Source: Formosa sp. Hel1_33_131 | GTDB taxonomy: Bacteria > Bacteroidota > Bacteroidia > Flavobacteriales > Flavobacteriaceae | Reading direction: 5' to 3' | Assembly: GCF_001735745.1 (NCBI RefSeq) | Contig: NZ_CP017260.1 | Coordinates: 360,001 to 392,000, forward strand | DNA: 32,000 nucleotides | In this document: piece after piece, positions 1 through 32,000 of the stretch | Position numbering within the stretch: position 1 is the stretch's first letter | Layout of the letters: every line of letters starts with the position of its first letter | Program-made: the position numbers and the translations under genes | The notes under the pieces: generated by a model | The model's database searches: none | Told to the model about the DNA's origin: nothing | Seen by the model: only the letters and a program-made list of their open reading frames with translations

Positions 1-1104
1 TTGTTTTTCTGCATTATGCAATTTTATTTCTTGCATACCATTAATTAGCTCAATAACTTTAGATTGTTCTTGACTGATTTGAGAAAATTGCTTGTAATCT
101 AATTCTCTTTGCTTTTTTAGAAAAAACGAAATCCAAATAAAATATAAAATACTTCCAACTAAGAAAATTAAAAATATTTGAATATTATAATACAATAATA
201 TAACTCCAAAGGTTAATAAATTAAACATAGAAAATAGAACATTAAGTGTAGAGGACGTAAGGACTATTTCTATTCTTTTATGGTCATTTATTCTTTGCAA
301 AATATCACCTGTCATTCGAGTATCAAAAAAAGCTATAGGTAAACTCATTAGTTTTATAAAAAAATCTGAAACTAACGAAATGTTAATGCGAGTACTTAAA
401 TGTAATAGTATCCAACTTCTAATTATTTCTATTGATATTCGTCCAATAAATAAGGCTAATTGAGCAAAAAGAACAAGGTAAATAAAATGAATATCTTGAT
501 TTTTAATACCTACATCAACTATGCTTTGAGTTAAAAAAGGAAAAATTAATTGCAATAAACTACTTGCTACTAATCCAATTATTAACTGAACAATGTATTT
601 TTTATATTTAAGTAAATACTTTGTTAAAAAAGAAATATTTAATTTATGATTATTATCGAATTTAGATTCGTAAAACTTAGGTGTTGGCTCCATTAATAGT
701 ACCAAGCCTTCTTCAGTTTCATCTGAAGAATTATTACCAATCCAATGTTTAAGAAACTCGTCTTTAGTGTATTTTATTAAACCATAAGCTGGGTCAGAAA
801 TAAAATATGTATTATTTTTTATTTCGTATAAAACAACATAATGGTTTTTATTCCAATGTAAGATACATGGTAGAGGCGCTTCAGATAATCTATTTAAAGA
901 TATTTTAGCCCCCAAAGACCTTATGCCTATTTTTTCTAAAGCATCACTAATTCCTAAAATACTACTTCCTTGTCTTGTGGTTTCACTTAAATCTCTAAGT
1001 TCTTGAATAGAAATATTTTTTCCATAATATTTAGATATAATTTTTAGACATGTTGGACCACAATCTTTTAAGTCTGCTTGCTTATAAAAAGGAAATTTTT
1101 TCAA
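1..1104 (-). CDS. C39 peptidase-domain ABC transporter (double-glycine leader-cleaving peptide exporter). Only the N-terminal ~368 aa are present; the gene runs off the left window edge.
   Basis: Absent from the ORF track because it is partial and starts with TTG at 1104..1102, with an in-frame TAA two codons upstream. My translation is (M)KKFPFYKQADLKDCGPTCLKIISKYYGKNISIQELRDLSETTRQGSSILGISDALEKIGIRSLGAKISLNRLSEAPLPCILHWNKNHYVVLYEI... This is a canonical C39 N-terminus with the catalytic Cys (DCGPTC) and His (NHYVV). ABC membrane-domain helices follow (YIVQLIIGLVASSLLQLIFPFLTQSIVD...). Confidence 0.85.
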   Translation of the reverse strand, partial: MKKFPFYKQADLKDCGPTCLKIISKYYGKNISIQELRDLSETTRQGSSILGISDALEKIGIRSLGAKISLNRLSEAPLPCILHWNKNHYVVLYEIKNNTYFISDPAYGLIKYTKDEFLKHWIGNNSSDETEEGLVLLMEPTPKFYESKFDNNHKLNISFLTKYLLKYKKYIVQLIIGLVASSLLQLIFPFLTQSIVDVGIKNQDIHFIYLVLFAQLALFIGRISIEIIRSWILLHLSTRINISLVSDFFIKLMSLPIAFFDTRMTGDILQRINDHKRIEIVLTSSTLNVLFSMFNLLTFGVILLYYNIQIFLIFLVGSILYFIWISFFLKKQRELDYKQFSQISQEQSKVIELINGMQEIKLHNAEKQ

Positions 1105-1116
1105 ATGATTTTATTT

Positions 1117-2220
1117 TTAAACTAAACCATATTGTTTAATCACTTTTTGTTTTAGTGGATTTAAACTCCAGTCTTCCCACGTACATGTACTCGGATTATA
1201 CCCACATTTTAAAGGTTTACTATATAAATCCATTGGATTTTCTATAAAAGCTCTACAATCTGTACAATTAAATCTAAATTCACAGTCTTTACAAGTATCA
1301 ATTTGAGTTTTATTTATTGTCCAAAACTTATTAAAAGTCTTTTCTTTAATAATATCTTTTATTTTAGTTTCTTTTAAATTACCGTGTATTAAATCCATTA
1401 CTGGACAATTTTTAATATTCCCTGATGAATCTATTGAAACTTTTTTATTTAAACATCCATTTTTTTCCTCTAATTCAATATGATTATTTATGTTTTCAAA
1501 ATTTAAGTTTTCTTTATTAATAACTCCACAACACTTCCCTTTATTAAAAGGATATGTAATAAAATATAGTTTACCGAAATGAAGTGGATAGAATCCTTCT
1601 TTTTCAATTGAAAAATCTACGATTTCTGATTTAGGTGAGCTATATATGTATATATGAGATATTGGAGAGTAGTTTAAAATTAAGTCATTTAAATCTTTCG
1701 TAGATACTTCTTCGGAATAAGTCAAATGCATTTCAACATAATTAATATTTGTTTTATTAATTATATCTAATATTTTCTTTTTAAAGTTTAAATTAAATTT
1801 AGAAAGAAACCTTAACTGTACATCGTTGCATCTCAACTCTTCAATTTCAGCTACTAATTGTGTAAACATTGTTTCTGAAAAATTACTCTCATCAATTTCT
1901 ATAATTACATCTTTTAATAACACAAACTCATCATCAACACAGTTTTCTCTTGCGGGATAACTATCTAAATTACTAGAAAAAAAACCTATTTCATTATGTA
2001 GTAAAAACTCTATAAACTCTGAAAATGATTTTTTAGACTCATCATTAATAGTTTCTTCTATTTCATTAATTCTATTTCTATTTAAAATTTGTATTAAATC
2101 AAAATATTCATTTGAAATAAAGTATAATTCATTTCTCAAATAATCAATTATTAAACTTCTTTTGAGTCCTTTAACCACCTTACAACTACTTGAAAGTATA
2201 AAAAAATTATTATTCATCAT
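1117..2220 (-). CDS. SPASM-domain peptide maturase lacking the radical-SAM CX3CX2C motif (grasp-with-spasm type)
   Basis: ORF-track frame 1117..2289. The likely true start is MMNNNFFILSSSCKVVKGLKRSLIIDYLR (ATG at 2220 or 2217), which matches the usual N-terminus of this family. The C-terminus carries a full SPASM Cys set: C-x15-C with G-x4-C (CLNKKVSIDSSGNIKNC), CKDCEFRFNCTDC, then CGYNPSTC. No CxxxCxxC occurs anywhere in the protein. Confidence 0.75.
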   Translation of the reverse strand: MMNNNFFILSSSCKVVKGLKRSLIIDYLRNELYFISNEYFDLIQILNRNRINEIEETINDESKKSFSEFIEFLLHNEIGFFSSNLDSYPARENCVDDEFVLLKDVIIEIDESNFSETMFTQLVAEIEELRCNDVQLRFLSKFNLNFKKKILDIINKTNINYVEMHLTYSEEVSTKDLNDLILNYSPISHIYIYSSPKSEIVDFSIEKEGFYPLHFGKLYFITYPFNKGKCCGVINKENLNFENINNHIELEEKNGCLNKKVSIDSSGNIKNCPVMDLIHGNLKETKIKDIIKEKTFNKFWTINKTQIDTCKDCEFRFNCTDCRAFIENPMDLYSKPLKCGYNPSTCTWEDWSLNPLKQKVIKQYGLV

Positions 2221-2428
2221 TGTTAAAAGTTTTAAAATTAATTGTTTTAGAAATTTGTCTATTTGGATAATAGTCTCGCATATTATCACACTGAAGAAAA
2301 GAATTATATTTTATCATTTTTAACTCATCATGAATAAATGTAATTTGATTATAATAAATCTTTCTAAAATGAAGAGGTATTTTATTAAGTTTTTCCCCTT
2401 TTAACTCTACTTTATTTAAATATTCCAT
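2210..2428 (-). CDS. Hypothetical 72-aa protein between the ATP-grasp and SPASM genes
   Basis: The ORF almost exactly fills the otherwise 191-nt gap between two operon genes. It overlaps the ATP-grasp stop by 17 nt and the proposed SPASM start by 11 nt, a translational-coupling-like layout. I recognise no family. Confidence 0.4.
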   Translation of the reverse strand: MEYLNKVELKGEKLNKIPLHFRKIYYNQITFIHDELKMIKYNSFLQCDNMRDYYPNRQISKTINFKTFNNDE

Positions 2429-3425
2429 TTATTAAATATTTTGCTATTATTTTATCTAAATTATAATTACATGGCTCTGAGACCATTCCATATTGACCTA
2501 CAGGATTTATTTCTAAAAACACATAGTCTCCATTCTTATTTATTATTAAATCTACAGAGCCACAGTTTAACTTTAATTCATTAAAGAGGTTATCTAATTT
2601 TACTTCAACATTTTTAGGTAATTTATATGGTTCTGTTTTATTTGGTTTTTGACTATTGTATTTTCTAAAATCTACTACTGTTTGGTTTGATGATTGAGAA
2701 AATATAACCATTGAAAAGAAGTGCCCGTCCAAGTAGAAAGTTCTAATTTCTGACTCCTTTTCAATTTGTTCCATAATTAGTGATGGGAAAAAGTGAATTT
2801 CTTCATTAGTAGTGTGTAGTAACTCGTCTTCTATAAGTTCGGTATAAGAATAAAATCTTTGGTTACCTATAATATTATAAACTCCATTAGATATAGCTTT
2901 TGAAATAAGATTAGGATTATTTTTACCAAATTCATACATTTGAGTAGTATTTCTAACAATTTTAAAATTTGGTATTTTTAACCCTTGCTTCTTTGCTATT
3001 TCATTAACAATCAGTTTATTCAAATTAAATGTAGGTTTTCCTAAATTAATTTTGCAATTTTGATAAACTTGATAATAAATAAAATCAATTAAATCTTCTA
3101 CTTCATTTTTTATAAGATCACTATTTTTATCAATAAGAGAAGTTAAGTTAAACCCCTTACTAAATAACACATCTTCCTTTTTTAAATCAGTAAAATAAGA
3201 TTTTCCAATACCTCTTCTACGCCACCAACATGCTTTTGCATCAAGTAAATTGAAAACTTTATTGGTCAAAGTGTTTTTAATAAAAATACCTTTAGACGTA
3301 ATTTTATCAAATTTATGTATTTCATCATCTGCATTTAATCTGATGACTTTTTCTCCAAAATATTCCAACCATCTAATTACATCTGAAGTAGAAATATCAT
3401 ATTTAATTGTGAAAATTATAATCAT
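2412..3425 (-). CDS. ATP-grasp peptide maturase (graspetide-type macrolactone/lactam ligase, grasp-with-spasm type)
   Basis: 337 aa. The N-terminus MIIIFTIKYDISTSDVIRWLEYFG is typical of RiPP ATP-grasp maturases from Bacteroidota. The C-terminal GSVDLIINKNGDYVFLEINPVGQYG is the ATP-grasp Mg/ATP-binding core. It lies 11 nt downstream of the precursor genes. Confidence 0.8.
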   Translation of the reverse strand: MIIIFTIKYDISTSDVIRWLEYFGEKVIRLNADDEIHKFDKITSKGIFIKNTLTNKVFNLLDAKACWWRRRGIGKSYFTDLKKEDVLFSKGFNLTSLIDKNSDLIKNEVEDLIDFIYYQVYQNCKINLGKPTFNLNKLIVNEIAKKQGLKIPNFKIVRNTTQMYEFGKNNPNLISKAISNGVYNIIGNQRFYSYTELIEDELLHTTNEEIHFFPSLIMEQIEKESEIRTFYLDGHFFSMVIFSQSSNQTVVDFRKYNSQKPNKTEPYKLPKNVEVKLDNLFNELKLNCGSVDLIINKNGDYVFLEINPVGQYGMVSEPCNYNLDKIIAKYLINGIFK

Positions 3426-3436
3426 GCCTTACTTAA

Positions 3437-3601
3437 TTAATCAACATCGTGTGAATGAGAATCATTATCATTAGCCGTTGTCATAGTATGACGATGACTA
3501 GTATTGGTAGCCGTATTATTAGTTATTTCCTGTTTGCCTCCAGTTATATTTTGCAATTTGGAAGAGCTTAATTGTTCTACTTTAAATTTATTTAGTTTCA
3601 T
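3437..3601 (-). CDS. Precursor peptide P1 (54 aa) with a double-glycine leader
   Basis: Hand translation: MKLNKFKVEQLSSSKLQNITGG|KQEITNNTATNTSHRHTMTTANDNDSHSHDVD*. It has a Bacteroidota GG-type leader and a core with 10 Ser/Thr in 32 residues. It sits 11 nt upstream of the ATP-grasp gene and is below the ORF-track size cutoff. Confidence 0.8.
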   Translation of the reverse strand: MKLNKFKVEQLSSSKLQNITGGKQEITNNTATNTSHRHTMTTANDNDSHSHDVD

Positions 3602-3612
3602 ATTTTTTTTAT

Positions 3613-3780
3613 TTAGTCTGAATCATTTCTGAGTGCATCTTGGTCTGAACAACAGCAAACTGTTTGTCTACGACTACTATGAGTAGGACCTTCAAATGCA
3701 ACTTCTTTCATCTGCCCTGCAGCTACATTTTGTAATACTGAAGTAGATAGTTGTTCGAATTGAAAATTTGATAGTTTCAT
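3613..3780 (-). CDS. Precursor peptide P2 (55 aa) with a GG-type (AG) leader
   Basis: Hand translation: MKLSNFQFEQLSTSVLQNVAAG|QMKEVAFEGPTHSSRRQTVCCCSDQDALRNDSD*. The leader is nearly identical at the nucleotide level to that of P3. There is an 11-nt gap to P1. Confidence 0.8.
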   Translation of the reverse strand: MKLSNFQFEQLSTSVLQNVAAGQMKEVAFEGPTHSSRRQTVCCCSDQDALRNDSD

Positions 3781-3848
3781 AATCTTTAGTTTTAATTATA
3801 TTTGTATTAGTTATACTATTTGTGTCTAGCTTTTAGTATAATAACAAT

Positions 3849-3877
3849 ACACAAGAGGATTAAAAACCCTCTTGTGT
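3849..3877 (-). terminator. Perfect 10-bp stem-loop after P3; candidate partial terminator or processing/stability hairpin
   Basis: ACACAAGAGG (3849-3858) and CCTCTTGTGT (3868-3877) are exact reverse complements with a 9-nt loop. The hairpin lies 20 nt past the P3 stop. No clear U-tract follows on the minus strand. Confidence 0.45.
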
Positions 3878-3897
3878 TAATTGAGAAAAACTATAGC

Positions 3898-4062
3898 TTA
3901 ATCGCTATCCTGTCTACCAGTATCGTGATCTGTACCAGTACATGTTGTTCTTCGTCTTCTAGTGCTTGTAACACCTTCGTCTTCTAAAGCCATAGTTCCT
4001 CCTGCAATATTTTGTAATTCAGAAGTAGATAGCTTTTCAAATTGAAAATTTGATAATTTCAT
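3898..4062 (-). CDS. Precursor peptide P3 (54 aa) with a double-glycine leader
   Basis: Hand translation: MKLSNFQFEKLSTSELQNIAGG|TMALEDEGVTSTRRRRTTCTGTDHDTGRQDSD*. It is the first of the three tandem precursor genes, 101 nt downstream of the OMP gene. Confidence 0.8.
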   Translation of the reverse strand: MKLSNFQFEKLSTSELQNIAGGTMALEDEGVTSTRRRRTTCTGTDHDTGRQDSD

Positions 4063-4117
4063 AATTTCAAAAGATTAGAATTATGCCTACTCTTTTTAAG
4101 GTTTTCGGCTTACCCTG

Positions 4118-4131
4118 ATTGTTGCAACAAT
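4118..4131. promoter_or_regulatory. Perfect 14-bp palindrome ATTGTTGCAACAAT upstream of the precursor genes; candidate operator
   Basis: Exact self-complementarity read directly from the sequence. It lies 55 nt upstream of the P3 ATG, in the OMP-P3 intergenic region. Confidence 0.35.
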
Positions 4132-4163
4132 TTTGTTATCAGATAAAAAACTGATTTATATTT

Positions 4164-6548
4164 TTAATTAAGTCTTTGTTTATCTTCGTTAAATTTAGCT
4201 ATCCTTCTTTGCTTTACATTTTTACTACCAATTTTATAAGTAAGTGAAAGTGTAAAATTTCTCATATCGTTATAAATACTTGAAGACTGTGTGAAATTCT
4301 GATACTGTTCTTCTCCTACATTTCTATTTTGTTTAAATAAATCATTTCCAGATATATTTACTTGAAGGTTCTCTTCAAGTAATCTAAATTTCAATCCTAA
4401 ATCAAGACTAGCTCTGTTTCTTGATTTAAAAAAACCATCTACGTTCGGAAAGCTTTGAAAGAAATTGATTGTAAAAAAGGATGTTCTTTTTTCGTTTAAA
4501 GAAATGGTGTTTTTTGTTGAAAAATAGACACCATAACCATCATAAGATTTTAATGTTTCATTTTCAAAATTTGAATTTGCTTTATTAAAATAAGTACTTA
4601 CAGAATTATAACTATTAACCCATTTAAAAAGTGTTAAACGATGGCTAACATCTAAACCATAAGTGTATTGATTATATAGGTTTTCCGGCTTCGTAATAAT
4701 CTCATTAGAATTTTCATTAGCTATAGTAATAAAGTCTATAACATCAATAAGCTTTGAACCATATAATATTAGCGATAAGTTGTTTTTATAAATGTATGAA
4801 AATTCTAAATTATGAGTAAATGAAGGCAATAAAAAAGGATCCCCCGATTCATAAGAATATGGGTCTGAATAAATTCTGAAAGGATTTAAATTTGAAAAAC
4901 CTGGTCTATCAATTCTTTTTGAATAAGACATAGATAGTGAATGATTTTCTTTTGGATCATATGAAATATATGCACTCGGAAAAATATTATTTAAATTATT
5001 AGTGTTTGTCTGGTTTAATGTAGGAGAGAAACCTTTTAAATAGGTATTTTCGTATCTTAAACCTATTTGTGCAATCCATTTTTCACTTAATTCTTTCTCT
5101 ATTGAAATATATAAGGCTGATGTTCTTTCTTCATATTCGAATTGATTAGACCTGTTTAAATTGATTATTGGAGTTCCATATGTTGTATCGTAGTAAAACA
5201 GACTACTATTATTATTTATAAAAGTTAATTTTCCTCCAACCTCTAAATCAAAAGCATCATAAGGTAGTGTGAAATCTGTTTTTAAAGATGCTACTTCATA
5301 TTTGTTATCAGAATTATTTAGAACAGATGTATTTAAACTATTAACACCATTACCCAGCCTATTAATACTATTGAAATCTATATCATTTGAACTATCTTTT
5401 ACTAAGTAATCGATATTTAAACTGAATTTCTTTCCAATACTATCTAGCTTTAAATCATAATATCCATTAATAGAATGAAAATTATACTTATTTTTATTTC
5501 TTGTTAACGTTGTTAAAATAGAGTCTAAAACAAAATTTTCCTTTTGAATAAAATTACTTATATTATTTCCTCTTTGACTAATATCCCAAAAACTACCGCT
5601 ATAAATAAATCCTGTTTCTGATTTTTCATTTATTTTATAATTCGAATTTAGATTTAGCATTAACCCTTTAGAAGAATCTTTTCTGTCTTTTGATGTATTC
5701 CAAAATCTAGAAGTGTATTCTACATCGTTTGTAGATATAGATTTTTTAGCTTCTGTATCAGCAGAGACGTTCAGTGATATATTTAATTTTTTAGTCGCAA
5801 ATTTCACATTACTGGTTGGTATAAAGGCAGCATATGTTCTTTGTATATATGTAGCTCCAACAGAACCATCCCATCCTAAGTTTGGATTTTTTTTAGTTAC
5901 AATATTAATTAAACCACTGTTTCCTTCAGCGTCATATTTAGCAGGAGGCGTTGTAATAACTTCTATTTTTGAAATATTGTCTGAACGAATACTTCTTAAA
6001 TATGCTTCTAAATCACTACTTGATAAATTGAGCACTCTTCCATCTATTAAAACATTAACACTACTTTTTCCAATAATTTTGATTCCACCACTTGAAACAT
6101 CAATTCTTGGAGTTCGTTGCAAAACTTCTAATCCATCAACTCCTTGAGAAACAATACTATTTTCAACATTAAAAATTAATCGGTCGACTTTTTTTTGGAT
6201 TAAAGGTTTTTTTGCTGAAATAACTATTTCATCTAATTTATTTTTACTGTGTATTAATGTAATATTACCTAAATCAATGTCTTTATTTTTAACTAGTACT
6301 TCTTTAACCCAGTCCTTATAACCAATAAAAGTAACTATTAAATTGTATTTTCCTTTTTTTGATTTTATTGTAAAAGAACCTTGATCGTTGGTTATAGAGC
6401 CTGAAACAAAATTATTATCAACGTCAGTCAATATAACATTCGCAAACTCTATATAGCTTATAGAGTCTTTTACCTTCCCCTTTACAATAATTTGAGAAAA
6501 AGAAAAAAAGGGAATAATTGAGGTTAAAGCTAATAATAAATACTTCAT
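4164..6548 (-). CDS. Outer-membrane beta-barrel / TonB-dependent-receptor-like protein with an N-terminal carboxypeptidase-regulatory-like domain
   Basis: 794 aa. There is a signal peptide (MKYLLLALTSIIPFFSFSQ), then a CarboxypepD_reg-like fold (IVKGKVKD...GSFTIKSKKGKYNLIVTFIGY). A plug-like segment follows (DEIVISAKKP...VDRLIFNVENS...LEVLQRTPRIDV...ISKIEVITTPPAKYDAEGNSGLINIVTKK), then a long barrel rich in aromatic and Asn residues. The C-terminus SLTYKIG plus a basic tail is typical of the Bacteroidota OMP_b-brl_3-type family. Confidence 0.8.
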   Translation of the reverse strand: MKYLLLALTSIIPFFSFSQIIVKGKVKDSISYIEFANVILTDVDNNFVSGSITNDQGSFTIKSKKGKYNLIVTFIGYKDWVKEVLVKNKDIDLGNITLIHSKNKLDEIVISAKKPLIQKKVDRLIFNVENSIVSQGVDGLEVLQRTPRIDVSSGGIKIIGKSSVNVLIDGRVLNLSSSDLEAYLRSIRSDNISKIEVITTPPAKYDAEGNSGLINIVTKKNPNLGWDGSVGATYIQRTYAAFIPTSNVKFATKKLNISLNVSADTEAKKSISTNDVEYTSRFWNTSKDRKDSSKGLMLNLNSNYKINEKSETGFIYSGSFWDISQRGNNISNFIQKENFVLDSILTTLTRNKNKYNFHSINGYYDLKLDSIGKKFSLNIDYLVKDSSNDIDFNSINRLGNGVNSLNTSVLNNSDNKYEVASLKTDFTLPYDAFDLEVGGKLTFINNNSSLFYYDTTYGTPIINLNRSNQFEYEERTSALYISIEKELSEKWIAQIGLRYENTYLKGFSPTLNQTNTNNLNNIFPSAYISYDPKENHSLSMSYSKRIDRPGFSNLNPFRIYSDPYSYESGDPFLLPSFTHNLEFSYIYKNNLSLILYGSKLIDVIDFITIANENSNEIITKPENLYNQYTYGLDVSHRLTLFKWVNSYNSVSTYFNKANSNFENETLKSYDGYGVYFSTKNTISLNEKRTSFFTINFFQSFPNVDGFFKSRNRASLDLGLKFRLLEENLQVNISGNDLFKQNRNVGEEQYQNFTQSSSIYNDMRNFTLSLTYKIGSKNVKQRRIAKFNEDKQRLN

Positions 6549-6607
6549 GTTTTTAATTGATTTGAGACTCTAAACTTACAACTAGATTCAACTTAAACAA
6601 AACTTAT

Positions 6608-6651
6608 GTAGTTGAAATTTATAAATTTCATGTCCGTATTTATAAATTTCA
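6608..6651. promoter_or_regulatory. Two copies of a palindromic operator in the divergent OMP/lanB promoter region
   Basis: GAAATTTATAAATTTC at 6614-6629 is a perfect 16-bp palindrome. The 14-mer ATTTATAAATTTCA recurs exactly 21 bp later (6617 and 6638). The same 14-mer is also found at 11591. Confidence 0.6.
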
Positions 6652-6755
6652 GCCTCTATAATTATTTATAAAACACTCATTTTGAGGTTTTTAAATTTAT
6701 TTTAGGAACTAATTATAAAATCCGTAGATTTACAGTCCCAAAACCTACTTAGTGC

Positions 6756-9008
6756 ATGTTAAAACCTAAAAACCCTTATACTTTTTTCAATACTTATTGT
6801 TTAAGAACACCTCTTTTACCATTGAATCGGGTTTTAAATGCACTACAAAAAAGAGGTTTTGAGGATGAGTCTCTAAAAGAGTATTGGCAAAACACTCATT
6901 TAAAAGAAGCTGTTTTTTTAGCATCGCCCTACCTTTTCTCTGAACTAGAATTACTATTTGAGGGAACAATCACTTCTGTAAAAAAAGCAGAAAAGTTAAA
7001 ACAAAGCTTTTTAAAATATGTTCTCAGAGCCTCCTCTCGTTGTACGCCTTTTGGACTGTTCTCTGGAGTCTCTTTAGGTCATTTTAATGATACAAGTTGT
7101 ATAGAACTAGAAACAACTAAAACCTTGAAACGCCGAACACGTTTGGATGTGAACTATATGGTTGCGCTCTCAAACTATTTAGAAAAAGAGCCCGTCATAA
7201 AAAACCAATTGGTGTTTTACCCCAACAGTTCGCTCTATAAAATTGCGGATCAATATCGATATATTGCATTTGAAATAGATGGTTTAAAACGCTCTTATGC
7301 TGTTGAAGGCATAGAGTATTCGGTTTATATAGAGACCGTCTTAAATGAAGCTAAAATGGGTAAAACCATTACTGAATTGGCCGTTACAATTACGGACGAA
7401 ACGATCACTGAAGAGGAAGCCACCCACTTTATTCATGAACTCATAGACAACCAGGTCTTAAGTAGTGAATTAGAACACTCTATTTCAGGAACTGATATGC
7501 TATCCCAAACACTAGTGACCTTAAAACAATTAAAACAGTGTGACTCTAATATACAAGACCTACTTAGCATTCAAAAAACACTTCAAAAATTAGATGACAC
7601 TGACAGAAATACCAGTGAAGATTATAAAAAATGTAATCCGATTTTAGAGGCCCTTGGCGTGCCTTATGAGACGAAAGATGTGTTTCAAACGGATCTTTTT
7701 ACAACGACTAAAAACAATGCTTTAAACAAAAAAGTAGCGCACGAATTACGCCGGGCTTTACCACTTTTAAGTAGCCTTAACAAAAAAGATCACAACCCTC
7801 ATTTAGAGCAATTCAAAAAAGCGTTTAAAGAGCGTTATGAAACAAGAAAAATTCCATTAGCTATGGCTTTGGATATAGAAATGGGAGTTGGCTACATTCA
7901 AAATGAAGCTGTTTCAAATACCGTTTCGTTTTTAAATGACATTACGCCTCAAACAGATCACTCCTCTTCTCAAAACTTCTCTTTATCAGAAATTGAAATT
8001 AGCATTCAAAAATTAATGTTTGATGCATTAAAGAATCAGCACTATAGCATTGAACTAAAGGAAGCAATTTTCGCGGATCGTGAAGTGTCTATAGATCATT
8101 TACCTGACACCCTTTCCGCACTCATTGAAGTGATTACTCTAAACAATGAAGAATGTGTTTACATACACTCTTTTGGAGGTTCCAATGGGGCTAATTTACT
8201 TGCTCGGTTTTGTGAGGAGACTGGAGAATTATTTGATTACGTTAAAGAAATGACCTGTATAGAACAGCAGATGAACCCACACAGTGTTTTAGTTGAACTC
8301 ATCCATTTGCCTGAAGCTAGAGTTGGAAATGTGATTAAAAGACCGCATTTAAGAGCTTATGAATTGCCCTATCTCGGCAAGTCTAATCTGCCGTTAGAAC
8401 AGCAAATTAATATTAATGATGTTTTAGTATTTATTAAAAACAACCGTATTGTTTTATGGTCAAAAAAATTAGACAAAGCCATTCTACCTCGTTTAACAAA
8501 TGCTCATAATTACACAAAAAATACGCTTCCTATCTATCATTTTTTATGTGATTTACAAACTCAAAATATTCAAAAAAAGCTTGGATTTTCTTGGGGCGCA
8601 CTCGCCAACAATCATTCCTTTTTACCTAGAGTGTGTTATAAAACCCTCATTCTTTCCAAAGCCACTTGGATTATTGAAACTAAAAAATTTCAATCTTTAT
8701 TTAAATTAGACAAAAACGGAGCGAACTTATTGGATTTAATAAGCGGGTGGAGAGCAACTATTCAAATGCCTCAATATGTTCAGTTAAAAGAAGCCGATAA
8801 TACGTTACTTATAAATCTCGAAAATACAACAATGCTTCATTTGTTATTCGATTCGGTTAAACGCAAAACACAGTTTATCTTAGAAGAATTTTTATTTACA
8901 GAAAAACCTATCGTAAAAAATGAGGATAATGATTTTTTTACGAATCAATTTGTAGTGTCATTTTACAATGAGGAAAAACTAAAAAAAGCTGTTAATTATG
9001 CAAACTAG
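6756..9008 (+). CDS. Lantibiotic dehydratase family protein (LanB N-terminal, tRNA-Glu-dependent glutamylation domain)
   Basis: 750 aa. The N-terminus NPYTFFNTYCLRTPLLPLN and the RCTPFGLFSGVSLG motif are hallmarks of the Lant_dehydr_N family. The size fits a stand-alone glutamylation domain. Confidence 0.85.
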   Translation: MLKPKNPYTFFNTYCLRTPLLPLNRVLNALQKRGFEDESLKEYWQNTHLKEAVFLASPYLFSELELLFEGTITSVKKAEKLKQSFLKYVLRASSRCTPFGLFSGVSLGHFNDTSCIELETTKTLKRRTRLDVNYMVALSNYLEKEPVIKNQLVFYPNSSLYKIADQYRYIAFEIDGLKRSYAVEGIEYSVYIETVLNEAKMGKTITELAVTITDETITEEEATHFIHELIDNQVLSSELEHSISGTDMLSQTLVTLKQLKQCDSNIQDLLSIQKTLQKLDDTDRNTSEDYKKCNPILEALGVPYETKDVFQTDLFTTTKNNALNKKVAHELRRALPLLSSLNKKDHNPHLEQFKKAFKERYETRKIPLAMALDIEMGVGYIQNEAVSNTVSFLNDITPQTDHSSSQNFSLSEIEISIQKLMFDALKNQHYSIELKEAIFADREVSIDHLPDTLSALIEVITLNNEECVYIHSFGGSNGANLLARFCEETGELFDYVKEMTCIEQQMNPHSVLVELIHLPEARVGNVIKRPHLRAYELPYLGKSNLPLEQQININDVLVFIKNNRIVLWSKKLDKAILPRLTNAHNYTKNTLPIYHFLCDLQTQNIQKKLGFSWGALANNHSFLPRVCYKTLILSKATWIIETKKFQSLFKLDKNGANLLDLISGWRATIQMPQYVQLKEADNTLLINLENTTMLHLLFDSVKRKTQFILEEFLFTEKPIVKNEDNDFFTNQFVVSFYNEEKLKKAVNYAN

Positions 9009-9858
9009 ATTTTTTTTAGGGGATGAATGGATTTACTATAAATTGTATTGTGGTAAACGAACAGCGGATCATATTCTTGTGGATATTATAAAGCCATTTA
9101 CTGAAAAACTATTAAAAGAAAACCTAATCACCAAATGGTTCTTTATTCGGTATCACGACCCTAACCATCATTTACGGGTGCGCTTTCATTGTGAAGATCT
9201 TTCTAAAATAGGGACGATTATTAATACCTTTAAAAATGCGATCGACCATCAAGTTGCTAATGACTTTATTTGGAAGGTTCAAACAGATACCTACCAAAGA
9301 GAAATTGAACGCTATGGGAAACTCACAATGATTGGATCAGAGAATCTGTTTTTTCATGACAGCAGCACTAGCATTAATGCTTTGAATTTGATTGAAGATG
9401 AGGAACTCTTATTTTTATTTGTTTTAAAATCCATAGATGCATTGTTAAGTGTTTTTGAATACGATTTAAAAGCTAAAATTAGTTTCTCTAAAGTGAACCT
9501 GACTTCTTATAGAAATGAGTTTAAAGCGGAGAAAAACTTCAGCAAACAGCTAAATAAAAAATATCAAAAATTAAGACCTAAAGTGGAATCGTTCATGGCT
9601 TTAAAAGAAAGTAGTGATTATGACGCTCTCTTAAACTTAATAACGACTAAGAATAGAGAAATCGAAACAATTAAAACACCTATTTTAGAGTTGCATAAAA
9701 ATAATAAATTAGAAGTTCCGTTAAATCATTTACTATCTAGTTATATACACATGATGGTCAACCGTCAATTTAGAGACAAACAACGTTTATTTGAATTGGT
9801 TTGTTATGATTGCCTATTTCGATATTACAACAGCCTATTTGCAAAACAATTAAATTAA
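8998..9858 (+). CDS. Thiopeptide-type bacteriocin biosynthesis domain protein (LanB C-terminal / SpaB_C glutamate-elimination domain)
   Basis: 286 aa. WIYYKLYCGKRTADHILVDIIKPF...KWFFIRYHDPNHHLRVRFH is the signature of Lant_dehydr_C. It overlaps the upstream gene by 11 nt, giving a split LanB as in thiopeptide systems. Confidence 0.8.
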   Translation: MQTRFFLGDEWIYYKLYCGKRTADHILVDIIKPFTEKLLKENLITKWFFIRYHDPNHHLRVRFHCEDLSKIGTIINTFKNAIDHQVANDFIWKVQTDTYQREIERYGKLTMIGSENLFFHDSSTSINALNLIEDEELLFLFVLKSIDALLSVFEYDLKAKISFSKVNLTSYRNEFKAEKNFSKQLNKKYQKLRPKVESFMALKESSDYDALLNLITTKNREIETIKTPILELHKNNKLEVPLNHLLSSYIHMMVNRQFRDKQRLFELVCYDCLFRYYNSLFAKQLN

Positions 9859-9864
9859 CTCAAC

Positions 9865-11541
9865 GTGAAGTATAAATTATCCCCCATATTTATCTTTCTA
9901 TTTCTGACTTCAACCCTTTGGAGCCAACAAACGGCTTTAAGTTATGAAGTTTTAGAAAACAATATTAAGACTTCAAAGTCAGATTCTATTCGTGAAATAT
10001 ATGCTTCGACGTTACTTTTAAAAGCAAAAAAAGAAAATAATGTTCTAAAAATTGCTGATGGCTATAATCATTTGTCAGAAATTAACTCCCACACTTTAAG
10101 TGGTTTAAAATATGCTGATAGTATTATTGACTTGACAGCTACATTAATAAATTCAAAATACCCTGCTGAAGGTTATCTTCAAAAAGGAATTCAGTTGTTT
10201 TATTTAGCAAAACATAATGAATCCTTAGACAATTATATTAGGGCTCTTAATGATTTTCAGGCAAATAATAATACTTATGGAAAAGTAAGAGTGAACCATT
10301 ATATAGGTCTATTAAAAAACAGTATAAATGAAGAGAAAGAAGCGTTAGAAATTTTTAAAAAAAATATTTCTTTTTTTGAAAGTTCAAAAAATAAACATTT
10401 ATACAAAAGACAATACTTAAAGTCCTTATTTGCAATTGTAGATTCTTATAACAGAAATAAAATATTAGATTCAGCAGAAATATATGGAAGAATGGGTATT
10501 AAGGAAAGCTTTCAAAGTCATGACAAGTATTTGTATAATTATTTTTTATTATCATATGGATCAACTAAAACTTTTAAGGGAGAATATAAAGTAGCGATTG
10601 ACAGTCTTATTAAAGGCACCAAATTATTAACAAATGAAAAGCTTGTAATAGCAGGAAGTTATTTGATTTTAAGTCAAGCTTTTGAAGGCCTAAAAGAGTA
10701 TTCAAAATCATTACTATATTTAGATAAAGTAGATTCATTATATCAAAAAAATCCTGAAACAATATTTCAAGCAAAGGAATCTTATAAGATTTTACTTAAG
10801 TATAGTCAAAAAGAAAATAATCCCCAAAAGCAATTAAATACAATTAAAAAACTTCTTAAAGTTGATAGTATTATTAATGTTAAACACAATCAGTTAAGTA
10901 AGAATATTGTAAAAAAACATGATACTCCAGAATTAATTTTAGAAAAAGAACGCATAATTAAACAATTGAATAATAGTTATTCTTTATCCAAAAATAAAAT
11001 TATTATTTTATCTATTGTCATTATCTTCTTAATTATCATTTTGCTTTATAGTATAAGAAAAAGCATAATTAATAAGAAAAAATTTGAAATTATTAAAGCA
11101 AAAATTAATTCCGATGTTAAAGAAGAAAACAAAGAAAATTTAATAAAGGTTACTACTACAACTACTATTACTACTGGAATACCCGAAGATTTAGTAAAAG
11201 AAATTATACTTAGTTTAGAGAAATTTGAAAGTTCAAATAAGTTTTCAAAAAAACATTATACATTAAACACCCTTGCAAAAGAACTAAAAACAAACAGCAC
11301 CTATTTATCTAAAGTAATAAATGCAACAAAAGAAGCAAATTTTGCTAATTATTTGAACAATTTAAAAGTTGATTTTGCTATTAAAAGGTTATCAAAGAAT
11401 AAGCAATTTAGAGCATATACAATAAAAGCTATTGCAGAGGATTCTGGTTTTAATAACGCACAATCATTTTCGGCTGCATTTCATAAAAAAACAGGTATTT
11501 ATCCATCATATTTTATTAAAGAACTTAATAATGAAAAATGA
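9865..11541 (+). CDS. Membrane-spanning one-component regulator: signal peptide, TPR-like repeats, one TM helix, C-terminal AraC-type HTH
   Basis: GTG start. The signal peptide is MKYKLSPIFIFLFLTSTLWSQQ. About 340 aa of helical-repeat sequence follow, then the TM helix IIILSIVIIFLIIILLYSI and a basic stretch RKSIINKKK. The C-terminus HYTLNTLAKELKTNSTYLSKVIN...IKAIAEDSGFNNAQSFSAAFHKKTGIYPSYF is an AraC/XylS HTH. Confidence 0.8.
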   Translation: MKYKLSPIFIFLFLTSTLWSQQTALSYEVLENNIKTSKSDSIREIYASTLLLKAKKENNVLKIADGYNHLSEINSHTLSGLKYADSIIDLTATLINSKYPAEGYLQKGIQLFYLAKHNESLDNYIRALNDFQANNNTYGKVRVNHYIGLLKNSINEEKEALEIFKKNISFFESSKNKHLYKRQYLKSLFAIVDSYNRNKILDSAEIYGRMGIKESFQSHDKYLYNYFLLSYGSTKTFKGEYKVAIDSLIKGTKLLTNEKLVIAGSYLILSQAFEGLKEYSKSLLYLDKVDSLYQKNPETIFQAKESYKILLKYSQKENNPQKQLNTIKKLLKVDSIINVKHNQLSKNIVKKHDTPELILEKERIIKQLNNSYSLSKNKIIILSIVIIFLIIILLYSIRKSIINKKKFEIIKAKINSDVKEENKENLIKVTTTTTITTGIPEDLVKEIILSLEKFESSNKFSKKHYTLNTLAKELKTNSTYLSKVINATKEANFANYLNNLKVDFAIKRLSKNKQFRAYTIKAIAEDSGFNNAQSFSAAFHKKTGIYPSYFIKELNNEK

Positions 11542-11581
11542 ATTCAAGTTGTTGATTTAAAAAGTCTTGGCTAATTATTTT

Positions 11582-11604
11582 GTTGTTGATATTTATAAAT
11601 TTCA
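11582..11604. promoter_or_regulatory. Third copy of the palindromic operator, upstream of peptide P4
   Basis: GTTGTTGATATTTATAAATTTCA matches 6608-6630 at 21 of 23 positions. The 16-mer at 11588-11603 is 15/16 identical to the perfect palindrome. GTTGATATTTATAAATTTCAAC (11585-11606) is itself a 22-bp near-palindrome. It lies 65 nt upstream of the P4 ATG. Confidence 0.6.
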
Positions 11605-11668
11605 ACATATAAAATAGCATTAAATCAAAATTATAGCAGTAGATTTATAAAACTCTAAATTTAAAATT

Positions 11669-11815
11669 ATGAAAAAAACAGAATTAAAAAAAGAAAAACT
11701 TGGAATTAAAAAATTTCAAATTTCAAAAATCAACAACCCTCAATTAATAATTGGTGGGAATGCTAATTTAGGTGATGATGATGACGGCGATCATCCAACA
11801 CTAGTAACTAAATAG
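11669..11815 (+). CDS. Small GG-leader peptide P4 (48 aa)
   Basis: Hand translation: MKKTELKKEKLGIKKFQISKINNPQLIIGG|NANLGDDDDGDHPTLVTK*. The leader resembles P1-P3 (KFQISKI...LIIGG versus NFQFEKL...LQNIAGG). It has its own operator upstream and a strong terminator downstream. It is below the ORF-track cutoff. Confidence 0.7.
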   Translation: MKKTELKKEKLGIKKFQISKINNPQLIIGGNANLGDDDDGDHPTLVTK

Positions 11816-11860
11816 AAAAAACACACACCATATTCTAATTTATTATGGTGTGTGTTTTTT
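11816..11860 (+). terminator. Rho-independent terminator / attenuator after P4
   Basis: ACACACACCATA (11821-11832) and TATGGTGTGTGT (11844-11855) form an exact 12-bp stem with an 11-nt loop. A T-run follows (to 11860) and an A-run precedes it. Confidence 0.75.
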
Positions 11861-11875
11861 AAATTAATAAACCCT

Positions 11876-14053
11876 ATGAACTATAAATCTATTGCTATTT
11901 TAATTCTATGTATTTTAATTATGCAATGTAAAAATAAGAAAGAATTAGTGTTAGCACCAATTAATGTTGTTGTTGATGAAATTCATGGACAAAGAATAGA
12001 AGATCCGTATCGTTATATGGAAAATATTGATGATAGTATTTATATAAATTGGTTAAAAGGTCAAAAAGAAAATAAAGAATCAGTAGTAGGTAATATTTCT
12101 AATAGAGATAATTTAAAATTAAAAATAGAAAAGTTTCAAGAAAGGACTCCTGAAAAAATCTCAAAACTAACAATCATGGATAATGATGTTTACTTTTATT
12201 TAAAAGAGAACACAACATCTAAAGTAAAAAAACTGTATTCAAGAGATGGCTTTAAAGGAGAAGAAGTTTTATTATATAATCCTGAAAACTTTGATAATGA
12301 ACATCCTTATGTAATAAATTATATTAAACCTAGTTGGGATACTTCAAAAGTAGTTATAGGCTTAACAAAAAATGACGAAGAATTTTCAATATTAAAAATC
12401 CTTGATGTAAAAACTAAAAATTTAGTTGGAGATATTAAAATAACTAATACACTTCCAACTTCTCTAGGAGGTGTTAAATGGTTGCCTGATGATTCTGGTA
12501 TTATTTATGTAAATGTACCAGTAATTGATTCTAAATCTAAAAAATATTTACACAATTCGGAAGTTGTACTATATAGATTTAATGATAACCCTAAAGAATC
12601 TCCCACTGTTATTTTTTCAAAAAAGGAGAATCCAAAACTGAAAATAAAGGAAGAAGATTTCCCGTTAATTTACTTAGACAACCAAAATGTTGAATATATT
12701 ATTGGAGTGGTTACTAGAGCTTCAAGATATAGAGATACTTATTATATAAAAATAGATGAACTTAATAATAAAAAAATTAAATGGGAGCCATTATTTAAAA
12801 AAGAAGAAAAGATTAAACGCTTTATTGTTACAAAAGATGAAATCATTTATATGACTTCAAAAACAACTCCCAATTTTCAAATATGTAAAACCTCACTAAG
12901 TAATCCTGATTTTGAAAATCCACAAGTTTTAGTTTATGAGAATACTAAAGAAGTTATTACAGATTTTGTTATAACAAAACAAGGCTTGTTTTTCGTAAAA
13001 ATAAAAAATGGTGTTGATGCAAAACTTTATAAAATAGAAAATAATCAAGAAAAAAATATCGAGATCCCAAAACCTTCAGGAAGTATAAATGTATCCTCCA
13101 AAAATGAAAACTCTAATGATTTATGGATATCGATTGATGGGTGGACGCATAAAAAAGAGACCTATAAATATGATTATGATAAAAGTGTATTTATCCCTCA
13201 AAATTTATACCCAGTAGCAGAATATTCGTTACTCAATGATGTGGTTGTTAAAGAAATTGAAGTACCATCGTATGATGGTACATTAGTTCCATTATCTGTA
13301 ATTTATAAAAATAGCATTAAATTAAATGGAGAAAACAGAATGTTACTTACTGGCTATGGCGCTTATGGCATAACTGATAAACCTGTGTTAGACGACTATT
13401 TACTAAACTGGATTAATGAAGGAGGAATCTATGCTTTAGCACATGTGAGAGGTGGAGGAGAAAAAGGAGATGCATGGCATAAAGAAGGGTTTAAAACAAC
13501 AAAACCAAATACATGGAAGGACTTTATTTCGTGTACTGAATATTTGATTGATAAAGAATATACTTCAAATAAAAATTTAGCTGTTTGGAGCGGAAGTGCT
13601 GGAGGAATACTTGTAGGTAGAGCGATTACTGAACGTCCAGATTTATATGCTGCCGCAATAATACGGGTCGGATTACTAAATACTTTACGTTCAGAGTTCG
13701 CTCCAAACGGAAAAAATAATATTAAAGAATTTGGAACAATTAAAGATTCATTAGAATTTAAATCTCTATTAGAAATGGATGCGTTTCACAACATAAAAGA
13801 TGGTGTTGAGTATCCAGCAGTTTACTTAACAGGAGGTATGAATGATGCTAGAGTTGCTGTTTGGCAACCTAGCAAATTTGCTGCAAAATTGCAAAAAGCA
13901 AATGCTTCTGAAAATCCTATTATTTTAGATATTGATTTTGATGGTGGTCATGGATTTGATGCAACTTCAAATAAAAAAAATAATGAATTAGCAGATATAC
14001 TTTCTTTTGCACTCTGGCAAACTGGACATCCAGATTATCAATTGAATAGATAG
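11876..14053 (+). CDS. Prolyl oligopeptidase (S9A family), lipoprotein, copy 1
   Basis: I prefer ATG 11876 (MNYKSIAILILCILIMQCKNK, signal plus lipobox-like Cys) over the track's GTG 11852, which lies inside the terminator stem. The N-terminal beta-propeller region and C-terminal hydrolase domain carry an intact triad context: GSAGG (Ser), GGMNDARV (Asp), DGGHG (His). Confidence 0.9.
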   Translation: MNYKSIAILILCILIMQCKNKKELVLAPINVVVDEIHGQRIEDPYRYMENIDDSIYINWLKGQKENKESVVGNISNRDNLKLKIEKFQERTPEKISKLTIMDNDVYFYLKENTTSKVKKLYSRDGFKGEEVLLYNPENFDNEHPYVINYIKPSWDTSKVVIGLTKNDEEFSILKILDVKTKNLVGDIKITNTLPTSLGGVKWLPDDSGIIYVNVPVIDSKSKKYLHNSEVVLYRFNDNPKESPTVIFSKKENPKLKIKEEDFPLIYLDNQNVEYIIGVVTRASRYRDTYYIKIDELNNKKIKWEPLFKKEEKIKRFIVTKDEIIYMTSKTTPNFQICKTSLSNPDFENPQVLVYENTKEVITDFVITKQGLFFVKIKNGVDAKLYKIENNQEKNIEIPKPSGSINVSSKNENSNDLWISIDGWTHKKETYKYDYDKSVFIPQNLYPVAEYSLLNDVVVKEIEVPSYDGTLVPLSVIYKNSIKLNGENRMLLTGYGAYGITDKPVLDDYLLNWINEGGIYALAHVRGGGEKGDAWHKEGFKTTKPNTWKDFISCTEYLIDKEYTSNKNLAVWSGSAGGILVGRAITERPDLYAAAIIRVGLLNTLRSEFAPNGKNNIKEFGTIKDSLEFKSLLEMDAFHNIKDGVEYPAVYLTGGMNDARVAVWQPSKFAAKLQKANASENPIILDIDFDGGHGFDATSNKKNNELADILSFALWQTGHPDYQLNR

Positions 14054-14099
14054 CGTAGCATTAACAATAGTTAAAATTAGAGTCATATAAGAATTGTTT

Positions 14100-16268
14100 A
14101 TGAAAATCATTAGATTAAAACTATTACTTTTAGTTGTGTGTGTTTTTAGTTGTAAAACTAACAACAATACATCTATAGAAATGTTGCCAGAAAAAGAAGT
14201 GGTTGAGGAATATTTTGGAACGACTGTTAAAGATTCTTATAAATATATGGAAAACCTCAATGATACTATCGTTTTAAATTGGTATAAACAACAAAGTAAC
14301 TATGCTAAGAATAAAATTGATAAGATTCACAATCGAAATAAAATTTTGAAGTTTCAAAATATTATAACTAACAATACATCTAAAATTTCAAATATTTTAA
14401 TAACTAATAATAACCTATATTTTTATTTAAAGAATCATAATGACACAAAAGAGCTCTTTTATAGAGAAGGGATTCATGGTGAGGAGTATTTTTTATTTAA
14501 TCCTGAAAAACATAAAAAAGGAAGTGCTATAAATTATATTGCTCCTAGTTGGGATGGATCAAAAGTAGCAATAGCTATGACTAAAGATGACTTAGAAATT
14601 GGCAATATCATTGTTTTAGATGTATCTAATAAAAAACTATACAACGAATCCATAAATAATTGCTGGCCTTCAGCCTTAGGTGGAATAAGATGGCTTGCTG
14701 ATAATTCTAGATTTACCTACGAATATATCCCCGTTATTGATAAAAAAGAAAAGAATTATTTATTTAATACCGAAACTCGTTTACATGTTTTGGGAGAAAA
14801 CCCTGTTAACGACAGAATATTATTTTCAAATAAAAACAATCCTGAGATTGAAATAAAAGAAGAAGATTTCCCTGAGGTTTCTATTAGCAACGAAAAAAGC
14901 AATTACATATTTGGGAGTGTTTGGGGGGCTAGCTATTATGCTGATTACTACTCCTCCTCTATTGAAAATATTAACAACCAAAAAATCACATGGAAGCCTC
15001 TTTTTAAAAAAGAAGATTTAATAAAGCGGTTTTATTTAGAGGGTGATTATATAGTTTATTTATCCGCAAAAAAAGCTAAAAATTTTGAGATCTGTAGAAC
15101 TTCATTAATTAATCCAAATTTTGAAGATCCAGAAATTTTAGTCTCCGAAGATGAATCATCTGTAATCACAGATTTAACTTTAACAAGCAAAGGATTGTTT
15201 TTTGTTAAAACAAAGAATGGAGTTGAGGCTAAGTTATATCAATTTATTAATAAGAATAAGATCAATAATATTACTCTACCCAAAGAAGCTGGTTATATTA
15301 ATGTTTCTTCTAATGGGAATTTATTCCCTGACTTGAGAATTGAAATTAAAGGTTGGTTGTCCGACAAAGAACGTTATCAATTTAATCATAAAACAAATCA
15401 GTTTACTAAAGAACAATTAGCCAAAGAAAATGGCAATAATGATGAATTATTTGATGGAATTATAATTGAAGAAATAGAAATCATATCGCATGATGGAGTG
15501 AAAGTTCCATTATCACTAATTTATAACAAAGACCTAGAATTAAATGGCCAAAATAGAGTGCTAATAAAAGGATATGGAGCATATGGAATAACTCAAAAAC
15601 CTTTTTTGGATCCTTATATACTGCCTTGGCTAAAAGAAGGTGGGATTTATGCGATGGCGCATGTAAGAGGAGGAGGAGAAAAAGGCGACTTCTGGCATAA
15701 AAGTGGGTATAAAGAAACAAAACCTAATACATGGAAAGACCTAATAGCCTGTTCGGAATATCTTATCCATAAAAAGTACTCTTCTAGTAGTAAAACTGTT
15801 ATTTATAGCGGCAGTGCTGGGGGTATTTTAATAGGTCGAGCCATAACTGAAAGACCAGATTTGTTTGCAGCAGCTATTATAAGAGTTGGAGTACTAAATA
15901 CTTTAAGGTATGAGTTTTCACCAAATGGAAAAAATAATACTAAAGAGTTAGGTTCAGTCCAAGATTCCATTGGATTTAAAGGTTTGCTTGAGATGGATGC
16001 TTATCAGCATATTGAAAAAGGAGTAAAATACCCCGCAGTATACTTGACAGCTGGATTAAATGATTCTAGAGTATCCGTTTGGCAACCAGGGAAATTTGCC
16101 GCTAAACTACAAGCTGCAACCACTTCAAATAATCCAGTATTTCTTAATGTAGATTCAGAAGGAGGACATGGACTTGATACTTCTAAAAATAAGAAAAATA
16201 AAGAAATTGCCGATATCCTCTCTTTTGCATTATGGCAAACAGGGCATCCAGATTTTCAGTTGAAATAA
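14100..16268 (+). CDS. Prolyl oligopeptidase (S9A family), lipoprotein, copy 2 (tandem paralogue)
   Basis: I prefer ATG 14100 (MKIIRLKLLLLVVCVFSCKTNN, lipobox Cys) over the track's TTG 14094. The protein is collinear with copy 1, sharing long identical runs (GYGAYGIT, AHVRGGGEKGD, TKPNTWKD, GRAITERPDL, ADILSFALWQTGHPD). Triad contexts GSAGG, GLNDSRV and EGGHG are intact. Confidence 0.9.
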   Translation: MKIIRLKLLLLVVCVFSCKTNNNTSIEMLPEKEVVEEYFGTTVKDSYKYMENLNDTIVLNWYKQQSNYAKNKIDKIHNRNKILKFQNIITNNTSKISNILITNNNLYFYLKNHNDTKELFYREGIHGEEYFLFNPEKHKKGSAINYIAPSWDGSKVAIAMTKDDLEIGNIIVLDVSNKKLYNESINNCWPSALGGIRWLADNSRFTYEYIPVIDKKEKNYLFNTETRLHVLGENPVNDRILFSNKNNPEIEIKEEDFPEVSISNEKSNYIFGSVWGASYYADYYSSSIENINNQKITWKPLFKKEDLIKRFYLEGDYIVYLSAKKAKNFEICRTSLINPNFEDPEILVSEDESSVITDLTLTSKGLFFVKTKNGVEAKLYQFINKNKINNITLPKEAGYINVSSNGNLFPDLRIEIKGWLSDKERYQFNHKTNQFTKEQLAKENGNNDELFDGIIIEEIEIISHDGVKVPLSLIYNKDLELNGQNRVLIKGYGAYGITQKPFLDPYILPWLKEGGIYAMAHVRGGGEKGDFWHKSGYKETKPNTWKDLIACSEYLIHKKYSSSSKTVIYSGSAGGILIGRAITERPDLFAAAIIRVGVLNTLRYEFSPNGKNNTKELGSVQDSIGFKGLLEMDAYQHIEKGVKYPAVYLTAGLNDSRVSVWQPGKFAAKLQAATTSNNPVFLNVDSEGGHGLDTSKNKKNKEIADILSFALWQTGHPDFQLK

Positions 16269-16281
16269 GACTCTCTGAAAA

Positions 16282-16419
16282 ATCTTTTTTCTTGTCAAGC
16301 TGAACCTGCCTACCGTCAGGAAGTCCTGCCTGACGGTAGGCAGGTTTATTTTAGCTTCTCATAATTATTGGTTTTCAATACATTGAGATTCTGAAATAAA
16401 CCTACCATTCCAACAAAAA
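16282..16419. repeat. Repeat copy A (~135 bp), upstream flank of the toxin-antitoxin pair
   Basis: It shares ATCTTTT..TT.TCAAGCTGAA with 17091-17223. It also shares AGCTTCT(C/T)ATAATTATTGGTTTTCAAT(A/T)CATTGAGATTCTGAAAT (45 nt, 2 mismatches) and AAACCT(A/G)CCATTCCAACAAAA. Each copy carries a different hairpin insertion. Confidence 0.65.
16303..16352 (+). terminator. Strong rho-independent terminator after the second prolyl oligopeptidase gene
   Basis: AACCTGCCTACCGTCAGG (16303-16320) and CCTGACGGTAGGCAGGTT (16329-16346) form an exact 18-bp stem with an 8-nt loop, followed by TTTATTTT. Confidence 0.8.
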
Positions 16420-16495
16420 CACCCGCTAACGCGGACTTGCAGTCCGTGTAAATTAAAACAACCTGAATTGAGGTGAGTAAAATACTATAAAAAAT

Positions 16496-16511
16496 TAATT
16501 TTGTAAATTTG
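16496..16511 (+). promoter_or_regulatory. Two adjacent matches to the Bacteroidota -7 promoter box TAnnTTTG, upstream of the antitoxin gene
   Basis: TAATTTTG (16496-16503) and TAAATTTG (16504-11), located 6-14 nt before the ATG at 16517. The consensus is recalled from the published Bacteroides promoter consensus. Chance matches are common in AT-rich DNA. Confidence 0.3.
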
Positions 16512-16516
16512 TAACT

Positions 16517-16738
16517 ATGGACATACAAACACGAAAAATAGAATTTGTACAGGCATTTTTAAAACTGCAAAGTGAGGAAATGATTTCTCTTTTTGAAAGC
16601 ATTCTAAAATCGGGAAATAAAGATGATTTTTATCCAATGAGTATAGATGAATTGAATAAACGTATTGACAAATCAGAAAAAGATTTTGAAACTGGGAAAT
16701 CTAAAAACCATGATGAAGTTTTTGCAAAATACAGCTAA
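16517..16738 (+). CDS. Putative antitoxin (73 aa) of a type II TA pair
   Basis: A small acidic protein immediately upstream of a ParE/RelE-like toxin, overlapping it in a TAATG junction. The assignment rests on context; I do not recognise a specific family. Confidence 0.55.
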   Translation: MDIQTRKIEFVQAFLKLQSEEMISLFESILKSGNKDDFYPMSIDELNKRIDKSEKDFETGKSKNHDEVFAKYS

Positions 16739-17052
16739 TGAATTACATAATAATTTGGTCAAATTTTGCAGAATATCAACTTGATGAGATATTTAACTAC
16801 TATACAAAAAAAGTTAATGTAAAAGTTGCTCAAAGTATAATGTTTAAAATCCGAGATAAAGTCGAAGTGCTTATTAAAAATCCTTTGATTGGTGAAAAAG
16901 AGGAACTTTTAGAGGATAGAAAACAAAATTATAGGCGTCTAATAGTTACGAATTACAAAATAATCTACTCTTTGAATGAGAAGATTGAGACTATAAAAAT
17001 AGTTGACATTTTTGACACTCGACAGAATCCAATAAAATTGAAAAGGAATTAA
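16738..17052 (+). CDS. Type II toxin-antitoxin system RelE/ParE family toxin (104 aa)
   Basis: MNYIIIWSNFAEYQLDEIFNYY...NPLIGEKEELL...YRRLIVTNYKIIYSL..ETIKIVDIFDTRQNP shows the typical ParE/RelE-fold sequence pattern and size. Its start overlaps the stop of the upstream small gene. Confidence 0.8.
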   Translation: MNYIIIWSNFAEYQLDEIFNYYTKKVNVKVAQSIMFKIRDKVEVLIKNPLIGEKEELLEDRKQNYRRLIVTNYKIIYSLNEKIETIKIVDIFDTRQNPIKLKRN

Positions 17053-17090
17053 CATCTGCTGGCTAAAACTTCGCTAGCTACAACGTAAGT

Positions 17091-17223
17091 ATCTTTTCCT
17101 TATCAAGCTGAAACGCCTTTCAGCTTCTTATAATTATTGGTTTTCAATTCATTGAGATTCTGAAATCAGAATGACAGGTTTAGTTACTTTTTAGACAATC
17201 AGAAACCTGCCATTCCAACAAAA
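17091..17223. repeat. Repeat copy B, downstream flank of the TA pair; also the convergent terminator region for the toxin gene and argH
   Basis: See copy A. This copy contains the hairpin AAGCTGAAA/TTTCAGCTT (17105-17125) and ATTCTG/CAGAAT (17156-17171). AATGACAGGTTT (17169-17180) pairs with AAACCTGCCATT (17203-17214) at 11 of 12 positions. Confidence 0.65.
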
Positions 17224-17236
17224 TCACTCTCCACCC

Positions 17237-18511
17237 CTACACCGGATATTTAGCACTGATCTCATCCAATCCCAAATTGTGAATACTCCCTAAATGCGTA
17301 TGCGGAATGCGTGTATCGGACTTATAAGTGCCTGCTTGTACTTGCGCCCCAATAACCTGATACGCTTCTCTAAACGACGCGCCTTGCATCACCAAGCTAT
17401 TGATACTGTCCACCGTAAACAGGTATTGGTATTTTGGGTCTTTCAAATCAATTTTTTTCACTTGAATTTCCTGAATCGCATAATTAAAAATATCCAAAAT
17501 AGCTTCCAGCTCTTCAAAGCCTTGAATCATGTTTTCTTTTAACAACTGAAAATCACGGTGGTAACCACTTGGCAAATTATTGGTAATCAAAAGCATCTCG
17601 GTTTCCAAACTTTGAAGTTTGTTACACTTCCCACGAATCAATTCAAAAACATCGGGGTTTTTCTTGTGGGGCATGATACTGCTCCCCGTAGTGAGTGACT
17701 CAGGAAACCCAATAAAATCAAAATTCTGACTCATATACAAACAAATATCCATCGCCATTTTTCCGAGCGTATTGGCTAAATTCCCTAAACCCGATGCGAT
17801 AATACGTTCGTTTTTTCCACGGCTCATTTGTGCCGCCACCACATTGTATTTGAGGGTTTTAAAACCAAGGGCTTTGGTCGTAAATTCTCTATCAATTGGA
17901 AACGAACTTCCATAACCCGCTGCCGATCCCAAAGGATTTTGATCCACTACTTTTTGAGCCGCCTGTAATACATATACATCGTCAATAAGCGATTCCGCAT
18001 AGGCAGAAAACCACAGTCCAAAAGATGAGGGCATAGCGACTTGTAAATGCGTGTAACCTGGTAACAACGCTGATTTATGCGTATCTGCCAAGGCAATCAA
18101 CGTTTCAAAAAACGTTTTGGTTTTGTGTTGTATCGAGCCCAAACTCGCCTTGTAATACAATTGTAAGGCCACCAAAACTTGGTCATTTCTGGAGCGGGCT
18201 GTATGGATTTTTTTACCCGTATCGCCCAAGGCTTTCGTCAATTCATATTCGAGTTTGGAGTGGATGTCCTCAAACTGAGCGTCAATCACAAAAGTGCCTT
18301 CACTGATCTGTGATTGAAGGGTATCAAACACGGCTTCGATTGCGATGAGTTCTTCCGAATTTAGAAGCCCTATTTTGACCAACATTTGCGCATGCGCCAA
18401 GGAAGCTTGAATGTCATAGGTGGCAATTTTAAGGTCGATTTCTCGGTCGTTTCCGACGGTAAATTTTTCAATGAATGCATCGATTGAAATGCCTTTATCC
18501 CAAAGTTTCAT
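17237..18511 (-). CDS. argH: Argininosuccinate lyase
   Basis: 424 aa of the fumarate-lyase superfamily, with TGSSIMPHKKNPD (the signature GSSxMPxKxN loop) and the TARSRNDQV motif. Confidence 0.95.
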   Translation of the reverse strand: MKLWDKGISIDAFIEKFTVGNDREIDLKIATYDIQASLAHAQMLVKIGLLNSEELIAIEAVFDTLQSQISEGTFVIDAQFEDIHSKLEYELTKALGDTGKKIHTARSRNDQVLVALQLYYKASLGSIQHKTKTFFETLIALADTHKSALLPGYTHLQVAMPSSFGLWFSAYAESLIDDVYVLQAAQKVVDQNPLGSAAGYGSSFPIDREFTTKALGFKTLKYNVVAAQMSRGKNERIIASGLGNLANTLGKMAMDICLYMSQNFDFIGFPESLTTGSSIMPHKKNPDVFELIRGKCNKLQSLETEMLLITNNLPSGYHRDFQLLKENMIQGFEELEAILDIFNYAIQEIQVKKIDLKDPKYQYLFTVDSINSLVMQGASFREAYQVIGAQVQAGTYKSDTRIPHTHLGSIHNLGLDEISAKYPV

Positions 18512-18513
18512 AG

Positions 18514-19578
18514 CTATAATATTTTAGTTAATAATTGAATGTATAATGCCACACCTTCTTTAATTTCATCTATATAAATGAACTCATCAGCAGTGTGGGA
18601 ACGGGTGCTGTCCCCTGGTCCTAATTTTAAGGACGGACAACTCAACACCGATTGGTCAGAAAGTGTGGGCGATCCATAGGTTTCACGTCCCAATGCAATC
18701 CCGGCTTGAACCAACGGATGCGCCACGGGTATCGAAGACGAATTGAGTTTTAAACCTCTAGGAAGGATCGAATCGCAAGGGGCTTCACTTTGCAGAATTT
18801 CAACAATTTCTTTGTTGCTGTATTGGTCGTTGACGCGTACATCCACCACCAACTCCACCCCTGCTGGAATCGCATTGTGTTGCTTCCCAGCATGGATTTG
18901 TGTCACGGTCATTTTTACAGGCCCTAAACTCTCTGATTTTTTTTCAAACTGGTAATCTTTAAACCATTGCAACACCTCAATCACATTATAAATCGCATTA
19001 TCGTCGTTGGGATGTGCGGCGTGTCCAGGCGTTCCTTTCACAAGTGCATCAAATACCACCAAGCCTTTTTCAGCCACAGCGAGTTGCATTAAAGTCGGCT
19101 CCCCTACAATGGCGACATCAATGTTTGGAATGATGGACAGCATACTATTTAAACCAGCAGCCCCACTACTCTCTTCTTCTGCGGAAGCAACGAGTACCAG
19201 ATTGTAATTTAGATTTTTCTGGGCATAAAAATGCGTGAAAGTCGCGATCAATGAAACCAAACAACCCCCAGCATCGTTGCTCCCCAATCCAAACAATTTC
19301 CCTTCTTCAACCTGTGCTTTAAAAGGATCTTTGGTATAGCCATTATTTGGTTTTACGGTATCGTGATGCGAGTTTAAAAGCAGCGTGGGTTTGGACGCAT
19401 CAAAATCGGCATTCATTGCCCAAATATTATTTTGAGATCGCTGAAACGGAATCTTAGAGTCTATAAACCACTGTTCAATCCGCGCAGCGGTTAAATCTTC
19501 TTCAGATGAAAATGAAGGGATTTCAATTAAATCTTTTAATAATTGAATCGCGGAAGTTGTTAAATTTTCTAGCGTCAT
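18514..19578 (-). CDS. argE: M20-family deacylase (acetylornithine deacetylase-like, ArgE-type)
   Basis: 354 aa with metal-binding contexts LLLNSHHDTV, GSNDAGG and SAEEESSG typical of the M20/ArgE/DapE family. It sits inside the arg operon. The acyl group it removes (acetyl or succinyl) is not determinable here. Confidence 0.8.
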   Translation of the reverse strand: MTLENLTTSAIQLLKDLIEIPSFSSEEDLTAARIEQWFIDSKIPFQRSQNNIWAMNADFDASKPTLLLNSHHDTVKPNNGYTKDPFKAQVEEGKLFGLGSNDAGGCLVSLIATFTHFYAQKNLNYNLVLVASAEEESSGAAGLNSMLSIIPNIDVAIVGEPTLMQLAVAEKGLVVFDALVKGTPGHAAHPNDDNAIYNVIEVLQWFKDYQFEKKSESLGPVKMTVTQIHAGKQHNAIPAGVELVVDVRVNDQYSNKEIVEILQSEAPCDSILPRGLKLNSSSIPVAHPLVQAGIALGRETYGSPTLSDQSVLSCPSLKLGPGDSTRSHTADEFIYIDEIKEGVALYIQLLTKIL

Positions 19579-20369
19579 TGGATCGTAAGTGTTGTGAAAA
19601 TCGCTTCGGAATCAAGCAACATTTCTGGTTTCCCGATGCATACTTTAGAAACTTGATGTTCTAAGGCATGAAAACAGTTGTTTAGTTTTGGCAACATCCC
19701 AGCGTAAATCACTTGGGCGTGTAATAATTCTTTATAAGAGGATGCTGTAATTTTTTCAATCACCGAACTATCGTCATTCACATCTTTTAAAACGCCGTTT
19801 TTCTCAAAGCAATAATACAGTTCCACCTCAAATTGAGATGCAAAAGCAATGGCCAATTCGGAAGCAATCGTATCGGCATTAGTATTTAACAGCTGTCCAT
19901 TTTGATTGTGTGTCAATGCACAAAATACAGGAGAGATACCGTGATTCAGCAACAATTCTAACGTAGAAGTTTCTACATTTTTAACATCGCCTACAAACCC
20001 ATAATCAAGTGTAGAAACAGGTCGTTTTACAGAAGTGATGGTATTGGCGTCTGCCCCTGTAAATCCAAGAGCGTTGCAGTCCAAGGCTTGCAATTGAGCG
20101 ACCATCGTTTTGTTTATTTTACCCGCATAGACCATCGTAATGAGTTCTAAAGTTGCGGCGTCGGTGATGCGTCTGCCATCCACCATTTGTACCTCTAGTC
20201 CTGTTTTCTTAGCCAAGGCTGTGGCGGATTTCCCACCTCCATGCACCAATATTTTAGGTCCTTTGATGGATGAAAACACAGTCAGAAATGACGTGAGTGC
20301 TTGTGGGTTGTCAATGACATTCCCTCCTATTTTAACGATCTTGAGAGTGTTCTTTTTATCCATTTTCAA
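19575..20369 (-). CDS. argB: Acetylglutamate kinase
   Basis: 264 aa of the amino-acid kinase family, with VKIGGNVID, VHGGG and NTNADT motifs. Confidence 0.9.
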   Translation of the reverse strand: MKMDKKNTLKIVKIGGNVIDNPQALTSFLTVFSSIKGPKILVHGGGKSATALAKKTGLEVQMVDGRRITDAATLELITMVYAGKINKTMVAQLQALDCNALGFTGADANTITSVKRPVSTLDYGFVGDVKNVETSTLELLLNHGISPVFCALTHNQNGQLLNTNADTIASELAIAFASQFEVELYYCFEKNGVLKDVNDDSSVIEKITASSYKELLHAQVIYAGMLPKLNNCFHALEHQVSKVCIGKPEMLLDSEAIFTTLTIQ

Positions 20370-21291
20370 GAATTTTTTTCAACACCAATTGCGCCGCATA
20401 CGTTCTATTGTTCGATTGTGCAATCACCACGGATTGCTCACTGTCCAACACCGCATCTTCTACCACTACATTTCGTCTTACAGGCAAGCAATGCATAAAT
20501 TTGGCTGTGCTTAATTTTTCTTTGGTCATCATCCAATTAGGATCTTGAGAAATGATCTTGCCATAATCCTTATAATTACTCCAGTTTTTTACATACACAA
20601 AATCGGCATCTTTCAAGGCTTCCTCTTGATCGTAAATGACGGGCGTGTCTTTGACAATGTCTAGATTTAACTCATAACCTTCAGGGTGGGTGATGCTAAA
20701 ATCAACCTCAATGGTTTGCATCATTTCTATAAATGAATTGGCAACTGCATGTGGCAATACTTTGGGATGTGGTGCCCATGACAATACCACTTTGGGCTTT
20801 TGTTTCGTTTTTAACTCTTCTATCGTAATGGCGTCCGCCAATGCTTGCAGCGGATGTCCTGTCGCACTTTCCATATTGACAATGGGCACGGTCGCATGCG
20901 TCACAAAACTGTTAAGTATCCATTCGGATAAATCTTTGTCTTTATCTGTTAAAGACGGAAAAGCACGAACGGCTAAAATATCCGCATATTGCGAAATCAC
21001 TTGCGCCGCTTCTTTCACATGCTCCGACTTATCTAAGTTCATGACCACCCCCGTTTCAAATTCTAATTGCCAAGCGTCGGTGACGTTCAATACAATCACG
21101 TCCATCCCTAAATGTTTGGCCGCTTTTTCGGTACTCAAACGCGTGCGAAGACTGGCATTGAAAAACAACATTACCAAGGTTTTTTGCGCCCCTAAACTTC
21201 GGTATTTATACGGGTCCAATTTTAAAGCAATCGCCTCTTGAACTGCCGAGGCAATGGAAGGAAGGTCGGTAATTTTTATATAATGGTTCAT
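20356..21291 (-). CDS. argF': N-acyl-L-ornithine carbamoyltransferase (AOTCase/SOTCase-type argF')
   Basis: 311 aa with the carbamoyl-phosphate motif SLRTR and HCLPVRRN but no DxxxSMG ornithine loop. This is the pattern of the N-acetyl/N-succinyl-ornithine transcarbamylase branch described in Xanthomonas and Bacteroides. Confidence 0.85.
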   Translation of the reverse strand: MNHYIKITDLPSIASAVQEAIALKLDPYKYRSLGAQKTLVMLFFNASLRTRLSTEKAAKHLGMDVIVLNVTDAWQLEFETGVVMNLDKSEHVKEAAQVISQYADILAVRAFPSLTDKDKDLSEWILNSFVTHATVPIVNMESATGHPLQALADAITIEELKTKQKPKVVLSWAPHPKVLPHAVANSFIEMMQTIEVDFSITHPEGYELNLDIVKDTPVIYDQEEALKDADFVYVKNWSNYKDYGKIISQDPNWMMTKEKLSTAKFMHCLPVRRNVVVEDAVLDSEQSVVIAQSNNRTYAAQLVLKKILENG

Positions 21292-22412
21292 AATTTTTGT
21301 GCTAAGGCTTTAAAAAATAAATCAATGTGTGCCTTTTTAATTGTTAAGGGAGGTAAAATCCGAATCAAGTTTGGGTTTTTAGAACTTCCTGTAAATAAAA
21401 AATGATCAAAAAGTAATTTTTTTCGAAGTGCTACAACAGGGAACTCAAATTCTAATCCGAGCATTAAACCCCGTCCTTTGAGTTTTTTTAGTTTTGGGAT
21501 GGATTTGGCTTTCTCCATAAAATATGCCGACATGTCTTTTGCGTTTTGCATTAAGTTTTCAGATTCTAAAACGTCCAAAACAGCCAAGGTCGCCGCACAA
21601 GCCAAATGGTTGCCACCAAAGGTGGTTCCTAACAGTCCATAAGATGCTTTTATGGAAGGGTGAATCAAAATACCTCCCACGGGAAATCCGTTGCCCATCC
21701 CCTTCGCCATCGAAATAATATGAGGCGTAATCCCGTGTTTTTGAAAGGCGAAAAAATCACCTGTACGTCCAAAACCGGACTGTACCTCATCGGCTATTAA
21801 AACGGTATTGTGTTTTTTACAAAGTAATTCCAAACCTTTATAAAAATCAGTGCTGCTTTCATCCAGTCCGCCGACGCCTTGGATGCACTCAATAATGATG
21901 GCGCAAATAGGCTCGGATTTTAAAGTGATTTCTACTAAATCTAAATCTCCAAGTGGTAAAAACCGAACTTGCTGTTGGGCATTTATGGGGGCAACAATTT
22001 TTGGATTGTCCGTCGCAGCCACACAAGCCGAGGTGCGTCCATGAAAGGAGTTGTCAAACGCAATCACGGTGGCTTTGTTGGTATGAAACGACGCCAGTTT
22101 TAAGGCATTTTCATTGGCTTCCGCTCCCGAACTACACATAAACAAGTCATAATTTTTACAGCCAGAAACTGCTTCGAGTCGGTCTGCCAACTTGGTTTGA
22201 AGTGGATTCTGTACAGCATTGCTATAAAACCCTATTTTTTGAAGTTGATTGGTGAGTGCATTCACATAAACAGGATGGGAATGCCCAATAGAAATCACTG
22301 CATGCCCTCCGTAAAGGTCCAAATACTGGGTGCCTTTTTCGTCATACAAATAAACATCGTTTGCCTTTACAGGCGTCACATCAAAGAGTGGATAAACATC
22401 AAATAGACTCAT
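21288..22412 (-). CDS. argD: Acetylornithine (acyl-ornithine) aminotransferase, class III PLP enzyme
   Basis: 374 aa with GSGAEANE-like CSSGAEANENALK, DEVQSGFGRTG and the SMAKGMGNGFP Lys-PLP context. Confidence 0.9.
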   Translation of the reverse strand: MSLFDVYPLFDVTPVKANDVYLYDEKGTQYLDLYGGHAVISIGHSHPVYVNALTNQLQKIGFYSNAVQNPLQTKLADRLEAVSGCKNYDLFMCSSGAEANENALKLASFHTNKATVIAFDNSFHGRTSACVAATDNPKIVAPINAQQQVRFLPLGDLDLVEITLKSEPICAIIIECIQGVGGLDESSTDFYKGLELLCKKHNTVLIADEVQSGFGRTGDFFAFQKHGITPHIISMAKGMGNGFPVGGILIHPSIKASYGLLGTTFGGNHLACAATLAVLDVLESENLMQNAKDMSAYFMEKAKSIPKLKKLKGRGLMLGLEFEFPVVALRKKLLFDHFLFTGSSKNPNLIRILPPLTIKKAHIDLFFKALAQKL

Positions 22413-22414
22413 AA

Positions 22415-23209
22415 TTAGTGGGCTTTAATACTGTTAATTTTATCAAATGACGCGACCATTCCTTGTATAAGCGACGAGCTCAATCCTTTGTGTTCCATTT
22501 CATTTAGACCTTCAATGGTACATCCATTTGGGGTGGTCACTCGATCAATTTCTTGTTCGGGATGATTCCCTGAAGTGATCAATAAATTAGCGGCCCCTTC
22601 ACAAGTAAACATAGCAAGGTTCTGAGCCTCTTCGGCATCAAATCCGAGTTGAATGGCGGCTTGGGTGGTAGCACGAATCAAACGCATCCAAAAGGCAATT
22701 CCACTGGCACAAACGACGGTGGCAGCTTGCATTTGTTGTTCTGGTATTGAGATGGTCGTCCCCAAACGGTTAAAGATGGCTTCAGCGACCGCTAGGCGTT
22801 GTTTGCCCATTTCATTACTACAAATACAAGTCATGGATTTCCCAACGGCAATGGCCGTATTTGGCATGGCGCGAATGATAAATTGATCGGTTCCCACAAG
22901 GCCTTCAATTCTTGAAATTGAAAAGCCTGTAATGGTCGAAATCAACACGTGTTTCTCTGTTAAAAAGGGCTGAACTTCCGTTAAAATTTTTTCTAAATGG
23001 GCAGGTTGCACGGCAAAAATAATAATGTCCGATTGCTGAATCGCTTCTTTATTATCTGAGGTTAGAAAAACATTTTTATAACCTTCAAAATCAACCAAAC
23101 CACGGACGTTACGTTTGGTGAGATATAAAGTCGTAATCGCATTGTTTGTGATGAGCCCTTTGGCAATAGAGCTTCCTAAATTTCCTGTGCCGATGATTGC
23201 TATTTTCAT
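22415..23209 (-). CDS. proC: Pyrroline-5-carboxylate reductase
   Basis: I prefer the start MKIAIIGTGNLGSSIAKG (Rossmann GxGxxG) at 23209. The track's 23263 start would overlap argC. The C-terminal TTPNGCTIEGL motif is typical of ProC. Confidence 0.9.
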   Translation of the reverse strand: MKIAIIGTGNLGSSIAKGLITNNAITTLYLTKRNVRGLVDFEGYKNVFLTSDNKEAIQQSDIIIFAVQPAHLEKILTEVQPFLTEKHVLISTITGFSISRIEGLVGTDQFIIRAMPNTAIAVGKSMTCICSNEMGKQRLAVAEAIFNRLGTTISIPEQQMQAATVVCASGIAFWMRLIRATTQAAIQLGFDAEEAQNLAMFTCEGAANLLITSGNHPEQEIDRVTTPNGCTIEGLNEMEHKGLSSSLIQGMVASFDKINSIKAH

Positions 23210-23219
23210 GAGTCTTTTT

Positions 23220-24197
23220 TTAAAAATAATTAGCTTTAAGTTGTAATCCCAAATGTGCTTCAAACCCGAACATCAAATTCATGTTATGAACGGCTTGACC
23301 CGAAGCACCTTTGAGTAAATTGTCTATGACACTTGTAATGAGTAGTTTTCCCTCATGCACTTCCAAATGCAATAAACATTTATTGGTATTGACCACTTGT
23401 TTTAAATGCAAGGGATCGTCCGAAACGGTGGTGAATTCTGCATCCTTATAATAGGTTTTAAAGAGTGCTTTCGCCGTCTCTAAAGTGCCTTCATATTTTG
23501 TATAAAGTGTGGCAAAAATCCCTCTCGAAAAATTGCCTCTATTGGGGATGAAATGAATCACACTCTTCAAATCGTCTTGAAGCGAATCTACAGACTGATG
23601 GATCTCTCCCAAGTGCTGGTGATTAAATGCTTTATAGTGAGAAAAATTATCCACACGCCACGTAAAATGGGTGGTTGCTGACAAGGCCGTTCCCGCTCCG
23701 GTAGCACCTGTCACGGCGTTGACATGAATGGCATCTTCTACCAAACCCTTAGCGGCTAAAGGCAATATTGCCAATTGAATGGCGGTTGCAAAACAGCCTG
23801 GGTTTGCGATGTACTGTGCCGACTGAATGGCGGATTTGTTCAATTCTGGCAAGCCATATACAAAGTGCTTGTTTTGAAATATCGCATCTTGTGTGAGTCT
23901 AAAGTCGTTTGACAAATCAATGATTTTTGTGTCTTTTGAAAAGGAGTTCTTTTCTAAAAATAATTTAGAATTTCCATGCCCCAAACAGAGGAATAAAACA
24001 TCCACATCGGTATTGATTGTATCTGTAAACAGTTGGTCTGTGGAGCCTACTAAATCTTGATGAATGGCGCTTAGTTTTTTGCCAGAACTCGAAGTACTAT
24101 AAACAAAATTGATTTCAGTTTTGGAATGTATAAGTAGCAATCGAATCAATTCTCCCGCGGTGTATCCTGCACCTCCTATAATGCCTGCTTGTATCAT
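23220..24197 (-). CDS. argC: N-acetyl-gamma-glutamyl-phosphate reductase
   Basis: 325 aa with MIQAGIIGGAGYTAGELIRLL and the active-site context ANPGCFATA. Confidence 0.95.
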   Translation of the reverse strand: MIQAGIIGGAGYTAGELIRLLLIHSKTEINFVYSTSSSGKKLSAIHQDLVGSTDQLFTDTINTDVDVLFLCLGHGNSKLFLEKNSFSKDTKIIDLSNDFRLTQDAIFQNKHFVYGLPELNKSAIQSAQYIANPGCFATAIQLAILPLAAKGLVEDAIHVNAVTGATGAGTALSATTHFTWRVDNFSHYKAFNHQHLGEIHQSVDSLQDDLKSVIHFIPNRGNFSRGIFATLYTKYEGTLETAKALFKTYYKDAEFTTVSDDPLHLKQVVNTNKCLLHLEVHEGKLLITSVIDNLLKGASGQAVHNMNLMFGFEAHLGLQLKANYF

Positions 24198-25387
24198 AAT
24201 CCCGAATTTACTTGTTGATGAATTTTGTTTTGATTGCCATTAATTTTGATGAAGCCTTTGGCTTCTTCAGCAGACCAACCGTTGTTAATTTCGCCATAAC
24301 TTCCAAATTTTGCATTCATCAAATCATGAGCCGATTGAATGCCATTGATTGAAAAATGATAAGGTTTTAAGACCACTTCCACAGTGCCCGAAACGCTGTG
24401 TTGACTGCTGGCTAAAAACGCTTCCATGTCGCGCATGACGGGATCTAAATACTGACCCTCGTGCAAATGCATTCCGTAAAAATTAGACAGATAATCTTTG
24501 TGTTGAAGCTGCCATTTGGTCAAGGTATGCTTCTCTAATAAGTGATGAGCTTTTACGATAATCAGTGCGGCGGCGGCTTCAAAACCCACACGGCCTTTGA
24601 TGCCAACAATGGTATCACCAACGTGAATATCTCTTCCAATGGCAAATTTTGAGGCCATTTCGTCCAGAAGCTGGATGTTTATTTCAGGTACATTTTCAGC
24701 TCCGTTGAGTGCTGTCAATTGCCCTTTGGTAAAAGTGAGGGTAAGGGTTTCAGGCGTTTCGGATTCTAACTGAGATGGATAGGCCGATTCTGGCAACGCC
24801 AAGTGGGATGTCAGCGTTTCATCGCCTCCAACACTGGTTCCCCAAAGTCCTTTGTTGATTGAATATTTTGCTTTTTCCCAATCCAAATCAATTCCATTTA
24901 ATTTCAGATAGGCTATTTCTTCTTGTCGTGTGAGCTTCTGATCTCTAATAGGTGTGATGATTTCAATCTCTGGCGCAAGGGTTTGGAAAATCATATCAAA
25001 ACGGACTTGATCGTTTCCGGCGCCTGTACTTCCGTGAGCGATGTATTTAGCATCAATGGATTTCGCATACTCAATAATTTCGATGGCTTGCACGATGCGT
25101 TCGGCACTGACGGATAACGGATAGGTATTATTTTTTAAGACATTTCCAAAAATAAGAAACTTCACTACTTTTTGATAAAAGGTGGTAACGGCTTCTATGT
25201 TTTTATAGGTTGAGACACCCATTTTATAGGCGTTCTGTTCGATGGTTTGAACATCACTTTTAGTAAACCCACCTGTATTGACACTAACAGCATGAACTTC
25301 GTAGCCTGCTTTTGATAATGAGACAGCACAGTAGGATGTATCGAGTCCTCCACTGTAGGCAATGACTAGTTTTTTTGAATTTTTCAT
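24194..25387 (-). CDS. argG: Argininosuccinate synthase
   Basis: 397 aa with AYSGGLDTS (PP-loop ATP pyrophosphatase) and GSTGAGNDQVRF motifs. Confidence 0.95.
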   Translation of the reverse strand: MKNSKKLVIAYSGGLDTSYCAVSLSKAGYEVHAVSVNTGGFTKSDVQTIEQNAYKMGVSTYKNIEAVTTFYQKVVKFLIFGNVLKNNTYPLSVSAERIVQAIEIIEYAKSIDAKYIAHGSTGAGNDQVRFDMIFQTLAPEIEIITPIRDQKLTRQEEIAYLKLNGIDLDWEKAKYSINKGLWGTSVGGDETLTSHLALPESAYPSQLESETPETLTLTFTKGQLTALNGAENVPEINIQLLDEMASKFAIGRDIHVGDTIVGIKGRVGFEAAAALIIVKAHHLLEKHTLTKWQLQHKDYLSNFYGMHLHEGQYLDPVMRDMEAFLASSQHSVSGTVEVVLKPYHFSINGIQSAHDLMNAKFGSYGEINNGWSAEEAKGFIKINGNQNKIHQQVNSGL

Positions 25388-26001
25388 TTTTTATGTTTTT
25401 TTAGAAACAAGCTTTGCTTGATGCTTTTTAATCTTAGAAAGGTTTTTTCTTTTACTTTTTTAGAGGTGCTTTCTGGCTTGGAACTCGGGTCAAACAACAT
25501 GCCTGTGCACAAACACATGCTTTGAGTTGTGCGCTGAAGGACATCGTAATTTTTACAGGTTTGACAGCCTTTCCAGAAGGATGGTTCGTCGGTAAGTTCC
25601 GAGAAAGTAACGGGCTTATACCCAAGGGCAGTGTTTAGTTTCATCACGGCGAGACCGGTTGTGATGCTAAATATTTTTGCATTTGGATACTTCGTTCTGG
25701 AATGCTCAAAAACGACTTGCTTGATTTTCTTAGCCAAGCCTTGATTTCTGAAATCAGGATGCACGATGAGCCCCGAATTGGCCACAAATTTATCATGGCT
25801 CCATGTTTCTATATAGCAAAAGCCCGCAAATGTATCTCCTTCTAAGGCAATGGCGGCATTGTTCGATTCCATTTTAGAAATAATGTATTCTATGGAACGT
25901 TTTGCAATCCCTGTGCCCCTCACTTGTGCAGCAGCTTCGATGGCGTCGCAAATAGTTTGGGCGTGAATTGTATGTGATTTATCTGCAATAATGATGTCCA
26001 T
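25384..26001 (-). CDS. GNAT-family N-acyltransferase heading the arg operon (probable glutamate N-acyltransferase)
   Basis: I prefer the start MDIIIADKSH at 26001 over the track's 26058. The GNAT acyl-CoA site is HPDFRNQGLAKKI (Q/RxxGxA). The C-terminal extension carries four Cys (CQTC...CLC). It is the first gene of the operon. Confidence 0.75.
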   Translation of the reverse strand: MDIIIADKSHTIHAQTICDAIEAAAQVRGTGIAKRSIEYIISKMESNNAAIALEGDTFAGFCYIETWSHDKFVANSGLIVHPDFRNQGLAKKIKQVVFEHSRTKYPNAKIFSITTGLAVMKLNTALGYKPVTFSELTDEPSFWKGCQTCKNYDVLQRTTQSMCLCTGMLFDPSSKPESTSKKVKEKTFLRLKSIKQSLFLKKHKK

Positions 26002-26086
26002 TATATAAGATTTAAGTTGAAAAAAAGTTTGAAAAAAATTGAAAGACGAACCGGACACACCTAAGTTCAGAAACTAATGGAACACC

Positions 26087-26182
26087 CTAAGGGCGACGGC
26101 GCGTAATACGAGGACGTGCAAAACCGGGGCTATAAAGAATAACCGTTGGGGTAATGAAGGTTTTAAAATTATGTAGGTCCAT
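26087..26182 (-). promoter_or_regulatory. Candidate Arg-rich leader uORF (31 codons) upstream of the arg operon
   Basis: Hand translation: MDLHNFKTFITPTVILYSPGFARPRITRRRP*. Five Arg codons (CGT CGT CGC CGT CGC) fall within the last 9 codons. The uORF ends 85 nt before the GNAT start. Its 3' half is a GC-rich patch inside an AT-rich intergenic region. Confidence 0.4.
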
Positions 26183-26195
26183 ATAAATGTTGTCA

Positions 26196-26211
26196 ACGAT
26201 AACTCTATCGT
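26196..26211. promoter_or_regulatory. Inverted repeat ACGATA-N4-TATCGT just upstream of the leader uORF; candidate operator
   Basis: ACGATAACTCTATCGT, with exact 6-bp arms read from the sequence, 14 nt upstream of the uORF ATG on the minus strand. Confidence 0.25.
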
Positions 26212-26424
26212 CTTATAAATATGGAGTAAATATAAAAATTAATTAAAATGGGGCGTAATGGGGATCAAAAATACTTTTAGTTTTTCGATATTCTAAAAAT
26301 ACGTCTGTTTTCAATATTAATAATTAAAAAAAAAATCTAAAAAAATGAATAAATCGCAGTATGTCATCTTGACTGTTCGATCAAAATGTGGACTGTAATG
26401 TATTTAGACGACTGTTTAGACCTA

Positions 26425-26562
26425 CTAAAAAATTTCTACAAATTCTGGCAATGTGTAGCCACTGCAAGGGTTTTCCACAGGGTCATCAGATGAGCATGTG
26501 AAAATTAATGTGGTAATAGATAATGTAAAAATTACTGCTATGGTGAATTTTATTTTTTTCAT
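26425..26562 (-). CDS. Small predicted lipoprotein (45 aa)
   Basis: Hand translation: MKKIKFTIAVIFTLSITTLIFTCSSDDPVENPCSGYTLPEFVEIF*. It has a classical signal peptide plus a lipobox-like Cys. It lies 11 nt downstream of the 211-aa gene and is below the ORF-track cutoff. Confidence 0.45.
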   Translation of the reverse strand: MKKIKFTIAVIFTLSITTLIFTCSSDDPVENPCSGYTLPEFVEIF

Positions 26563-26573
26563 ATATATATAAA

Positions 26574-27209
26574 TTAATTTTCTAGTTCAATAGTGATTGT
26601 TTTTTTGAAACTATTGTTAATTTTTAAAACATAGGTTCCCATTTCAAGGTTTTCAAATTGAGCCGTCCCTACTGCTGTTTTAGTACGGAATGTTTGGTTA
26701 TCCTTCTCAAGGGTTAAAAACACATCGTCCTGTTCAAATAACACAGTGATGGCTCCTTTAGAAACATCACATAAAATTACATTTTTCTTAAAGTATCTTG
26801 GAGAAGGCTTCGAAAAACCAAAATCTGATGTAATCCCGCCGTAATGTTTGTTAATTTCAAATGGCAATGTTTGATCCGCCTCTGTAACCGTATCGGAGAT
26901 GGAGTCATAAATTTTAAAATTTACAGTTTCTGAGGTTGAATTCGAAAACACTGTTAAGTATGCAAAATAGTTATCCGTAGATTCTGCATAAATCAGGTTT
27001 GCAACTCCCCGACATTCACCGCCTACAAAGGCGGCTAACATGTCGTTTGAGTTAGACAAAGTGGTTGCATTTACATTTAAATATGCAACCATTGTCATTG
27101 TGTATTCAAATTCATTTTCATTGACTTGCCACGAGGGTGCCTGCGCACTTAGGCCTAATGAAATAAGGCAGGTTAATATAAGTGCTGCGAATTTGTTTTT
27201 ATTTTTCAT
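26574..27209 (-). CDS. Secreted protein (211 aa): stand-alone copy of a domain repeated in the adjacent giant protein, plus a probable T9SS C-terminal sorting domain
   Basis: The signal peptide is MKNKNKFAALILTCLISLGLSAQA. The segment WQVNENEFEYTMTM...LAAFVGGECRGV...YFAYLTVFSNSTSETVNFKIYD aligns with DPNDFQYSMNV...LGVFYNEELRGV...YFVYLTIYSNTASGEILNFNIWD in the neighbour. The tail GTYVLKINNSFKKTITIELEN is T9SS-CTD-like. Confidence 0.65.
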   Translation of the reverse strand: MKNKNKFAALILTCLISLGLSAQAPSWQVNENEFEYTMTMVAYLNVNATTLSNSNDMLAAFVGGECRGVANLIYAESTDNYFAYLTVFSNSTSETVNFKIYDSISDTVTEADQTLPFEINKHYGGITSDFGFSKPSPRYFKKNVILCDVSKGAITVLFEQDDVFLTLEKDNQTFRTKTAVGTAQFENLEMGTYVLKINNSFKKTITIELEN

Positions 27210-30200
27210 TTAGAATTATTTTATTGTTATGAACCTCGTTATCAATCGTTGTGTTTAAGAAATACGTGCCGTTTTGGAAATTAACAGGTATTTTTAAACG
27301 GTTGTGGCCTTTTTCAATTACAACCGACATATCAAATAACAACTGGTTTAACATATTGTGAATACGCACTTGCGCCTTTTGATTGTTTTGAGCATAAAAC
27401 TCTAGATACACAAACCCGTCCTTGCTAGGGTTTGGATATAACATAAATTGAGATGTACTCAAATCAATAGCATCTTCGTCAATAATGTAGGGAGTTCTCG
27501 TGGTTCCTAAAATTGAGTCCGCAGAAAAATTAATTGTATTTGAAGTCTGCTTGGTTGTATCTCCATCACCGATATGAAATACCAATCTTTGATTTTGACT
27601 TGTATCGCCAACTATGGTCATAAAGGACAACTCGTTTCCATTCACCATTTGAGTTACGGCATGTCCGTGTAATTCTCCTGCGGTATTATAAGCATATACA
27701 TTTGTATAGCCTTCTGGCAATTGAATGACTGCATTCATGTTTTGTGAAAATGCATTAAACGCGCTTTGAGTTTCTGAACTGACCGTACTAGAACTACTTT
27801 CTGAAGCCATTCTTCTCCCACCGGACAAATAGTTGGGATACTTAAATTCCTGTTCTGAGGAAGATCTTAGCATATACCCTTTTCCTGTTTCTAAATATGA
27901 CAAGGTTCCTGACCATCCATTTAAGGCATCATAAATGGCAAACTCATTTTGCGATTTGATGACATCGTCCACTGAAGGAATAAAATCAGACAGTGCTTCT
28001 CCTATTCTTACATTCTCTCCAACGACGTAAGGAAGCCAGTTCCAATTTTCGCTGATTGGGAATGTCCAAGTAGATAAATCTACGGGAGTTCCTAACACAT
28101 CTAAGGTTTGTGCATTCTCTAATCGCACCTTATACATTTTGGTCGTGCTAAAGCCACCGTTGTCACTTATGCTTCCAGACCAACTGCTATTGTCAGTGTC
28201 TTGAGGGTCGTTAAAGTACGTCTCTAAAAGAGAGGGAGAATGACTTAGCATTAAATCATTTGTTTCAAGATCTAAATTTGAAGTGATGGCATTCACATCT
28301 GATAATGTAGAACTTTGTACAGGAAATGAGATCCAAGTATAGCCTTGATTAAACCCGATGCTTTGACTTACTTCAGTTGTGTTTTCAAAAAGGGCTGGAT
28401 TCGTATTGGAACCTAAAACACGATTCAAAATAAATTCAGTCGTTTCCTCTCCGTCTAAAGTTGCAACTAGGATTTTATCCTCTGAAGCATCCCAAATATT
28501 GAAATTTAAGATTTCTCCTGACGCTGTGTTTGAATAGATTGTGAGGTACACAAAATATTCTTGGTAGTTAGGATCAAAAGTTAATTGTCCCACACCTCTT
28601 AGTTCTTCATTATAAAATACACCTAGTTTATCTTTTGTGTCTTGATCGAAAACACCATCAATCATAATTTTCCCAATTACATTCATGCTGTATTGAAAAT
28701 CGTTTGGATCTAAAGTCCAATCAATATCAGAGAAAATATCTAATTTTAATTGAATTTTTTGATCAAACCCAAATTCGGTACGTAAAAACATATCTTGTTC
28801 GTAATACCCAGCAGCCAAATCACTATCGACCATCGCAGATATTTCAATACTACTATTTGGTGACAGCAATCCACTGGATTGACTTACCGTTAACCAATTG
28901 GGTACATTCAACAGGCTGAAATCTTGAAAGGTTCCTCCAGAGTTGACCACAAGAATTGTGTATGTTTTTTCATCTCCAAAAATCAGTTCCGTTTCTGAAA
29001 CTGTTTGCTCTTCATCAATATACCAATCAACTTGATCTTTATTGACGTAAGCGGTCCAAGTGATGGGCGATGCTTGCATGTTATTAAACTCATCAAACAT
29101 TCTATGGACTGTAATGTCTAATACCTGACCTTCTATGGCGGCTAGGCTAGATACTACTGGTTCCATAATCATTTGATCGCCATTGATCACATGACTGATT
29201 TGAAAACTAATTGTGTTTCTGGCCGGTTTAATTGGTGGCACATCTATCGTATAGTTTACAGTACCCGCATTCATGACTGCCAAACTCGTGGAGTAAAGCG
29301 GACCAGGAACTATATGGTAGTAGCGTGGACCATTTCCTGTGGGAGTGTCTGGCGCATTCATTTTGGAATAAACCAACAATCCTGCACTGTCTGTATCAAC
29401 TTCAAAGAAACGGTCTCTTTCAATTTGTTCAAAAGACCGAAGCGTGTTCCACAATCTGAATTCATCAATTGATCCACTAAATGCACGATCTACTGTTTCA
29501 GTGCCTGCTAAATCTATATGACCTCTAGCACCGAGCCACATTTTATTTCCATAAAAACTCGAAATATCTACTGTTGGATTGGTACTTACCAAGGCTGCAT
29601 CTACATAGGTTTTCAAATTACCGAATCTATTGATCAGAATCGAAACATGGTGCCATTGATTATCCGTGATACTCGTTGTTGTAAGGTTATAAGAGTTGTT
29701 TTCATTTTCAAAGGATAAATTACCATCCCCATTTAAGTTGACAGCCCATTTGTTTCTTGTACCGTCTTGCGCTGCAATATCGGTGTCGTCTCCTCTACCG
29801 TTAGAGAAAATAGTCGCGTTTTGTGTTTGATCTGTTTTTACCCAGAAAGAAAGTGTTGCGTTCATTTCATTGGTGAGCTGAACGGCTGCAACATTATCTA
29901 AGGTGAGGTATTGACCACCAGCAAATTCATAAGCTTCTCCTTTGGGCTTGATGTCCCATGCGGCATTTACTTGCGCATGTTTGAAACGCGCTATGTCATG
30001 CGCTAAATTTCCGTGTCCCTCATTCATGGGCCAATAGCCTACTAAATCGAGTTCATTACCTACATATTTGGTGTAAATATTTGCATAGGCATCTGTGAAA
30101 TTGAGGGCTTTGGACCAGAGTCTTACATCGTGAAGGTTTCCTATAAAGGTGTTCCCTCCAAATACCATATTGGCATCAAAATTATATTGCAAATTTTGGG

Positions 30201-32000
30201 GTGCAGAATCCGTTTGAACAACTCTATCATCTTCAAAAATGCTGATGACTCCTGCCGCACTATCATATGTAAATGTATAGTGGTGGAACAGGTTATCGCT
30301 TGAGATCCCTCCAGAGACTGTAGAGTCCCCAAATTGGAAACTAATCGTTGACCCTTGTAAATCGATATTAATTCCTCTCTCCTGATCTACTATAGAAGCT
30401 GTACCAGCTTCAGTTTGATTGTTCATCCAAAATTCAAAGCTAAAATCGCCTGTCTGAATATATGGACTTTCAATAGTTGCTGTATTTGTTGAACCGTTAA
30501 AGTAAAGAGAGACATTGTTGTTAATTGGCAATTGGTTGGTTTCTCCTTTAATTTCGATTAAACTGACCGAAGAGTTATAAAAAATAGCTTCGTTGAAACG
30601 TACAGATATATCTTCACCATAACCCAAAATACCATCTATTGGAGTTGGGGTTCCAAAAGCACGGGGTGCAAACAAATCTACTTTTCCTGTGATCACTTCA
30701 GAAATATAGGACGTATCGTTGGTACACGTACTAATAGCACGGATTTCGTAAGTACCATTCTGAATATTTTGCCCTACAATATCCCAAGGATAATTAATTG
30801 TAGTCTCCGTAATCACTGAAATTTCTGTTTCATTATTTATAACAGCTTCGTCATAAAAATCTTGAGTTCCATAATACGTATGTAAACGCGTCCATGTTGA
30901 TGAAGTTGCTGATCTGTATTGTAAGTCTAATTTTTGAAAACTAGAAAACCCAGTCGTGTATTCACTTAGTTCTACAGCAAGTGGATTGCTTGTGCCATCA
31001 AGGTTATAAGCTTCTGAGATATTATACACCCAGTTGTCTAAAGGAGCAGATACCACCACATTAGAACAGGAAGGTACAAAATGAGCTGAAAGGGTTACTG
31101 AATCGCTTGCGTCACCACCACATAAACTTTCAAAAACAATTTCAATATCATCGTAGTCGTACACATCTGAAAGCGATTTTCCGATGGTCACAACAAACTC
31201 CCTTGGAACTCCATATTGAAAGGATGGAAATAATATTCCATCAGATGGAATATTAATGATTGCACTGTTAGGGTTTGAAGATGGGTTGACTCTTAAAATA
31301 TAGTCGGATTCCAGTCTTGTAGTACTAATGTTTTCTAATTGCACTCTAAATTCAGCACTCACATCTTCAGGAACATTACTCACATCTACAACCTCAGCCG
31401 TAATTTGTGGGACTTCAATTTGTTGTGTAGCGAGACTTAATTCTTGGCGATCACCTTCCGCGAGTTCTATAATATTTGGGTCATTTGCTACATAGGTAGC
31501 CGGGTTATAATATATAGATTTTTGAACACCTTCGTACGGGCAGGACGTTCTACCACCTCTGGTGATAAAAATAGGACCATTCCCATCAAAAGAGTTGACA
31601 ACATCGATACTTAAAACATTTCCAGGATCACTCTCAACTAATGTGTAAGAGATAGAGGTTGTCGCTGTTTCTTCAGTTGAAAACGACGTATTGATATCTT
31701 GATTTACAAAACCTCCGGTCGTATTTAATAAACCAACTCCATTTATATTAAATCCTAAATCAAGAGCAAAGCTTTCATCGGCATTTAAGTTCACTAAACT
31801 TGAGCTTGTGCTAACAACTGCCGTTTCAACACTTCTCGTAAATTGTCCAACCCCATTATCGATAGACACATTATCCTCAAAATTGGTGTTTAATAAATCT
31901 CTTATCAGAGTCGATGATTCTAGATTATTTGTTAACTCTGCTTCGGAAAGTGGATCATTGTCTTGATCAAGTGCATCCGTTAATTCTGCTATAAAAGTGT
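27199..32000 (-). CDS. Giant secreted LamG/concanavalin-A-like lectin repeat protein with a T9SS type-A C-terminal sorting domain. Its 5' end lies beyond the right window edge.
   Basis: The track gives 1556 aa from a GTG at 31869. I translated 31870-32000 in the same frame and found no stop, so the gene continues past the window. LamG_3-type motifs are present (NLHDVRLWSKAL, SIDEFRLWNTLRS). The C-terminus LYPNPSKDGFVYLEF...GTYFLNTTIDNEVHNNKIILNEK is a Por secretion tail. Confidence 0.85.
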   Translation of the reverse strand, partial: TFIAELTDALDQDNDPLSEAELTNNLESSTLIRDLLNTNFEDNVSIDNGVGQFTRSVETAVVSTSSSLVNLNADESFALDLGFNINGVGLLNTTGGFVNQDINTSFSTEETATTSISYTLVESDPGNVLSIDVVNSFDGNGPIFITRGGRTSCPYEGVQKSIYYNPATYVANDPNIIELAEGDRQELSLATQQIEVPQITAEVVDVSNVPEDVSAEFRVQLENISTTRLESDYILRVNPSSNPNSAIINIPSDGILFPSFQYGVPREFVVTIGKSLSDVYDYDDIEIVFESLCGGDASDSVTLSAHFVPSCSNVVVSAPLDNWVYNISEAYNLDGTSNPLAVELSEYTTGFSSFQKLDLQYRSATSSTWTRLHTYYGTQDFYDEAVINNETEISVITETTINYPWDIVGQNIQNGTYEIRAISTCTNDTSYISEVITGKVDLFAPRAFGTPTPIDGILGYGEDISVRFNEAIFYNSSVSLIEIKGETNQLPINNNVSLYFNGSTNTATIESPYIQTGDFSFEFWMNNQTEAGTASIVDQERGINIDLQGSTISFQFGDSTVSGGISSDNLFHHYTFTYDSAAGVISIFEDDRVVQTDSAPQNLQYNFDANMVFGGNTFIGNLHDVRLWSKALNFTDAYANIYTKYVGNELDLVGYWPMNEGHGNLAHDIARFKHAQVNAAWDIKPKGEAYEFAGGQYLTLDNVAAVQLTNEMNATLSFWVKTDQTQNATIFSNGRGDDTDIAAQDGTRNKWAVNLNGDGNLSFENENNSYNLTTTSITDNQWHHVSILINRFGNLKTYVDAALVSTNPTVDISSFYGNKMWLGARGHIDLAGTETVDRAFSGSIDEFRLWNTLRSFEQIERDRFFEVDTDSAGLLVYSKMNAPDTPTGNGPRYYHIVPGPLYSTSLAVMNAGTVNYTIDVPPIKPARNTISFQISHVINGDQMIMEPVVSSLAAIEGQVLDITVHRMFDEFNNMQASPITWTAYVNKDQVDWYIDEEQTVSETELIFGDEKTYTILVVNSGGTFQDFSLLNVPNWLTVSQSSGLLSPNSSIEISAMVDSDLAAGYYEQDMFLRTEFGFDQKIQLKLDIFSDIDWTLDPNDFQYSMNVIGKIMIDGVFDQDTKDKLGVFYNEELRGVGQLTFDPNYQEYFVYLTIYSNTASGEILNFNIWDASEDKILVATLDGEETTEFILNRVLGSNTNPALFENTTEVSQSIGFNQGYTWISFPVQSSTLSDVNAITSNLDLETNDLMLSHSPSLLETYFNDPQDTDNSSWSGSISDNGGFSTTKMYKVRLENAQTLDVLGTPVDLSTWTFPISENWNWLPYVVGENVRIGEALSDFIPSVDDVIKSQNEFAIYDALNGWSGTLSYLETGKGYMLRSSSEQEFKYPNYLSGGRRMASESSSSTVSSETQSAFNAFSQNMNAVIQLPEGYTNVYAYNTAGELHGHAVTQMVNGNELSFMTIVGDTSQNQRLVFHIGDGDTTKQTSNTINFSADSILGTTRTPYIIDEDAIDLSTSQFMLYPNPSKDGFVYLEFYAQNNQKAQVRIHNMLNQLLFDMSVVIEKGHNRLKIPVNFQNGTYFLNTTIDNEVHNNKIILNEK

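Follow-up and report, generated by a model that had tools for sequence, protein, structure and literature searches.

Two separable RiPP modules, a graspetide operon and a LanC-less LanB cassette, set head to head in an island of Formosa sp. Hel1_33_131

Overall organization of the island

The window (a 32,000-nucleotide stretch of contig NZ_CP017260.1) contains an island of two divergent gene sets, placed head to head on either side of a common 207-bp spacer (Table 1). Our preferred reading, held tentatively and with somewhat less than even confidence, is that of a horizontally acquired island with two separable RiPP pathways, joined in one regulon and one export route. The left gene set (module 1) would be the cargo, a grasp-with-spasm operon comprising OMP, P3/P2/P1, ATP-grasp, LPL, SPASM, C39-ABC and HlyD. 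The right set (module 2) would be a cassette derived from the class I lanthipeptide layout of Bacteroidota but without LanC, with the order LanB-N, LanB-C, TPR/AraC, LanA-like P4 and prolyl endopeptidases. The arrangement suggests that a peptide is sensed and a peptide weapon switched on in response; a new hybrid chemistry is less likely. What was observed directly comprises the gene families, the recurrence of synteny, the conservation and covariation of the operator, the exporter lineage and the absence of LanC.

The GC content is 24–36% within the island and 37–43% outside. All genes listed by the first-pass annotation of this DNA were recovered in place from open reading frames and family profiles, as was the divergent spacer; the 72-aa LPL gene had been missed, and the unit extends beyond base 1 with the rest of the exporter gene and a HlyD gene.

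Table 1. Features of the island, in window positions
Feature	Position	Strand	Remarks
C39-peptidase ABC exporter (PCAT), N-terminal 368 aa	1-1104	-	Peptidase_C39 E=1e-36, ABC_membrane; TIGR03796/TIGR01193
SPASM-domain protein	1117-2220	-	TIGR04193 342.4 bits, cutoff 175
LPL-family small protein, 72 aa	2210-2428	-	between ATP-grasp and SPASM genes, directly upstream of SPASM
ATP-grasp peptide ligase (graspetide synthetase)	2412-3425	-	TIGR04192 362.8 bits, equivalog cutoff 230
Precursor P1, 54 aa	3437-3601	-	GG leader; core NTSHRHTMTTANDNDSHSHDVD
Precursor P2, 55 aa	3613-3780	-	leader end A-A-G; core ...THSSRRQTVCCCSDQDALRNDSD
Terminator-like hairpin	3849-3877		3' of P3
Precursor P3, 54 aa	3898-4062	-	core TSTRRRRTTCTGTDHDTGRQDSD, fits family motif T.CTG[ST]DHD....D.D
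DUF805b RNA motif (Rfam RF02914)	4084-4118	-	44.6 bits, gathering score 35.6; 22 nt upstream of P3 ATG
OMP beta-barrel, TonB-receptor-like	4164-6548	-	CarbopepD_reg + OMP_b-brl_3 (Pfam)
Divergent spacer, 207 bp	6549-6755
Tandem operator	6613-6651	.	perfect 18-bp palindrome TGAAATTTATAAATTTCA at 6613-6630, second copy at 6634-6651, 21 bp apart
LanB glutamylation domain (LanB-N)	6756-9008	+	PF04738 E=2e-132
LanB glutamate-elimination domain (LanB-C)	8998-9858	+	PF14028, TIGR03891; ORF overlaps LanB-N
TPR-TM-AraC one-component membrane regulator	9865-11541	+	HTH_18, TPR_12; hydropathy
Operator copy TGATATTTATAAATTTCA	11587-11604	.	~65 nt upstream of P4 ATG
P4, 48 aa	11669-11815	+	LanA-type GG leader KLGIKKFQISKINNPQLIIGG; Cys-free acidic core NANLGDDDDGDHPTLVTK
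Hairpin, 22-bp stem	11811-11865		3' of P4
Prolyl endopeptidase 1 (S9A)	11876-14053 (alternative GTG start 11852)	+	Peptidase_S9_N + Peptidase_S9; called as 725 aa
Prolyl endopeptidase 2 (S9A)	14094-16268	+	paralogue, ~45% identical to POP1
Terminator hairpin	16301-16348		beyond prolyl endopeptidase 2

The grasp-with-spasm operon

The left half is a standard Bacteroidota 'grasp-with-spasm' graspetide operon, of a kind already described bioinformatically; it corresponds to Branch 5 of Makarova et al. 2022 (PMC8939145) and to RODEO group 14 of Carter et al. 2026 (PMC13097080). The TIGRFAMs context named in the first-pass annotation was correct, with both TIGR04192 and TIGR04193 scoring above their cutoffs. 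Gene for gene, the operon resembles other systems of this type: ATP-grasp, SPASM and LPL proteins, multiple diverse GG precursors with Thr/Ser...Asp cores, C39-ABC, HlyD and a pfam14905 OMP. It differs from them in its head-to-head placement with a LanB/TPR-AraC/POP cassette and in an exporter of lanthipeptide-cluster lineage. In the literature consulted on this branch, no characterised product was found reported.

The OMP is the first gene of the operon. Most grasp-with-spasm loci with enough upstream sequence have a homologue of it ahead of the precursors, an association also noted in PMC8939145. The precursors P1–P3 have the family core motif in common (Thr/Ser and Asp positions), and the ATP-grasp enzyme would form Thr/Ser-Asp omega-ester rings in the core T.CTG[ST]DHD....D.D. 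The DUF805b RNA motif is found at the equivalent place in the related locus L090, and elements like it stand ahead of other RiPP precursor genes in L064, L065 and L173. The LPL gene, of a family described in PMC8939145, is called as a gene in metagenomes, has homologues at the same place in most grasp loci and encodes the conserved motif [LI]PL[FH]F[RK]KIYYN.

The SPASM protein shows no Radical_SAM Pfam match and no CxxxCxxC motif (the radical-SAM Cys triad is absent), and carries 8 invariant Cys residues in its C-terminal part. In a Foldseek search with its AF2 model (pLDDT 87.6), the best matches were CteB, SuiB and anSME, and the RRE protein TbiB1 was matched at a TM of 0.70. The predicted architecture is an RRE-like N-terminal domain followed by a degenerate rSAM-like alpha/beta barrel and the SPASM domain. 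The RRE-like leader-binding domain and two auxiliary Fe-S sites would thus be kept and the SAM cluster lost, which makes the protein more likely a leader-binding or redox partner than a radical enzyme.

The exporter

The exporter gene is cut at the window edge; the full protein, taken from locus L001, has 728 aa, and past base 1 the ABC gene is followed by one for a 430-aa HlyD/AprE protein (L001). The C39 and ABC families confirm its identity, and it is the single exporter in the window, as the first-pass annotation had it. In the NJ tree the window ABC protein groups with exporters of LanB clusters (65–78% identity), in contrast to the typical exporters of grasp operons (36–44%). Judged by its sequence, the sole exporter of the window, although placed inside the grasp operon, is of the LanB-cluster lineage. 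It would cut the GG leader off P4 and export this peptide.

The LanB cassette

LanB-N aligns with NisB and MibB and keeps the NisB R..R.T / D / D / R positions, while LanB-C shows the invariant motifs FFIRY, HLRxRF, YxREIERYG and H...NR. The earlier description as a split LanB without LanC stands: the two domains lie on two ORFs, and a LANC_like domain is absent from every ORF of the island. A tblastn search with the Kordia LanC gave matches in 61 of 80 related genome loci and none in the window. In the LanB-N tree the LanC-less loci group in a clade of their own. A thiopeptide or LAP cluster was ruled out, as no YcaO cyclodehydratase or [4+2] pyridine synthase domain was found among the island ORFs.

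The cassette resembles the Bacteroidota class I lanthipeptide clusters (pinensin type; Kordia-type L050, with the order LanC, LanB-N, LanB-C, TPR/AraC, LanA) in the split LanB, the TPR-TM-AraC protein, the GG LanA-like peptide, the LxLxKx5L leader and the C39 exporter nearby. Unlike them, it is without LanC, has a short and acidic core without Cys, and includes one or two added POPs. With neither a LanC gene in the island nor Cys in the core, no lanthionine can form.

The regulator consists of an N-terminal signal-like segment, a TPR part of ~350 aa, one TM helix (~residues 380–400) and a C-terminal AraC HTH. Its gene lies directly 3' of LanB-C in 26 related loci, and a P4-type peptide follows the regulator in all of the 26 loci examined. 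Neither the core of P4 nor the cores of relatives in the same clade contain Cys. These cores are short, very acidic and poorly conserved apart from x-T-[ILV], and the leader (KFQI[AS]KI.N) is much more conserved and is present with the LanB clade whatever the neighbour. The split LanB would dehydrate the Thr of the acidic P4 core.

Both S9A enzymes have the fold and the catalytic Asp/His motifs of the family, and among solved structures they come closest to prolyl endopeptidases of bacteria and not to oligopeptidase B. The N-terminus is signal/lipoprotein-like in the first enzyme, and the second has a signal sequence with a Cys lipobox-like motif. They recall the POP steps of other RiPPs (FlaP/LanPB of class III; the macrocyclases GmPOPB, PCY1 and OphP), in that the S9A genes directly follow the precursor and are similar in sequence to PCY1, GmPOPB and OphP. 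The signal/lipoprotein-type N-termini set them apart from these enzymes and suggest that they act after export; since the GG leader would be removed by the C39 domain, they are probably not the leader peptidase. Trimming of P4 by the two enzymes would take place outside the cytoplasm, with the conserved P-T-[ILV] as the probable site. This cleavage site is not universal, as the core of L087 is without Pro despite two POPs and the T-I-S of L174 is preceded by Asp.

It is possible, at perhaps one chance in four, that the cassette makes a bioactive end product of its own (a linear dehydropeptide, an N-terminally 2-oxobutyrylated fragment or a POP-cyclised peptide), with TPR/AraC merely a pathway-specific regulator and the exporter borrowed as the only tie to the graspetide operon. 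The cassette never has its own transporter, and the exporter is usually found in the adjoining operon. In sequence the POPs are similar to RiPP macrocyclases and to ordinary prolyl endopeptidases alike, and several cores have two Pro five apart (PIKTTP, PIKTSP), which recalls amatoxin-type processing. In RiPPs of the amatoxin/orbitide/omphalotin type, an S9A enzyme both cleaves and transpeptidates a core with Pro or follower sequences at its flanks; the double Pro of some relatives is absent from the P4 core of the window. The LanC-bearing relatives in Kordia, with the same regulator-peptide pair, are ordinary lanthipeptide clusters, so that P4 could simply be an end product. However, the poor conservation of the short, Cys-free, acidic cores outside x-T-[ILV] speaks against such a product, as do the one Pro in the window core (none in that of L087) and the operator found before the grasp operon in L087.

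Linkage and separability of the two halves

The same divergent architecture, with 51–75% protein identity, is found in Tenacibaculum sp. TC6 (L090), in a MAG (L091) and in the metagenome contigs L108 and L116. The head-to-head composite recurs in at least five lineages, so the co-localisation in relatives that the first-pass annotation had proposed to check does occur, and the pairing is not due to chance.

The halves are nevertheless separable modules, and most relatives of each stand alone. A grasp system lies near a related split LanB in 1 of 80 genome loci, and composite grasp loci make up 2 of ~25 informative metagenomic ones. For 1643 group-14 graspetide BGCs, the published list of co-occurring families goes down to 17.3% and contains no lanthipeptide dehydratase (PMC13097080). 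The LanB cassette is also placed divergently beside several other kinds of cargo (among them radical-SAM operons, an NHLP-like operon and an OMP/LytTR set). The LanB-N and ATP-grasp trees (NJ, without support values) are incongruent, which indicates that the halves were exchanged rather than co-inherited.

Two functionally independent clusters, brought side by side as RiPP cassettes piled up in a recombination-prone island, would be an improbable explanation. It agrees with the mostly solitary halves, the low GC, the incongruent trees, the L090 copy, which adjoins an integrase and a tRNA gene, and the remnants of an ABC gene and of a second LanB-N in L087. It does not agree with the recurrence of one arrangement despite module exchange, with the perfect operator before a non-orthologous grasp operon in L087, or with one exporter of LanB lineage inside the grasp operon.

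The first-pass annotation had treated the region as one functional unit of a single hybrid RiPP class, in which LanB, ATP-grasp and SPASM proteins act on the same GG-leader peptides and give ester-bridged and dehydrated products. P1–P3 are indeed rich in Ser/Thr, all four leaders fit the pattern [LF]x[LIF]xKx5[LI]...GG, and the locus, the operator and the exporter are in common. The four peptides are present, but P2 ends in A-A-G instead of G-G, and the pattern is the generic Bacteroidota LxLxKx5L export-type leader (PMC7268733), thus weak evidence for common enzymes. A dedicated P4-type peptide always accompanies the LanB clade. The graspetide core of the composite L090 is identical to those of L094 and L095, where no LanB is found within 7.3 kb, making a hybrid ester-plus-dehydro product unlikely. 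This class is therefore very improbable; what holds of the functional unit is the linkage (synteny, operator, exporter lineage), not the action of ATP-grasp, SPASM and LanB on one peptide family.

Operator and regulation

The shared operator proposed earlier is real: the motif ATTTATAAATTTCA has 5 matches in the window, versus 0.39 expected from shuffles. The tandem pair is located at about -147/-126 from the LanB-N ATG in the window and in L089, L090, L091, L108, L116, L173, L174 and L007. In more than 10 loci the palindrome is position-fixed before LanB-N and before the cassette peptide, and in more than 10 a single palindrome lies 39–57 nt after the AraC stop. In the Aquimarina loci the regulator is only ~35% identical and a different motif, TTTTCAGGAATC, is found likewise at both places, so that operator and regulator co-vary.

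L087 has a grasp operon of its own, at another place and with only 33% identity, and a third perfect palindrome is found there 128 nt upstream of the precursor; in L102/L104 an operator pair lies between the AraC gene and the OMP-grasp operon. In grasp-only loci the matches are weak (3 mismatches) and mostly inside genes; no operator stands directly before P1–P3. Given the fixed distance from LanB-N whatever the neighbour, the operator is certainly the cassette's own promoter element, and only plausibly that of the cargo.

From these observations we infer the biochemical steps of the model, all of them, together with operator binding and the signalling role. The AraC regulator, anchored in the membrane, would sense matured P4 through its periplasmic TPR domain. 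Binding of the regulator to the palindrome upstream of P4 would give positive feedback, and its binding to the tandem pair in the divergent spacer would activate the LanB operon as well as the OMP-graspetide operon. The small, Cys-free, acidic P4 is the probable autoinducer, and the 'signalling branch' considered in the first-pass annotation is plausible.

More broadly, the LanB-N/LanB-C, TPR-AraC, GG-peptide and POP unit may serve marine Flavobacteriia as a portable, RiPP-based cassette for peptide-pheromone (quorum-sensing) signalling, a proposal we consider possible but doubtful. The one-component TPR/AraC receptor would detect, in the periplasm, an acidic peptide that has been dehydrated and trimmed by the POPs, with auto-induction via the palindrome, and an adjoining bacteriocin-like cargo operon (here the graspetide operon) would be switched on. 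To our knowledge, peptide-pheromone signalling is not established in Bacteroidota.

In autoinduced lantibiotic loci such as nisin and subtilin, the promoter of the peptide gene responds to the modified or exported peptide itself, and in streptide, under shp/rgg, a peptide signal turns on a quorum-controlled RiPP operon. The operator placement here fits this pattern, with copies ahead of the precursor as well as of the enzyme and cargo operons. Unlike the two-component NisRK pair or the cytoplasmic Rgg/RRNPP proteins, the putative sensor would combine an extracytoplasmic TPR part with an AraC HTH in one membrane protein, as a one-component system; the host is a Gram-negative member of Bacteroidota. 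Quorum sensing of the RRNPP type, in which a re-imported peptide is bound by a cytoplasmic TPR receptor (mostly with an XRE-type HTH), was rejected, as the TM helix parts the TPR from the AraC HTH and a signal-like segment precedes the TPR; the likeness is in logic only.

Implications

For genome mining the locus is a caution, as an apparent 'hybrid' cluster is better taken as cargo plus controller. The SPASM protein present in 1600-plus graspetide clusters has the appearance of a radical-SAM enzyme without the SAM cluster, with the leader-binding domain kept, and LanB dehydratases have apparently been recruited to non-lanthipeptide roles, without LanC or Cys. No product is known for either of the two orphan pathways, for which the locus supplies precursors, enzymes and a candidate inducer. 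Should the cassette prove to be a peptide-sensing switch, signalling by peptides between cells of Bacteroidota would become accessible for the first time, and the cassette's regulator, operator and inducing peptide would be a practical lever to activate silent RiPP clusters in marine flavobacteria.

Gene content of the island

The ORF map and family scans confirmed all members of the gene list in the first-pass annotation (table below), although that list had overlooked a conserved 72-aa gene at 2210-2428. The double-glycine leader claimed for the four small peptides does not apply to all of them, as the leader of P2 ends in AAG. On metagenome contigs of marine origin the unit extends to the left, past the window edge, with the remainder of the ABC exporter and then an HlyD/AprE gene. 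The GC content of the island is 24-36%, against 37-43% in the neighboring arginine operon. A sigma-70 promoter scan was uninformative (94 sites versus 100.7 expected); Bacteroidota promoters deviate from that consensus. A hairpin with 22-nt arms lies directly 3' of P4 (11811-11865), overlapping an alternative GTG start of the first S9A peptidase gene, and a strong hairpin (3849-3877) is found 3' of P3; both fit transcript attenuation favoring precursor over enzyme.

Features of the island in window coordinates
Feature	Position	Strand	Support or remark
C39-peptidase ABC exporter, first 368 aa	1-1104	-	ORF map, family scans
SPASM-domain protein	1117-2220	-	TIGR04193, 342 bits vs cutoff 175
72-aa conserved gene (LPL family)	2210-2428		between SPASM and ATP-grasp genes
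ATP-grasp ligase	2412-3425	-	TIGR04192, 363 bits vs cutoff 230
Three graspetide precursors (P1-P3), 54-55 aa	3437-3601, 3613-3780, 3898-4062	-	
Outer-membrane barrel (OMP), 794 aa	4164-6548	-	OMP_b-brl_3 + CarbopepD_reg
Divergent spacer, 207 bp			between OMP gene and LanB-N
LanB-N	6756-9008	+	PF04738, E=2e-132
LanB-C	8998-9858	+	PF14028/TIGR03891
TPR-TM-AraC protein, 558 aa	9865-11541	+	
P4 peptide, 48 aa	11669-11815	+	
Two S9A peptidases	ends 14053 and 16268	+	

The grasp-with-spasm operon

The left half is a known, already described system whose product is uncharacterised. Graspetide group 14 of Carter et al. 2026 comprises 1643 BGCs of the grasp-with-spasm type, with TIGR04193 in all of them (PMC13097080). 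In 80 metagenomic grasp loci, collected with an ATP-grasp alignment, the commonest gene order is OMP, precursors, ATP-grasp, ~70-aa protein, SPASM protein and C39-ABC, and the OMP is therefore a member of the operon. The precursors of grasp loci have a common core motif, [ST]..R[RH]..T.CTG[ST]DHD....D.D, to which P3 is an exact fit. The 72-aa protein carries the conserved motif [LI]PL[FH]F[RK]KIYYN and belongs to the LPL family of Makarova et al., which immediately precedes the SPASM gene in the Bacteroidetes "Branch 5" (PMC8939145).

The SPASM protein shows neither a CxxxCxxC motif nor a Radical_SAM Pfam match. Its AlphaFold model (pLDDT 87.6) consists of an N-terminal beta3-alpha3 domain, a partial alpha/beta barrel and the SPASM domain. 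Over the whole chain it most closely resembles the RRE-rSAM-SPASM maturases CteB and SuiB as well as anSME. The N-terminal 75 residues, which superpose on the RRE protein TbiB1 with a TM score of 0.70, are predicted to form an RRE-like domain. Eight C-terminal cysteines are invariant, and C13 and C131, outside the SPASM region, are almost so. The protein looks like a radical-SAM maturase after loss of the SAM cluster, and it more probably serves as a leader-binding or Fe-S partner than as a radical enzyme.

The Rfam DUF805b cis-regulatory RNA motif is present at 4084-4118 of the minus strand, 22 nt 5' of the first graspetide precursor, with a score of 44.6 bits (gathering score 35.6), and at the equivalent position (9672-9706) of L090, the related locus of Tenacibaculum sp. 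TC6. In three further loci (L064, L065, L173) an element of the form GCCGAAAA...AAAGAGTAGG precedes precursor genes of the lanthipeptide and rSAM types by 20-27 nt, and the DUF805b-like element may serve RiPP precursor genes of Bacteroidota more generally as a 5' leader.

The LanC-less LanB cassette

The right half is an apparently new form of the Bacteroidota class I cluster. LanC adjoins LanB-N in 61 of the 80 genome loci collected with a related split LanB, as in Kordia algicida (LanC, LanB-N, LanB-C, TPR/AraC and a Cys-rich LanA), whereas family scans and a LanC search of the locus found none in the island. The nearest relatives of the window, which also lack LanC, form one clade in an NJ tree, and their loci carry the TPR/AraC regulator and usually one or two prolyl endopeptidases (POPs). 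Wherever the regulator comes after LanB-C (26/26 loci), a GG-leader peptide gene stands behind it. In this POP clade the peptides have short cores that are rich in Asn/Asp, contain no Cys and close with x-T-[ILV]-x, as in HPTLVTK, PIKTTPTI, PIKTSPTI, PPKTTPTV and RTISDQH. Lanthionine formation by the cassette is impossible. By alignment, LanB-N retains the residues that correspond to R/R/T, D, D and R of NisB, and LanB-C retains the motifs FFIRY, HLRxRF, YxREIERYG and H...NR; with these motifs kept, Thr dehydration of P4 by the split LanB is plausible.

The two S9A peptidases align over their full length with bacterial prolyl endopeptidases and have signal- or lipoprotein-like N-termini. Oligopeptidase B was considered and rejected, as OpdB, their sole NCBIfam match, scored far under its cutoff. 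In the regulator a signal-like N-terminus leads into a TPR stretch of ~350 aa, then a single TM helix and, at the C-terminus, the AraC HTH, a layout from which the TPR domain is predicted to face the periplasm.

A literature search on grasp-with-spasm, LanB with prolyl oligopeptidase, Tenacibaculum dehydratase and DUF805b, with most subscription journals outside it, found no description of the cassette. A survey of RiPPs in Bacteroidales was set aside as a comparison, since no LanB was reported in that order (PMC10352776). In Aquimarina longa (L020, 1990-5869) the cassette is closely preceded by another LanB-N/LanB-C pair together with a LanC-like gene and more GG peptides, so LanB modules can be duplicated within one island.

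A putative shared operator

The shared operator proposed for the divergent spacer is present. A perfect palindrome of 18 bp, TGAAATTTATAAATTTCA, occurs in the spacer with a second copy 21 bp away, and a third copy is located upstream of P4; the window contains 5 matches versus 0.39 expected. The same arrangement, with a pair at about -147/-126 relative to the start codon of LanB-N and a single site 39-57 nt past the AraC stop, is observed in more than 10 loci, while the Aquimarina loci show a different motif at both places. L087, a related LanB locus, has a third perfect operator (17799-17816) located 128 nt 5' of the precursor of its own grasp operon, which is only 33% identical. This site overlaps a spurious 38-aa ORF call (MKFINFN...).

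Relation between the two halves

Homologues of the two halves do co-localise elsewhere: neighborhood comparison found the identical head-to-head architecture in Tenacibaculum sp. TC6 (L090), a MAG (L091), L108 and L116. Tenacibaculum sp. TC6 is a culturable carrier of the composite, and Polaribacter sp. Q13 one of the cassette by itself. The composite accounts for 2 of ~25 metagenomic grasp loci with enough upstream sequence, and a grasp system is nearby in 1 of the 80 LanB genome loci; these frequencies carry ascertainment bias, as the 80 loci kept from the LanB-side genome scan were without the composite, which was recovered from the protein database and by the metagenome scan. Grasp systems are also present in L087 and L083, positioned otherwise than in the window. 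The list of families that co-occur with group 14, which goes down to 17.3%, includes no lanthipeptide dehydratase (PMC13097080).

The idea that the halves form one functional unit stands in part. Recurrence, the L087 operator and the lineage of the exporter argue for it and against chance adjacency, which was abandoned as the leading reading; the sole exporter in the window clusters with exporters of LanB clusters (65-78% identity) and not with those of ordinary grasp operons (36-44%). Against it stand the low frequencies and the group 14 list given above; the halves are separable and their trees are incongruent, L090 joining L091 for LanB-N and the window for ATP-grasp. The divergent neighbor of the cassette may instead be OMP, peptide, rSAM, GT9 and ABC (L172), rSAM, peptide, HlyD-like and MacB (L173), AraC, NHLP-like or small peptides, cNMP, OEP, HlyD and ABC (L089, L176), LytTR with a TonB-like OMP (L175), or DUF6402 proteins (L087).

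In L102 and L104, TPR/AraC, a GG peptide and POP are divergent to an OMP-grasp operon, LanB is absent from the space in between, and an operator pair lies between the regulator gene and that operon. Their peptides end in DTIDTQ, similar to the TISDQ[HK] of L087 and L174. Dispensability of LanB is not claimed from these loci: a LanC-like fragment occurs at the L102 locus edge, and LanB may lie just outside.

A single hybrid RiPP class made by both halves, as first suggested, is unlikely, and was dropped as the leading reading. The core of the composite L090, SSHTLRHSTSCTGTDHDAGRHDSD, is the same as that of L094 and L095, where there is no LanB within 7.3 kb, and the LanB clade is in every case accompanied by a peptide of its own, whose leader (KFQI[AS]KI.N..I.GG) is far better conserved. 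The likeness of the P1-P4 leaders, taken earlier as a sign of unity, is that of the generic Bacteroidota pattern LxLxKx5L...GG (PMC7268733). From the sequences, ester-plus-dehydro hybrid chemistry is thus improbable.

Borders and possible mobility

At the right border, where GC climbs from ~30% to ~40%, a 49-nt direct repeat (94% identical, 16349-16397 and 17118-17166) flanks a ParD/ParE toxin-antitoxin pair (16517-17052), which has the look of an inserted cassette or of an att-like duplication. In Tenacibaculum sp. TC6 a tyrosine integrase and a tRNA gene (L090, 16641-18116) adjoin the end of the composite cluster, which suggests that the two-module island as a whole is a mobile, integrative element. 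L087 retains relics of a second cassette (17374-17672) between POP2 and its grasp operon, namely a 54-aa N-terminal ABC/C39 fragment and, on the opposite strand, the beginning of a LanB-N that matches the LanB-N of the window in all of its first 27 residues, indicating recombination among islands. Outside the island, 17237-31869 holds a complete arginine operon (argH, M20 deacetylase, argB, argF, argD, proC, argC, argG, GNAT), followed by a laminin-G protein of 1556 aa that ends in a T9SS sorting domain, a tail consistent with a host from the Bacteroidota.

Proposed signaling sequence

We infer that P4 would be dehydrated by LanB, cut at its GG site and exported by C39-ABC, and trimmed by the POPs outside the cytoplasm; the trimmed product would be sensed by the TPR domain of the regulator, which would then activate the divergent spacer as well as the P4 promoter and, through the spacer, the graspetide operon too. 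In the main alternative, P4 is just the product of the cassette and the two halves have only the exporter in common; the operator in front of the L087 grasp operon counts against this. The composite is best read as a recurrent cargo-plus-controller arrangement and not as a new RiPP class, and the locus offers a testable signaling hypothesis together with two orphan products.

Follow-up and report, generated by a model that had tools for sequence, protein, structure and literature searches.

Three paralogous peptide precursors with a shared Thr/Asp core in a predicted grasp-with-SPASM graspetide cluster of Formosa sp. Hel1_33_131

Gene content and RNA elements of the locus

The window analysed here, by which we mean the whole 32-kb stretch of Formosa sp. 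Hel1_33_131 DNA, encodes on its minus strand an outer-membrane beta-barrel, three short peptides (P3, P2, and P1), the ATP-grasp maturase GwsG, a small LPL-family protein, the SPASM-domain protein GwsS, and the N-terminal part of a peptidase-containing ABC exporter (Table 1). Three precursor ORFs had been described in the initial annotation, and their coordinates, strand, and letters, including the 23-residue C-termini quoted for them, all match.

Table 1. Features of the locus, with positions counted from the first nucleotide of the window.
Feature	Position	Strand	Remarks
Peptidase-containing ABC exporter, N-terminal part	1..1104	minus	runs past window start
GwsS, SPASM-domain peptide maturase	1117..2220	minus	367 aa; TIGR04193
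LPL-family small protein	2210..2428	minus	72 aa; assigned by motif and position
GwsG, ATP-grasp peptide maturase	2412..3425	minus	337 aa; TIGR04192
P1 (FORMB_03220)	3437-3601	minus	54 aa; 23-aa scaffold 3440-3508
P2 (FORMB_03230)	3613-3780	minus	55 aa; 23-aa scaffold 3616-3684
Conserved intergenic element 3' of P3 (first precursor)	3781..3897	minus	terminator-like hairpin and second stem
P3 (FORMB_03240)	3898-4062	minus	54 aa; 23-aa scaffold 3901-3969
Rfam DUF805b cis-regulatory RNA motif	4084..4118	minus	RF02914; 22 nt upstream of P3 start codon
Outer-membrane beta-barrel, TonB-dependent-receptor-like	4164..6548	minus	794 aa
Split LanB-type dehydratase	6756-9858	plus	Lant_dehydr_N 443 bits, Lant_dehydr_C 219 bits

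GwsG scored 362.8 bits against TIGR04192 (cutoff 230), and the next-best families, MvdC (TIGR04185; 123 vs 425) and MvdD (TIGR04184; 110 vs 475), stayed below their cutoffs. Its matches in the PDB were graspetide ligases only, namely AMdnB (7m4s, 4e-26), MdnC/MdnB (5ig8 and 5ig9), and CdnC (7mgv). For these, ester/amide macrocyclase activity has been demonstrated, and GwsG thus falls in the peptide-macrocyclase clade. RefSeq names the protein grasp-with-spasm ATP-grasp maturase (WP_069675783.1). These matches bear out the earlier view that the peptides are RiPP precursors lying beside an ATP-grasp maturase. A scan of genome contigs for the ATP-grasp returned three loci; L011, which holds an unrelated Burkholderiaceae ATP-grasp with 28% identity, was set aside.

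GwsS, encoded on the same strand and one small gene away from GwsG, reached 342.1 bits against TIGR04193 (cutoff 175), and its translation probably begins at the ATG at 2220, not at the GTG at 2289. The small gene in between overlaps both neighbours, the ATP-grasp gene at its end and the SPASM gene at its start. Its product carries KIPLHFRKIYYN and orthologues carry NLPLFFRKIYFN and DLPLYFRKIYFN; the gene occupies the equivalent position at L001, L002, L005, L013, and L015, where its product shows the motif L..[IL]PL.F.KIY[FY]N, and both features agree with the 'LPL family' described in Makarova 2022. The LPL protein matched nothing in Pfam or NCBIfam, a word-indexed search for homologues found the protein itself only, and AF2 modelled it poorly from the single sequence (pLDDT 58.5). 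We consider it a candidate partner, chaperone, or trans-acting leader-like activator.

The exporter matches Pfam Peptidase_C39 (126 bits) and ABC_membrane (94 bits), contains the catalytic-type motifs DCGPTC and NHYVV, and is predicted to be the leader-cleaving exporter of the cluster. Full-length orthologues of 728-750 aa are present in the equivalent position at L001, L002, L003, L013, and L014, and ORFs of exporter-matching length appear in the ORF list of L010. The barrel gene lies immediately upstream of the precursors and is co-oriented with them; its product matches OMP_b-brl_3 (307 bits), TonB_dep_Rec_b-barrel, and CarbopepD_reg_2 in Pfam. Called barrel genes occupy the same slot at L001, L002, L003, L005, L007, L013, and L014, and at L010 a 797-aa ORF does so. 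The barrel family is the graspetide-associated cluster 163 of Makarova 2022, and the protein is predicted to move the peptide across the outer membrane, in export or uptake. The order barrel, one to four precursors, ATP-grasp, LPL, SPASM, and exporter is shared by six other distinct loci, of which those on short contigs show only part of it, and the ATP-grasps at these loci have between 79% and 45% identity. The initial annotation had overlooked the genes for the SPASM and LPL partners as well as the C39 exporter.

Some 200 bp separate the barrel gene from the split LanB-type dehydratase genes, and the same adjacency is seen in Tenacibaculum sp. TC6. A dehydratase acting on the Ser/Thr-rich cores would give dehydroamino acids or lanthionines, that is, lanthipeptide-like products instead of graspetides, and Ser, Thr, and Cys are indeed abundant in the cores. 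However, the module is transcribed divergently, comes with a GG-leader peptide (11669-11815; a counterpart exists in TC6), a regulator, and S9 peptidases of its own, and is missing beside the precursor family at L002 and L013; the ORF list of L010 contains none large enough upstream, and no LanC-type cyclase is present in the window. We regard a lanthipeptide-like product as highly improbable, and the divergent transcription, the separate GG-leader peptide, and the absence from L002 and L013 led us to reject the module as a modifier of P1-P3.

Two RNA elements accompany P3. The DUF805b match scored 44.6 bits (gathering score 35.6; E 1e-9 over the whole window), and the motif also precedes the first precursor at L001, L002, L005, L007, and L010 (40.6-47.3 bits) and is absent upstream of the first precursor at L013 and L015. 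The intergenic element includes a terminator-like hairpin at 3877..3849 with a stem of 11-13 bp, and the same sequence and stems occur 3' of the first precursor at L005, L001, L002, and L010. The five sequences compared contain no compensatory covariation in these stems, so the RNA structure is not proven; the element may act as an attenuator or RNA stabiliser setting the precursor:enzyme ratio. The window contains no exact match to the Bacteroidota promoter TTTG-N17-21-TAnnTTTG, and sigma-70-type matches were below chance (7 vs 12.9 in shuffles), so that no promoter was located.

The 23-residue scaffold in P1-P3 and in their relatives

In each precursor, a double-glycine-type leader of some 22 residues would be followed by a short acidic linker and then by a 23-residue core at the C-terminus. 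MAFFT placed a single gap in the linker and none across the last 23 residues of P1-P3, which reproduces the gap-free alignment reported earlier, with T1, S/T3, R6, T8, D14, D16, D21, and D23. In P1 numbering, the invariant residues are T32, R37, T39, D45, D47, D52, and D54, corresponding to scaffold positions 1, 6, 8, 14, 16, 21, and 23, and position 3 is T, S, and T in P1, P2, and P3, respectively. A six-frame scan of the window with the pattern [ST]x[ST]x4[TC]x[CST]x3DxDx4DxD found only the three scaffold sites listed in Table 1, each directly followed by a stop codon, and 200 shuffles of the window gave 0 matches.

P1, with the leader MKLNKFKVEQLSSSKLQNITGG, has Thr at position 10, Ala at 12, and Asn at 13, and no Cys at all; P1-orthologous cores are present at L005, L006, and L008. 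P2 has the AG variant of the cleavage site, which also occurs in the family members P0025, P0026, P0028, and P0029, and carries Cys at positions 10-12. The centre of P3, T-x-C-T-G-T-D-H-D, is typical of the family.

The family was gathered with a profile made from the P1-P3 peptides and sampled as homologues from six other loci plus 23 database representatives, so that the core conservation among matches is partly a selection effect, which is limited in that the leader carries much of the profile score and the genomic context was confirmed at seven loci; the contig of P0022 (774 nt) is too short for gene context. The initial annotation had looked to homologous clusters for conservation of the Thr/Asp pattern, and this was found, since [ST]1, [ST]3, T8, D14, D16, D21, and D23 are kept across the relatives. 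Position 1 is Ser or Thr in all 30 unique cores, position 3 is Ser or Thr in 29/30, and position 8 is Thr in 29/30. Position 10 is Cys, Ser, or Thr in 30/30, with Cys in 23, and position 13 is Ser or Thr in 26/30, where positions 12-13 usually read G-[ST]; the nucleophilic position 10, G12, and [ST]13 had gone unremarked. The pattern DxDx4DxD is found in 31 of 34 family members, in 27 of these at the extreme C-terminus. R6 and the fixed basic patch described before hold in a subfamily only, Arg being present in 8 of the 30 unique cores. In the minimal members P0025, P0026, and P0029, just three residues lie between the AG site and position 1, indicating that the 23 residues are nearly the entire core. 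Side-chain donors (positions 1, 3, 8, 10, and 13) and Asp acceptors (14, 16, 21, and 23) are thus present across the 30 unique cores, as the graspetide class requires.

No NCBIfam or Pfam model matched P1 or P2, and P3 matched generic GG-leader models only, with 17.5 bits for the TIGR01847 bacteriocin signal (cutoff 15.7) and 20.5 bits for Pfam ComC (cutoff 20.4); RefSeq names it 'bacteriocin'. Taken at face value, these labels would describe unmodified double-glycine bacteriocins or pheromones whose proximity to an ATP-grasp gene is incidental. Such a reading is exceedingly improbable, given that the precursors adjoin the ATP-grasp, LPL, and SPASM genes at every locus long enough to show them and that the conserved residues are exactly the graspetide donors and acceptors.

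His occupies position 15 in 15 of the 30 cores, making D-H-D the commonest form of positions 14-16, and P1 contains four His and four Asp. Together with the common Cys10 and with a TonB-receptor-like barrel as the most tightly linked non-biosynthetic gene, this composition could suit mature peptides that bind metal through Asp, His, and Cys and are re-imported as a complex by the barrel, which would be compatible with ATP-grasp cyclisation. We consider this very unlikely: the Asp residues, if all four are esterified, would no longer be free ligands, position 15 varies (Asn in P1, Gln in P2), the barrel has been given an export role in published readings, and no genes for TonB/ExbBD, a metal regulator, or a reductase were noted across the window.

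The precursor cores evolve under purifying selection. The P2 core and its metagenomic orthologue, peptide c of L005 (P0005), are identical in 22 of 23 residues, with dN 0.018 and dS 0.50, and the Tenacibaculum and Antarcticibacterium orthologues differ by dN 0.11 and dS 0.97. The core types are paralogues of long standing, each of the three being kept between genomes, and the earlier description of a hypervariable core arising by tandem duplication is misleading. The leaders of P2 and P3, which had been called nearly identical, share 55/66 nt (83%), so that their likeness was overstated, and the cores share 37/69 (54%). The P2 leader matches a P3-type leader elsewhere in 59/66 nt and the one attached to the orthologous P2 core in only 47/66 nt, which points to leader exchange rather than recent duplication.

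Class assignment and proposed maturation

By its gene content, the cluster is assigned to the grasp-with-SPASM systems, alias RODEO graspetide Group 14 or Makarova Branch 5, and the initial statement that no named graspetide group could be matched does not hold. This kind of system has already been catalogued bioinformatically, and the cluster reveals no new kind. Group 14 was reportedly first defined by Ramesh in 2021. It is characterised by the co-occurrence of TIGR04193 with the ATP-grasp, and the latest RODEO survey lists 1,643 clusters, with TIGR04193 in 100.9%.

We consider it likely that P1-P3 are paralogous precursors of a Group 14 graspetide cluster that operates as follows. GwsG, the predicted installer of side-chain esters, would by homology phosphorylate the side-chain carboxylates of Asp 14, 16, 21, and 23 and join them to Ser/Thr 1, 3, and 8, to Cys/Ser/Thr 10, and usually to Ser/Thr 13, giving a polycyclic lactone peptide. 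Graspetide synthetases are able to make esters, amides, and non-native thioesters; for this cluster, ester formation is predicted by homology. Ring connectivity is not readable from sequence. Speculatively, the most likely inner rings would be T8-D14 and, where residue 13 is Ser or Thr, S13-D16, because the inner segment is spaced like the microviridin/chryseoviridin core T-x-K-x-P-S-D-x-[D/E], and T1/T3 may pair with D21/D23 in outer rings. Ala12 and Asn13 of P1 imply that an S13-D16 ring would not be universal. The LPL protein and GwsS would serve as partners or tailoring factors, the C39-ABC exporter would cut the leader at the GG/AG site and export the peptide, and the barrel would take it over the outer membrane. 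Since all characterised graspetides offer this analogy, protease inhibition is the probable activity of the product, and the three cores would yield three specificities.

The key modification might alternatively be made by the SPASM protein. In GwsS, a strand-plus-helix domain at the N-terminus is followed by an alpha/beta domain in the centre and by the SPASM domain at the C-terminus. An alignment of 36 sequences revealed eight invariant Cys residues, every one C-terminal, the CxxxCxxC radical-SAM motif was found in 0/36 homologues, and Pfam detected the SPASM domain alone, with no Radical_SAM. From the loss of the CxxxCxxC site, we judge that GwsS falls outside the canonical radical-SAM enzymes; neither the register with microviridin and chryseoviridin described below nor this missing motif had been noticed earlier. 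The AF2 model (pLDDT 86.9) had CteB, TigE, and SuiB as its best PDB folds, with E 4e-6 to 7e-5 and TM values of only 0.25-0.37.

If the SPASM protein were responsible, it would form a Cys thioether or redox cross-link of the sactipeptide/ranthipeptide kind, the Thr/Asp residues would be a recognition or acceptor pattern, and the ATP-grasp would be secondary. TIGR04193 accompanies essentially every Group 14 ATP-grasp, Cys10 is frequent in the family, the model resembles enzymes that make thioethers or cross-links, and thioethers have been proposed for Branch 5 (Makarova 2022). The missing radical-SAM motif and domain and the low TM values argue against this, as does the free substitution of Ser or Thr at position 10; moreover, P1, P0012, P0018, and P0031 are Cys-free, and the P1 locus nonetheless has a SPASM gene. 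A SPASM-driven modification therefore seems quite unlikely to us.

An uncharacterised graspetide architecture, with extra outer rings, a Cys10 thiolactone or SAM-independent SPASM route, and the LPL protein acting in trans, is also unlikely in our estimation. A microviridin-like inner bicycle may then lie within two Thr-Asp rings, with up to 4-5 rings per 23 residues. Cys10, replacing the microviridin Lys, may be linked to Asp by the ATP-grasp as a natural thiolactone or, alternatively, be processed by the degenerate SPASM protein through a new SAM-independent route, and the LPL protein may supply in trans the PFFARFL-like helix that leaders normally provide, so that one ligase takes many GG-leader cores.

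For the Group 14 ester-forming pathway that we favour, the locus offers a tractable entry, being compact, in a cultured strain, and with three short, strictly C-terminal 23-residue cores. These share one conserved scaffold, one core being Cys-free, one having three Cys, and one being typical of the family. Grasp-with-SPASM clusters are numerous and widespread in Bacteroidota, including mobile elements of Porphyromonas, and the literature searched reports no product structure for any of them. Structures of the P1-P3 products would reveal which steps belong to the ligase, which to the degenerate SPASM protein, and which to the LPL protein.

Comparison with known systems

The cluster resembles Group 1 (microviridin/marinostatin/chryseoviridin) in its homologous ATP-grasp, for which MvdC/MvdD are the next-best NCBIfam families, and in the register of its inner core. 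Microviridin esters connect Thr(i)-Asp(i+6) and Ser(i+5)-Glu(i+8) within the motif TxKxPSD, and the chryseoviridin motif is TxKxPSDxD[DE]; T8-x-C-x-G-S-D14-x-D16 falls in register with TxKxPSDxD, placing T at i, Cys at i+2, S at i+5, D at i+6, and an acid at i+8. In contrast to the Group 1 motif TxKxPSDx[DE][DE], the cores described here have Cys, Ser, or Thr in place of Lys at i+2, Gly in place of Pro at i+4, and no acid at i+9, and they add an outer shell of [ST]1, [ST]3, and D21-x-D23. There is one ligase instead of two, and SPASM and LPL partners are present. The leaders (MKLSNFQFEQLS...GG) contain no Pro and no PFFARFL/Phh motif, which activates microviridin-type ligases, and substrate recognition must therefore differ from that of the latter.

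The GwsS model shares a similar overall domain layout with the radical-SAM/SPASM enzymes CteB, SuiB, and TigE, and GwsS is unlike them in lacking CxxxCxxC in 36/36 homologues, in the low TM values, and in that its sequence had no match in the PDB. A small, strictly co-occurring protein beside the graspetide synthetase also recalls the partner-dependent synthesis of rosaritide with MirC (Group 21; Carter et al. 2026), a comparison of co-occurrence only, in which the LPL protein is a putative partner.

The closest correspondence is with the grasp-with-SPASM systems: both marker enzymes score above their cutoffs with an LPL-family gene between them, the ATP-grasp gene is preceded by several GG-leader precursors, and a C39-ABC exporter, an outer-membrane barrel, and a Bacteroidota host complete the picture. 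P1-P3 are unlike known Group 14 precursors in matching none of TIGR04139, TIGR04149, and PF14406, which we take to be the published precursor models of these systems. When the searchable Makarova and Carter supplements were queried for Formosa, Tenacibaculum, and strings typical of the subfamily, only the Prevotella cluster 603 was returned. Cluster 603 (Prevotella amnii / P. veroralis; Makarova 2022) likewise comprises tandem GG-leader peptides, and these end in ...[GS]-[SG]-D-x-D-x4-D-x-D (for example, ...TNTQGSDGDGKTCDTDTD and ...SSNSSDHDSGLGDCD), resembling P1-P3, so that a counterpart of the C-terminal D-x-D, which the initial annotation could not place, had already been published with a similar ...GSDxDx4DxD end. 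It differs in its leaders (MEKINLKKF...), in the sequence and length of the region before DxD, in having no T8-x-C10-x-G-S, and in its gut/oral Bacteroidales hosts as opposed to marine Flavobacteriaceae. The lack of a model match and the absence of the strings from the sets searched suggest that P1-P3 represent a precursor subfamily new to those sets within a known system.

Composition and partner proteins of the cluster

The three tandem precursor peptides P1, P2 and P3, whose ORFs match exactly the sequences quoted in the initial annotation, are followed directly downstream by four co-oriented genes whose reading frames overlap or nearly abut (Table). Among solved structures, the ATP-grasp ligase GwsG matched graspetide ligases only (AMdnB, MdnC/MdnB and CdnC), and the protein (WP_069675783.1) is already named a grasp-with-spasm maturase in public databases. 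The precursors are deposited as FORMB_03220, 03230 and 03240 of Formosa sp. Hel1_33_131, annotated as 'hypothetical protein' or 'bacteriocin'; no precursor HMM matched them, and no subfamily-typical precursor strings were found in the literature supplements searched. That they act as unmodified bacteriocins is very unlikely, given the strict linkage of precursors to maturase genes.

The cluster is Branch 5 of Makarova et al. (2022) and RODEO graspetide Group 14. Branch 5 comprises 190 Bacteroidetes-specific loci with ATP-grasp, SPASM and LPL genes and several highly diverse GG-type precursors per locus, and Group 14 counts 1,643 clusters, for which TIGR04193 is recorded at 100.9% and NHLM-type exporters at 35%. 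The gene names gwsG and gwsS appear in a 2026 preprint, where this combination of exporter and barrel is also described. No report of the product of any grasp-with-SPASM cluster was found in the literature, and in Carter et al. (March 2026) the known secondary modifications of graspetides are very few, none of them made by a SPASM protein. The system itself is thus already catalogued, and the Formosa locus offers a compact cultured-strain model for Group 14 chemistry.

[quoted passage not shown] Makarova et al. likened the LPL motif to Phh(x1-2)h/PFFARFL, a leader motif that is missing from Branch 5 leaders, and the LPL protein is thus a reasonable candidate for a trans-acting activator of the ligase.

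Across 36 aligned GwsS/TIGR04193 homologues, eight cysteines are invariant, all within the C-terminal domain, and the CxxxCxxC radical-SAM site is present in none (0/36). The AF2 model of GwsS (pLDDT 86.9) has its closest folds in the RiPP maturases CteB, TigE and SuiB, at low TM scores of 0.25-0.37, and GwsS looks like a maturase of this radical-SAM lineage whose SAM-binding cluster was lost. The missing radical-SAM site and the existence of Cys-free family members make a modification of the cores centred on the SPASM protein less likely; as the Cys-free members include P1 and several others, a Cys-based cross-link cannot be the universal job of GwsS. The true start of GwsS is probably the ATG at 2220, giving 367 aa, a length common to orthologues; the listed GTG at 2289, 69 nt further upstream, seems too distant.

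Features of the window and of related loci
Sequence	Feature	Position	Strand	Remarks
Window	C39-peptidase/ABC exporter	1-1104	minus	N-terminal 368 residues; continues beyond window edge
Window	SPASM-domain maturase GwsS	1117-2220	minus	TIGR04193, 342 bits (cutoff 175); Pfam: SPASM only
Window	LPL-family protein	2210-2428	minus	72-aa ORF; motif and position
Window	ATP-grasp ligase GwsG	2412-3425	minus	TIGR04192 'grasp-with-spasm system ATP-grasp peptide maturase' (NCBIfam), 362.8 bits (cutoff 230)
Window	P1	3437-3601	minus	ORF, 54 aa
Window	P2	3613-3780	minus	ORF, 55 aa
Window	Post-precursor stretch	3781-3897	minus
Window	P3	3898-4062	minus	ORF, 54 aa
Window	DUF805b	4084-4118	minus	RF02914
Window	Outer-membrane barrel			794 aa, directly upstream of P3; OMP_b-brl_3 and TonB-receptor-like domains (Pfam)
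Window	Separate RiPP-like module	6756-16268	plus
Window	Split LanB-type dehydratase	6756-9858	plus	Lant_dehydr_N 6756-9008, Lant_dehydr_C 8998-9858
Window	TPR/AraC-type regulator	9865-11541	plus
Window	GG-leader peptide	11669-11815	plus	48 aa, ...IIGGNANLGDDDDGDHPTLVTK
Window	S9 prolyl-oligopeptidase family, two genes	11852-14053, 14094-16268	plus
Window	ParE-family toxin	16738-17052	plus
Window	Arginine-biosynthesis operon	17237-26058	minus	Pfam: Lyase_1, Peptidase_M20, AA_kinase, OTCace, Aminotran_3, P5CR, Semialdhyde_dh, Arginosuc_synth, GNAT
Window	Laminin_G protein	27199-31869	minus	1,556 aa; type IX secretion sorting tail
L001	DUF805b; post-precursor stretch	9944-9978; 10166-10272
L001	Tyrosine integrase beside tRNA gene	16913-18388
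L002	DUF805b; post-precursor stretch	9945-9980; 10166-10275
L002	SSB, TraG/T4SS coupling protein, DDE transposase	1241-5421, 17301-20165
L005	DUF805b; post-precursor stretch	806-841; 1029-1141
L007	DUF805b	2831-2866
L010	DUF805b; post-precursor stretch	5331-5366; 5554-5665

Related loci and history of the precursor copies

A three-peptide profile search of 5.8 billion proteins yielded 9 close homologues of P1-P3, six of which were combined with P1-P3 into a nine-sequence profile that retrieved 23 family representatives at E <= 1e-3 from 1.84 billion cluster representatives. Genomic context was taken from seven distinct loci, window included. The ATP-grasp identity to the window is 79% for the JGI metagenome contigs (L005-L008; value for L005, with four precursors in L005 and L006), 75% for Tenacibaculum sp. 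TC6 (L001/L009), 72% for ENA/Logan contigs (L002-L004) and 71% for an Antarcticibacterium MAG (L010), these last three with one precursor each, 55% for the P0030 locus (L013/L014, two precursors) and 45% for the P0027 locus (L015, three precursors). All long-enough loci share the order barrel, 1-4 precursors, ATP-grasp, 71-75-aa protein, SPASM protein, C39-ABC exporter and HlyD-type protein, of which short contigs show only a part. The mobility genes near L001 and L002 agree with reports that grasp-with-SPASM clusters are carried on integrative conjugative elements, and L002 also has an RHS/toxin gene nearby.

In the window, a separate, divergently transcribed RiPP-like module with a split LanB-type dehydratase lies adjacent, in which no LanC cyclase was seen; it also flanks the Tenacibaculum sp. 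TC6 locus, where one S9 gene is visible at the locus edge. It is highly improbable that this dehydratase modifies P1-P3, because it is transcribed divergently from them, comes with a GG peptide, a regulator and S9 peptidases of its own, and is absent beside the precursor family in L002 and L013, with no large-enough ORF upstream in L010. Outside the RiPP-related genes, the window is otherwise ordinary.

DUF805b is a cis-regulatory motif in Rfam. In the window and in five related loci, a match scoring 40.6-47.3 bits (gathering score 35.6) precedes the start codon of the first precursor by about 22 nt; no such match occurs in the more distant L013 and L015, and no link of DUF805b to RiPP precursors was found in the literature. 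A stretch of about 110 nt 3' of the first (P3-type) precursor is conserved in five loci and is predicted to fold into two stems, one of them a strong hairpin (ACACAAGAGGG...CCCTCTTGTGT), a structure that is only putative, as no compensatory changes occur in the stems across the five loci. This stretch leads directly to the ATP-grasp gene in Tenacibaculum; in Formosa and L005 it is followed by the additional, inserted precursors.

The leader-encoding DNA of P1-P3 forms a 68-nt direct repeat in 3 copies (71%, 100%, 85%), and the initial annotation had proposed tandem duplication with diversification of hypervariable cores under nearly identical P2 and P3 leaders. This likeness was overstated, with 55/66 nt identical (83%) in the leaders, against 37/69 nt (54%) in the cores, and between genomes the cores are not hypervariable, since all three core types are represented by orthologues in the metagenomic locus L005, which has four precursors. 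The cores are under purifying selection, and in these comparisons P2 and L005 peptide c share 22/23 aa and 63/69 nt (dN 0.018, dS 0.50), P3 and peptide a 18/23 aa and 58/69 nt (dN 0.12, dS 0.41), and P1 and peptide d 17/23 aa and 57/69 nt (dN and dS about 0.20 and 0.19, from few sites). The P2 leader is nearer to the P3-type leader of L005 (peptide a; 59/66 nt, dS 0.15) than to that of its own core orthologue (peptide c; 47/66 nt, dS 0.61), as compared between the P2 and P3 genes and L005 864-1028 and 1321-1488. A recent duplication is therefore not supported, and the discordant leader and core histories are best explained by leader exchange or swapping, or gene conversion, between old paralogues.

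Core scaffold and proposed chemistry

In a MAFFT alignment of the three peptides, the only gap lies in the linker and the last 23 residues are gap-free; positions 1, 6, 8, 14, 16, 21 and 23 are invariant, as first described, and position 3 is T/S/T. A six-frame scan of the window with a generalised scaffold motif found three sites only, P1-P3, each directly followed by a stop codon, and 0 hits in shuffled windows (n=200).

The motif DxDx4DxD is present in 31/34 family members and forms the very last residues in 27. When 30 unique 23-residue cores were anchored on it, S/T was found at position 1 in 30/30 and at position 3 in 29/30, T at position 8 in 29/30, G at position 12 in 22 and S/T at position 13 in 26, a conservation that is partly sample selection because the search profile contained core columns; against this effect, the leader supplies much of the profile score and genomic context was verified independently. 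The Thr/Asp positions are thus conserved in homologous clusters, but the basic patch is not, with R6 in only 8 of 30 cores and H in the Tenacibaculum/Antarcticibacterium type. Only three residues separate the AG cleavage site from position 1 in the minimal members P0025, P0026 and P0029, and the 23 residues thus make up practically all of the core. Position 10, overlooked initially, is a nucleophile in every core (C 23, S 4, T 3), a pattern more in keeping with a donor residue for the ligase than with an obligate thioether Cys. Among variant members, P0014 has Cys and Thr swapped between positions 8 and 10 (C8, T10), the core of P0017 and P0020 is shorter and ends in ...NDxDHPEDxA, a second GG occurs in the C-terminal extensions of P0018 and P0024, and P0031 has a long C-terminal tail.

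The scaffold observation holds, and the graspetide reading is reasonable. By homology, GwsG would phosphorylate Asp side chains and join them to Ser/Thr (possibly Cys) side chains, and the C39-ABC exporter would cut after GG/AG and then export the peptide. The register suggests, speculatively, inner rings T8-D14 and S13-D16 and outer rings from T1/T3 to D21/D23. Because protease inhibition is the activity of all characterised graspetides, a protease would be the default target of the mature peptides; a metal-binding function is unlikely and has no specific support.

Relationship to Group 1 graspetides

The scaffold features that could not initially be matched to a named group are partly explained by the catalogued system, by Makarova precursor cluster 603 (Prevotella), for which a ...GSDxDx4DxD C-terminus was already shown, and by a Group 1 register. 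The spacing T8-x-[C/S/T]10-x-G12-[S/T]13-D14-x-D16 is that of the Group 1 graspetide core. Microviridin, with the motif TxKxPSD, has Thr(i)-Asp(i+6) and Ser(i+5)-Glu(i+8) esters, and the chryseoviridin motif is TxKxPSDxD[DE]. Marinostatin (...TMRYPSDSD...) has the same two esters as microviridin and no Lys amide. The Group 1-like register agrees with the next-best NCBIfam families of GwsG, MvdC and MvdD, which nevertheless score far under their cutoffs. In contrast to the Group 1 core, the family described here has Cys/Ser/Thr for Lys, Gly for Pro and no i+9 acid, and adds an outer shell of [ST]1, [ST]3 and D21-x-D23. Judged from core register and family scores, the grasp-with-SPASM system would thus work like a relative of microviridin, yet it is not a member of Group 1.

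Follow-up and report, generated by a model that had tools for sequence, protein, structure and literature searches.

AraC/XylS-family activators act from sites such as AraC I1-I2 at araBAD, the sites of RhaS, XylS and MelR, and the ToxT toxboxes, which are usually asymmetric monomer boxes of 17–20 bp and commonly form direct repeats. Other arrangements are known for the control of peptide clusters and for signalling across the envelope: nisin uses the NisRK two-component kinase and response regulator, direct-repeat nis boxes and Gram-positive promoters of the sigma-70 type, and pairs of a TonB-dependent transducer and an inner-membrane regulator are represented by FecA-FecR-FecI and, in Bacteroidetes, by SusC-like proteins with anti-sigma factors. 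The box of the peptide-responsive regulator PlcR is palindromic. PlcR-PapR is one of the RRNPP peptide quorum-sensing modules of Firmicutes (PMC10075063), and TfoS of Vibrio cholerae is a membrane-bound one-component regulator that joins a periplasmic sensor to a cytoplasmic AraC-like domain (PMC3903286). Our literature searches found no description of the TPR/AraC regulator family, operator or cluster type considered here, and no peptide communication system described for Bacteroidota.

The window (the whole 32-kb stretch of DNA that was analysed, with a G+C content of 33%) carries a RiPP-type gene cluster of a marine flavobacterium and contains three copies, O1, O2 and O3, of a short palindrome. 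Judging from sequence comparisons, we think that this palindrome is probably a transcription-factor operator in an activator position, most likely for a dimer of the adjacent TPR/AraC regulator.

The gene cluster and its regulator

The divergent target operon begins with the gene for a TonB-dependent-receptor-like outer-membrane protein (OMP; 4164..6548, minus strand) with CarbopepD_reg_2 and OMP_b-brl_3 matches. The genes at 1117..4062 presumably form the remainder of this minus-strand operon, and comprise three GG-leader precursors (3898-4062, 3613-3780 and 3437-3601), a grasp-with-spasm ATP-grasp maturase (2412-3425) and a SPASM maturase (1117-2289); a C39-peptidase ABC exporter gene, also on the minus strand, extends past the window start. 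The plus strand carries a split LanB dehydratase (Lant_dehydr_N, 6756-9008, and Lant_dehydr_C, 8998-9858), the gene for the 558-aa TPR/AraC regulator (9865..11541), which is the candidate operator-binding protein, and P4 (11669..11815), a 48-aa GG-leader peptide gene directly 3′ of O3 (MKKTELKKEKLGIKKFQISKINNPQLIIGG followed by NANLGDDDDGDHPTLVTK) that has no family in NCBIfam or Pfam. Two S9 prolyl-oligopeptidase genes (11852..16268, plus strand) lie downstream of P4. The split lanB genes stand between O1/O2 and the regulator gene, and the intergenic segment 6549-6755 has no hidden small ORF of 20 aa or more.

Reading from its N-terminus, the regulator is predicted to have a signal peptide, a TPR superhelix in the periplasm, a single membrane-spanning helix and, in the cytoplasm, an AraC/XylS domain with the double helix-turn-helix of ~100 aa that characterizes this family. 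HTH_18 (Pfam) matches residues 470-551 (E 4.1e-12) and HTH_AraC matches with E 3.6e-5; sequence matches of the C-terminal domain in the PDB are ToxT, Lin2118 and a response-regulator AraC domain. In the AlphaFold2 model (pLDDT 86) a signal-like N-terminal helix is followed by a TPR superhelix of eight repeats (residues 27-340), a continuous helix (343-416) that contains a hydrophobic stretch (~375-397; a Lys/Arg-rich segment comes after this stretch in the sequence), and the C-terminal DNA-binding helices (424-556). Given the signal peptide and the one transmembrane helix, the TPR domain is predicted to be extracytoplasmic, and the nearest Foldseek matches of this part are the peptide-binding TPR domains of LGN/Pins. 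Neither a kinase nor a receiver domain was found with Pfam or NCBIfam, and the predicted combination of an extracytoplasmic sensor, a transmembrane segment and a cytoplasmic DNA-binding domain is that of membrane-bound one-component (ToxR/TfoS-like) regulators. Homologs are common in Tenacibaculum, Polaribacter, Kordia, Aquimarina and many marine MAGs.

The regulator resembles TfoS in its periplasmic sensor, transmembrane segment and cytoplasmic AraC-type domain, and would likewise activate its promoter directly from the membrane; however, its sensor is an eight-repeat TPR superhelix, its targets would be peptide and OMP genes rather than a small RNA, and it comes from another phylum. AraC-type regulators have a cytoplasmic ligand-binding domain, whereas this protein has a membrane anchor and an extracytoplasmic TPR sensor. 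As in RRNPP modules, a TPR regulator gene is followed by a small secreted-peptide gene, the palindromic box ahead of which would give positive feedback, and the peptide cores vary among lineages. Unlike RRNPP proteins, the regulator has a TPR domain predicted to be periplasmic instead of cytoplasmic and a C-terminal AraC-type domain instead of an N-terminal XRE domain, and the P4 peptide has a GG leader and is encoded beside modifying enzymes and peptidases. We do not assign the regulator to RRNPP, which is defined by a cytoplasmic receptor and an XRE-type HTH; the circuit layout alone is similar. The likeness to nisin lies in a cluster-encoded regulator and in repeated operators before a precursor gene and before a second operon of the cluster, but nisin differs in relying on a two-component kinase and response regulator, direct-repeat boxes and Gram-positive promoters.

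Proposed operator copies in the window and in related loci

The earlier note had described the 16-mer GAAATTTATAAATTTC at 6614-6629 as exactly self-complementary, a 14-mer as repeated 21 bp further on, and the palindrome as equally spaced from the OMP and P4 start codons, and each of these observations is reproduced. The palindrome is perfect out to 18 bp (TGAAATTTATAAATTTCA, 6613-6630), and the 14-mer, ATTTATAAATTTCA, is found again at 6638-6651 (21 bp start to start) and at 11591-11604. The edge of the 16-mer is 65 nt from the OMP ATG (6548, minus strand; intervening positions 6549-6613) and also 65 nt from the P4 ATG (11669; intervening positions 11604-11668), and the dyad-to-ATG distance is 73.5 bp for both genes. 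The functional unit is a 20-bp palindrome with the consensus TTGAWATTTATAAATWTCAA and the 10-bp core ATTTATAAAT; it replaces the asymmetric motif GTWGTTGAWATTTATAAATTTCA that had been taken as the unit. Copy O1 (TTGAAATTTATAAATTTCAt, 6612..6631) is a perfect palindrome over 6613-6630, with its dyad between 6621 and 6622. The dyad of O2 (tccgtATTTATAAATTTCAg, 6633..6652) lies between 6642 and 6643, 21 bp from that of O1, and only its right half-site is complete. O3 (TTGAtATTTATAAATTTCAA, 11586..11605), with the dyad between 11595 and 11596, sits inside an imperfect extended palindrome at ~11575-11616.

Within the window the exact 14-mer has four matches, counting the reverse-strand reading of the palindrome as one, against 0.01 expected from 100 dinucleotide shuffles, none of which reached four; the view that the exact copies are unlikely to have arisen by chance is upheld. 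ATTTATAAATTTCA is the sole 14-mer to occur at least three times in the window, and the core ATTTATAAAT is present at three places only (O1, O2 and O3) in the 32 kb. When two mismatches are allowed, the 14-mer has nine matches in the window against 4.0 expected, which is not significant; because the enrichment vanishes in this way, it is the exact copies that carry the window's evidence.

For comparison we used a sample of 80 metagenomic loci, independently sampled and totalling 822 kb. Among the 22 loci with a regulator at least 38% identical, 20 have the 20-mer TTGAWATTTATAAATWTCAA or a symmetric variant 11-70 bp past the regulator stop codon, with a P4-like small GG-leader peptide gene after it. 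Loci with regulators 38-66% identical, among them those examined at 51-66% identity, have the element at both positions, 5′ of lanB and just 3′ of the regulator gene, in agreement with the proposal that the OMP/lanB and P4 regions share a control element. It lies ~100-135 bp upstream of lanB in 11/11 lanB loci, nine of which have a tandem pair. Of 21 tandem pairs, 14 show a core spacing of 21 bp and 18 a spacing of 20-23 bp, and the second copy appears as an indel of ~21 bp when the window is aligned with two relatives. Loci without lanB keep the regulator, motif, peptide gene and oligopeptidase as a module. The intergenic DNA flanking the element is not conserved among these divergent loci, and the cores of the P4-like peptides differ between lineages.

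The exact core ATTTATAAAT occurs 136 times in the 822 kb, compared with ~15 occurrences expected. In most of the 80 loci it is no more than ~400 bp from the regulator gene, and this extends to loci with regulators 29-35% identical, in which the core takes the form GTCGnnATTTATAAATnnAGAC and is upstream of the regulator gene. The outer bases vary symmetrically by lineage (TTGA, GTGA, CTGA, TC(G/T)A or GCAA), and the centre AATTTATAAATT is constant. Among regulator homologs the first recognition helix, TNSxYLSK(V/I)IN, is invariant, paralleling the invariant DNA core; the second changes from AQSF to xESF in the operator class with the altered outer bases TC(G/T)A, a class of three loci only.

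In a distant branch of the family, the targets are TonB-dependent-receptor-like proteins of ~920 aa, which carry an N-terminal FecR_C/STN-like segment, and secreted proteins of ~240 aa, encoded divergently from the regulator. The window keeps the layout of this branch (OMP, operator, regulator), with lanB inserted ahead of the regulator. There is a resemblance to FecA-type pairs, in that the distant-branch operator would drive a divergent TonB-dependent-receptor-like protein and the first target in the window is such an OMP; unlike FecA-type pairs, there is no sigma/anti-sigma pair, and the inner-membrane protein itself would bind DNA. An interaction of the OMP with the TPR domain of the regulator is pure conjecture. 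In locus L013 a tandem pair faces a NusG-like gene, which is followed by an NRPS.

Two further elements had been proposed beside O2, ATTTATAAAACACTC at 6664-6678 as a related operator copy and TCATTTTG at 6677-6684 as a -7 box. Both sequences are present, but ATTTATAAAACACTC is not conserved beyond the closest relative and finds no support as an operator copy, and the conserved -7 boxes are others, TAAGTTTA for the OMP operon and TAGATTTA for P4. Locus L015 lacks the segment altogether, and no core pairs occur at that spacing, so we set both elements aside.

Promoter geometry

In flavobacteria, positions -12 to -5 are occupied by the sigma-A -7 box, TAnnTTTG, and 5′ UTRs have a median length of ~24 nt (PMC9723704). 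We called a -7 box wherever at least five of the six defined bases matched, for which the background is 0.018 per position. We scored 30 sites, namely the copies that precede the peptide gene and, for the pairs upstream of lanB, their minus side; in 22 of them the distance from the dyad to the start of the box is 43-44 bp (binomial P ~5e-26), and in four others it is 52-53 bp. Of 34 sites in the distant branch, 13 have the box at 43-44 bp and 18 have it at 64-65 bp, always on the side of the dyad away from the regulator gene. Taken together with the published position of the box, this fixed distance from the dyad puts the dyads at predicted positions near -55 and -76.

For the OMP operon, the predicted -7 box is TAAGTTTA (6571..6578, minus strand), 43 bp from the O1 dyad; the predicted start at ~6566 gives a 5′ UTR of 18 nt and places the O1 dyad at ~-55.5 and the O2 dyad at ~-76.5. 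The predicted box of P4 is TAGATTTA (11640..11647, plus strand), 44 bp from the O3 dyad, with a predicted start at ~11652, a 5′ UTR of 17 nt and the O3 dyad at ~-56.5. Both boxes are 5/6 matches, with A instead of G as the final base, and neither promoter has a TTG at -33, as expected for activator-dependent promoters.

The lanB-lanBC-araC operon has a candidate -7 box, TAGATTTA, at 6725..6732 (plus strand), which precedes the lanB ATG by 31 bp and is 82 bp away from the O2 dyad; with a predicted start at ~6737, the O2 dyad would be at ~-94.5 and the O1 dyad at ~-115.5. Related loci have equivalent 6/6 boxes 29-44 bp ahead of lanB, which are 71-92 bp from the nearest dyad and not in constant phase with it. 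The promoters at the canonical distance are those of the OMP operon and P4, and that of lanB is 82-103 bp from the dyads; because its candidate promoter is so placed and without fixed phase, control of lanB and of the regulator is uncertain.

With the starts as predicted, the sites lie upstream of or abut the -33 region on a fixed helical face, which is the placement of AraC/XylS activator sites. They share with these sites a cognate double-HTH protein, a position upstream of or abutting the -35/-33 region of a promoter with a poor upstream element, and two protein-sized sites on one helix face, here 21 bp apart; the footprint-sized span, here ~-75 to -35, is like that of AraC or RhaS. They differ from AraC/XylS sites in being a perfect palindrome with an invariant 10-bp A/T core, and in serving promoters of the Bacteroidetes sigma-A type (-7 TAnnTTTG).

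Binding protein and alternative readings

We take the adjacent regulator as the candidate binder because it is the sole DNA-binding protein conserved in the module and because its family tracks the core motif. This is the AraC-HTH protein (9865-11541) to which the earlier note had pointed, and its candidacy gains from the core following the regulator family down to 29% identity. A regulator dimer would bind the palindrome, which lies immediately 5′ of the -33 region in sigma-A promoters lacking a recognisable -33 TTG, and, bound at ~-55 with a second site two helical turns further (-76), would activate transcription. O3 would drive the GG-leader peptide gene P4, and O1 and O2 the divergent operon, which encodes the OMP, the three graspetide precursors, the ATP-grasp and SPASM enzymes and the exporter; if the lanB-lanBC-araC operon is affected at all, this would be from further away. 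We infer the identity of the binder, activation over repression, and the transcription starts.

Asymmetric or direct-repeat sites are the usual targets of AraC/XylS proteins, for which a perfect palindrome is atypical, although not unheard of. Here the single sites are symmetric palindromes and the site pairs are direct repeats 21 bp apart, which fits one head-to-head dimer per palindrome, an arrangement atypical for the family. In the structural model, the single long helix 343-416 would suit a parallel dimer, and such a dimer would fit a two-fold symmetric site.

With the motif and the promoter rule, a large, uncharacterised family of membrane-anchored TPR/AraC proteins of marine Flavobacteriia would for the first time have a defined operator and a promoter geometry. 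Together, the motif and the 43/64-bp rule permit regulon prediction from sequence, and the rule points to small peptide genes, graspetide operons, TonB-dependent-like OMPs and one NusG-like/NRPS locus as the responding genes; the operator is also a practical handle for switching on silent peptide-natural-product clusters. More tentatively, and with considerable doubt, we speculate that the regulator, palindrome and P4 constitute a circuit of peptide-based autoinduction, akin to quorum sensing, in a Gram-negative lineage of Bacteroidota. The GG-leader peptide P4 would be exported, trimmed or modified by the adjacent prolyl oligopeptidases and split LanB, and sensed in the groove of the periplasmic TPR superhelix of the regulator; the membrane-anchored AraC domain would then activate the P4 promoter, giving positive feedback, and the OMP/graspetide operon. 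Both the peptide core and the sensor would diverge, giving rise to pherotypes. Should the neighbouring peptide turn out to be the signal, Bacteroidota would have a system of communication by peptides.

A genuine operator could be bound by some other, unlinked transcription factor, or could be a repressor rather than an activator site, both of which we consider unlikely. Perfect palindromes are typical of dimeric regulators with one HTH and not of AraC proteins, and in MAG JAUIAB01 some of the listed copies are on contigs with no regulator gene within the 8-kb block; against this, the module has no second conserved DNA-binding gene, and proximity of the core to genes of this one regulator family (within ~400 bp) is seen in most of the 80 loci. 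As for repression, dyads at -55/-76 upstream of a promoter without a -33 TTG are in an activator position and do not overlap -33, -7 or +1.

The palindrome might act as a nucleic-acid structure, either an RNA hairpin in the lanB-araC 3′ UTR (a stabiliser, a processing site or a leaky terminator insulating P4) or a DNA cruciform, and would then not be, or not only be, a sequence recognised by a protein. Single copies often extend to perfect palindromes of 28-44 bp (half-lengths of 14-22 nt), and positions 11-14 are paired in 54/100 cases compared with 38.9 +/- 4.8 in shuffles. The flanks of these extended palindromes differ from site to site, even inside one locus (L015), yet remain complementary, for which one sequence-specific protein is not a sufficient explanation. 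The RNA hairpins are predicted to fold with -10.1 kcal/mol in the window (z -3.1) and -19.7 and -26 kcal/mol in L015 and L018, respectively (z ~-8), and the copy before P4 is always just past the regulator stop codon. We nonetheless regard this reading as quite improbable. The stems are A/U-rich, which is not the make-up of an intrinsic terminator, and have a T-run 5′ and an A-run 3′, so no U-tract follows the hairpin; a terminator scan found none at 6612-6652 or 11586-11605. The element is also present in divergent promoter regions where no upstream transcript ends, at O1/O2 in the window and at L015 2777, a site that does not follow any gene and where the palindrome is likewise extended. These points lead us to reject a terminator after araC. 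Tandem copies lack extended stems, and a structural role leaves unaccounted for the invariant 10-bp core at 29-100% regulator identity, the 21-bp phasing and the 43/64-bp distance to the box.

Templated correction of quasi-palindromes could yield complementary flanks as a mutational by-product, which weakens the case that the flanks make for a structural role. The extension may reflect a second role of the operator as a 3′-UTR hairpin, it may assist binding through a cruciform, or it may be a product of such templated correction, without function.

It is very unlikely that the palindrome is itself a promoter element, read as back-to-back -7-like boxes or as an A/T-rich UP-like element contacted by RNA polymerase alone. 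UP elements of other bacteria lie near -55, and the element is A/T-rich and centred near that position; TAAATTTC matches TAnnTTTG at 5/6 in both orientations, differing in the last base. Many copies, however, read TAAATATC and match at 4/6 only, no TTG is found 19-21 bp upstream of the internal box, and better -7 boxes, 6/6 in many loci, are fixed at 43-44 bp from the dyad, for which reasons we discard the palindrome as a sigma-A core promoter. The element is restricted to the surroundings of genes from one regulator family, the window's other promoters do not have it, and its outer, G/C-containing bases change symmetrically with regulator lineage.

Chance matches in A/T-rich intergenic DNA, or a passive small repeated or mobile sequence with no regulatory role, are scarcely credible: the 33% G+C of the window, the nine two-mismatch matches against 4.0 expected and the exact 20-mers listed from unrelated phyla would be in keeping with them, but the excess of exact 14-mers (4 against 0.01) and the retention of position and spacing across dozens of divergent loci that have not retained the surrounding intergenic sequence contradict them.

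For the operator that we favour, a genome-wide motif scan had been suggested as the means of defining the regulon, and an all-genome search with the exact 20-mer listed at least 120 matches. About half of the matches listed fall in coding sequence for an unrelated motif (..IDIYKYQ..) of gut Bacilli and Tenericutes MAGs, and ~18 of those listed are a TGGCA-linked element in Ignavibacteria. Such unrelated contexts mean that the 20-mer alone is not diagnostic outside Flavobacteriia, and the search is useful for a regulon only in the ~15 listed matches from Flavobacteriia. Eight of these have the regulator inside the 8-kb block, and several other listed Flavobacteriia matches adjoin RiPP-type genes (precursor, oligopeptidase or SPASM); the match listed for L133, at least, falls within a coding ORF and looks like chance. 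Among the matches listed, one MAG has the motif on at least four contigs, beside different secreted or lipoprotein genes, a pattern that fits a regulon.

Peptides encoded after the regulator and apparent exchange of the module

The peptides encoded after the TPR-transmembrane-AraC regulator, both in the window (P4, 11669-11815) and at related loci, have in common the leader KL(S/G)IKKFQISKI(N/K)NPQxI(I/V)GG, followed by variable, short, Asp/Pro/Thr-rich cores without Cys; they match no family in Pfam or NCBIfam. There is no LanC cyclase, which means that the product of the split LanB cannot be a lanthipeptide in this case.

Comparison of related locus L026 (2892-7665) with the window (6756-11541) shows LanB-N and LanB-C to be 92-95% identical, with a regulator beside them that is only 44% identical to its window counterpart; it seems that lanB and the module of regulator, peptide, and oligopeptidase were exchanged independently of each other. 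At a second related locus, L006 (2954-7156), the regulator is 99% identical to that of the window, the peptide core differs (NKNLADDDEVRTGTIGD in L006 versus NANLGDDDDGDHPTLVTK in the window), and one oligopeptidase is encoded rather than two; the difference in peptide is within-population variation.

Downstream of P4 (11816-11860), an A-run is followed by a hairpin (stem ACACACACC...GGTGTGTGT, loop of 17 nt) and then by a T-run, an arrangement that looks like a bidirectional terminator. The terminator scan missed this hairpin because it allows loops of only up to 8 nt. The first oligopeptidase ORF, as listed mechanically, has a GTG start that the hairpin overlaps; in gene calls on the source contigs this gene begins at about 11876.

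Other putative targets and distant homologs of the regulator

At L013 (4061-4588 and 1-4058), a tandem operator pair faces a NusG-family gene, after which comes a large NRPS; a non-ribosomal peptide cluster may thus be under the control of this regulator type, via a specialised NusG paralog. At least four contigs of the MAG JAUIAB01 ('Bacteroidia bacterium 5_bin.25') carry the motif (L097 1768-5586, L114, L125, and L190), with near-identical flanks across these four, gtggTTGATATTTATAAATTTCAAc.ac. In one case the motif stands 118 bp upstream of the gene for a 1272-aa secreted protein without a Pfam match; other copies precede small lipoprotein genes.

Genes for outer-membrane proteins of ~920 aa are divergent from distant regulator homologs at L063 (2873-5635), L068, L069, L076, and L081. 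These proteins have Plug, CarbopepD_reg_2, and barrel domains and also an N-terminal FecR_C/STN-like segment, a hint that the outer-membrane protein and the TPR regulator may take part in signalling with each other.

Occurrences of the 20-mer outside the flavobacterial system

The genome-wide pattern scan for the 20-mer was swamped by coincidental coding matches: at at least about 60 loci in L094-L211, from gut Bacilli, Erysipelotrichaceae, and Tenericutes MAGs, it lies inside a conserved coding region translated as ..(S/G)T-IDIYKYQ-(K/R)LYR... Among the matches listed, those in Ignavibacteria and Melioribacter-like genomes have the 20-mer TTGATATTTATAAATATCAA with TGGCA(A) ahead at a fixed 5-6 nt, in forward (L104, L118, L141, L156, L157, L173, L199, and L203) or reverse orientation (L121, L148, L161, L175, L187, L198, and L213). 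Either a sigma-54-like -24/-12 arrangement or a repeated element could account for this pattern, which appears unrelated to the flavobacterial system.

A toxin/antitoxin pair in the window

Direct repeats of ~140 bp (16286-16422 and 17094-17227; 89-94% identical) bracket a ParE-toxin/antitoxin pair (16518-16739 and 16738-17052). Positions 16303-16346 form an inverted repeat of 21 nt. The segment 16286-17227 looks like an inserted cassette.

Follow-up and report, generated by a model that had tools for sequence, protein, structure and literature searches.

A LanC-less split LanB cassette head to head with a graspetide module in Formosa, and its candidate precursor

Thiopeptide and goadsporin pathways use split LanB dehydratases (TbtB/TbtC and GodF/GodG), and small LanB (PEARL) proteins consist of a glutamylation-like domain only, have no elimination partner and add amino acids at the precursor C terminus. 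Leaders of lantibiotics can be removed in two steps, in which GG cleavage by the transporter is followed by extracellular trimming by CylA or LicP; an N-terminal 2-oxobutyryl group forms in Pep5. Pheromone circuits with GG-leader peptides (ComC/BlpC) control bacteriocin loci, and nisin–NisRK is a case of lantibiotic autoinduction. The Bacteroidota have class I clusters of the pinensin type with split LanBs, whose LanA leaders follow the motif LxLxKx5L...GG (Walker et al. 2020, PMC7268733). The grasp-with-spasm graspetides form 'branch 5' of Makarova et al. 2022 (PMC8939145) and 'group 14' of Carter et al. 2026 (PMC13097080).

We analysed a 32,000-nucleotide stretch (the window) of the genome of Formosa sp. 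Hel1_33_131. Our main reading, to which we assign a probability of about 0.6, is that its island holds two separable RiPP modules head to head, a minus-strand graspetide module and a self-contained plus-strand LanB cassette (about 6600–16268) with the peptide P4 as its predicted substrate (Table 1). The cassette appears to comprise LanB-N, LanB-C, an AraC/TPR sensor, P4 and two exported S9 prolyl peptidases, and we found no description of such a LanB/AraC-TPR/peptide/protease cassette in the literature searched. Like the Bacteroidota class I clusters (PMC7268733), it has homologous LanB halves (about 40% LanB-N identity to LanC-containing sister loci), the GG-ended leader type, an AraC/TPR regulator and a C39-ABC exporter, and Kordia loci have the same gene order of LanB-N, LanB-C, AraC and LanA. 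Unlike them, it lacks LanC and has an added lipoprotein protease (S9 or S8), and the syntenic precursor cores are for the most part short, acidic, hydrophilic and without Cys.

Table 1. Features of the two modules (window coordinates; a point marks features without strand)
Feature	Position	Strand	Details
C39-peptidase/ABC bacteriocin exporter (PCAT), N-terminal 368 aa	1..1104	-	TIGR01193, TIGR03796; runs off the window's left edge
SPASM-domain peptide maturase	1117..2289	-	TIGR04193 E 4.2e-102, 342 bits (cut-off 175); PF13186
72-aa small protein between ATP-grasp and SPASM genes	2210..2428	-	contains KIPLHF
ATP-grasp peptide maturase (graspetide macrocyclase)	2412..3425	-	TIGR04192 E 1.6e-108, 363 bits (cut-off 230)
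P1 graspetide precursor	3437..3601	-	22-aa GG-ended leader; 32-aa core with 10 Ser/Thr, 0 Cys
P2 graspetide precursor	3613..3780	-	AG-ended leader; CCC in core
P3 graspetide precursor	3898..4062	-	core with 10 Ser/Thr in 32 residues, 1 Cys
OMP_b-brl_3 outer-membrane beta-barrel (TonB-receptor-like)	4164..6548	-	PF14905 E 3.6e-91; first gene of the minus-strand operon
Operator pair	6613..6651	.	LanB-N/OMP divergent intergenic region; perfect 18-bp palindrome TGAAATTTATAAATTTCA and second copy ATTTATAAATTTCA
LanB-N	6756..9008	+	750 aa; PF04738 Lant_dehydr_N end to end, E 2.3e-132
LanB-C	8998..9858	+	286 aa; PF14028 Lant_dehydr_C E 1.6e-64, TIGR03891 2.3e-66
Membrane-anchored AraC/TPR one-component regulator	9865..11541	+	PF12833 at residues 470-551; weak TPR_12 match
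Third operator copy	11587..11604	.	TGATATTTATAAATTTCA; about 80 bp upstream of P4
P4, LanA-like precursor	11669..11815	+	leader MKKTELKKEKLGIKKFQISKINNPQLIIGG; core NANLGDDDDGDHPTLVTK with 2 Thr, 0 Cys, 1 Pro
Hairpin, 17-bp stem and U-run	11816..11860	+	directly after P4 stop; terminator or attenuator
S9A prolyl-endopeptidase-like lipoprotein 1	11876..14053	+	PF00326, PF02897; GTG start at 11852 in ORF list
S9A prolyl-endopeptidase-like lipoprotein 2	14100..16268	+	tandem paralogue, 52% aa identity; signal peptide ends VFSC

The graspetide module and the split LanB pair

The minus-strand module (1–6548) matches every component of the grasp-with-spasm systems and shows nothing different within the module. 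Its ATP-grasp and SPASM proteins score above the trusted cut-offs of TIGR04192 and TIGR04193, with divergent GG-leader Thr...Asp precursors adjacent (the wider pattern being Thr/Ser...Asp/Glu), an LPL-like protein, a C39-ABC exporter, an HlyD-like protein and an OMP_b-brl_3 protein; P1–P3 share the pattern T...DxD...DxD, and a hairpin with a 13-bp stem (3849–3877) follows P3. P1–P3 are, as judged from sequence, the substrates of this separate, already catalogued module, with ester formation predicted. Four independent assemblies have a gene call for the 72-aa protein, which had no match in Pfam or NCBIfam; its position and motif follow PMC8939145, and it appears to hold the place of the 'LPL family' auxiliary protein. 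The SPASM gene probably starts near 2220. The OMP_b-brl_3 family is listed among graspetide-associated genes (PMC8939145), and the same kind of gene lies divergent from LanB-N at two other loci (L085 and L092). LanB differs in this respect: it is not among the frequently associated families of the graspetide surveys and co-occurs only rarely (PMC8939145, PMC13097080).

The exporter fragment was 72–77% identical to C39-ABC genes at three related loci (L069, L076 and L027; tblastn), and a metagenome contig carrying the same locus (L093) has the full 728-aa gene with an HlyD-like partner. This exporter, needed by GG leaders and overlooked in the original prediction, is expected to cleave and export all four GG-leader peptides.

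The original prediction had described separate glutamylation (750 aa) and elimination (286 aa) genes overlapping by 11 nt, and four GG-leader peptides. The ORFs and domain matches confirmed the former, all four peptide ORFs were found, and a recount gave the same residue numbers (10 Ser/Thr per 32 residues in the P1 and P3 cores; no Cys in P1 or P4). R91, R95, T97, D131, D313 and R484 of LanB-N align with glutamylation residues of NisB, which we take to be R83, R87, T89, D121, D299 and R464, and LanB-C contains the motifs FIRY, YQREIERYG and HMMVNR. On these matches, the pair is a split class-I-type dehydratase, predicted to divide the work between LanB-N (glutamyl-tRNA-dependent glutamylation) and LanB-C (glutamate elimination).

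As with TbtB/TbtC and GodF/GodG, the dehydratase is split, LanB-C matches the 'thiopeptide-type' model TIGR03891, and dehydro residues would not all be used in thioethers. The differences are that LanB-N is nearer in sequence to full-length lanthipeptide LanBs (9g04, 7e-41; NisB, 3e-19), with no thiopeptide TbtB-type chain passing E 1e-3 in the LanB-N search, and that the island ORFs include no YcaO, second Lant_dehydr_C-like protein, azoline dehydrogenase or [4+2] cyclase. Two other assignments were considered and rejected: a thiopeptide or linear azol(in)e pathway, for which the island ORFs offer no YcaO or [4+2] pyridine synthase, and a small LanB/PEARL ligase, since the 750-aa LanB-N is translationally coupled, through the overlap, to an intact elimination protein.

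P4 and the conserved cassette

To place the window, we compared loci fetched with 10-kb flanks; LanC was missing from 37 of the 83 and present, within the flanks, in 46. The window and eleven other loci (L001, L003, L005, L022, L081, L086, L053, L063, L069, L076 and L027) share the order LanB-N, LanB-C, membrane AraC/TPR protein, small GG peptide, and S9 or S8 protease. On the divergent side, the neighbour changes from locus to locus: the window has the graspetide module, L001 two unknown proteins, L003 class-II-like bacteriocins, and L085 a radical-SAM enzyme together with a glycosyltransferase. A neighbour-joining tree (no support values) of the 83 LanB-N proteins groups the LanC-adjacent systems and places the window in LanC-less branches. 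The comparison indicates that the cassette forms LanC-less branches of the Bacteroidota split LanBs and that the neighbouring peptide modules differ by genome.

P4 lies 2.7 kb downstream of LanB-N, was called as a gene in four assemblies and has syntenic counterparts in L001, L003, L005, L010, L022, L081, L086 and others. On a leader HMM built from 97 canonical LanA leaders of LanC-containing loci only, P4 scored 16.8 bits (E 0.0023). A canonical Bacteroidota LanA leader is thus found in P4 and not in P1–P3, which makes P4 the predicted LanB substrate. The claim that no precursor is adjacent does not hold, given the cross-genus conserved order, this leader score and the operator that P4 has in common with LanB-N; the four GG peptides, which the original prediction took as the only candidate substrates, are not equivalent, P4 being favoured over P1–P3, which belong to the graspetide module and have leaders that are not LanA-type. 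In the peptides neighbouring the L001 cassette, the cores lack Ser and Thr altogether, which leaves the P4-like peptide as the only possible LanB substrate at that locus. The P4 core is very hydrophilic and has only two Thr, unlike known LanB products, which counts against the P4 model.

A palindromic operator with a ATTTATAAAT core precedes both LanB-N and P4. Five matches occur in the window versus 0.39 expected (0 of 100 shuffles reached five), the same operator has the same position in at least 13 related loci, and about 90 bp around the third copy duplicates the LanB-N promoter region (repeat families D10, D14 and D17). The hairpin downstream of P4 is strong, with a folding energy of -22.7 kcal/mol (z = -7.4), a stability that none of 200 shuffles reached. 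The regulator consists of a signal peptide, a TPR-like extracytoplasmic domain of about 350 aa, a transmembrane helix (about residues 382–403) and a cytoplasmic AraC-type HTH; 51 of 53 homologues have the central helix. Compared with L001, the regulator of the window has a diverged sensor part and an HTH of about 80% identity. The two loci form a mosaic, in which LanB and the operators are 94% identical in nucleotides versus 30–56% for sensor domain, peptide core and protease.

The nearest solved structures to the first S9 protein are prolyl endopeptidases (2bkl, E 5e-66), and its lipoprotein-type signal peptide ends in IMQC; the tandem pair was also picked up as repeat family D1 and others. 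An S9 or S8 protease, nearly always with a lipoprotein-type signal peptide, occurs in 17 of the 37 LanC-less loci versus 2 of the 46 with LanC (p = 8e-6). We predict that the S9 lipoproteins are post-export trimming proteases. The cluster encodes what two-step processing calls for, both the C39-ABC exporter and a protease that is exported; the cleavage itself is predicted. CylA/LicP systems resemble this arrangement in the GG leader with a C39-ABC exporter, the spacer between GG and a conserved Thr, and the gene of an exported protease right behind that of the precursor. They differ in that the protease here belongs to the S9A prolyl endopeptidases (in some relatives to S8) and is a Gram-negative lipoprotein with a predicted cleavage site; moreover, one relative, the close cassette L086, has an S9 protease and a core without Pro, so trimming after proline cannot be what the protease does in every case.

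A distinctly unlikely alternative is that LanB also or mainly dehydrates P1–P3, giving products with dehydro residues as well as ATP-grasp esters and SPASM chemistry, and with spontaneous thioethers possible in P2 and P3. This alternative largely corresponds to the earlier suggestion that LanB and the ATP-grasp enzyme compete for or partition the same hydroxyls. An ATP-grasp module (with or without SPASM) lies head to head with LanB in 5 of the 37 LanC-less loci and none of the 46 with LanC (p = 0.015, phylogeny ignored); these five (the window, L053, L069, L076 and L084) come from different genera, with ATP-grasp identity of only 32–34%. The operator pair lies in the intergenic region from which the minus-strand operon starts, P1 and P3 each offer 10 Ser/Thr, and lanthipeptide dehydratases do, if rarely, co-occur with graspetide gene clusters (Carter et al. 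2026, PMC13097080). Recurrence and the operator-bearing origin of the divergent operon make functional coupling with the graspetide module possible. However, the P1, P2 and P3 leaders scored only 6.5, -1.0 and 0.5 bits on the LanA model, and the graspetide leaders of L069 and L076 only 1.7 and -0.2; all five ATP-grasp loci keep their own P4-like peptide beside AraC; and the closest LanB relatives (92%, 61%, 58% and 57% identity) have no ATP-grasp module. The neighbouring peptides in L001, as noted, also argue against it. Competition for the same hydroxyls finds no comparative support: the closest relative, at 92% identity, has no ATP-grasp module, and its neighbouring GG peptides have no Ser or Thr in their cores.

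Absence of LanC and the state of the LanB genes

None of the 21 window ORFs scanned against Pfam (at least 60 aa and not largely inside a longer ORF) encodes a LanC, YcaO, LanM, LanKC or LanL, and a search of all six window frames with an HMM of 53 LanC proteins from sister loci (filters off) gave a best E of 0.54. The 3.2 kb to the left of the window, as read from L093, contain only the rest of the C39-ABC exporter, the HlyD-like protein and an AI-2E transporter, with no LanC or YcaO. The original prediction was right that the window has no LanC, YcaO or class II–IV synthetase, and the left-of-window check that it called for agreed. The lack of LanC is, on the tree, a trait of whole LanB branches and not a window-edge artefact. 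LanA-like peptides carry on average 4.09 Cys in LanC-containing loci (n = 115; 2% without any Cys) and 0.94 in LanC-less loci (n = 36; 36% without any Cys), where each has at least one Ser or Thr; among the 23 syntenic cores from LanC-less loci, 13 contain no Cys.

With respect to class I lanthipeptides, the island has the glutamylation domain, the elimination domain (on a separate polypeptide) and a precursor with a cognate leader, and lacks both a LanC in the cluster (window plus 3.2 kb left) and a Cys-containing precursor core. With no LanC and cores that are mostly Cys-free, the products cannot be lanthipeptides by definition. The earlier view that lanthionine is not the general outcome is upheld, there being no cyclase and no Cys in the P1 and P4 cores, and the retention of dehydroamino acids that it proposed is judged a likely outcome given the missing cyclase.

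An ordinary class I pathway, in which a LanC elsewhere in the genome cyclises P2, P3 or an unlinked precursor in trans, seems very improbable. The 32 kb and 3.2 kb inspected are a small part of a genome of about 2.7 Mb, and P2 and P3 do contain Cys; yet these two lack a LanA-type leader, housekeeping genes bound the island on both sides, the window's whole clade is without LanC and has largely Cys-free syntenic peptides, and the 46 related loci with LanC have it within 10-kb flanks, immediately upstream of LanB-N in those inspected. That the LanB genes are a non-functional remnant of a lanthipeptide cluster, as the loss of LanC and core Cys relative to sister clades might suggest, is scarcely credible: dN/dS was 0.22 for LanB-N (versus the 92%-identical homologue) and 0.18 for LanB-C, both halves are under purifying selection with all catalytic motifs intact, many genera retain the cassette, complete with an operator and a protease of its own, and clustering of LanB-N at 90% identity gives a group of 33 sequences drawn from Tara, ENA, Logan and NCBI assemblies.

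A model for the cassette

According to the two-module reading, LanB-N would use Glu-tRNA to glutamylate the two Thr of the P4 core (NANLGDDDDGDHP-T-LV-T-K) and LanB-C would eliminate glutamate to give Dhb, as expected from the chemistry of the family; lacking both LanC and Cys, the system would leave the dehydro residues in place. Leader type and gene presence suggest that the C39-ABC/HlyD exporter would cut after GG and export the peptide, and the lipoprotein prolyl peptidases would then remove the acidic spacer after Pro13, as in the two-step leader removal by CylA/LicP. A peptide of about five residues would be left, and its exposed N-terminal Dhb could, speculatively, convert to 2-oxobutyryl as in Pep5. 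The conserved operator placement is consistent with the AraC/TPR protein binding the ATTTATAAAT palindromes and co-regulating LanB, P4 and the divergent operon. The most likely product is a short linear peptide with Dhb, which the lipoprotein prolyl peptidases would trim after export and which the AraC/TPR protein may sense. An unringed dehydrated peptide, not a lantibiotic, would thus be expected from the cassette.

One tentative possibility, which we consider doubtful at present, is that the cassette is a Bacteroidota peptide-pheromone circuit and not an antibiotic pathway. LanB would dehydrate P4, GG-cleaving ABC export would follow, and the surface lipoprotein peptidases would yield a very short peptide. 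The transmembrane AraC regulator would sense this peptide through its extracytoplasmic TPR domain and then activate its own cassette and the head-to-head bacteriocin or RiPP module, in the window the graspetide operon. Such a circuit would resemble ComC/BlpC and nisin–NisRK in its small GG-leader peptide with a C39-ABC exporter, in the membrane sensor encoded alongside, in the operators before the peptide gene, the modification genes and a neighbouring bacteriocin-like operon, and in a sensor domain, peptide core and protease that diverge together while LanB stays 94% identical in nucleotides. It would differ in having a one-component transmembrane AraC/TPR protein as its sensor rather than a histidine kinase and in using a LanB-modified peptide; the signalling is putative. 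If the cassette is such a circuit, the mosaic between the window and L001 would represent pherotype diversification, as in agr or comQXP.

A split dehydratase without a cyclase

The original prediction described a LanB dehydratase divided into separate glutamylation (LanB-N) and elimination (LanB-C) genes, and the open reading frames (ORFs) and domain matches bear this out, including the 11-nt overlap between the two. Alignment with NisB matched R91, R95, T97, D131, D313 and R484 of LanB-N to the glutamylation residues of that enzyme, and all of these are invariant or nearly so across 32 homologues. LanB-C retains the elimination-site motifs FIRY, YQREIERYG and HMMVNR. Compared with a 92%-identical homologue, dN/dS was 0.22 for LanB-N and 0.18 for LanB-C. 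LanB-N and LanB-C are therefore functional genes rather than remnants. Within the LanB family, neither enzyme is unusual.

Main features of the window
Feature	Position	Strand	Description
C39-peptidase ABC exporter, N-terminus	1-1104	-	Gene crosses left edge of window
SPASM protein	1117-2289	-	TIGR04193, 342 bits
72-aa protein	2210-2428	-	Position of the small LPL protein of grasp-with-spasm
ATP-grasp ligase	2412-3425	-	TIGR04192, 363 bits
P1, P2, P3	3437-3601, 3613-3780, 3898-4062	-	GG-leader peptides
Hairpin	3849-3877	-	13-bp stem; directly after P3, ahead of P2 and P1
Outer-membrane barrel	4164-6548	-	OMP_b-brl_3 (Pfam)
Palindrome pair	6613-6651		Upstream of LanB-N
LanB-N	6756-9008	+	750 aa; Pfam Lant_dehydr_N end to end, E 2.3e-132
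LanB-C	8998-9858	+	286 aa; Lant_dehydr_C, E 1.6e-64, also TIGR03891
AraC/TPR protein	after LanB-C	+	558 aa; signal peptide, TPR-like region, transmembrane helix, C-terminal AraC-type HTH
Third palindrome	11587-11604		About 80 bp upstream of P4
P4	11669-11815, after AraC/TPR gene	+	48-aa peptide
Hairpin	after P4	+	17-bp stem, z = -7.4; direct folding
Two S9A prolyl-endopeptidase-like proteins	11852-16268	+	Paralogous; lipoprotein-type signal peptides
49-nt direct repeat	16349-16397 and 17118-17166		94% identical copies
ParD/ParE-like toxin-antitoxin pair	16517-17052		Flanked by the direct repeat
Arginine-biosynthesis operon	17237-26058		G+C about 40%
LamG/laminin-G protein	26574-31869 region	-	1556 aa; type IX secretion C-terminal sorting domain
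211-aa protein	26574-31869 region, after LamG protein	-	Weak match to type IX sorting domain

The prediction had also held that the window encodes no LanC-, YcaO- or class II–IV synthetase-like protein. A Pfam scan of its 21 ORFs of at least 60 aa that do not lie largely within a longer ORF detected none of these, and a hidden Markov model (HMM) trained on 53 LanC proteins from sister loci gave no LanC match in any of the window's six frames (best E = 0.54). A LanC or YcaO concealed in small or unannotated frames is excluded by the six-frame search (LanC) and the Pfam scan of large ORFs. A cyclase just to the left had been named as the finding that would overturn the idea; a metagenome contig with an identical LanB-N (L093), which reaches 3.2 kb beyond the left edge, contains no LanC there, only the remainder of the C39-ABC exporter, a HlyD-like protein and an AI-2E transporter. 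The window contains no tRNA genes, and hence neither a dedicated tRNA-Glu nor a tRNA integration site. The cassette differs from class I lanthipeptide pathways in two defining features, with no LanC in the window or the adjoining 3.2 kb and no Cys in the P4 core, and from thiopeptide and goadsporin-type pathways in having no YcaO. It is not a PEARL system, because its elimination partner is intact.

LanB-N has hundreds of homologues, nearly all in Bacteroidota and mainly in Flavobacteriaceae. We compared 80 loci from representative genomes and several metagenome contigs; scanning metagenome contigs with LanB-N yielded only six loci, with scant new context. Every fetched locus has its dehydratase divided between two adjacent genes. 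Clustering of neighbouring ORFs, which used ATG starts only, with some N termini and the window's GTG-start AraC gene treated by hand, identified a 404-aa family in 46 loci as LanC, as Pfam confirmed; in the fetched sample, 37 of 83 Bacteroidota split-LanB loci have no LanC. In a neighbour-joining tree of LanB-N, built without support values, the LanC-adjacent systems cluster together and the window falls in LanC-less branches. Gene order in these branches is LanB-N, LanB-C, AraC/TPR protein, small GG-leader peptide and S9 (or S8) protease, in several genera that include Polaribacter, Tenacibaculum, Psychroserpens, Winogradskyella and Chryseobacterium, and in uncultured marine flavobacteria. 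About half of the 37 LanC-less loci share this layout of regulator, peptide and protease, and an S9 or S8 protease is present in 17 of them compared with 2 of 46 LanC-containing loci (Fisher P = 8e-6, shared ancestry ignored).

Peptides with a LanA-type leader contain a mean of 4.09 Cys in LanC-containing loci, where 2% are Cys-free, compared with 0.94 in LanC-less loci, where 36% are Cys-free; every one of them contains at least one Ser or Thr. The cyclase and Cys are therefore lost together, and the substrate for dehydration is retained. Split LanBs and the Bacteroidota GG leader have been described (Walker et al. 2020). We found no description of the LanC-less cassette of LanB, AraC/TPR protein, peptide and S9 or S8 protease in the searchable literature, coverage of which is incomplete. 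In four LanC-less loci (L063, L026, L016 and L007), an unannotated family of about 104 aa (cluster 9) lies between the exporter genes and LanB-N, and an unannotated family of about 415 aa (cluster 105) occupies the same interval in L063 and L016; both could be further conserved parts of the cassette in some loci.

The P4 peptide and its regulation

The view that no precursor adjoins LanB proved incorrect. P4 sits at the conserved peptide position of the cassette, and a leader HMM built from 97 Cys-containing LanA peptides, taken from LanC-containing loci only, scored it at 16.8 bits (E = 0.0023 for 6612 small ORFs), compared with 6.5, 0.5 and -1.0 bits for P1, P3 and P2. Relatives of P4 have the leader KLxIxKFQISKIxNPxxIxGG in common, followed by acidic cores that are hypervariable; examples are VAMNDDPIKTSPTIR in L001, the closest LanB relative, and, in related loci, GDDDPIKTTPTIIDDANN in L003, NNGEPIKTKPTIRARQ in L022 and NNNLGELGNGIRNNDDDDDDDTISDQK in L086. 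No universal motif was found in these cores; just 11 of 23 syntenic cores have T-[ILV] after an acidic run. The neighbour on the far side of LanB varies by genome: it is the graspetide module in the window, two unannotated proteins and GG peptides with cores (NAVECIEVKKEKKKERK) free of Ser and Thr in L001 (LanB-N 92% identical), a radical-SAM enzyme and a family-9 glycosyltransferase in L085 (LanB-N 61% identical), and class-II-like bacteriocins in L003.

P4 also shares an operator with the dehydratase. Palindromes of the form ATTTATAAAT matched five times in the window, compared with 0.39 expected; LanB-N is preceded by an 18-bp copy, TGAAATTTATAAATTTCA, together with a further one, and P4 by a third. 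The LanB-N and P4 sites share a duplicated promoter stretch of around 90 bp, and in at least 13 related loci the same ATTyATrAAT element occupies both sites. Conserved position, leader score, changing neighbours and shared operator together argue that P4 is the cognate LanA-like precursor. The obvious candidate for binding the palindromes is the AraC/TPR protein, whose sensor domain is placed outside the cytoplasm and whose central transmembrane helix is present in 51 of 53 homologues. A sigma-70 promoter scan of the window returned 43 sites compared with 49.6 expected; the Bacteroidota promoter consensus differs from sigma-70.

The far-side genes of the relatives have features of their own. 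In L001, the two proteins (5252-7047, minus strand; 432 and 167 aa) have no Pfam match and the two GG-leader peptides (7550-7841, minus strand) have Lys/Glu-rich cores; this slot, equivalent to the graspetide module, may hold an undescribed peptide-modification module. The head-to-head region of L085 (688-6259, minus strand) also encodes a 276-aa unknown protein and a 66-aa peptide. The terminator scan overlooked the hairpin after P4, the loop of which exceeds 8 nt. The S9 genes beyond it are tandem paralogues with 52% amino acid identity and several repeat segments of 70–78% nucleotide identity; most relatives have a single copy, and L001 carries a C39-ABC exporter gene in place of the second.

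Comparison with L001, a Tara Oceans contig, revealed a mosaic. From 6600 to 9938 (7950-11290 in L001), a block that takes in the operators and the two LanB genes and extends through the AraC signal peptide, the two are 94.2% identical in nucleotide sequence. The AraC sensor domains share roughly 30–35% amino acid identity, compared with about 80% for the HTH; the P4 leader regions are 75.7% identical in nucleotide sequence; the proteases are 52–56% identical, and the peptide cores are unrelated. Sensor, peptide core and protease thus vary together while the modification enzyme stays constant. Such co-variation is the pattern of pherotype-diversified peptide signalling loci, and by this analogy the mosaic hints that the LanB cassette serves signalling; simple linkage of adjacent genes would explain it equally well. 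Outside the block, the flanks are unrelated to L001 or only 67–76% identical in nucleotide sequence, and G+C is 31–36% in the LanB block compared with 24–27% in its flanks. The high identity, the diverged flanks and the higher G+C suggest that the LanB genes alone were recently recombined or transferred.

The adjoining graspetide module and the island

The minus-strand genes match the Bacteroidetes 'grasp-with-spasm' system component for component, a system already catalogued; their counterparts are group 14 of Carter et al. 2026 and branch 5 of Makarova et al. 2022, the latter with both the small LPL protein and the OMP. The Ser/Thr and Cys counts originally given for the four GG-leader peptides, P1 to P4, all hold. 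The exporter for such peptides at the left edge could easily have escaped the original prediction, being absent from the ORF list because its gene runs off the window. P3 is the first precursor of the graspetide operon, and its expression level may differ from that of P1 and P2, given the hairpin that follows it. The graspetide module may be co-regulated with the LanB cassette, because the minus-strand operon and LanB-N diverge from the intergenic region that carries the palindrome pair.

The original prediction offered, as one alternative, that LanB and the ATP-grasp enzyme compete for, or partition, the same hydroxyl side chains. In five loci (the window, L053, L069, L076 and L084), an ATP-grasp module does face a LanC-less LanB cassette head to head, compared with 0 of 46 LanC-containing loci (P = 0.015, shared ancestry ignored). 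However, the cassette keeps its own P4-like peptide in all five, and the graspetide leaders do not match the LanA leader model. We therefore read the adjacency as probably reflecting a shared exporter, regulation or island location rather than shared substrates.

G+C is 24–36% across positions 1-17,000, compared with about 40% in the arginine operon, with a sharp step between the peptide island (1-17000) and 17000-32000. Among the window's arginine-pathway proteins are ArgG- and ArgH-like ones. The left border of the island in L093 is the AI-2E transporter gene. On the right, the flanking direct repeat suggests that the ParD/ParE-like pair was inserted as a unit between island and arginine operon. 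The 1556-aa LamG protein and the 211-aa protein are unrelated to the LanB cassette.

Proposed product and its significance

If P4 follows established LanB chemistry, Thr14 and Thr17 in its core would be glutamylated and eliminated to dehydrobutyrine (Dhb), which would persist because neither a cyclase nor Cys is available. The leader and gene content suggest that the C39-ABC/HlyD pair would cleave after GG and export P4, and that the lipoprotein prolyl peptidases would then act on it outside the cytoplasm; a cut after Pro13 would release T-L-V-T-K. More speculatively, if Thr14 were Dhb, the new N terminus would hydrolyse to 2-oxobutyryl, as the N-terminal Dhb of Pep5 does. L086 combines an S9 protease with a core devoid of Pro, and the role of the protease therefore cannot be uniform. 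An amanitin- or PCY1-type macrocyclase role for the prolyl oligopeptidase, excising 'IKT[STK]P' between two prolines in L001, L003 and L022, is not general, as the window's P4 has a single Pro and L086 none.

Lanthipeptide genome mining relies on LanC or Cys-containing precursors, and so skips the LanC-less LanB group. If LanB acts on Cys-free peptides, the products would be a distinct type: short, linear, dehydrobutyrine-bearing peptides trimmed by proteases. They would belong to abundant marine flavobacteria; the 90%-identity cluster of the window LanB-N comprises 33 sequences, drawn from assemblies of ocean and other metagenomes. The cassette would then allow LanB chemistry to be studied in a clean, natural setting free of cyclization. 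If the P4-type peptide serves as a signal, this would be a rare case of peptide-based cell–cell signalling in Bacteroidota and a handle for turning on the adjoining silent graspetide and bacteriocin clusters.

What the first reader, a model, noticed from the sequence alone, without database searches (positions are those of the whole stretch)
9865..11860. Possible peptide-signalling module: periplasm-facing TPR sensor fused through one TM helix to an AraC HTH, next to a tiny exported peptide with its own operator and terminator
Seen in the sequence:
- The regulator has a cleavable-looking signal peptide, a long TPR-like region, one TM helix followed by RKSIINKKK (positive-inside), then an AraC HTH. 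The repeat domain should therefore face the periplasm and the HTH the cytoplasm.
- Immediately downstream lies P4 (leader ...NNPQLIIGG, core NANLGDDDDGDHPTLVTK), preceded by a palindromic operator and followed by a 12-bp-stem terminator.
- Two lipoprotein prolyl oligopeptidases come next. These could trim after the core Pro (GDHP/TLVTK) or the leader Pro.

Inference: this resembles an autoinducing peptide loop of export, periplasmic processing, sensing by a TPR domain and transcriptional feedback. It is analogous in logic to Firmicute TPR-HTH (RRNPP-type) systems, but with a transmembrane topology and in a Bacteroidota background.
Basis: inference. Interest (0 to 1): 0.7.

Follow-up and report, generated by a model that had tools for sequence, protein, structure and literature searches.

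The report
Membrane AraC regulator controlling RiPP peptide
In a marine Formosa bacterium, a membrane-spanning regulator with an outward-facing repeat domain sits next to a small exported peptide gene and shares a conserved DNA control site with it; this three-part cassette recurs across marine Flavobacteriaceae and may be a peptide feedback loop, though peptide sensing itself is unproven.

Summary
The regulator has a signal peptide, a periplasmic TPR superhelix, one TM helix and a cytoplasmic AraC domain. P4, the palindrome, the hairpin and two S9 lipoprotein peptidases are all present.

The window is Formosa sp. Hel1_33_131, and P4 is FORMB_03290.

Context changes the reading:
- A split LanB dehydratase lies directly upstream.
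- A C39-ABC exporter (PCAT) lies at the window edge.
- P4 carries the Bacteroidota LanA-type LxLxKx5L…GG leader.

So this is the regulatory core of a RiPP cluster, not a free-standing pheromone module.

In 79 related loci, 114 of 121 GG-leader ORFs lie just downstream of a regulator homologue, typically about 120 bp away. The palindrome TTGAWATTTATAAATWTCAA is conserved upstream of the peptide, 47-48 bp before a −7 box. It also occurs upstream of the regulator's own operon. A clade with a divergent DNA-binding domain uses a different operator.

Natural variants show that regulator, peptide core and peptidase are exchanged as cassettes inside a conserved LanB and leader frame.

Peptide sensing by the TPR domain is plausible but untested. 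One variant has an identical regulator with a different core tail, so the tail cannot be the ligand. Peptidase linkage tracks acidic cores, not proline. I found no published description of this cassette.

The parts
9865..11541 (+). Regulator REG (FORMB_03280), 558 aa. Signal peptide is about residues 1-20 (nt 9865-9924). Periplasmic TPR solenoid is residues 27-341 (nt 9943-10887). TM helix is residues 379-397 (nt 10999-11055). Cytoplasmic AraC DNA-binding domain is residues 441-555 (nt 11185-11529).
   Evidence: ORF. Pfam HTH_18 E=4e-12. AlphaFold2 pLDDT 88. Foldseek TPR superhelix matches. Hydropathy and Q-rule counts. 246 homologues and 499 genome relatives.
11586..11605 (.). Operator palindrome TTGATATTTATAAATTTCAA upstream of P4. 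Its centre is 73 bp before the ATG.
   Evidence: Conserved in related loci, with the centre a median 79 bp from the peptide ATG (IQR 77-82). Operator type co-varies with the DNA-binding-domain clade.
11640..11647 (+). Bacteroidota-type -7 promoter box TAGATTTA (consensus TAnnTTTG), 48 bp downstream of the operator centre.
   Evidence: The same 47-48 bp spacing is seen in 20 of 39 operator-bearing loci.
11669..11815 (+). P4 (FORMB_03290), a 48-aa precursor. Leader is residues 1-30, MKKTELKKEKLGIKKFQISKINNPQLIIGG (nt 11669-11758). Core is NANLGDDDDGDHPTLVTK (nt 11759-11812).
   Evidence: Leader HMM family. Exact copies are called as genes on 22 or more metagenome contigs and in the NCBI genome.
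11816..11860 (+). Strong hairpin (17-bp stem, 11-nt loop) between P4 and POP1. Likely a terminator or attenuator.
   Evidence: -22.7 kcal/mol, z=-6.5. Similar hairpins follow 44 of 121 peptide ORFs, against 12 of 120 random windows.
11876..14053 (+). POP1 (FORMB_03300), an S9 serine peptidase of 725 aa with a lipoprotein signal (…LIMQC).
   Evidence: Pfam. Start codon. Protein detected in published proteomes. Absent from the otherwise 99% identical variant L088.
14100..16268 (+). POP2 (FORMB_03310), an S9 serine peptidase of 722 aa with a lipoprotein signal (…VFSC).
   Evidence: Proteomics. The orthologue in L088 is 96% identical.
6612..6652 (.). Two operator copies 21 bp apart (16-mer cores at 6614-6629 and 6635-6650) in the divergent promoter region between the OMP gene and lanB-N.
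   Evidence: Tandem sites 21 bp apart upstream of REG or LanB-N recur in many loci. That copy 1 lies 47 bp from a minus-strand -7-like box (TAAGTTTA, + strand 6571-6578) is my own reading of the sequence.
6756..9008 (+). Split LanB, glutamylation part (Lant_dehydr_N), 750 aa.
   Evidence: Pfam E=2e-132. Lies directly upstream of REG in 16 loci.
8998..9858 (+). Split LanB, elimination part (Lant_dehydr_C / TIGR03891), 286 aa.
4164..6548 (-). Outer-membrane beta-barrel (OMP_b-brl_3 / TonB-dependent-receptor-like), transcribed divergently from lanB.
   Evidence: The family recurs in 11 loci.
2..1104 (-). N-terminal 367 aa of a peptidase-C39 ABC exporter (PCAT), cut off by the window edge. Presumed GG-leader protease and exporter.
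   Evidence: 74% identical to the L009 PCAT, which carries Peptidase_C39, ABC_membrane and ABC_tran. In L091 a PCAT and a membrane-fusion protein directly follow the peptidase.

Best explanation
The region is the regulatory core of a RiPP-type peptide production cluster in Formosa sp. Hel1_33_131.

REG is a single-pass, membrane-tethered one-component regulator. It has a cleaved signal peptide, a periplasmic TPR superhelix of about 8 repeats, one TM helix and a cytoplasmic AraC DNA-binding domain.

REG recognises a conserved 20-bp palindrome, TTGAWATTTATAAATWTCAA, placed 47-48 bp upstream of the -7 box. From there it activates two sets of promoters (inferred):
- The P4 promoter. POP1 and POP2 are expressed by read-through of the hairpin.
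- The divergent promoters at 6.6 kb. These drive lanB-N, lanB-C and REG itself (autoregulation), and probably also the OMP operon.

P4 is a LanA-type precursor. The proposed pathway is:
1. The split LanB recognises the leader and acts on the two Thr residues of the core (inferred).
2. The PCAT cuts after GG and exports the core (inferred from family knowledge).
3. The S9 lipoprotein peptidases process the product outside the cytoplasm (inferred).

The most parsimonious input for a cluster-embedded, autoregulated, outward-facing sensor is the exported product itself. That would be autoinduction, as in nisin/NisK or ComC/ComD. This last step is unproven. If it is true, recognition cannot depend on the C-terminal tail of the core.
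For: Gene content:
- Split LanB, REG, P4 and two S9 peptidases are present.
- A PCAT lies at the window edge.

Cassette conservation:
- 114 of 121 GG-leader ORFs found in 1.6 Mb of related loci lie within 1500 bp downstream of a REG gene on the same strand.
- 66 of 97 REG genes have such an ORF, with a median gap of about 120 bp.

Operator:
- 137 matches against about 25 in shuffles. They are concentrated upstream of the peptide and of the REG/LanB operon, often as two sites 21 bp apart.
- There is a fixed 47-48 bp spacing to a -7 box.
- Four loci use a different upstream repeat (TGAAAACAGAC, twice, 21 bp apart). Their REG DNA-binding domains form a distinct group, 65-83% identical to each other and at most 63% to all others.

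Leader tracks LanB, not REG:
- In L091, LanB is about 91.5% identical at the protein level (92.8% DNA) and the leader 90%, while REG is 46%.
- Related leaders weakly match the class I lanthipeptide leader model NF038153 (P4 itself gave no hit).
- They fit the LxLxKx5L…GG motif described for Bacteroidetes LanAs (PMC7268733).

Structure and expression:
- The sensor is a peptide-binding-type TPR superhelix.
- POP1, POP2 and, weakly, REG are detected as proteins in culture (PMC6246565 supplements).
Against: - No experiment links REG to the operator, or the peptide to the sensor.
- AraC domains usually read asymmetric sites, so a short perfect palindrome is not the textbook target.
- About one third of REG genes have no detectable adjacent peptide. 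One genome has seven tandem REG paralogues without any peptide.
- L088 has an identical REG with a different core tail.
- Many Aquimarina loci have three different cores behind one REG. That looks more like product arrays than like one signal per receptor.
- The P4 core has no Cys, and no LanC was seen in the window. The chemistry performed by LanB is therefore unclear.
- P4 and LanB were not detected in the published proteomes.
Confidence: 0.62

Rival explanations
1. Dedicated quorum-sensing module. Here P4's main role is a pheromone. It is exported, trimmed by the peptidases to a short active peptide, and bound by the periplasmic TPR domain. That switches on the AraC output and a wider regulon.
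For: - Operator sites at both the regulator operon and the peptide promoter give positive-feedback wiring.
- The sensor has a TPR fold of the peptide-binding kind.
- Many Aquimarina loci carry only REG plus peptides among housekeeping genes, with no tailoring enzyme nearby.
- L091 shows a mosaic: a hypervariable sensor (36% identical) and core, flanked by conserved LanB, HTH, promoter and leader. This resembles pherotype loci.
- Sensor similarity correlates with core similarity after controlling for the HTH (partial rho 0.28, against 0.03 for HTH with core).
Against: - P4 has a LanA-type leader that co-varies with LanB, and it sits in a RiPP cluster.
- In the 32-kb window the operator occurs only inside the cluster, so no wider regulon is visible.
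- An identical REG pairs with a different core tail in L088.
- Up to three distinct cores follow one REG.
- The correlation test is weak and is confounded by shared ancestry.
Confidence: 0.2
2. REG controls the cluster but senses something other than its own peptide, such as a competitor's peptide, an envelope or nutrient cue, or the state of the export or processing machinery. The P4 product is then an antimicrobial or otherwise functional RiPP with no feedback.
For: - The sensor has a strongly conserved repeat signature. A 'DS' dipeptide recurs every 44 residues and falls on invariant or near-invariant columns. Meanwhile the adjacent cores are hypervariable.
- An identical REG pairs with different cores.
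- REG paralogues exist without peptides.
Against: - Strict adjacency and shared operator wiring between REG and the peptide gene hold across genera.
- REG, core and peptidase are exchanged together in L091.
- In characterised lantibiotic and bacteriocin systems, the cluster sensor typically detects the product. This is from my own knowledge of NisRK, SpaRK and the Blp and Pln systems.
Confidence: 0.3
3. The palindrome is not REG's site. It is bound by another factor, or it is just an AT-rich promoter element, and the REG-peptide adjacency is incidental.
For: - AraC domains normally bind asymmetric sites.
- The sequence is AT-rich in a genome of 33% GC.
Against: - The motif is enriched about 5-fold over block shuffles, and almost all copies lie at REG or peptide promoters.
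- The spacing to the -7 box is rigid.
- REG is the only DNA-binding protein common to all loci.
- Operator type switches together with the DNA-binding-domain clade.
Confidence: 0.05
4. P4 is a chance ORF and is not translated.
For: - It has no Pfam or NCBIfam hit.
- It was not seen in the proteomes.
Against: - The leader is conserved at the protein level across genera while the DNA differs.
- Start position, promoter box and following hairpin are all conserved.
- Variants keep the reading frame and the leader while the core changes.
Confidence: 0.02

Closest known systems
Lantibiotic autoinduction by cluster-encoded sensors (NisRK, SpaRK)
   Same: - A sensor with an extracytoplasmic domain is encoded inside a LanB-containing cluster.
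- The same regulator controls the precursor gene promoter and the biosynthetic operon.
- A hairpin follows the precursor gene.
   Different: - One polypeptide (TPR-TM-AraC) replaces the histidine kinase plus response regulator, so there is no phosphorelay.
- Here LanB is split, there is no LanC and the core has no Cys.
- The host is Gram-negative, so the sensor sits in the periplasm.
- Product sensing is unproven here.
GG-leader pheromones exported by PCATs and sensed at the membrane (ComC/ComAB/ComDE, BlpC/BlpAB/BlpHR)
   Same: - A double-glycine leader peptide is paired with a C39-ABC exporter.
- An outward-facing membrane receptor is present.
- The peptide gene and its receptor gene are adjacent.
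- The mature part is hypervariable behind a conserved leader.
   Different: - The receptor is a DNA-binding one-component protein, not a kinase.
- The leader is of the Bacteroidota LanA type (LxLxKx5L…GG) and comes with a dehydratase.
- S9 peptidases are added.
RRNPP receptors (Rap, NprR, PlcR, PrgX, AimR) and Rgg
   Same: - A TPR-type domain is coupled to a DNA-binding output.
- A small peptide gene lies next to the receptor.
- Phage phi3T Rap with its pheromone appears among the structural matches (rank 37).
   Different: - RRNPP receptors are cytoplasmic, have an N-terminal XRE-type HTH or phosphatase domain, and rely on re-imported peptides (Opp). They occur in Firmicutes and their phages.
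- Here the TPR domain is periplasmic, the HTH is a C-terminal AraC type, and the peptide is PCAT-exported.
- This locus is not a member.
Bitopic membrane one-component regulators (ToxR, CadC, TcpP; VtrA/VtrC 'co-component' systems, PMC9214523)
   Same: - They are single-pass membrane proteins.
- They bind DNA on the cytoplasmic side while sensing in the periplasm.
   Different: - Those have an N-terminal OmpR-type winged helix and no signal peptide (N-in topology).
- REG is inverted (N-out, with a cleaved signal peptide), uses an AraC domain, and has a TPR sensor.
Bacteroidota class I lanthipeptide clusters (pinensin type) as surveyed by Walker et al. 2020 (PMC7268733)
   Same: - LanB is split into glutamylation and elimination proteins.
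- LanA leaders carry LxLxKx5L ending in GG.
- A C39 protease/exporter is encoded nearby.
   Different: - No LanC was seen in the window and there is no Cys in the P4 core.
- The TPR-TM-AraC regulator, its operator and the S9 peptidases are not mentioned in the passages of that survey that I retrieved (0 occurrences of 'AraC').
Prolyl-oligopeptidase-family proteases in RiPP clusters (FlaP; 'LanPB' of class III clusters, PMC7268733)
   Same: S9 peptidases are encoded next to a lanthipeptide-type precursor and presumed to process it.
   Different: - Here the leader already has a GG/PCAT cleavage site.
- The peptidases are lipoproteins outside the cytoplasm.
- Their presence correlates with acidic cores rather than with Pro.

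Membership tests
AraC/XylS transcription regulators | C-terminal DNA-binding domain of about 100 aa with two HTH motifs (Pfam HTH_18 / HTH_AraC). | tested here: met
   HTH_18 matches residues 470-551 with E=4e-12, 46.7 bits against a cut-off of 33.6. The model shows a helical domain at 441-555 with pLDDT of about 90.
RRNPP quorum-sensing receptors | Soluble cytoplasmic receptor with no signal peptide and no TM helix. | tested here: not met
   REG has an N-terminal signal peptide and one TM helix at 379-397 followed by a basic stretch.
RRNPP quorum-sensing receptors | TPR-type peptide-binding domain. | tested here: met
   A solenoid of about 8 repeats spans residues 27-341. Foldseek matches TPR superhelices, including Rap with its pheromone at rank 37.
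RRNPP quorum-sensing receptors | N-terminal XRE-type HTH (or Rap-type phosphatase domain) preceding the TPR domain. | tested here: not met
   The only DNA-binding domain is a C-terminal AraC type.
RRNPP quorum-sensing receptors | Signal peptide secreted via Sec or PptAB and re-imported by an oligopeptide permease to act in the cytoplasm. | tested here: not met
   P4 has a double-glycine leader and the cluster encodes a C39-ABC exporter. The sensor domain lies outside the cytoplasm.
Class I lanthipeptide biosynthetic cluster | LanB dehydratase (glutamylation plus elimination domains). | tested here: met
   Lant_dehydr_N E=2e-132 and Lant_dehydr_C E=2e-64 lie on two adjacent ORFs. TIGR03891 matches with E=2e-66.
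Class I lanthipeptide biosynthetic cluster | LanC cyclase. | tested here: not met
   None of the 19 window ORFs scanned with Pfam has a LanC-like domain. Three arg-operon ORFs and three antisense ORFs were not scanned. The rest of the genome could not be searched.
Class I lanthipeptide biosynthetic cluster | Precursor with a recognisable LanA leader, and both Ser/Thr and Cys in the core. | tested here: inconclusive
   The leader fits LxLxKx5L…GG (PMC7268733) and co-varies with LanB. However, P4 itself gives no hit to NF038153, and relatives reach only 10-16 bits against a cut-off of 22. The core has two Thr residues but no Cys.
PCAT-exported double-glycine peptides | Leader ending in GG and a peptidase-C39 ABC transporter in the locus. 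| tested here: met
   The leader ends …LIIGG. A PCAT N-terminus with the DCGPTC motif lies at 2-1104(-) and is 74% identical to a full PCAT.
ToxR/CadC-type bitopic regulators | Single TM helix separating a cytoplasmic DNA-binding domain from a periplasmic sensor. | tested here: met
ToxR/CadC-type bitopic regulators | N-terminal OmpR-type winged-helix DNA-binding domain. | tested here: not met
   The DNA-binding domain is a C-terminal AraC type, and the N-terminus is a signal peptide.
Peptide autoinduction loop (functional class) | The mature peptide binds the sensor and induces its own promoter. | not testable with these tools
   Only the wiring (shared operator, adjacency) and the fold are shown. 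L088 constrains any ligand to features shared by two different cores.

The most novel reading that the evidence does not exclude
This would be a peptide-based cell-cell signalling system native to Gram-negative Bacteroidota.
- GG-leader peptides are modified by LanB, exported by a PCAT and trimmed by S9 lipoprotein peptidases.
- They are then read in the periplasm by the TPR domain of a membrane-tethered AraC regulator, which autoinduces the cluster.
- Exchangeable sensor, core and peptidase cassettes would define 'pherotypes' within natural populations of bloom-associated Formosa and in the many paralogous loci of Aquimarina, Kordia and Tenacibaculum.
Probability: 0.25. Interest if true: 0.85.

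Novelty: new variant of a known kind. Interest (0 to 1): 0.62.

Why it matters
**Why it would matter if true**
- Peptide pheromone or autoinduction systems are textbook for Gram-positives but essentially undescribed in Bacteroidota.
- This regulator family is large. There are 499 relatives among representative genomes and several paralogues per genome. It comes with a defined operator and a defined promoter geometry, which makes the question directly testable.
- It occurs in Formosa sp. Hel1_33_131, a cultivated model for North Sea algal-bloom flavobacteria. Natural variants of the core/peptidase and sensor cassettes already co-occur in metagenomes.

**Value even if the peptide is not the ligand**
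- The operator gives a practical handle for finding and switching on silent RiPP clusters in marine Flavobacteriaceae.
- The LanB-without-LanC, Cys-free, poly-Asp cores point to unexplored peptide chemistry.

Tried and rejected
- **Generic promoter/terminator scan.** It gave no enrichment of sigma-70 sites. It missed the hairpin because the loop is 11 nt. Bacteroidota promoters needed a custom -7 box search.
- **Rfam scan of 6400-12100.** No credible RNA family was found.
- **Pfam and NCBIfam on P4.** No hit for P4 itself. Relatives gave only sub-threshold matches to the lanthipeptide leader model.
- **Idea that the peptidases cut after Pro.** Rejected as a general rule. Pro occurs in 16/22 peptidase-linked cores and 39/44 unlinked cores.
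- **Mirror-tree style test of sensor against core similarity.** It gave a positive partial correlation. I treat it as weak, because shared ancestry and the larger dynamic range of the sensor can produce it.
- **RRNPP membership.** Rejected: topology, HTH type and export route all fail.
- **Spurious-ORF reading of P4.** Rejected on conservation.
- **Look-up of P0017.** It found no contig.
- **One Pfam batch.** It failed on a coordinate error and was re-planned.
- **Seven literature searches.** None turned up a description of a TPR-TM-AraC regulator paired with GG-leader peptides. The library is incomplete, so this is absence of evidence only.


Full report
**1. Observation**

- **Regulator.** The ORF at 9865-11541 encodes 558 aa.
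  - It starts with a hydrophobic N-terminus followed by Gln-Gln.
  - It has a single internal hydrophobic peak at residues 379-397, followed by RKSIINKKK.
  - It has a C-terminal AraC domain: Pfam HTH_18, residues 470-551, E=4e-12.
- **Structure.** An AlphaFold2 model built on 83 homologues is confident, with mean pLDDT 88.
  - It shows an all-helical solenoid at residues 27-341.
  - One long helix at 344-420 contains the TM segment.
  - A short disordered linker leads to the DNA-binding domain at 441-555.
- **Fold matches.** Foldseek against the PDB returns 8-repeat TPR superhelices that bind extended peptides (LGN/Pins, E~2e-6), designed consensus TPRs and OGT. Phage phi3T Rap bound to its pheromone ranks 37.
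- **Signal peptide.** Of 83 homologues, 68 have the N-terminal hydrophobic segment, and 64 of these have a Gln just behind it. From my own knowledge this fits the Bacteroidota signal-peptidase-I 'Q-rule'. Sensor outside and HTH inside is therefore the only consistent topology.
- **Other features.**
  - P4 (11669-11815) and the palindrome (11584-11607) are as described.
  - The hairpin (11816-11860) folds at -22.7 kcal/mol, z=-6.5.
  - The two S9 peptidases with lipoprotein-type N-termini are real.
  - No Rfam family matches the region.

**2. Identity and context**

P4 is identical to 'hypothetical protein FORMB_03290' of Formosa sp. Hel1_33_131. The same locus appears on many marine metagenome contigs.

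The surroundings change the picture.
- Immediately upstream lie the two halves of a split LanB dehydratase: Lant_dehydr_N, E=2e-132, and Lant_dehydr_C/TIGR03891, E~1e-64.
- Divergently transcribed from these are:
  - an outer-membrane barrel;
  - three further GG-type leader peptides;
  - an ATP-grasp ligase;
  - an rSAM/SPASM enzyme;
  - at the window edge, the N-terminus of a peptidase-C39 ABC exporter.
- No LanC was found among the 19 window ORFs I scanned.

P4's leader (KLGIKKFQISKI…IIGG) fits the LxLxKx5L…GG motif reported for Bacteroidetes class I LanAs that use C39 proteases (PMC7268733). Relatives of P4 give weak, sub-threshold hits to the lanthipeptide leader model NF038153. P4 itself gives none.

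**3. Comparative genomics**

The regulator family is large and confined to marine Flavobacteriaceae: Tenacibaculum, Kordia, Aquimarina, Polaribacter and Formosa. Databases annotate it only generically. I analysed 79 genome loci plus two metagenome loci.

- **Peptide adjacency.** A leader HMM built from these loci found 121 GG-leader ORFs in 1.6 Mb.
  - 114 lie within 1500 bp downstream of a regulator gene on the same strand.
  - The other 7 sit beside additional LanB pairs.
  - 66 of 97 regulator genes have such a peptide, with a median stop-to-start gap of about 120 bp (IQR 110-131).
- **Variable accessories.**
  - Split LanB lies directly upstream in 16 loci.
  - A dedicated S9 peptidase family lies directly downstream in 25.
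  - PCAT, HlyD and OEP genes occur in others.
  - Some have rSAM plus ATP-grasp.
  - Many Aquimarina loci have only the regulator plus one to three peptides among housekeeping genes.
- **Conclusion.** The invariant unit is regulator → peptide.

**4. The operator is real and conserved**

- Aligning the regions upstream of the peptides exposes a palindrome with consensus TTGAWATTTATAAATWTCAA in Kordia, Aquimarina, Tenacibaculum, Polaribacter and the window.
- Its 16-mer core has 137 matches (up to 2 mismatches) in the loci, against about 25 in block shuffles.
  - 37 are centred 79 bp (IQR 77-82) before the first peptide ATG.
  - Most of the rest lie upstream of the regulator gene, or of lanB-N where LanB precedes it. 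These are often two copies 21 bp apart.
- In the window the motif occurs without mismatch at 11586-11605. It occurs as a tandem pair at 6612-6652, and nowhere else at 1 mismatch or fewer.
- A Bacteroidota -7 box (TAnnTTT[GA]) lies exactly 47-48 bp downstream of the operator centre in 20 of 39 loci, including the window (TAGATTTA, 11640-11647).
- At 6.6 kb, my reading of the sequence places operator copy 1 the same 47 bp from a minus-strand -7-like box facing the OMP operon.
- Four loci lack the palindrome and instead have TGAAAACAGAC, twice and 21 bp apart in two of them.
  - Their regulators' DNA-binding domains are each other's nearest neighbours (65-83% identical).
  - They are at most 63% identical to all others, with visible changes in both recognition helices.
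  - This co-variation is the best in-silico evidence that the regulator reads the operator. It rests on one clade.

**5. Transcription unit**

Only about 15 nt separate the hairpin from the POP1 start, so POP1 and POP2 have no room for a promoter of their own. They must be read through from the P4 promoter. Comparable hairpins follow 44 of 121 peptide ORFs, against 12 of 120 random windows. From my own knowledge, this is the usual arrangement for a highly expressed precursor ahead of its enzymes. Published proteomes of this strain detect both peptidases, and sporadically the regulator. They do not detect P4 or LanB (PMC6246565 supplements).

**6. Natural experiments**

| Feature compared with the window | L088 (same species) | L091 |
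|---|---|---|
| Regulator | 100% identical | 46% overall (sensor 36%, HTH 67%) |
| LanB (amino acid) | 98.7-99.7% | about 91.5% (92.8% DNA) |
| Promoter region | identical | conserved (about 79% DNA through promoter and leader) |
| Leader | 29 of 30 identical | 90% |
| Core | diverges from about residue 39: NKNLADDDEVRTGTIGD, no Pro | different |
| Peptidases | POP1 absent; POP2 orthologue 96% | 52-57% identical, followed by PCAT and a membrane-fusion protein |

- **L088.** Homology to the window stops at 11784 and resumes at 14095. The 2.3-kb segment made of core tail, hairpin and POP1 is therefore a cassette.
- **L091.** Values are.
- **What follows from these two variants.**
  - The leader tracks LanB, which supports P4 being the LanB substrate.
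  - Regulator, core and peptidase are exchanged as a module.
  - If the regulator senses the peptide, it cannot be reading the C-terminal tail.
- **Three further checks.**
  - Across loci, peptidase linkage is unrelated to Pro in the core (16/22 vs 39/44).
  - Peptidase linkage is associated with acidic runs (11/22 vs 4/44, p=4e-4).
  - Sensor similarity correlates with core similarity after controlling for the HTH (partial rho 0.28). I regard this as weak evidence.

**7. Mechanism**

- **Shown.** The architecture and topology of the regulator. The conserved cassette of regulator, operator, -7 box, GG-leader peptide and hairpin. Its embedding in a LanB/PCAT cluster.
- **Inferred with good support.** The regulator binds the operator. 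It activates the peptide-peptidase unit and its own operon.
- **Inferred from family knowledge.**
  - LanB dehydrates Thr43/Thr46.
  - The PCAT cleaves after GG and exports the core.
  - The lipoprotein S9 peptidases process the product outside the cytoplasm.
- **Inferred by analogy only.** The TPR domain senses the product. I rate the overall model at about 0.6, and the product-sensing step on its own at about 0.4.

**8. Comparison with known systems**

- In logic it works like lantibiotic autoinduction (NisRK) or GG-pheromone systems (ComC/ComAB/ComDE). In hardware it resembles inverted ToxR-like bitopic regulators.
- It is not an RRNPP member. The cytoplasmic location, the N-terminal XRE HTH and the Opp re-import route all fail the test.
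- It is only an incomplete class I lanthipeptide cluster, since no LanC was found and the core has no Cys.
- Seven literature searches found no description of this regulator family, its operator, or its pairing with GG-leader peptides.

**9. Verdict**

This is a new variant of a known kind: a cluster-situated regulator of a RiPP, possibly with product feedback. It has an undescribed one-component architecture and a well-defined operator that is conserved in marine Flavobacteriaceae. Interest is moderate to high. It would be high if periplasmic peptide sensing is demonstrated.

Noticed in passing
window 1117-4062 (-): There is a second RiPP set here: an rSAM/SPASM enzyme (1117-2289), an ATP-grasp ligase (2412-3425) and three leader peptides (3437-3601, 3613-3780, 3898-4062). 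The middle peptide ends its leader in AAGQ rather than GG. Cores are rich in Thr, Asp and Cys. Hits to TIGR04149 and PF14406 are weak. This looks like a Bacteroidota graspetide/rSAM-type cluster sharing the PCAT.
   Followed up: partly
L001 end (9697-9716), L002 end (9680-9698), L093 start (1-35): Three independent metagenome contigs break exactly at the operator palindrome. Probably the repeated, perfectly palindromic site, flanked by hypervariable cassettes, collapses assembly graphs.
   Followed up: partly
L066 9965-21696 (Leptobacterium flavescens): Seven paralogues of the TPR-TM-AraC regulator lie in direct tandem, with no detectable GG-leader peptide between them.
   Followed up: no
L053, L054, L059, L060, L064, L065, L067, L069, L072, L077 (Aquimarina): The regulator plus three different ~65-70-aa precursors that share a C-terminal …STKTxP… motif are flanked by LytTR response regulators and TPR-containing histidine kinases. 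This suggests a second regulatory layer.
   Followed up: no
cores of peptides in L008-L081 and window 11759-11812: Otherwise unrelated cores repeatedly carry T[KQW]T, DTIDTQ or poly-Asp motifs near the C-terminus. Peptidase-linked cores are enriched in acidic runs and depleted in Cys. The combination of Thr, Lys and poly-Asp is reminiscent of graspetide donor/acceptor residues.
   Followed up: partly
window 9865-10887 (regulator residues 85, 202, 246, 290, 334): A 'DS' dipeptide recurs with a 44-residue period in the sensor repeats and falls on invariant or near-invariant alignment columns. It may be a conserved ladder lining the solenoid. I could not check which face it lies on.
   Followed up: no
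window 16517-17052 (+): A ParE-family toxin (104 aa) is preceded by a 73-aa ORF, a likely antitoxin. The pair lies directly after POP2, at the cluster boundary.
   Followed up: no
window 17237-25387 (-) and 27199-31869 (-): An arginine biosynthesis operon (argininosuccinate lyase, M20 deacylase, acetylglutamate kinase, carbamoyltransferase, aminotransferase) lies here. So does a 1556-aa Laminin_G_3 protein with a type IX secretion C-terminal sorting domain.
   Followed up: no
L070 11691; L074 11571; L075 11615 and 11636; L081 11686 and 11707: An alternative upstream element, TGAAAACAGAC (two copies 21 bp apart in L075 and L081), replaces the palindrome in a clade of regulators with a divergent DNA-binding domain.
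   Followed up: yes

What the first reader, a model, noticed from the sequence alone, without database searches (positions are those of the whole stretch)
11582..11663. Same operator, same 65-nt spacing, upstream of the P4 peptide gene
GTTGTTGATATTTATAAATTTCA (11582-11604) matches 6608-6630 at 21 of 23 positions. The segment 11585-11606 is a 22-bp near-palindrome GTTGATATTTATAAATTTCAAC.

The 16-mer ends 65 nt before the P4 ATG, identical to the distance between the 6.6-kb palindrome and the OMP ATG. A second shared element, ATTTATAAAACTC (11643-11655), mirrors ATTTATAAAACACTC at 6664. GTTGTTGAT is also repeated at 11548 and 11582.

This is direct sequence evidence that the OMP-precursor-grasp operon and the P4-POP operon are wired to the same regulator.
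Basis: seen in the sequence. Interest (0 to 1): 0.65.

Follow-up and report, generated by a model that had tools for sequence, protein, structure and literature searches.

The report
Conserved palindromic regulator box, peptide operons
The repeated AT-rich palindrome is a real regulatory DNA site, conserved across several marine flavobacterial genera, that most likely lets one uncharacterised membrane-anchored AraC-type regulator switch on both a small secreted-peptide gene and a peptide-modification operon.

Summary
11582-11604 matches 6608-6630 at 21 of 23 positions. 11584-11607 is a 24-bp near-palindrome. Both palindrome centres lie 73.5 nt from the start codon they face (P4, and the OMP gene on the minus strand).

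The 18-bp core TGAWATTTATAAATWTCA is not chance. In 79 loci from Tenacibaculum, Kordia, Aquimarina and Polaribacter it occurs about 94 times more densely beside homologues of window gene 9865-11541 than elsewhere. That gene encodes a signal peptide, TPR domain, one membrane helix and an AraC-type DNA-binding domain.

The site after the regulator gene is followed at +44/45 by a flavobacterial sigma-A -7 box (TAnnTTTG). At 69-85 nt comes the ATG of a GG-leader precursor like P4. This puts the palindrome near -56, an activator position rather than a repressor operator.

The shared-regulator reading is therefore supported, and the regulator is probably the gene between the two sites. Binding and co-expression are untested. 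The GTTGTTGAT repeat is probably chance.

The layout resembles PlcR-PapR peptide signalling, but with a periplasm-facing sensor. No description was found in the searched literature.

The parts
11584..11607 (.). 24-bp near-palindromic regulator box, TGTTGATATTTATAAATTTCAACA. The 18-bp core is 11587-11604 and the centre is at 11595.5.
   Evidence: PWM score is 26.6, using a matrix built from other genomes only. The homologous position, 0-45 nt after the regulator's stop codon, holds the same box (PWM score >=14) in 46 regulator-site pairs from 45 loci, this window among them.
11640..11647 (+). Predicted sigma-A -7 box TAGATTTA of the P4 promoter, at offset +45 from the box centre. The implied transcription start is near 11652 and the 5' UTR about 17 nt.
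   Evidence: Position-specific conservation of TAnnTTTG at +44..+51 in 46 after-regulator sites. A box lies at +44/45 in 25 of 46 sites. The -7 box occupies -12..-5 in flavobacteria (PMC9723704). The start site is inferred, not measured.
11669..11815 (+). P4, a 48-aa GG-leader precursor peptide: MKKTELKKEKLGIKKFQISKINNPQLIIGG followed by the core NANLGDDDDGDHPTLVTK.
   Evidence: Homologous peptides start 69-85 nt from the box centre in most related loci, versus 73 nt here. The same holds in metagenome contigs found from the motif alone.
11816..11860 (+). Intrinsic-terminator-like hairpin with a T-run directly after P4.
   Evidence: -22.6 kcal/mol, z = -6.7, 0 of 200 shuffles fold as well.
9865..11541 (+). 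Candidate cognate regulator, 558 aa: signal peptide, TPR domain (~27-341), one long helix 344-416 containing the membrane span (~377-397), and a C-terminal AraC-type two-HTH DNA-binding domain (~424-556).
   Evidence: Pfam HTH_18 and HTH_AraC. AlphaFold2 model with pLDDT 87.5. PDB profile hits to AraC-type domains and to Rap TPR domains. More than 240 homologues. Box density beside this gene family is 1.26/kb versus 0.013/kb elsewhere.
6613..6630 (.). Perfect 18-bp palindrome TGAAATTTATAAATTTCA in the divergent OMP/lanB intergenic region. The centre is at 6621.5.
   Evidence: PWM score 28.1, the maximum.
6634..6651 (.). Second, half-degenerate copy (CCGTATTTATAAATTTCA), 21 nt from the first on the lanB side.
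   Evidence: Direct repeat with 21-nt spacing. The same arrangement of a palindrome plus an extra half-site at 21 nt recurs in L021, L026, L028, L035, L044, L048, L052, L061 and L072.
6571..6578 (-). Predicted -7 box TAAGTTTA of the OMP-precursor-grasp-SPASM operon, at offset 44 from the 6613-6630 centre. The implied start is near 6566. The OMP ATG is at 6548.
   Evidence: with coordinates checked. The geometry matches the P4 promoter. The start site is inferred.
6725..6732 (+). Candidate -7 box TAGATTTA of the lanB-regulator operon, 31 nt (start to start) before the lanB ATG at 6756 and 83 nt from the lanB-proximal site centre.
   Evidence: The same 83-nt offset is seen in L021, L026 and L007. 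Its functional meaning is unknown.
4164..6548 (-). First gene of the left-hand target operon, an OMP_b-brl_3 / CarboxypepD_reg outer-membrane protein. It is followed by three GG-leader precursors (3898-4062, 3613-3780, 3437-3601), an ATP-grasp gene (2412-3425) and a SPASM maturase gene (1117-2289).
   Evidence: TIGR04192 and TIGR04193, the grasp-with-spasm system.

Best explanation
The two sequences are copies of a conserved dyad-symmetric transcription-factor binding site. The core is TGAWATTTATAAATWTCA, and at the P4 site the symmetry extends to about +/-12.

The protein that binds it is most likely the regulator encoded between the two sites (9865-11541). This is a single-pass membrane protein with a periplasm-facing TPR sensor and a cytoplasmic AraC-type DNA-binding domain, probably acting as a dimer.

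Each site is centred about 56 nt upstream of the predicted start of a flavobacterial sigma-A promoter (-7 box TAnnTTTR at +44/45, with a weak or absent -33). Occupancy would therefore recruit or stabilise RNA polymerase and activate transcription. One target is the P4 precursor gene, with read-through into two lipoprotein prolyl oligopeptidase (POP) genes. The other, divergently transcribed, is the OMP-precursor-ATP-grasp-SPASM operon.

Shown here: the sequence identity, its statistical significance, its conservation, its exclusive linkage to this regulator family, and the phased -7 box and start codon. Inferred: that this regulator binds, that it activates, the transcription start sites, and the membrane topology.
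For: Significance in the window: only 2 hits to the 23-mer, and 0 of 100 shuffles match that.

Conservation: a matrix built without the window finds 111 sites scoring >=14 in 79 related loci, against 2.4 in shuffles.

Linkage to the regulator: 93 of those 111 sites lie within 600 bp upstream or 200 bp downstream of a regulator homologue (1.26/kb versus 0.013/kb elsewhere). Nine of the 18 remaining sites lie upstream of the lanB genes that precede the regulator.

Fixed architecture after the regulator gene, across Tenacibaculum, Kordia, Aquimarina and Polaribacter:
- the box lies 0-45 nt after the stop codon;
- TAnnTTTG lies at +44..+51, with a weak TTTG at +20..+23;
- the ATG of a GG-leader peptide lies at 69-85 nt, mode 76-78.

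Window promoters: P4 and OMP share this geometry, with the box at 45 and 44 and the ATG at 73.5 for both.

Motif-first test: of 119 exact 18-mers in metagenome contigs, 11 abut a regulator homologue, and 11 (largely the same contigs) carry a GG-leader peptide ATG within 55-100 nt, at 78-81 nt for most of the P4-like ones.

Regulator properties: the recognition helices are almost invariant across the family, as is the DNA core. The composite 6.6-kb site has the 21-bp periodicity typical of AraC/XylS sites. The position, about -70 to -44 and abutting -33, is the usual place for AraC/XylS activators (own knowledge). The -7 box at -12..-5 comes from PMC9723704.
Against: No binding, expression or start-site data exist. 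The regulator assignment rests on co-localisation alone.

An 18-24 bp palindrome is short for two AraC-type domains, each of which usually covers about 17 bp.

No covariation between DNA-binding-domain residues and motif variants could be shown. Within-locus similarity of the flanks is weak, 2.59 versus 2.28.

20 of 79 regulator homologues have no recognisable box nearby.

In other lanB/OMP loci the box-to-promoter geometry on the OMP side differs from the window.

The exact 18-mer also occurs in about 100 unrelated metagenome contexts.
Confidence: 0.68

Rival explanations
1. The palindrome is a genuine operator, but an unlinked transcription factor binds it (for example a global dimeric HTH regulator). 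The regulator gene next to it would be one of that factor's targets, not the binder.
For: The perfect dyad, with arm centres about 13-14 bp apart, looks like a site for a classical dimeric one-HTH protein rather than an AraC-type site. No covariation between the DNA-binding domain and the motif was found. The exact 18-mer occurs in other contexts in metagenomes.
Against: Across about 1.5 Mb of 79 loci with otherwise different gene content, the only gene always next to the box is this regulator, plus the peptide gene it precedes. No second regulator gene is conserved in these neighbourhoods. Most unrelated metagenome hits come from contigs of varied G+C content and are consistent with chance in a very large database.
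Confidence: 0.15
2. The same regulator binds, but as a repressor or dual regulator. The site is an operator in the strict sense, relieved by a signal.
For: Site pairs 21 bp apart (6.6 kb) and a degenerate copy of the right half-site overlapping the P4 -7/+1 region (11643-11667, 80% identity over 25 nt, spacing 52) could support repression or looping.
Against: The conserved site lies wholly upstream of the -33 position, with its proximal edge near -44. The -33 element is weak or absent at the window's P4 promoter, as expected for an activator-dependent promoter. The downstream degenerate copy is not conserved in other loci.
Confidence: 0.12
3. The palindrome after the regulator gene is mainly an RNA hairpin that terminates or stabilises the regulator transcript. 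The resemblance to the 6.6-kb site would then be secondary.
For: At after-regulator sites the dyad extends with compensatory changes at +/-10 and +/-11 (z = 6.5 and 5.0). Some loci form stems of about 20 bp, for example L003 and L007.
Against: The hairpin in the window is only -7.8 kcal/mol, has no T-tract, and is not called as a terminator. The core is conserved as sequence, not just as pairing. The 6.6-kb copy sits between divergent start codons, where nothing needs terminating. Symmetric flank changes are equally expected for a dimeric protein site.
Confidence: 0.04
4. Chance similarity between AT-rich intergenic DNA, or the basal promoter elements themselves.
For: The island has 23-29% G+C. 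ATTTATAAATTTCA at 2 or fewer mismatches is only modestly enriched in the window: 9 hits versus 4.0 expected. A sigma-70-like TTGATA-18-TAAAAT overlaps the site.
Against: 0 of 100 shuffles reproduce the 23-mer pair. Cross-genus conservation is 111 sites versus 2.4 in shuffles. The Bacteroidota -7 box is a separate, phased element 44-45 nt away. Sigma-70-type matches are not enriched: 26 versus 29.8 in shuffles.
Confidence: 0.01

Closest known systems
AraC/XylS-family activator sites (AraC I1-I2, XylS at Pm, RhaS/RhaR, MelR, ToxT toxboxes)
   Same: The regulator carries a C-terminal two-HTH AraC-type domain. The site abuts the -33/-35 region, spanning about -70 to -44. The 6.6-kb site has a second copy at 21-bp periodicity. 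The regulator gene is adjacent to its targets.
   Different: The core is a compact, nearly perfect 18-24 bp palindrome, not two ~17-bp half-sites. The promoter is the Bacteroidota -33/-7 type. The regulator is membrane-anchored with an extracytoplasmic TPR sensor, not a cytoplasmic ligand-binding or dimerisation domain. Binding was not tested.
RRNPP peptide quorum-sensing cassettes, especially PlcR-PapR of the Bacillus cereus group (own knowledge)
   Same: A TPR receptor is fused to an HTH DNA-binding domain. A ~48-aa exported pro-peptide gene lies immediately downstream of the receptor gene. A palindromic box lies in front of the peptide gene and of the regulon genes. Dedicated extracellular proteases are encoded alongside. 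The TPR profile hits RapJ/RapF (E ~1e-5), and the model resembles a pheromone-bound Rap (TM-score 0.57 normalised to the target).
   Different: The DNA-binding domain is AraC-type and C-terminal, not XRE-type and N-terminal. The TPR domain is predicted to be periplasmic, behind a signal peptide and one membrane span, so no peptide re-import would be needed. The phylum is Bacteroidota, not Firmicutes. The peptides carry GG leaders and sit in RiPP-type clusters. Peptide sensing is purely hypothetical.
Transmembrane transcription regulators (ToxR, TcpP, CadC) and the AraC-type output domains of Bacteroides hybrid two-component systems
   Same: A single polypeptide links an extracytoplasmic sensor, through one membrane helix, to a DNA-binding domain that must work at the membrane (concept in PMC11323476). 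Bacteroides hybrid two-component systems likewise use AraC-type DNA-binding domains on membrane proteins (own knowledge).
   Different: ToxR, TcpP and CadC have N-terminal OmpR-type winged-helix domains and the opposite orientation. Hybrid two-component systems signal by phosphorelay. This protein has no kinase or receiver domain.

Membership tests
AraC/XylS-type activator binding site | A regulator with an AraC-type two-HTH DNA-binding domain is encoded with the site | tested here: met
   HTH_18 at 4e-12 and HTH_AraC. PDB profile hits to YesN and ToxT domains. The regulator is adjacent to the box in 59 of 79 loci.
AraC/XylS-type activator binding site | The site lies just upstream of, or overlapping, the -35 (here -33) element of the regulated promoter | tested here: met
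   A phased TAnnTTTG lies at +44..+51 and a weak TTTG at +20..+23 from the box centre. The centre is then near -56 using the -12..-5 box position from PMC9723704. Start sites are predicted, not mapped.
AraC/XylS-type activator binding site | Two ~17-bp half-sites as direct or inverted repeats with ~21-bp periodicity | tested here: inconclusive
   The 6.6-kb site has a second copy at exactly 21 nt. The P4 site is a single 24-bp palindrome with ~12-bp arms.
AraC/XylS-type activator binding site | The regulator physically binds the site and changes transcription | not testable with these tools
   Needs EMSA, footprinting or ChIP, plus a regulator mutant.
RRNPP (PlcR-PapR-like) peptide signalling cassette | A TPR peptide receptor fused to an HTH DNA-binding domain | tested here: inconclusive
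   TPR plus HTH are present. However, the HTH is AraC-type and C-terminal, not XRE-type and N-terminal. The TPR similarity to Rap is weak (E 1e-5; Foldseek rank 41).
RRNPP (PlcR-PapR-like) peptide signalling cassette | An adjacent small exported pro-peptide gene preceded by the receptor's palindromic box | tested here: met
   A GG-leader peptide of 38-75 aa starts 69-85 nt after the box in about 35 of 46 after-regulator sites.
RRNPP (PlcR-PapR-like) peptide signalling cassette | A cytoplasmic receptor, with the mature peptide re-imported through an oligopeptide permease | tested here: not met
   There is an N-terminal signal-peptide-like segment. A single membrane helix lies within the long helix 344-416, followed by RKSIINKKK. 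This places the TPR domain outside the cytoplasm (positive-inside rule, inference).
RRNPP (PlcR-PapR-like) peptide signalling cassette | The mature peptide binds the TPR domain and controls DNA binding | not testable with these tools
   Needs synthetic peptide, binding assays and reporter assays.
Bacteroidota sigma-A promoter element (-33 TTTG / -7 TAnnTTTG) | The motif itself matches the -7 or -33 consensus at the right distance from the start | tested here: not met
   The palindrome is distinct from the phased TAnnTTTG box and lies 44-45 nt upstream of it.
Rho-independent terminator | A G+C-rich stem followed by a T-tract | tested here: not met
   No terminator is called at 11584-11607. The hairpin is -7.8 kcal/mol and has no T-run. 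The true terminator is the hairpin at 11816-11860 after P4.
Known RNA families (Rfam, including flavobacterial motifs) | A covariance-model match | tested here: not met
   Only one sub-threshold, irrelevant hit in 6300-12000.

The most novel reading that the evidence does not exclude
The regulator, the box, the P4-type peptide and the lipoprotein prolyl oligopeptidases together form a peptide-pheromone autoinduction circuit in a Gram-negative phylum.

The proposed sequence is as follows. The GG-leader peptide is exported and trimmed by the oligopeptidases in the periplasm or at the cell surface. The periplasm-facing TPR domain of the membrane-anchored AraC-type regulator senses the product. 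The regulator then activates, through the palindromic box, both the pheromone gene (positive feedback) and the neighbouring RiPP/outer-membrane operon.

This would be a functional analogue of RRNPP/PlcR-PapR signalling that needs no peptide import. It is widespread and multi-copy in Aquimarina, Kordia and Tenacibaculum, and has hypervariable peptide cores that could define pherotypes.
Probability: 0.3. Interest if true: 0.8.

Novelty: new variant of a known kind. Interest (0 to 1): 0.6.

Why it matters
Regulation of ribosomal-peptide gene clusters in Bacteroidota is essentially uncharted, and such clusters are often silent in the laboratory.

This result gives three concrete handles. There is a defined 18-24 bp box. 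There is a named candidate regulator family, with more than 240 homologues and often several per genome. There is a predicted promoter geometry. Each can be tested with gel shifts, reporters and regulator over-expression to switch such clusters on.

If the periplasmic TPR domain senses the adjacent peptide, this would be a peptide-based cell-cell signalling system in marine flavobacteria. Little is known about quorum sensing in that group.

Tried and rejected
1. Locus-specific flanks as specificity determinants. Within-locus flank similarity is only 2.59 versus 2.28 between loci, and the test is confounded by phylogeny. No claim is made.

2. Covariation between regulator DNA-binding residues and motif variants (G/T at +/-8, A/T at +/-6). 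The recognition helices are nearly invariant, so the test has no power.

3. Terminator reading of the after-regulator palindrome. Rejected for the window. Flank covariation at +/-10 and +/-11 fits a protein dimer equally well.

4. Sigma-70-type promoter scan. No enrichment, and not applicable to Bacteroidota.

5. Rfam scan. Nothing relevant.

6. Motif-first metagenome scan. It confirms the linkage (11 of 119 hits beside regulator homologues). It also shows the bare 18-mer is not diagnostic on its own.

7. A uniform geometry for the OMP-side promoter in other lanB/OMP loci. None was found: site order is inverted in L021, L026 and L035, and the offsets differ. The 44/45 phasing is therefore claimed only for after-regulator sites and for the window's OMP promoter.

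8. Literature. Seven full-text searches found no description of this regulator family, box or circuit. The library covers open-access papers only.

9. The upstream GTTGTTGAT copy at 11548 as a conserved extra half-site. Not conserved.

Full report
**1. The observation**

The sequence at 11582-11604 (GTTGTTGATATTTATAAATTTCA) and that at 6608-6630 (GTAGTTGAAATTTATAAATTTCA) agree at 21 of 23 positions. A search allowing 3 mismatches finds only these two places in the 32-kb window. None of 100 dinucleotide-preserving shuffles gave two hits.

The repeat tool describes 11584-11607 as a palindrome with 14-nt arms, 93% complementary. It describes 6613-6630 as part of a perfect inverted repeat. The exact 14-mer ATTTATAAATTTCA is repeated 21 nt further on, at 6638-6651.

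65 nt separate the 16-mer from the P4 ATG (11669) and from the OMP ATG (6548, minus strand). Both palindrome centres are therefore 73.5 nt from the start codon they face.

Two lesser claims are weaker:
- The 11-mer ATTTATAAAAC is shared at 11643 and 6664. Shuffles of just these two AT-rich intergenic regions share an 11-mer 3% of the time. The two copies also sit at different offsets from their palindromes (48 versus 43).
- GTTGTTGAT occurs four times within 11.5-12.0 kb, twice inside coding sequence. It is not conserved elsewhere.

**2. The surroundings**

The window carries a low-G+C island of 23-29% G+C up to about 13 kb, rising to 28-32% by 17 kb. The neighbouring arginine-biosynthesis operon has about 40%.

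| Coordinates | Strand | Feature |
|---|---|---|
| 1117-2289 | - | SPASM maturase (TIGR04193), grasp-with-spasm system |
| 2412-3425 | - | ATP-grasp maturase (TIGR04192) |
| 3437-3601, 3613-3780, 3898-4062 | - | three GG-leader precursors |
| 4164-6548 | - | OMP_b-brl_3 outer-membrane protein |
| 6756-9858 | + | split LanB dehydratase |
| 9865-11541 | + | 558-aa regulator |
| 11669-11815 | + | 48-aa GG-leader peptide P4 |
| 11852-16268 | + | two S9 prolyl oligopeptidases with lipoprotein-like N-termini |

The regulator has a signal-peptide-like N-terminus, TPR repeats, one hydrophobic span (about 377-397, followed by RKSIINKKK) and a C-terminal AraC-type HTH_18 domain.

An AlphaFold2 model (pLDDT 87.5) shows three parts:
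- a TPR superhelix, residues 27-341;
- one continuous helix, 344-416, that contains the membrane span;
- a compact two-HTH domain, 424-556.

By the positive-inside rule the TPR domain faces the periplasm and the DNA-binding domain faces the cytoplasm. This topology is an inference.

The two motif copies thus flank the lanB-regulator unit. One lies in the divergent OMP/lanB intergenic region. The other lies between the regulator's stop codon and P4.

**3. Comparative evidence**

The regulator has more than 240 homologues at E <= 1e-10, in Tenacibaculum, Kordia, Aquimarina, Polaribacter and unnamed Flavobacteriaceae. A scan of one genome per species returned 79 loci with up to 10 kb of flank.

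The 14-mer, usually as the full palindrome, recurs at two stereotyped places:
- directly after the regulator's stop codon;
- a few hundred bp before the regulator's start, or before lanB where lanB precedes the regulator.

A weight matrix was built from 79 seed instances in 50 loci, with the window excluded.
- The window sites score 28.1 and 26.6.
- It finds 111 sites scoring >=14 in the 79 loci, against 2.4 in shuffled sequence.
- 93 of these 111 sites lie within 600 bp upstream or 200 bp downstream of a regulator homologue. That is 1.26 per kb, against 0.013 per kb in the remaining 1.35 Mb.
- Half of the 18 exceptions lie upstream of the lanB genes that head the regulator operon.
- No site falls inside a regulator coding sequence.

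The gene content around the regulators otherwise varies. Prolyl oligopeptidases follow in about 30 loci, lanB precedes in about 12, and the grasp/SPASM genes appear in a few. The regulator and the peptide gene that follows it are therefore the only constant partners of the box.

**4. Architecture of the after-regulator site**

There are 46 such regulator-site pairs from 45 loci, the window among them.

- **Position.** The box lies 0-45 nt after the stop codon.
- **Extent of symmetry.** Aligning on the palindrome centre shows conservation out to +/-12 or 13, as T-T-S-T, then the core, then A-S-A-A.
- **-7 box.** A second conserved block lies at +44 to +51: T (0.72), A (0.65), n, n, T (0.85), T (0.96), T (0.65), G/T. 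This is the flavobacterial sigma-A -7 box TAnnTTTG.
- **-33 element.** A weak TTTG lies at +20 to +23.
- **Frequency.** A strict TAnnTTT match sits at +44 or +45 in 25 of 46 sites.
- **Implied start.** In Flavobacterium psychrophilum this box occupies -12 to -5, and the median 5' UTR is 24 nt (PMC9723704). The implied start is about +56 or +57, so the palindrome centre is near -56 and its proximal edge near -44.
- **Downstream gene.** The next ORF starts 69-85 nt from the centre, with a mode of 76-78 and 73 in the window. It is almost always a 38-75 aa peptide of the form MKK..KLSLxKFQIAKIxN..GG with a hypervariable core.

In the window:
- The P4 box is TAGATTTA, 11640-11647, at offset 45.
- The -33 position holds no TTTG, as expected for an activator-dependent promoter.
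- On the other side, the 6613-6630 palindrome has TAAGTTTA at offset 44 on the minus strand (6578-6571). The OMP ATG is at 73.5.

**5. The upstream, composite sites**

The pattern of a full palindrome plus a further half-site 21 nt away is seen in the window (6613-6630 and 6634-6651). It recurs in L021, L026, L028, L035, L044, L048, L052, L061 and L072.

For sites lying just before a regulator gene, the phased -7 boxes lie on the far side, at 45 and at 66 (45 + 21). They point at a divergent gene, not at the regulator. Many of these loci are closely related Aquimarina, so they are not independent.

In other lanB/OMP loci the order of strong and weak copies is inverted, and the OMP-side offsets differ from the window. 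I do not generalise that geometry.

Towards lanB, a -7 box lies exactly 83 nt from the lanB-proximal site centre in the window, L021, L026 and L007. This hints at some constraint. Whether the lanB-regulator operon is autoregulated is open.

**6. Motif-first control**

I searched metagenome contigs for the exact 18-mer TGAAATTTATAAATTTCA.

- Eleven of the 119 abut a regulator homologue.
- Eleven, largely the same contigs, carry a GG-leader peptide ATG within 55-100 nt of the centre. For most of the P4-like peptides the distance is 78-81 nt.
- Several more sit in lanB or grasp/SPASM contigs too short to include the regulator.
- The rest are in unrelated contexts of widely varying G+C content.

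The bare 18-mer is therefore not diagnostic in a database of this size. Its recurrent association with one rare gene family is nonetheless far beyond chance.

**7. Mechanism**

The best-supported reading is a binding site for the adjacent TPR-transmembrane-AraC regulator, acting as an activator.

For the regulator assignment:
- The linkage is exclusive (section 3).
- The recognition helices are almost invariant (TNSxYLSKIIN; AQSFSxAFxKKTGIxPSYF), matching an almost invariant DNA core.
- The position, about -70 to -44 and abutting -33, is the usual place for AraC/XylS activators (own knowledge).
- The composite site shows 21-bp periodicity.

Against the regulator assignment:
- An 18-24 bp palindrome is compact for two AraC-type domains.
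- I could show no covariation between the domain and the DNA.
- I could show no locus-specific flanks.
- 20 of 79 regulators lack a recognisable box.

A hairpin or terminator role fits the compensatory flank changes seen only at after-regulator sites. Three findings argue against it:
- The window's hairpin is weak and lacks a T-tract.
- The core is conserved as sequence, not just as pairing.
- The 6.6-kb copy lies between divergent start codons.

No Rfam family matches.

**8. What it resembles**

The closest formal class is an AraC/XylS activator site.

The closest system-level analogue is the PlcR-PapR type of RRNPP peptide signalling. The shared features are:
- a TPR-HTH receptor;
- a ~48-aa pro-peptide gene directly downstream;
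- a palindromic box in front of the peptide gene and the regulon genes;
- extracellular processing proteases.

The regulator's TPR profile finds RapJ and RapF among solved structures (E about 1e-5). The model aligns to a pheromone-bound phage Rap with a TM-score of 0.57 normalised to the target. Generic peptide-binding TPR proteins such as LGN score better.

The system is not a member of the RRNPP family. The DNA-binding domain is AraC-type and C-terminal. The sensor is predicted to be periplasmic. The phylum is Bacteroidota.

The membrane tethering recalls ToxR, TcpP and CadC (PMC11323476) and the AraC-type outputs of Bacteroides hybrid two-component systems (own knowledge). The domain order differs from the former, and there is no phosphorelay as in the latter.

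That the regulator senses the mature P4-type peptide is a hypothesis only. I put it at about 0.3.

**9. Novelty and verdict**

Seven full-text searches found no description of this box, regulator family or circuit. Published surveys note the LxLxKx5L/GG leaders of Bacteroidetes class I lanthipeptide precursors (PMC7268733) and the Bacteroidetes grasp-SPASM clusters (PMC8939145). They do not address regulation of these clusters. The library is open-access only, so an existing description cannot be excluded.

My verdict has three parts:
- The shared-regulator interpretation is supported by conservation, and sharpened to a named candidate regulator and an activator geometry.
- The thing itself is a new variant of a known kind: a transcription-factor box for an uncharacterised, membrane-anchored AraC-type regulator family tied to peptide operons.

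Interest is 0.6.

Noticed in passing
window 11816-11860: A strong hairpin with flanking A- and T-runs (-22.6 kcal/mol, z = -6.7) lies directly after the P4 stop codon. It overlaps the mechanically listed GTG start of the first oligopeptidase (11852). That gene more likely starts at ATG 11877 (MNYKSIAILIL...). P4 is probably mostly monocistronic, with read-through into the oligopeptidase genes.
   Followed up: partly
window 1-17100 versus 17200-26000: The peptide island has 23-32% G+C, against about 40% in the adjacent arginine-biosynthesis operon. A small ORF (16517-16738) followed by a ParE-toxin-family gene (16738-17052), possibly a toxin-antitoxin pair, sits at the island's edge. This suggests horizontally acquired DNA.
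   Followed up: no
L021 (Tenacibaculum sp. TC6) versus window 1117-16268: The cluster is a mosaic. The OMP, ATP-grasp and SPASM proteins are 74-82% identical to the window's, but lanB and the regulator are only 41-52% identical. The discontinuity falls at the box-containing intergenic region, which might serve as a recombination joint between modules.
   Followed up: no
window 6725-6732; L021, L026, L007: A -7 box (TAnnTTTR) lies exactly 83 nt from the lanB-proximal site centre in four loci whose intervening sequence is otherwise dissimilar. This may reflect a second, long-range geometry for the lanB-regulator promoter.
   Followed up: partly
window 11591-11615 and 11643-11667: A 25-nt degenerate direct repeat (80% identity, spacing 52 nt) links the right half of the box to the P4 -7/+1 region. 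It is not conserved in other loci, and its meaning is unknown.
   Followed up: partly
window 1-17000: Four peptides carry GG leaders, yet the window encodes no C39-peptidase ABC exporter. It has a split LanB dehydratase but no LanC cyclase. The export and leader-removal route, and the substrate of LanB, are unclear.
   Followed up: no
L006, L009, L012-L015, L017, L019 (Kordia and one unclassified Bacteroidota MAG), just after the box: The peptides that follow the regulator in these loci have Cys-rich cores ending in a conserved GDTIDTQ or KDTIDTQ tail. The window's P4-type cores are instead acidic (DDDD) and contain Pro and Thr.
   Followed up: no
L005, L010, L046, L050, L056, L062, L071, L077 and MAG 5_bin.25 (L028, L038, L044, L061): The regulator family is multi-copy. 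There are tandem or nearby paralogues within single loci, and four loci from one metagenome-assembled genome. Most carry their own box and peptide gene.
   Followed up: partly
window 27199-31869 (-): A 1556-aa protein with Laminin_G/ConA-like domains and a type IX secretion C-terminal sorting domain. It is unrelated to the finding.
   Followed up: no
L123 507-704 (metagenome contig Ga0136643_10093914): Three exact copies of the 18-mer palindrome lie at 507, 567 and 687 (spacings of 60 and 120 nt) in a contig with no regulator homologue. This looks like a tandem repeat containing the same sequence.
   Followed up: no
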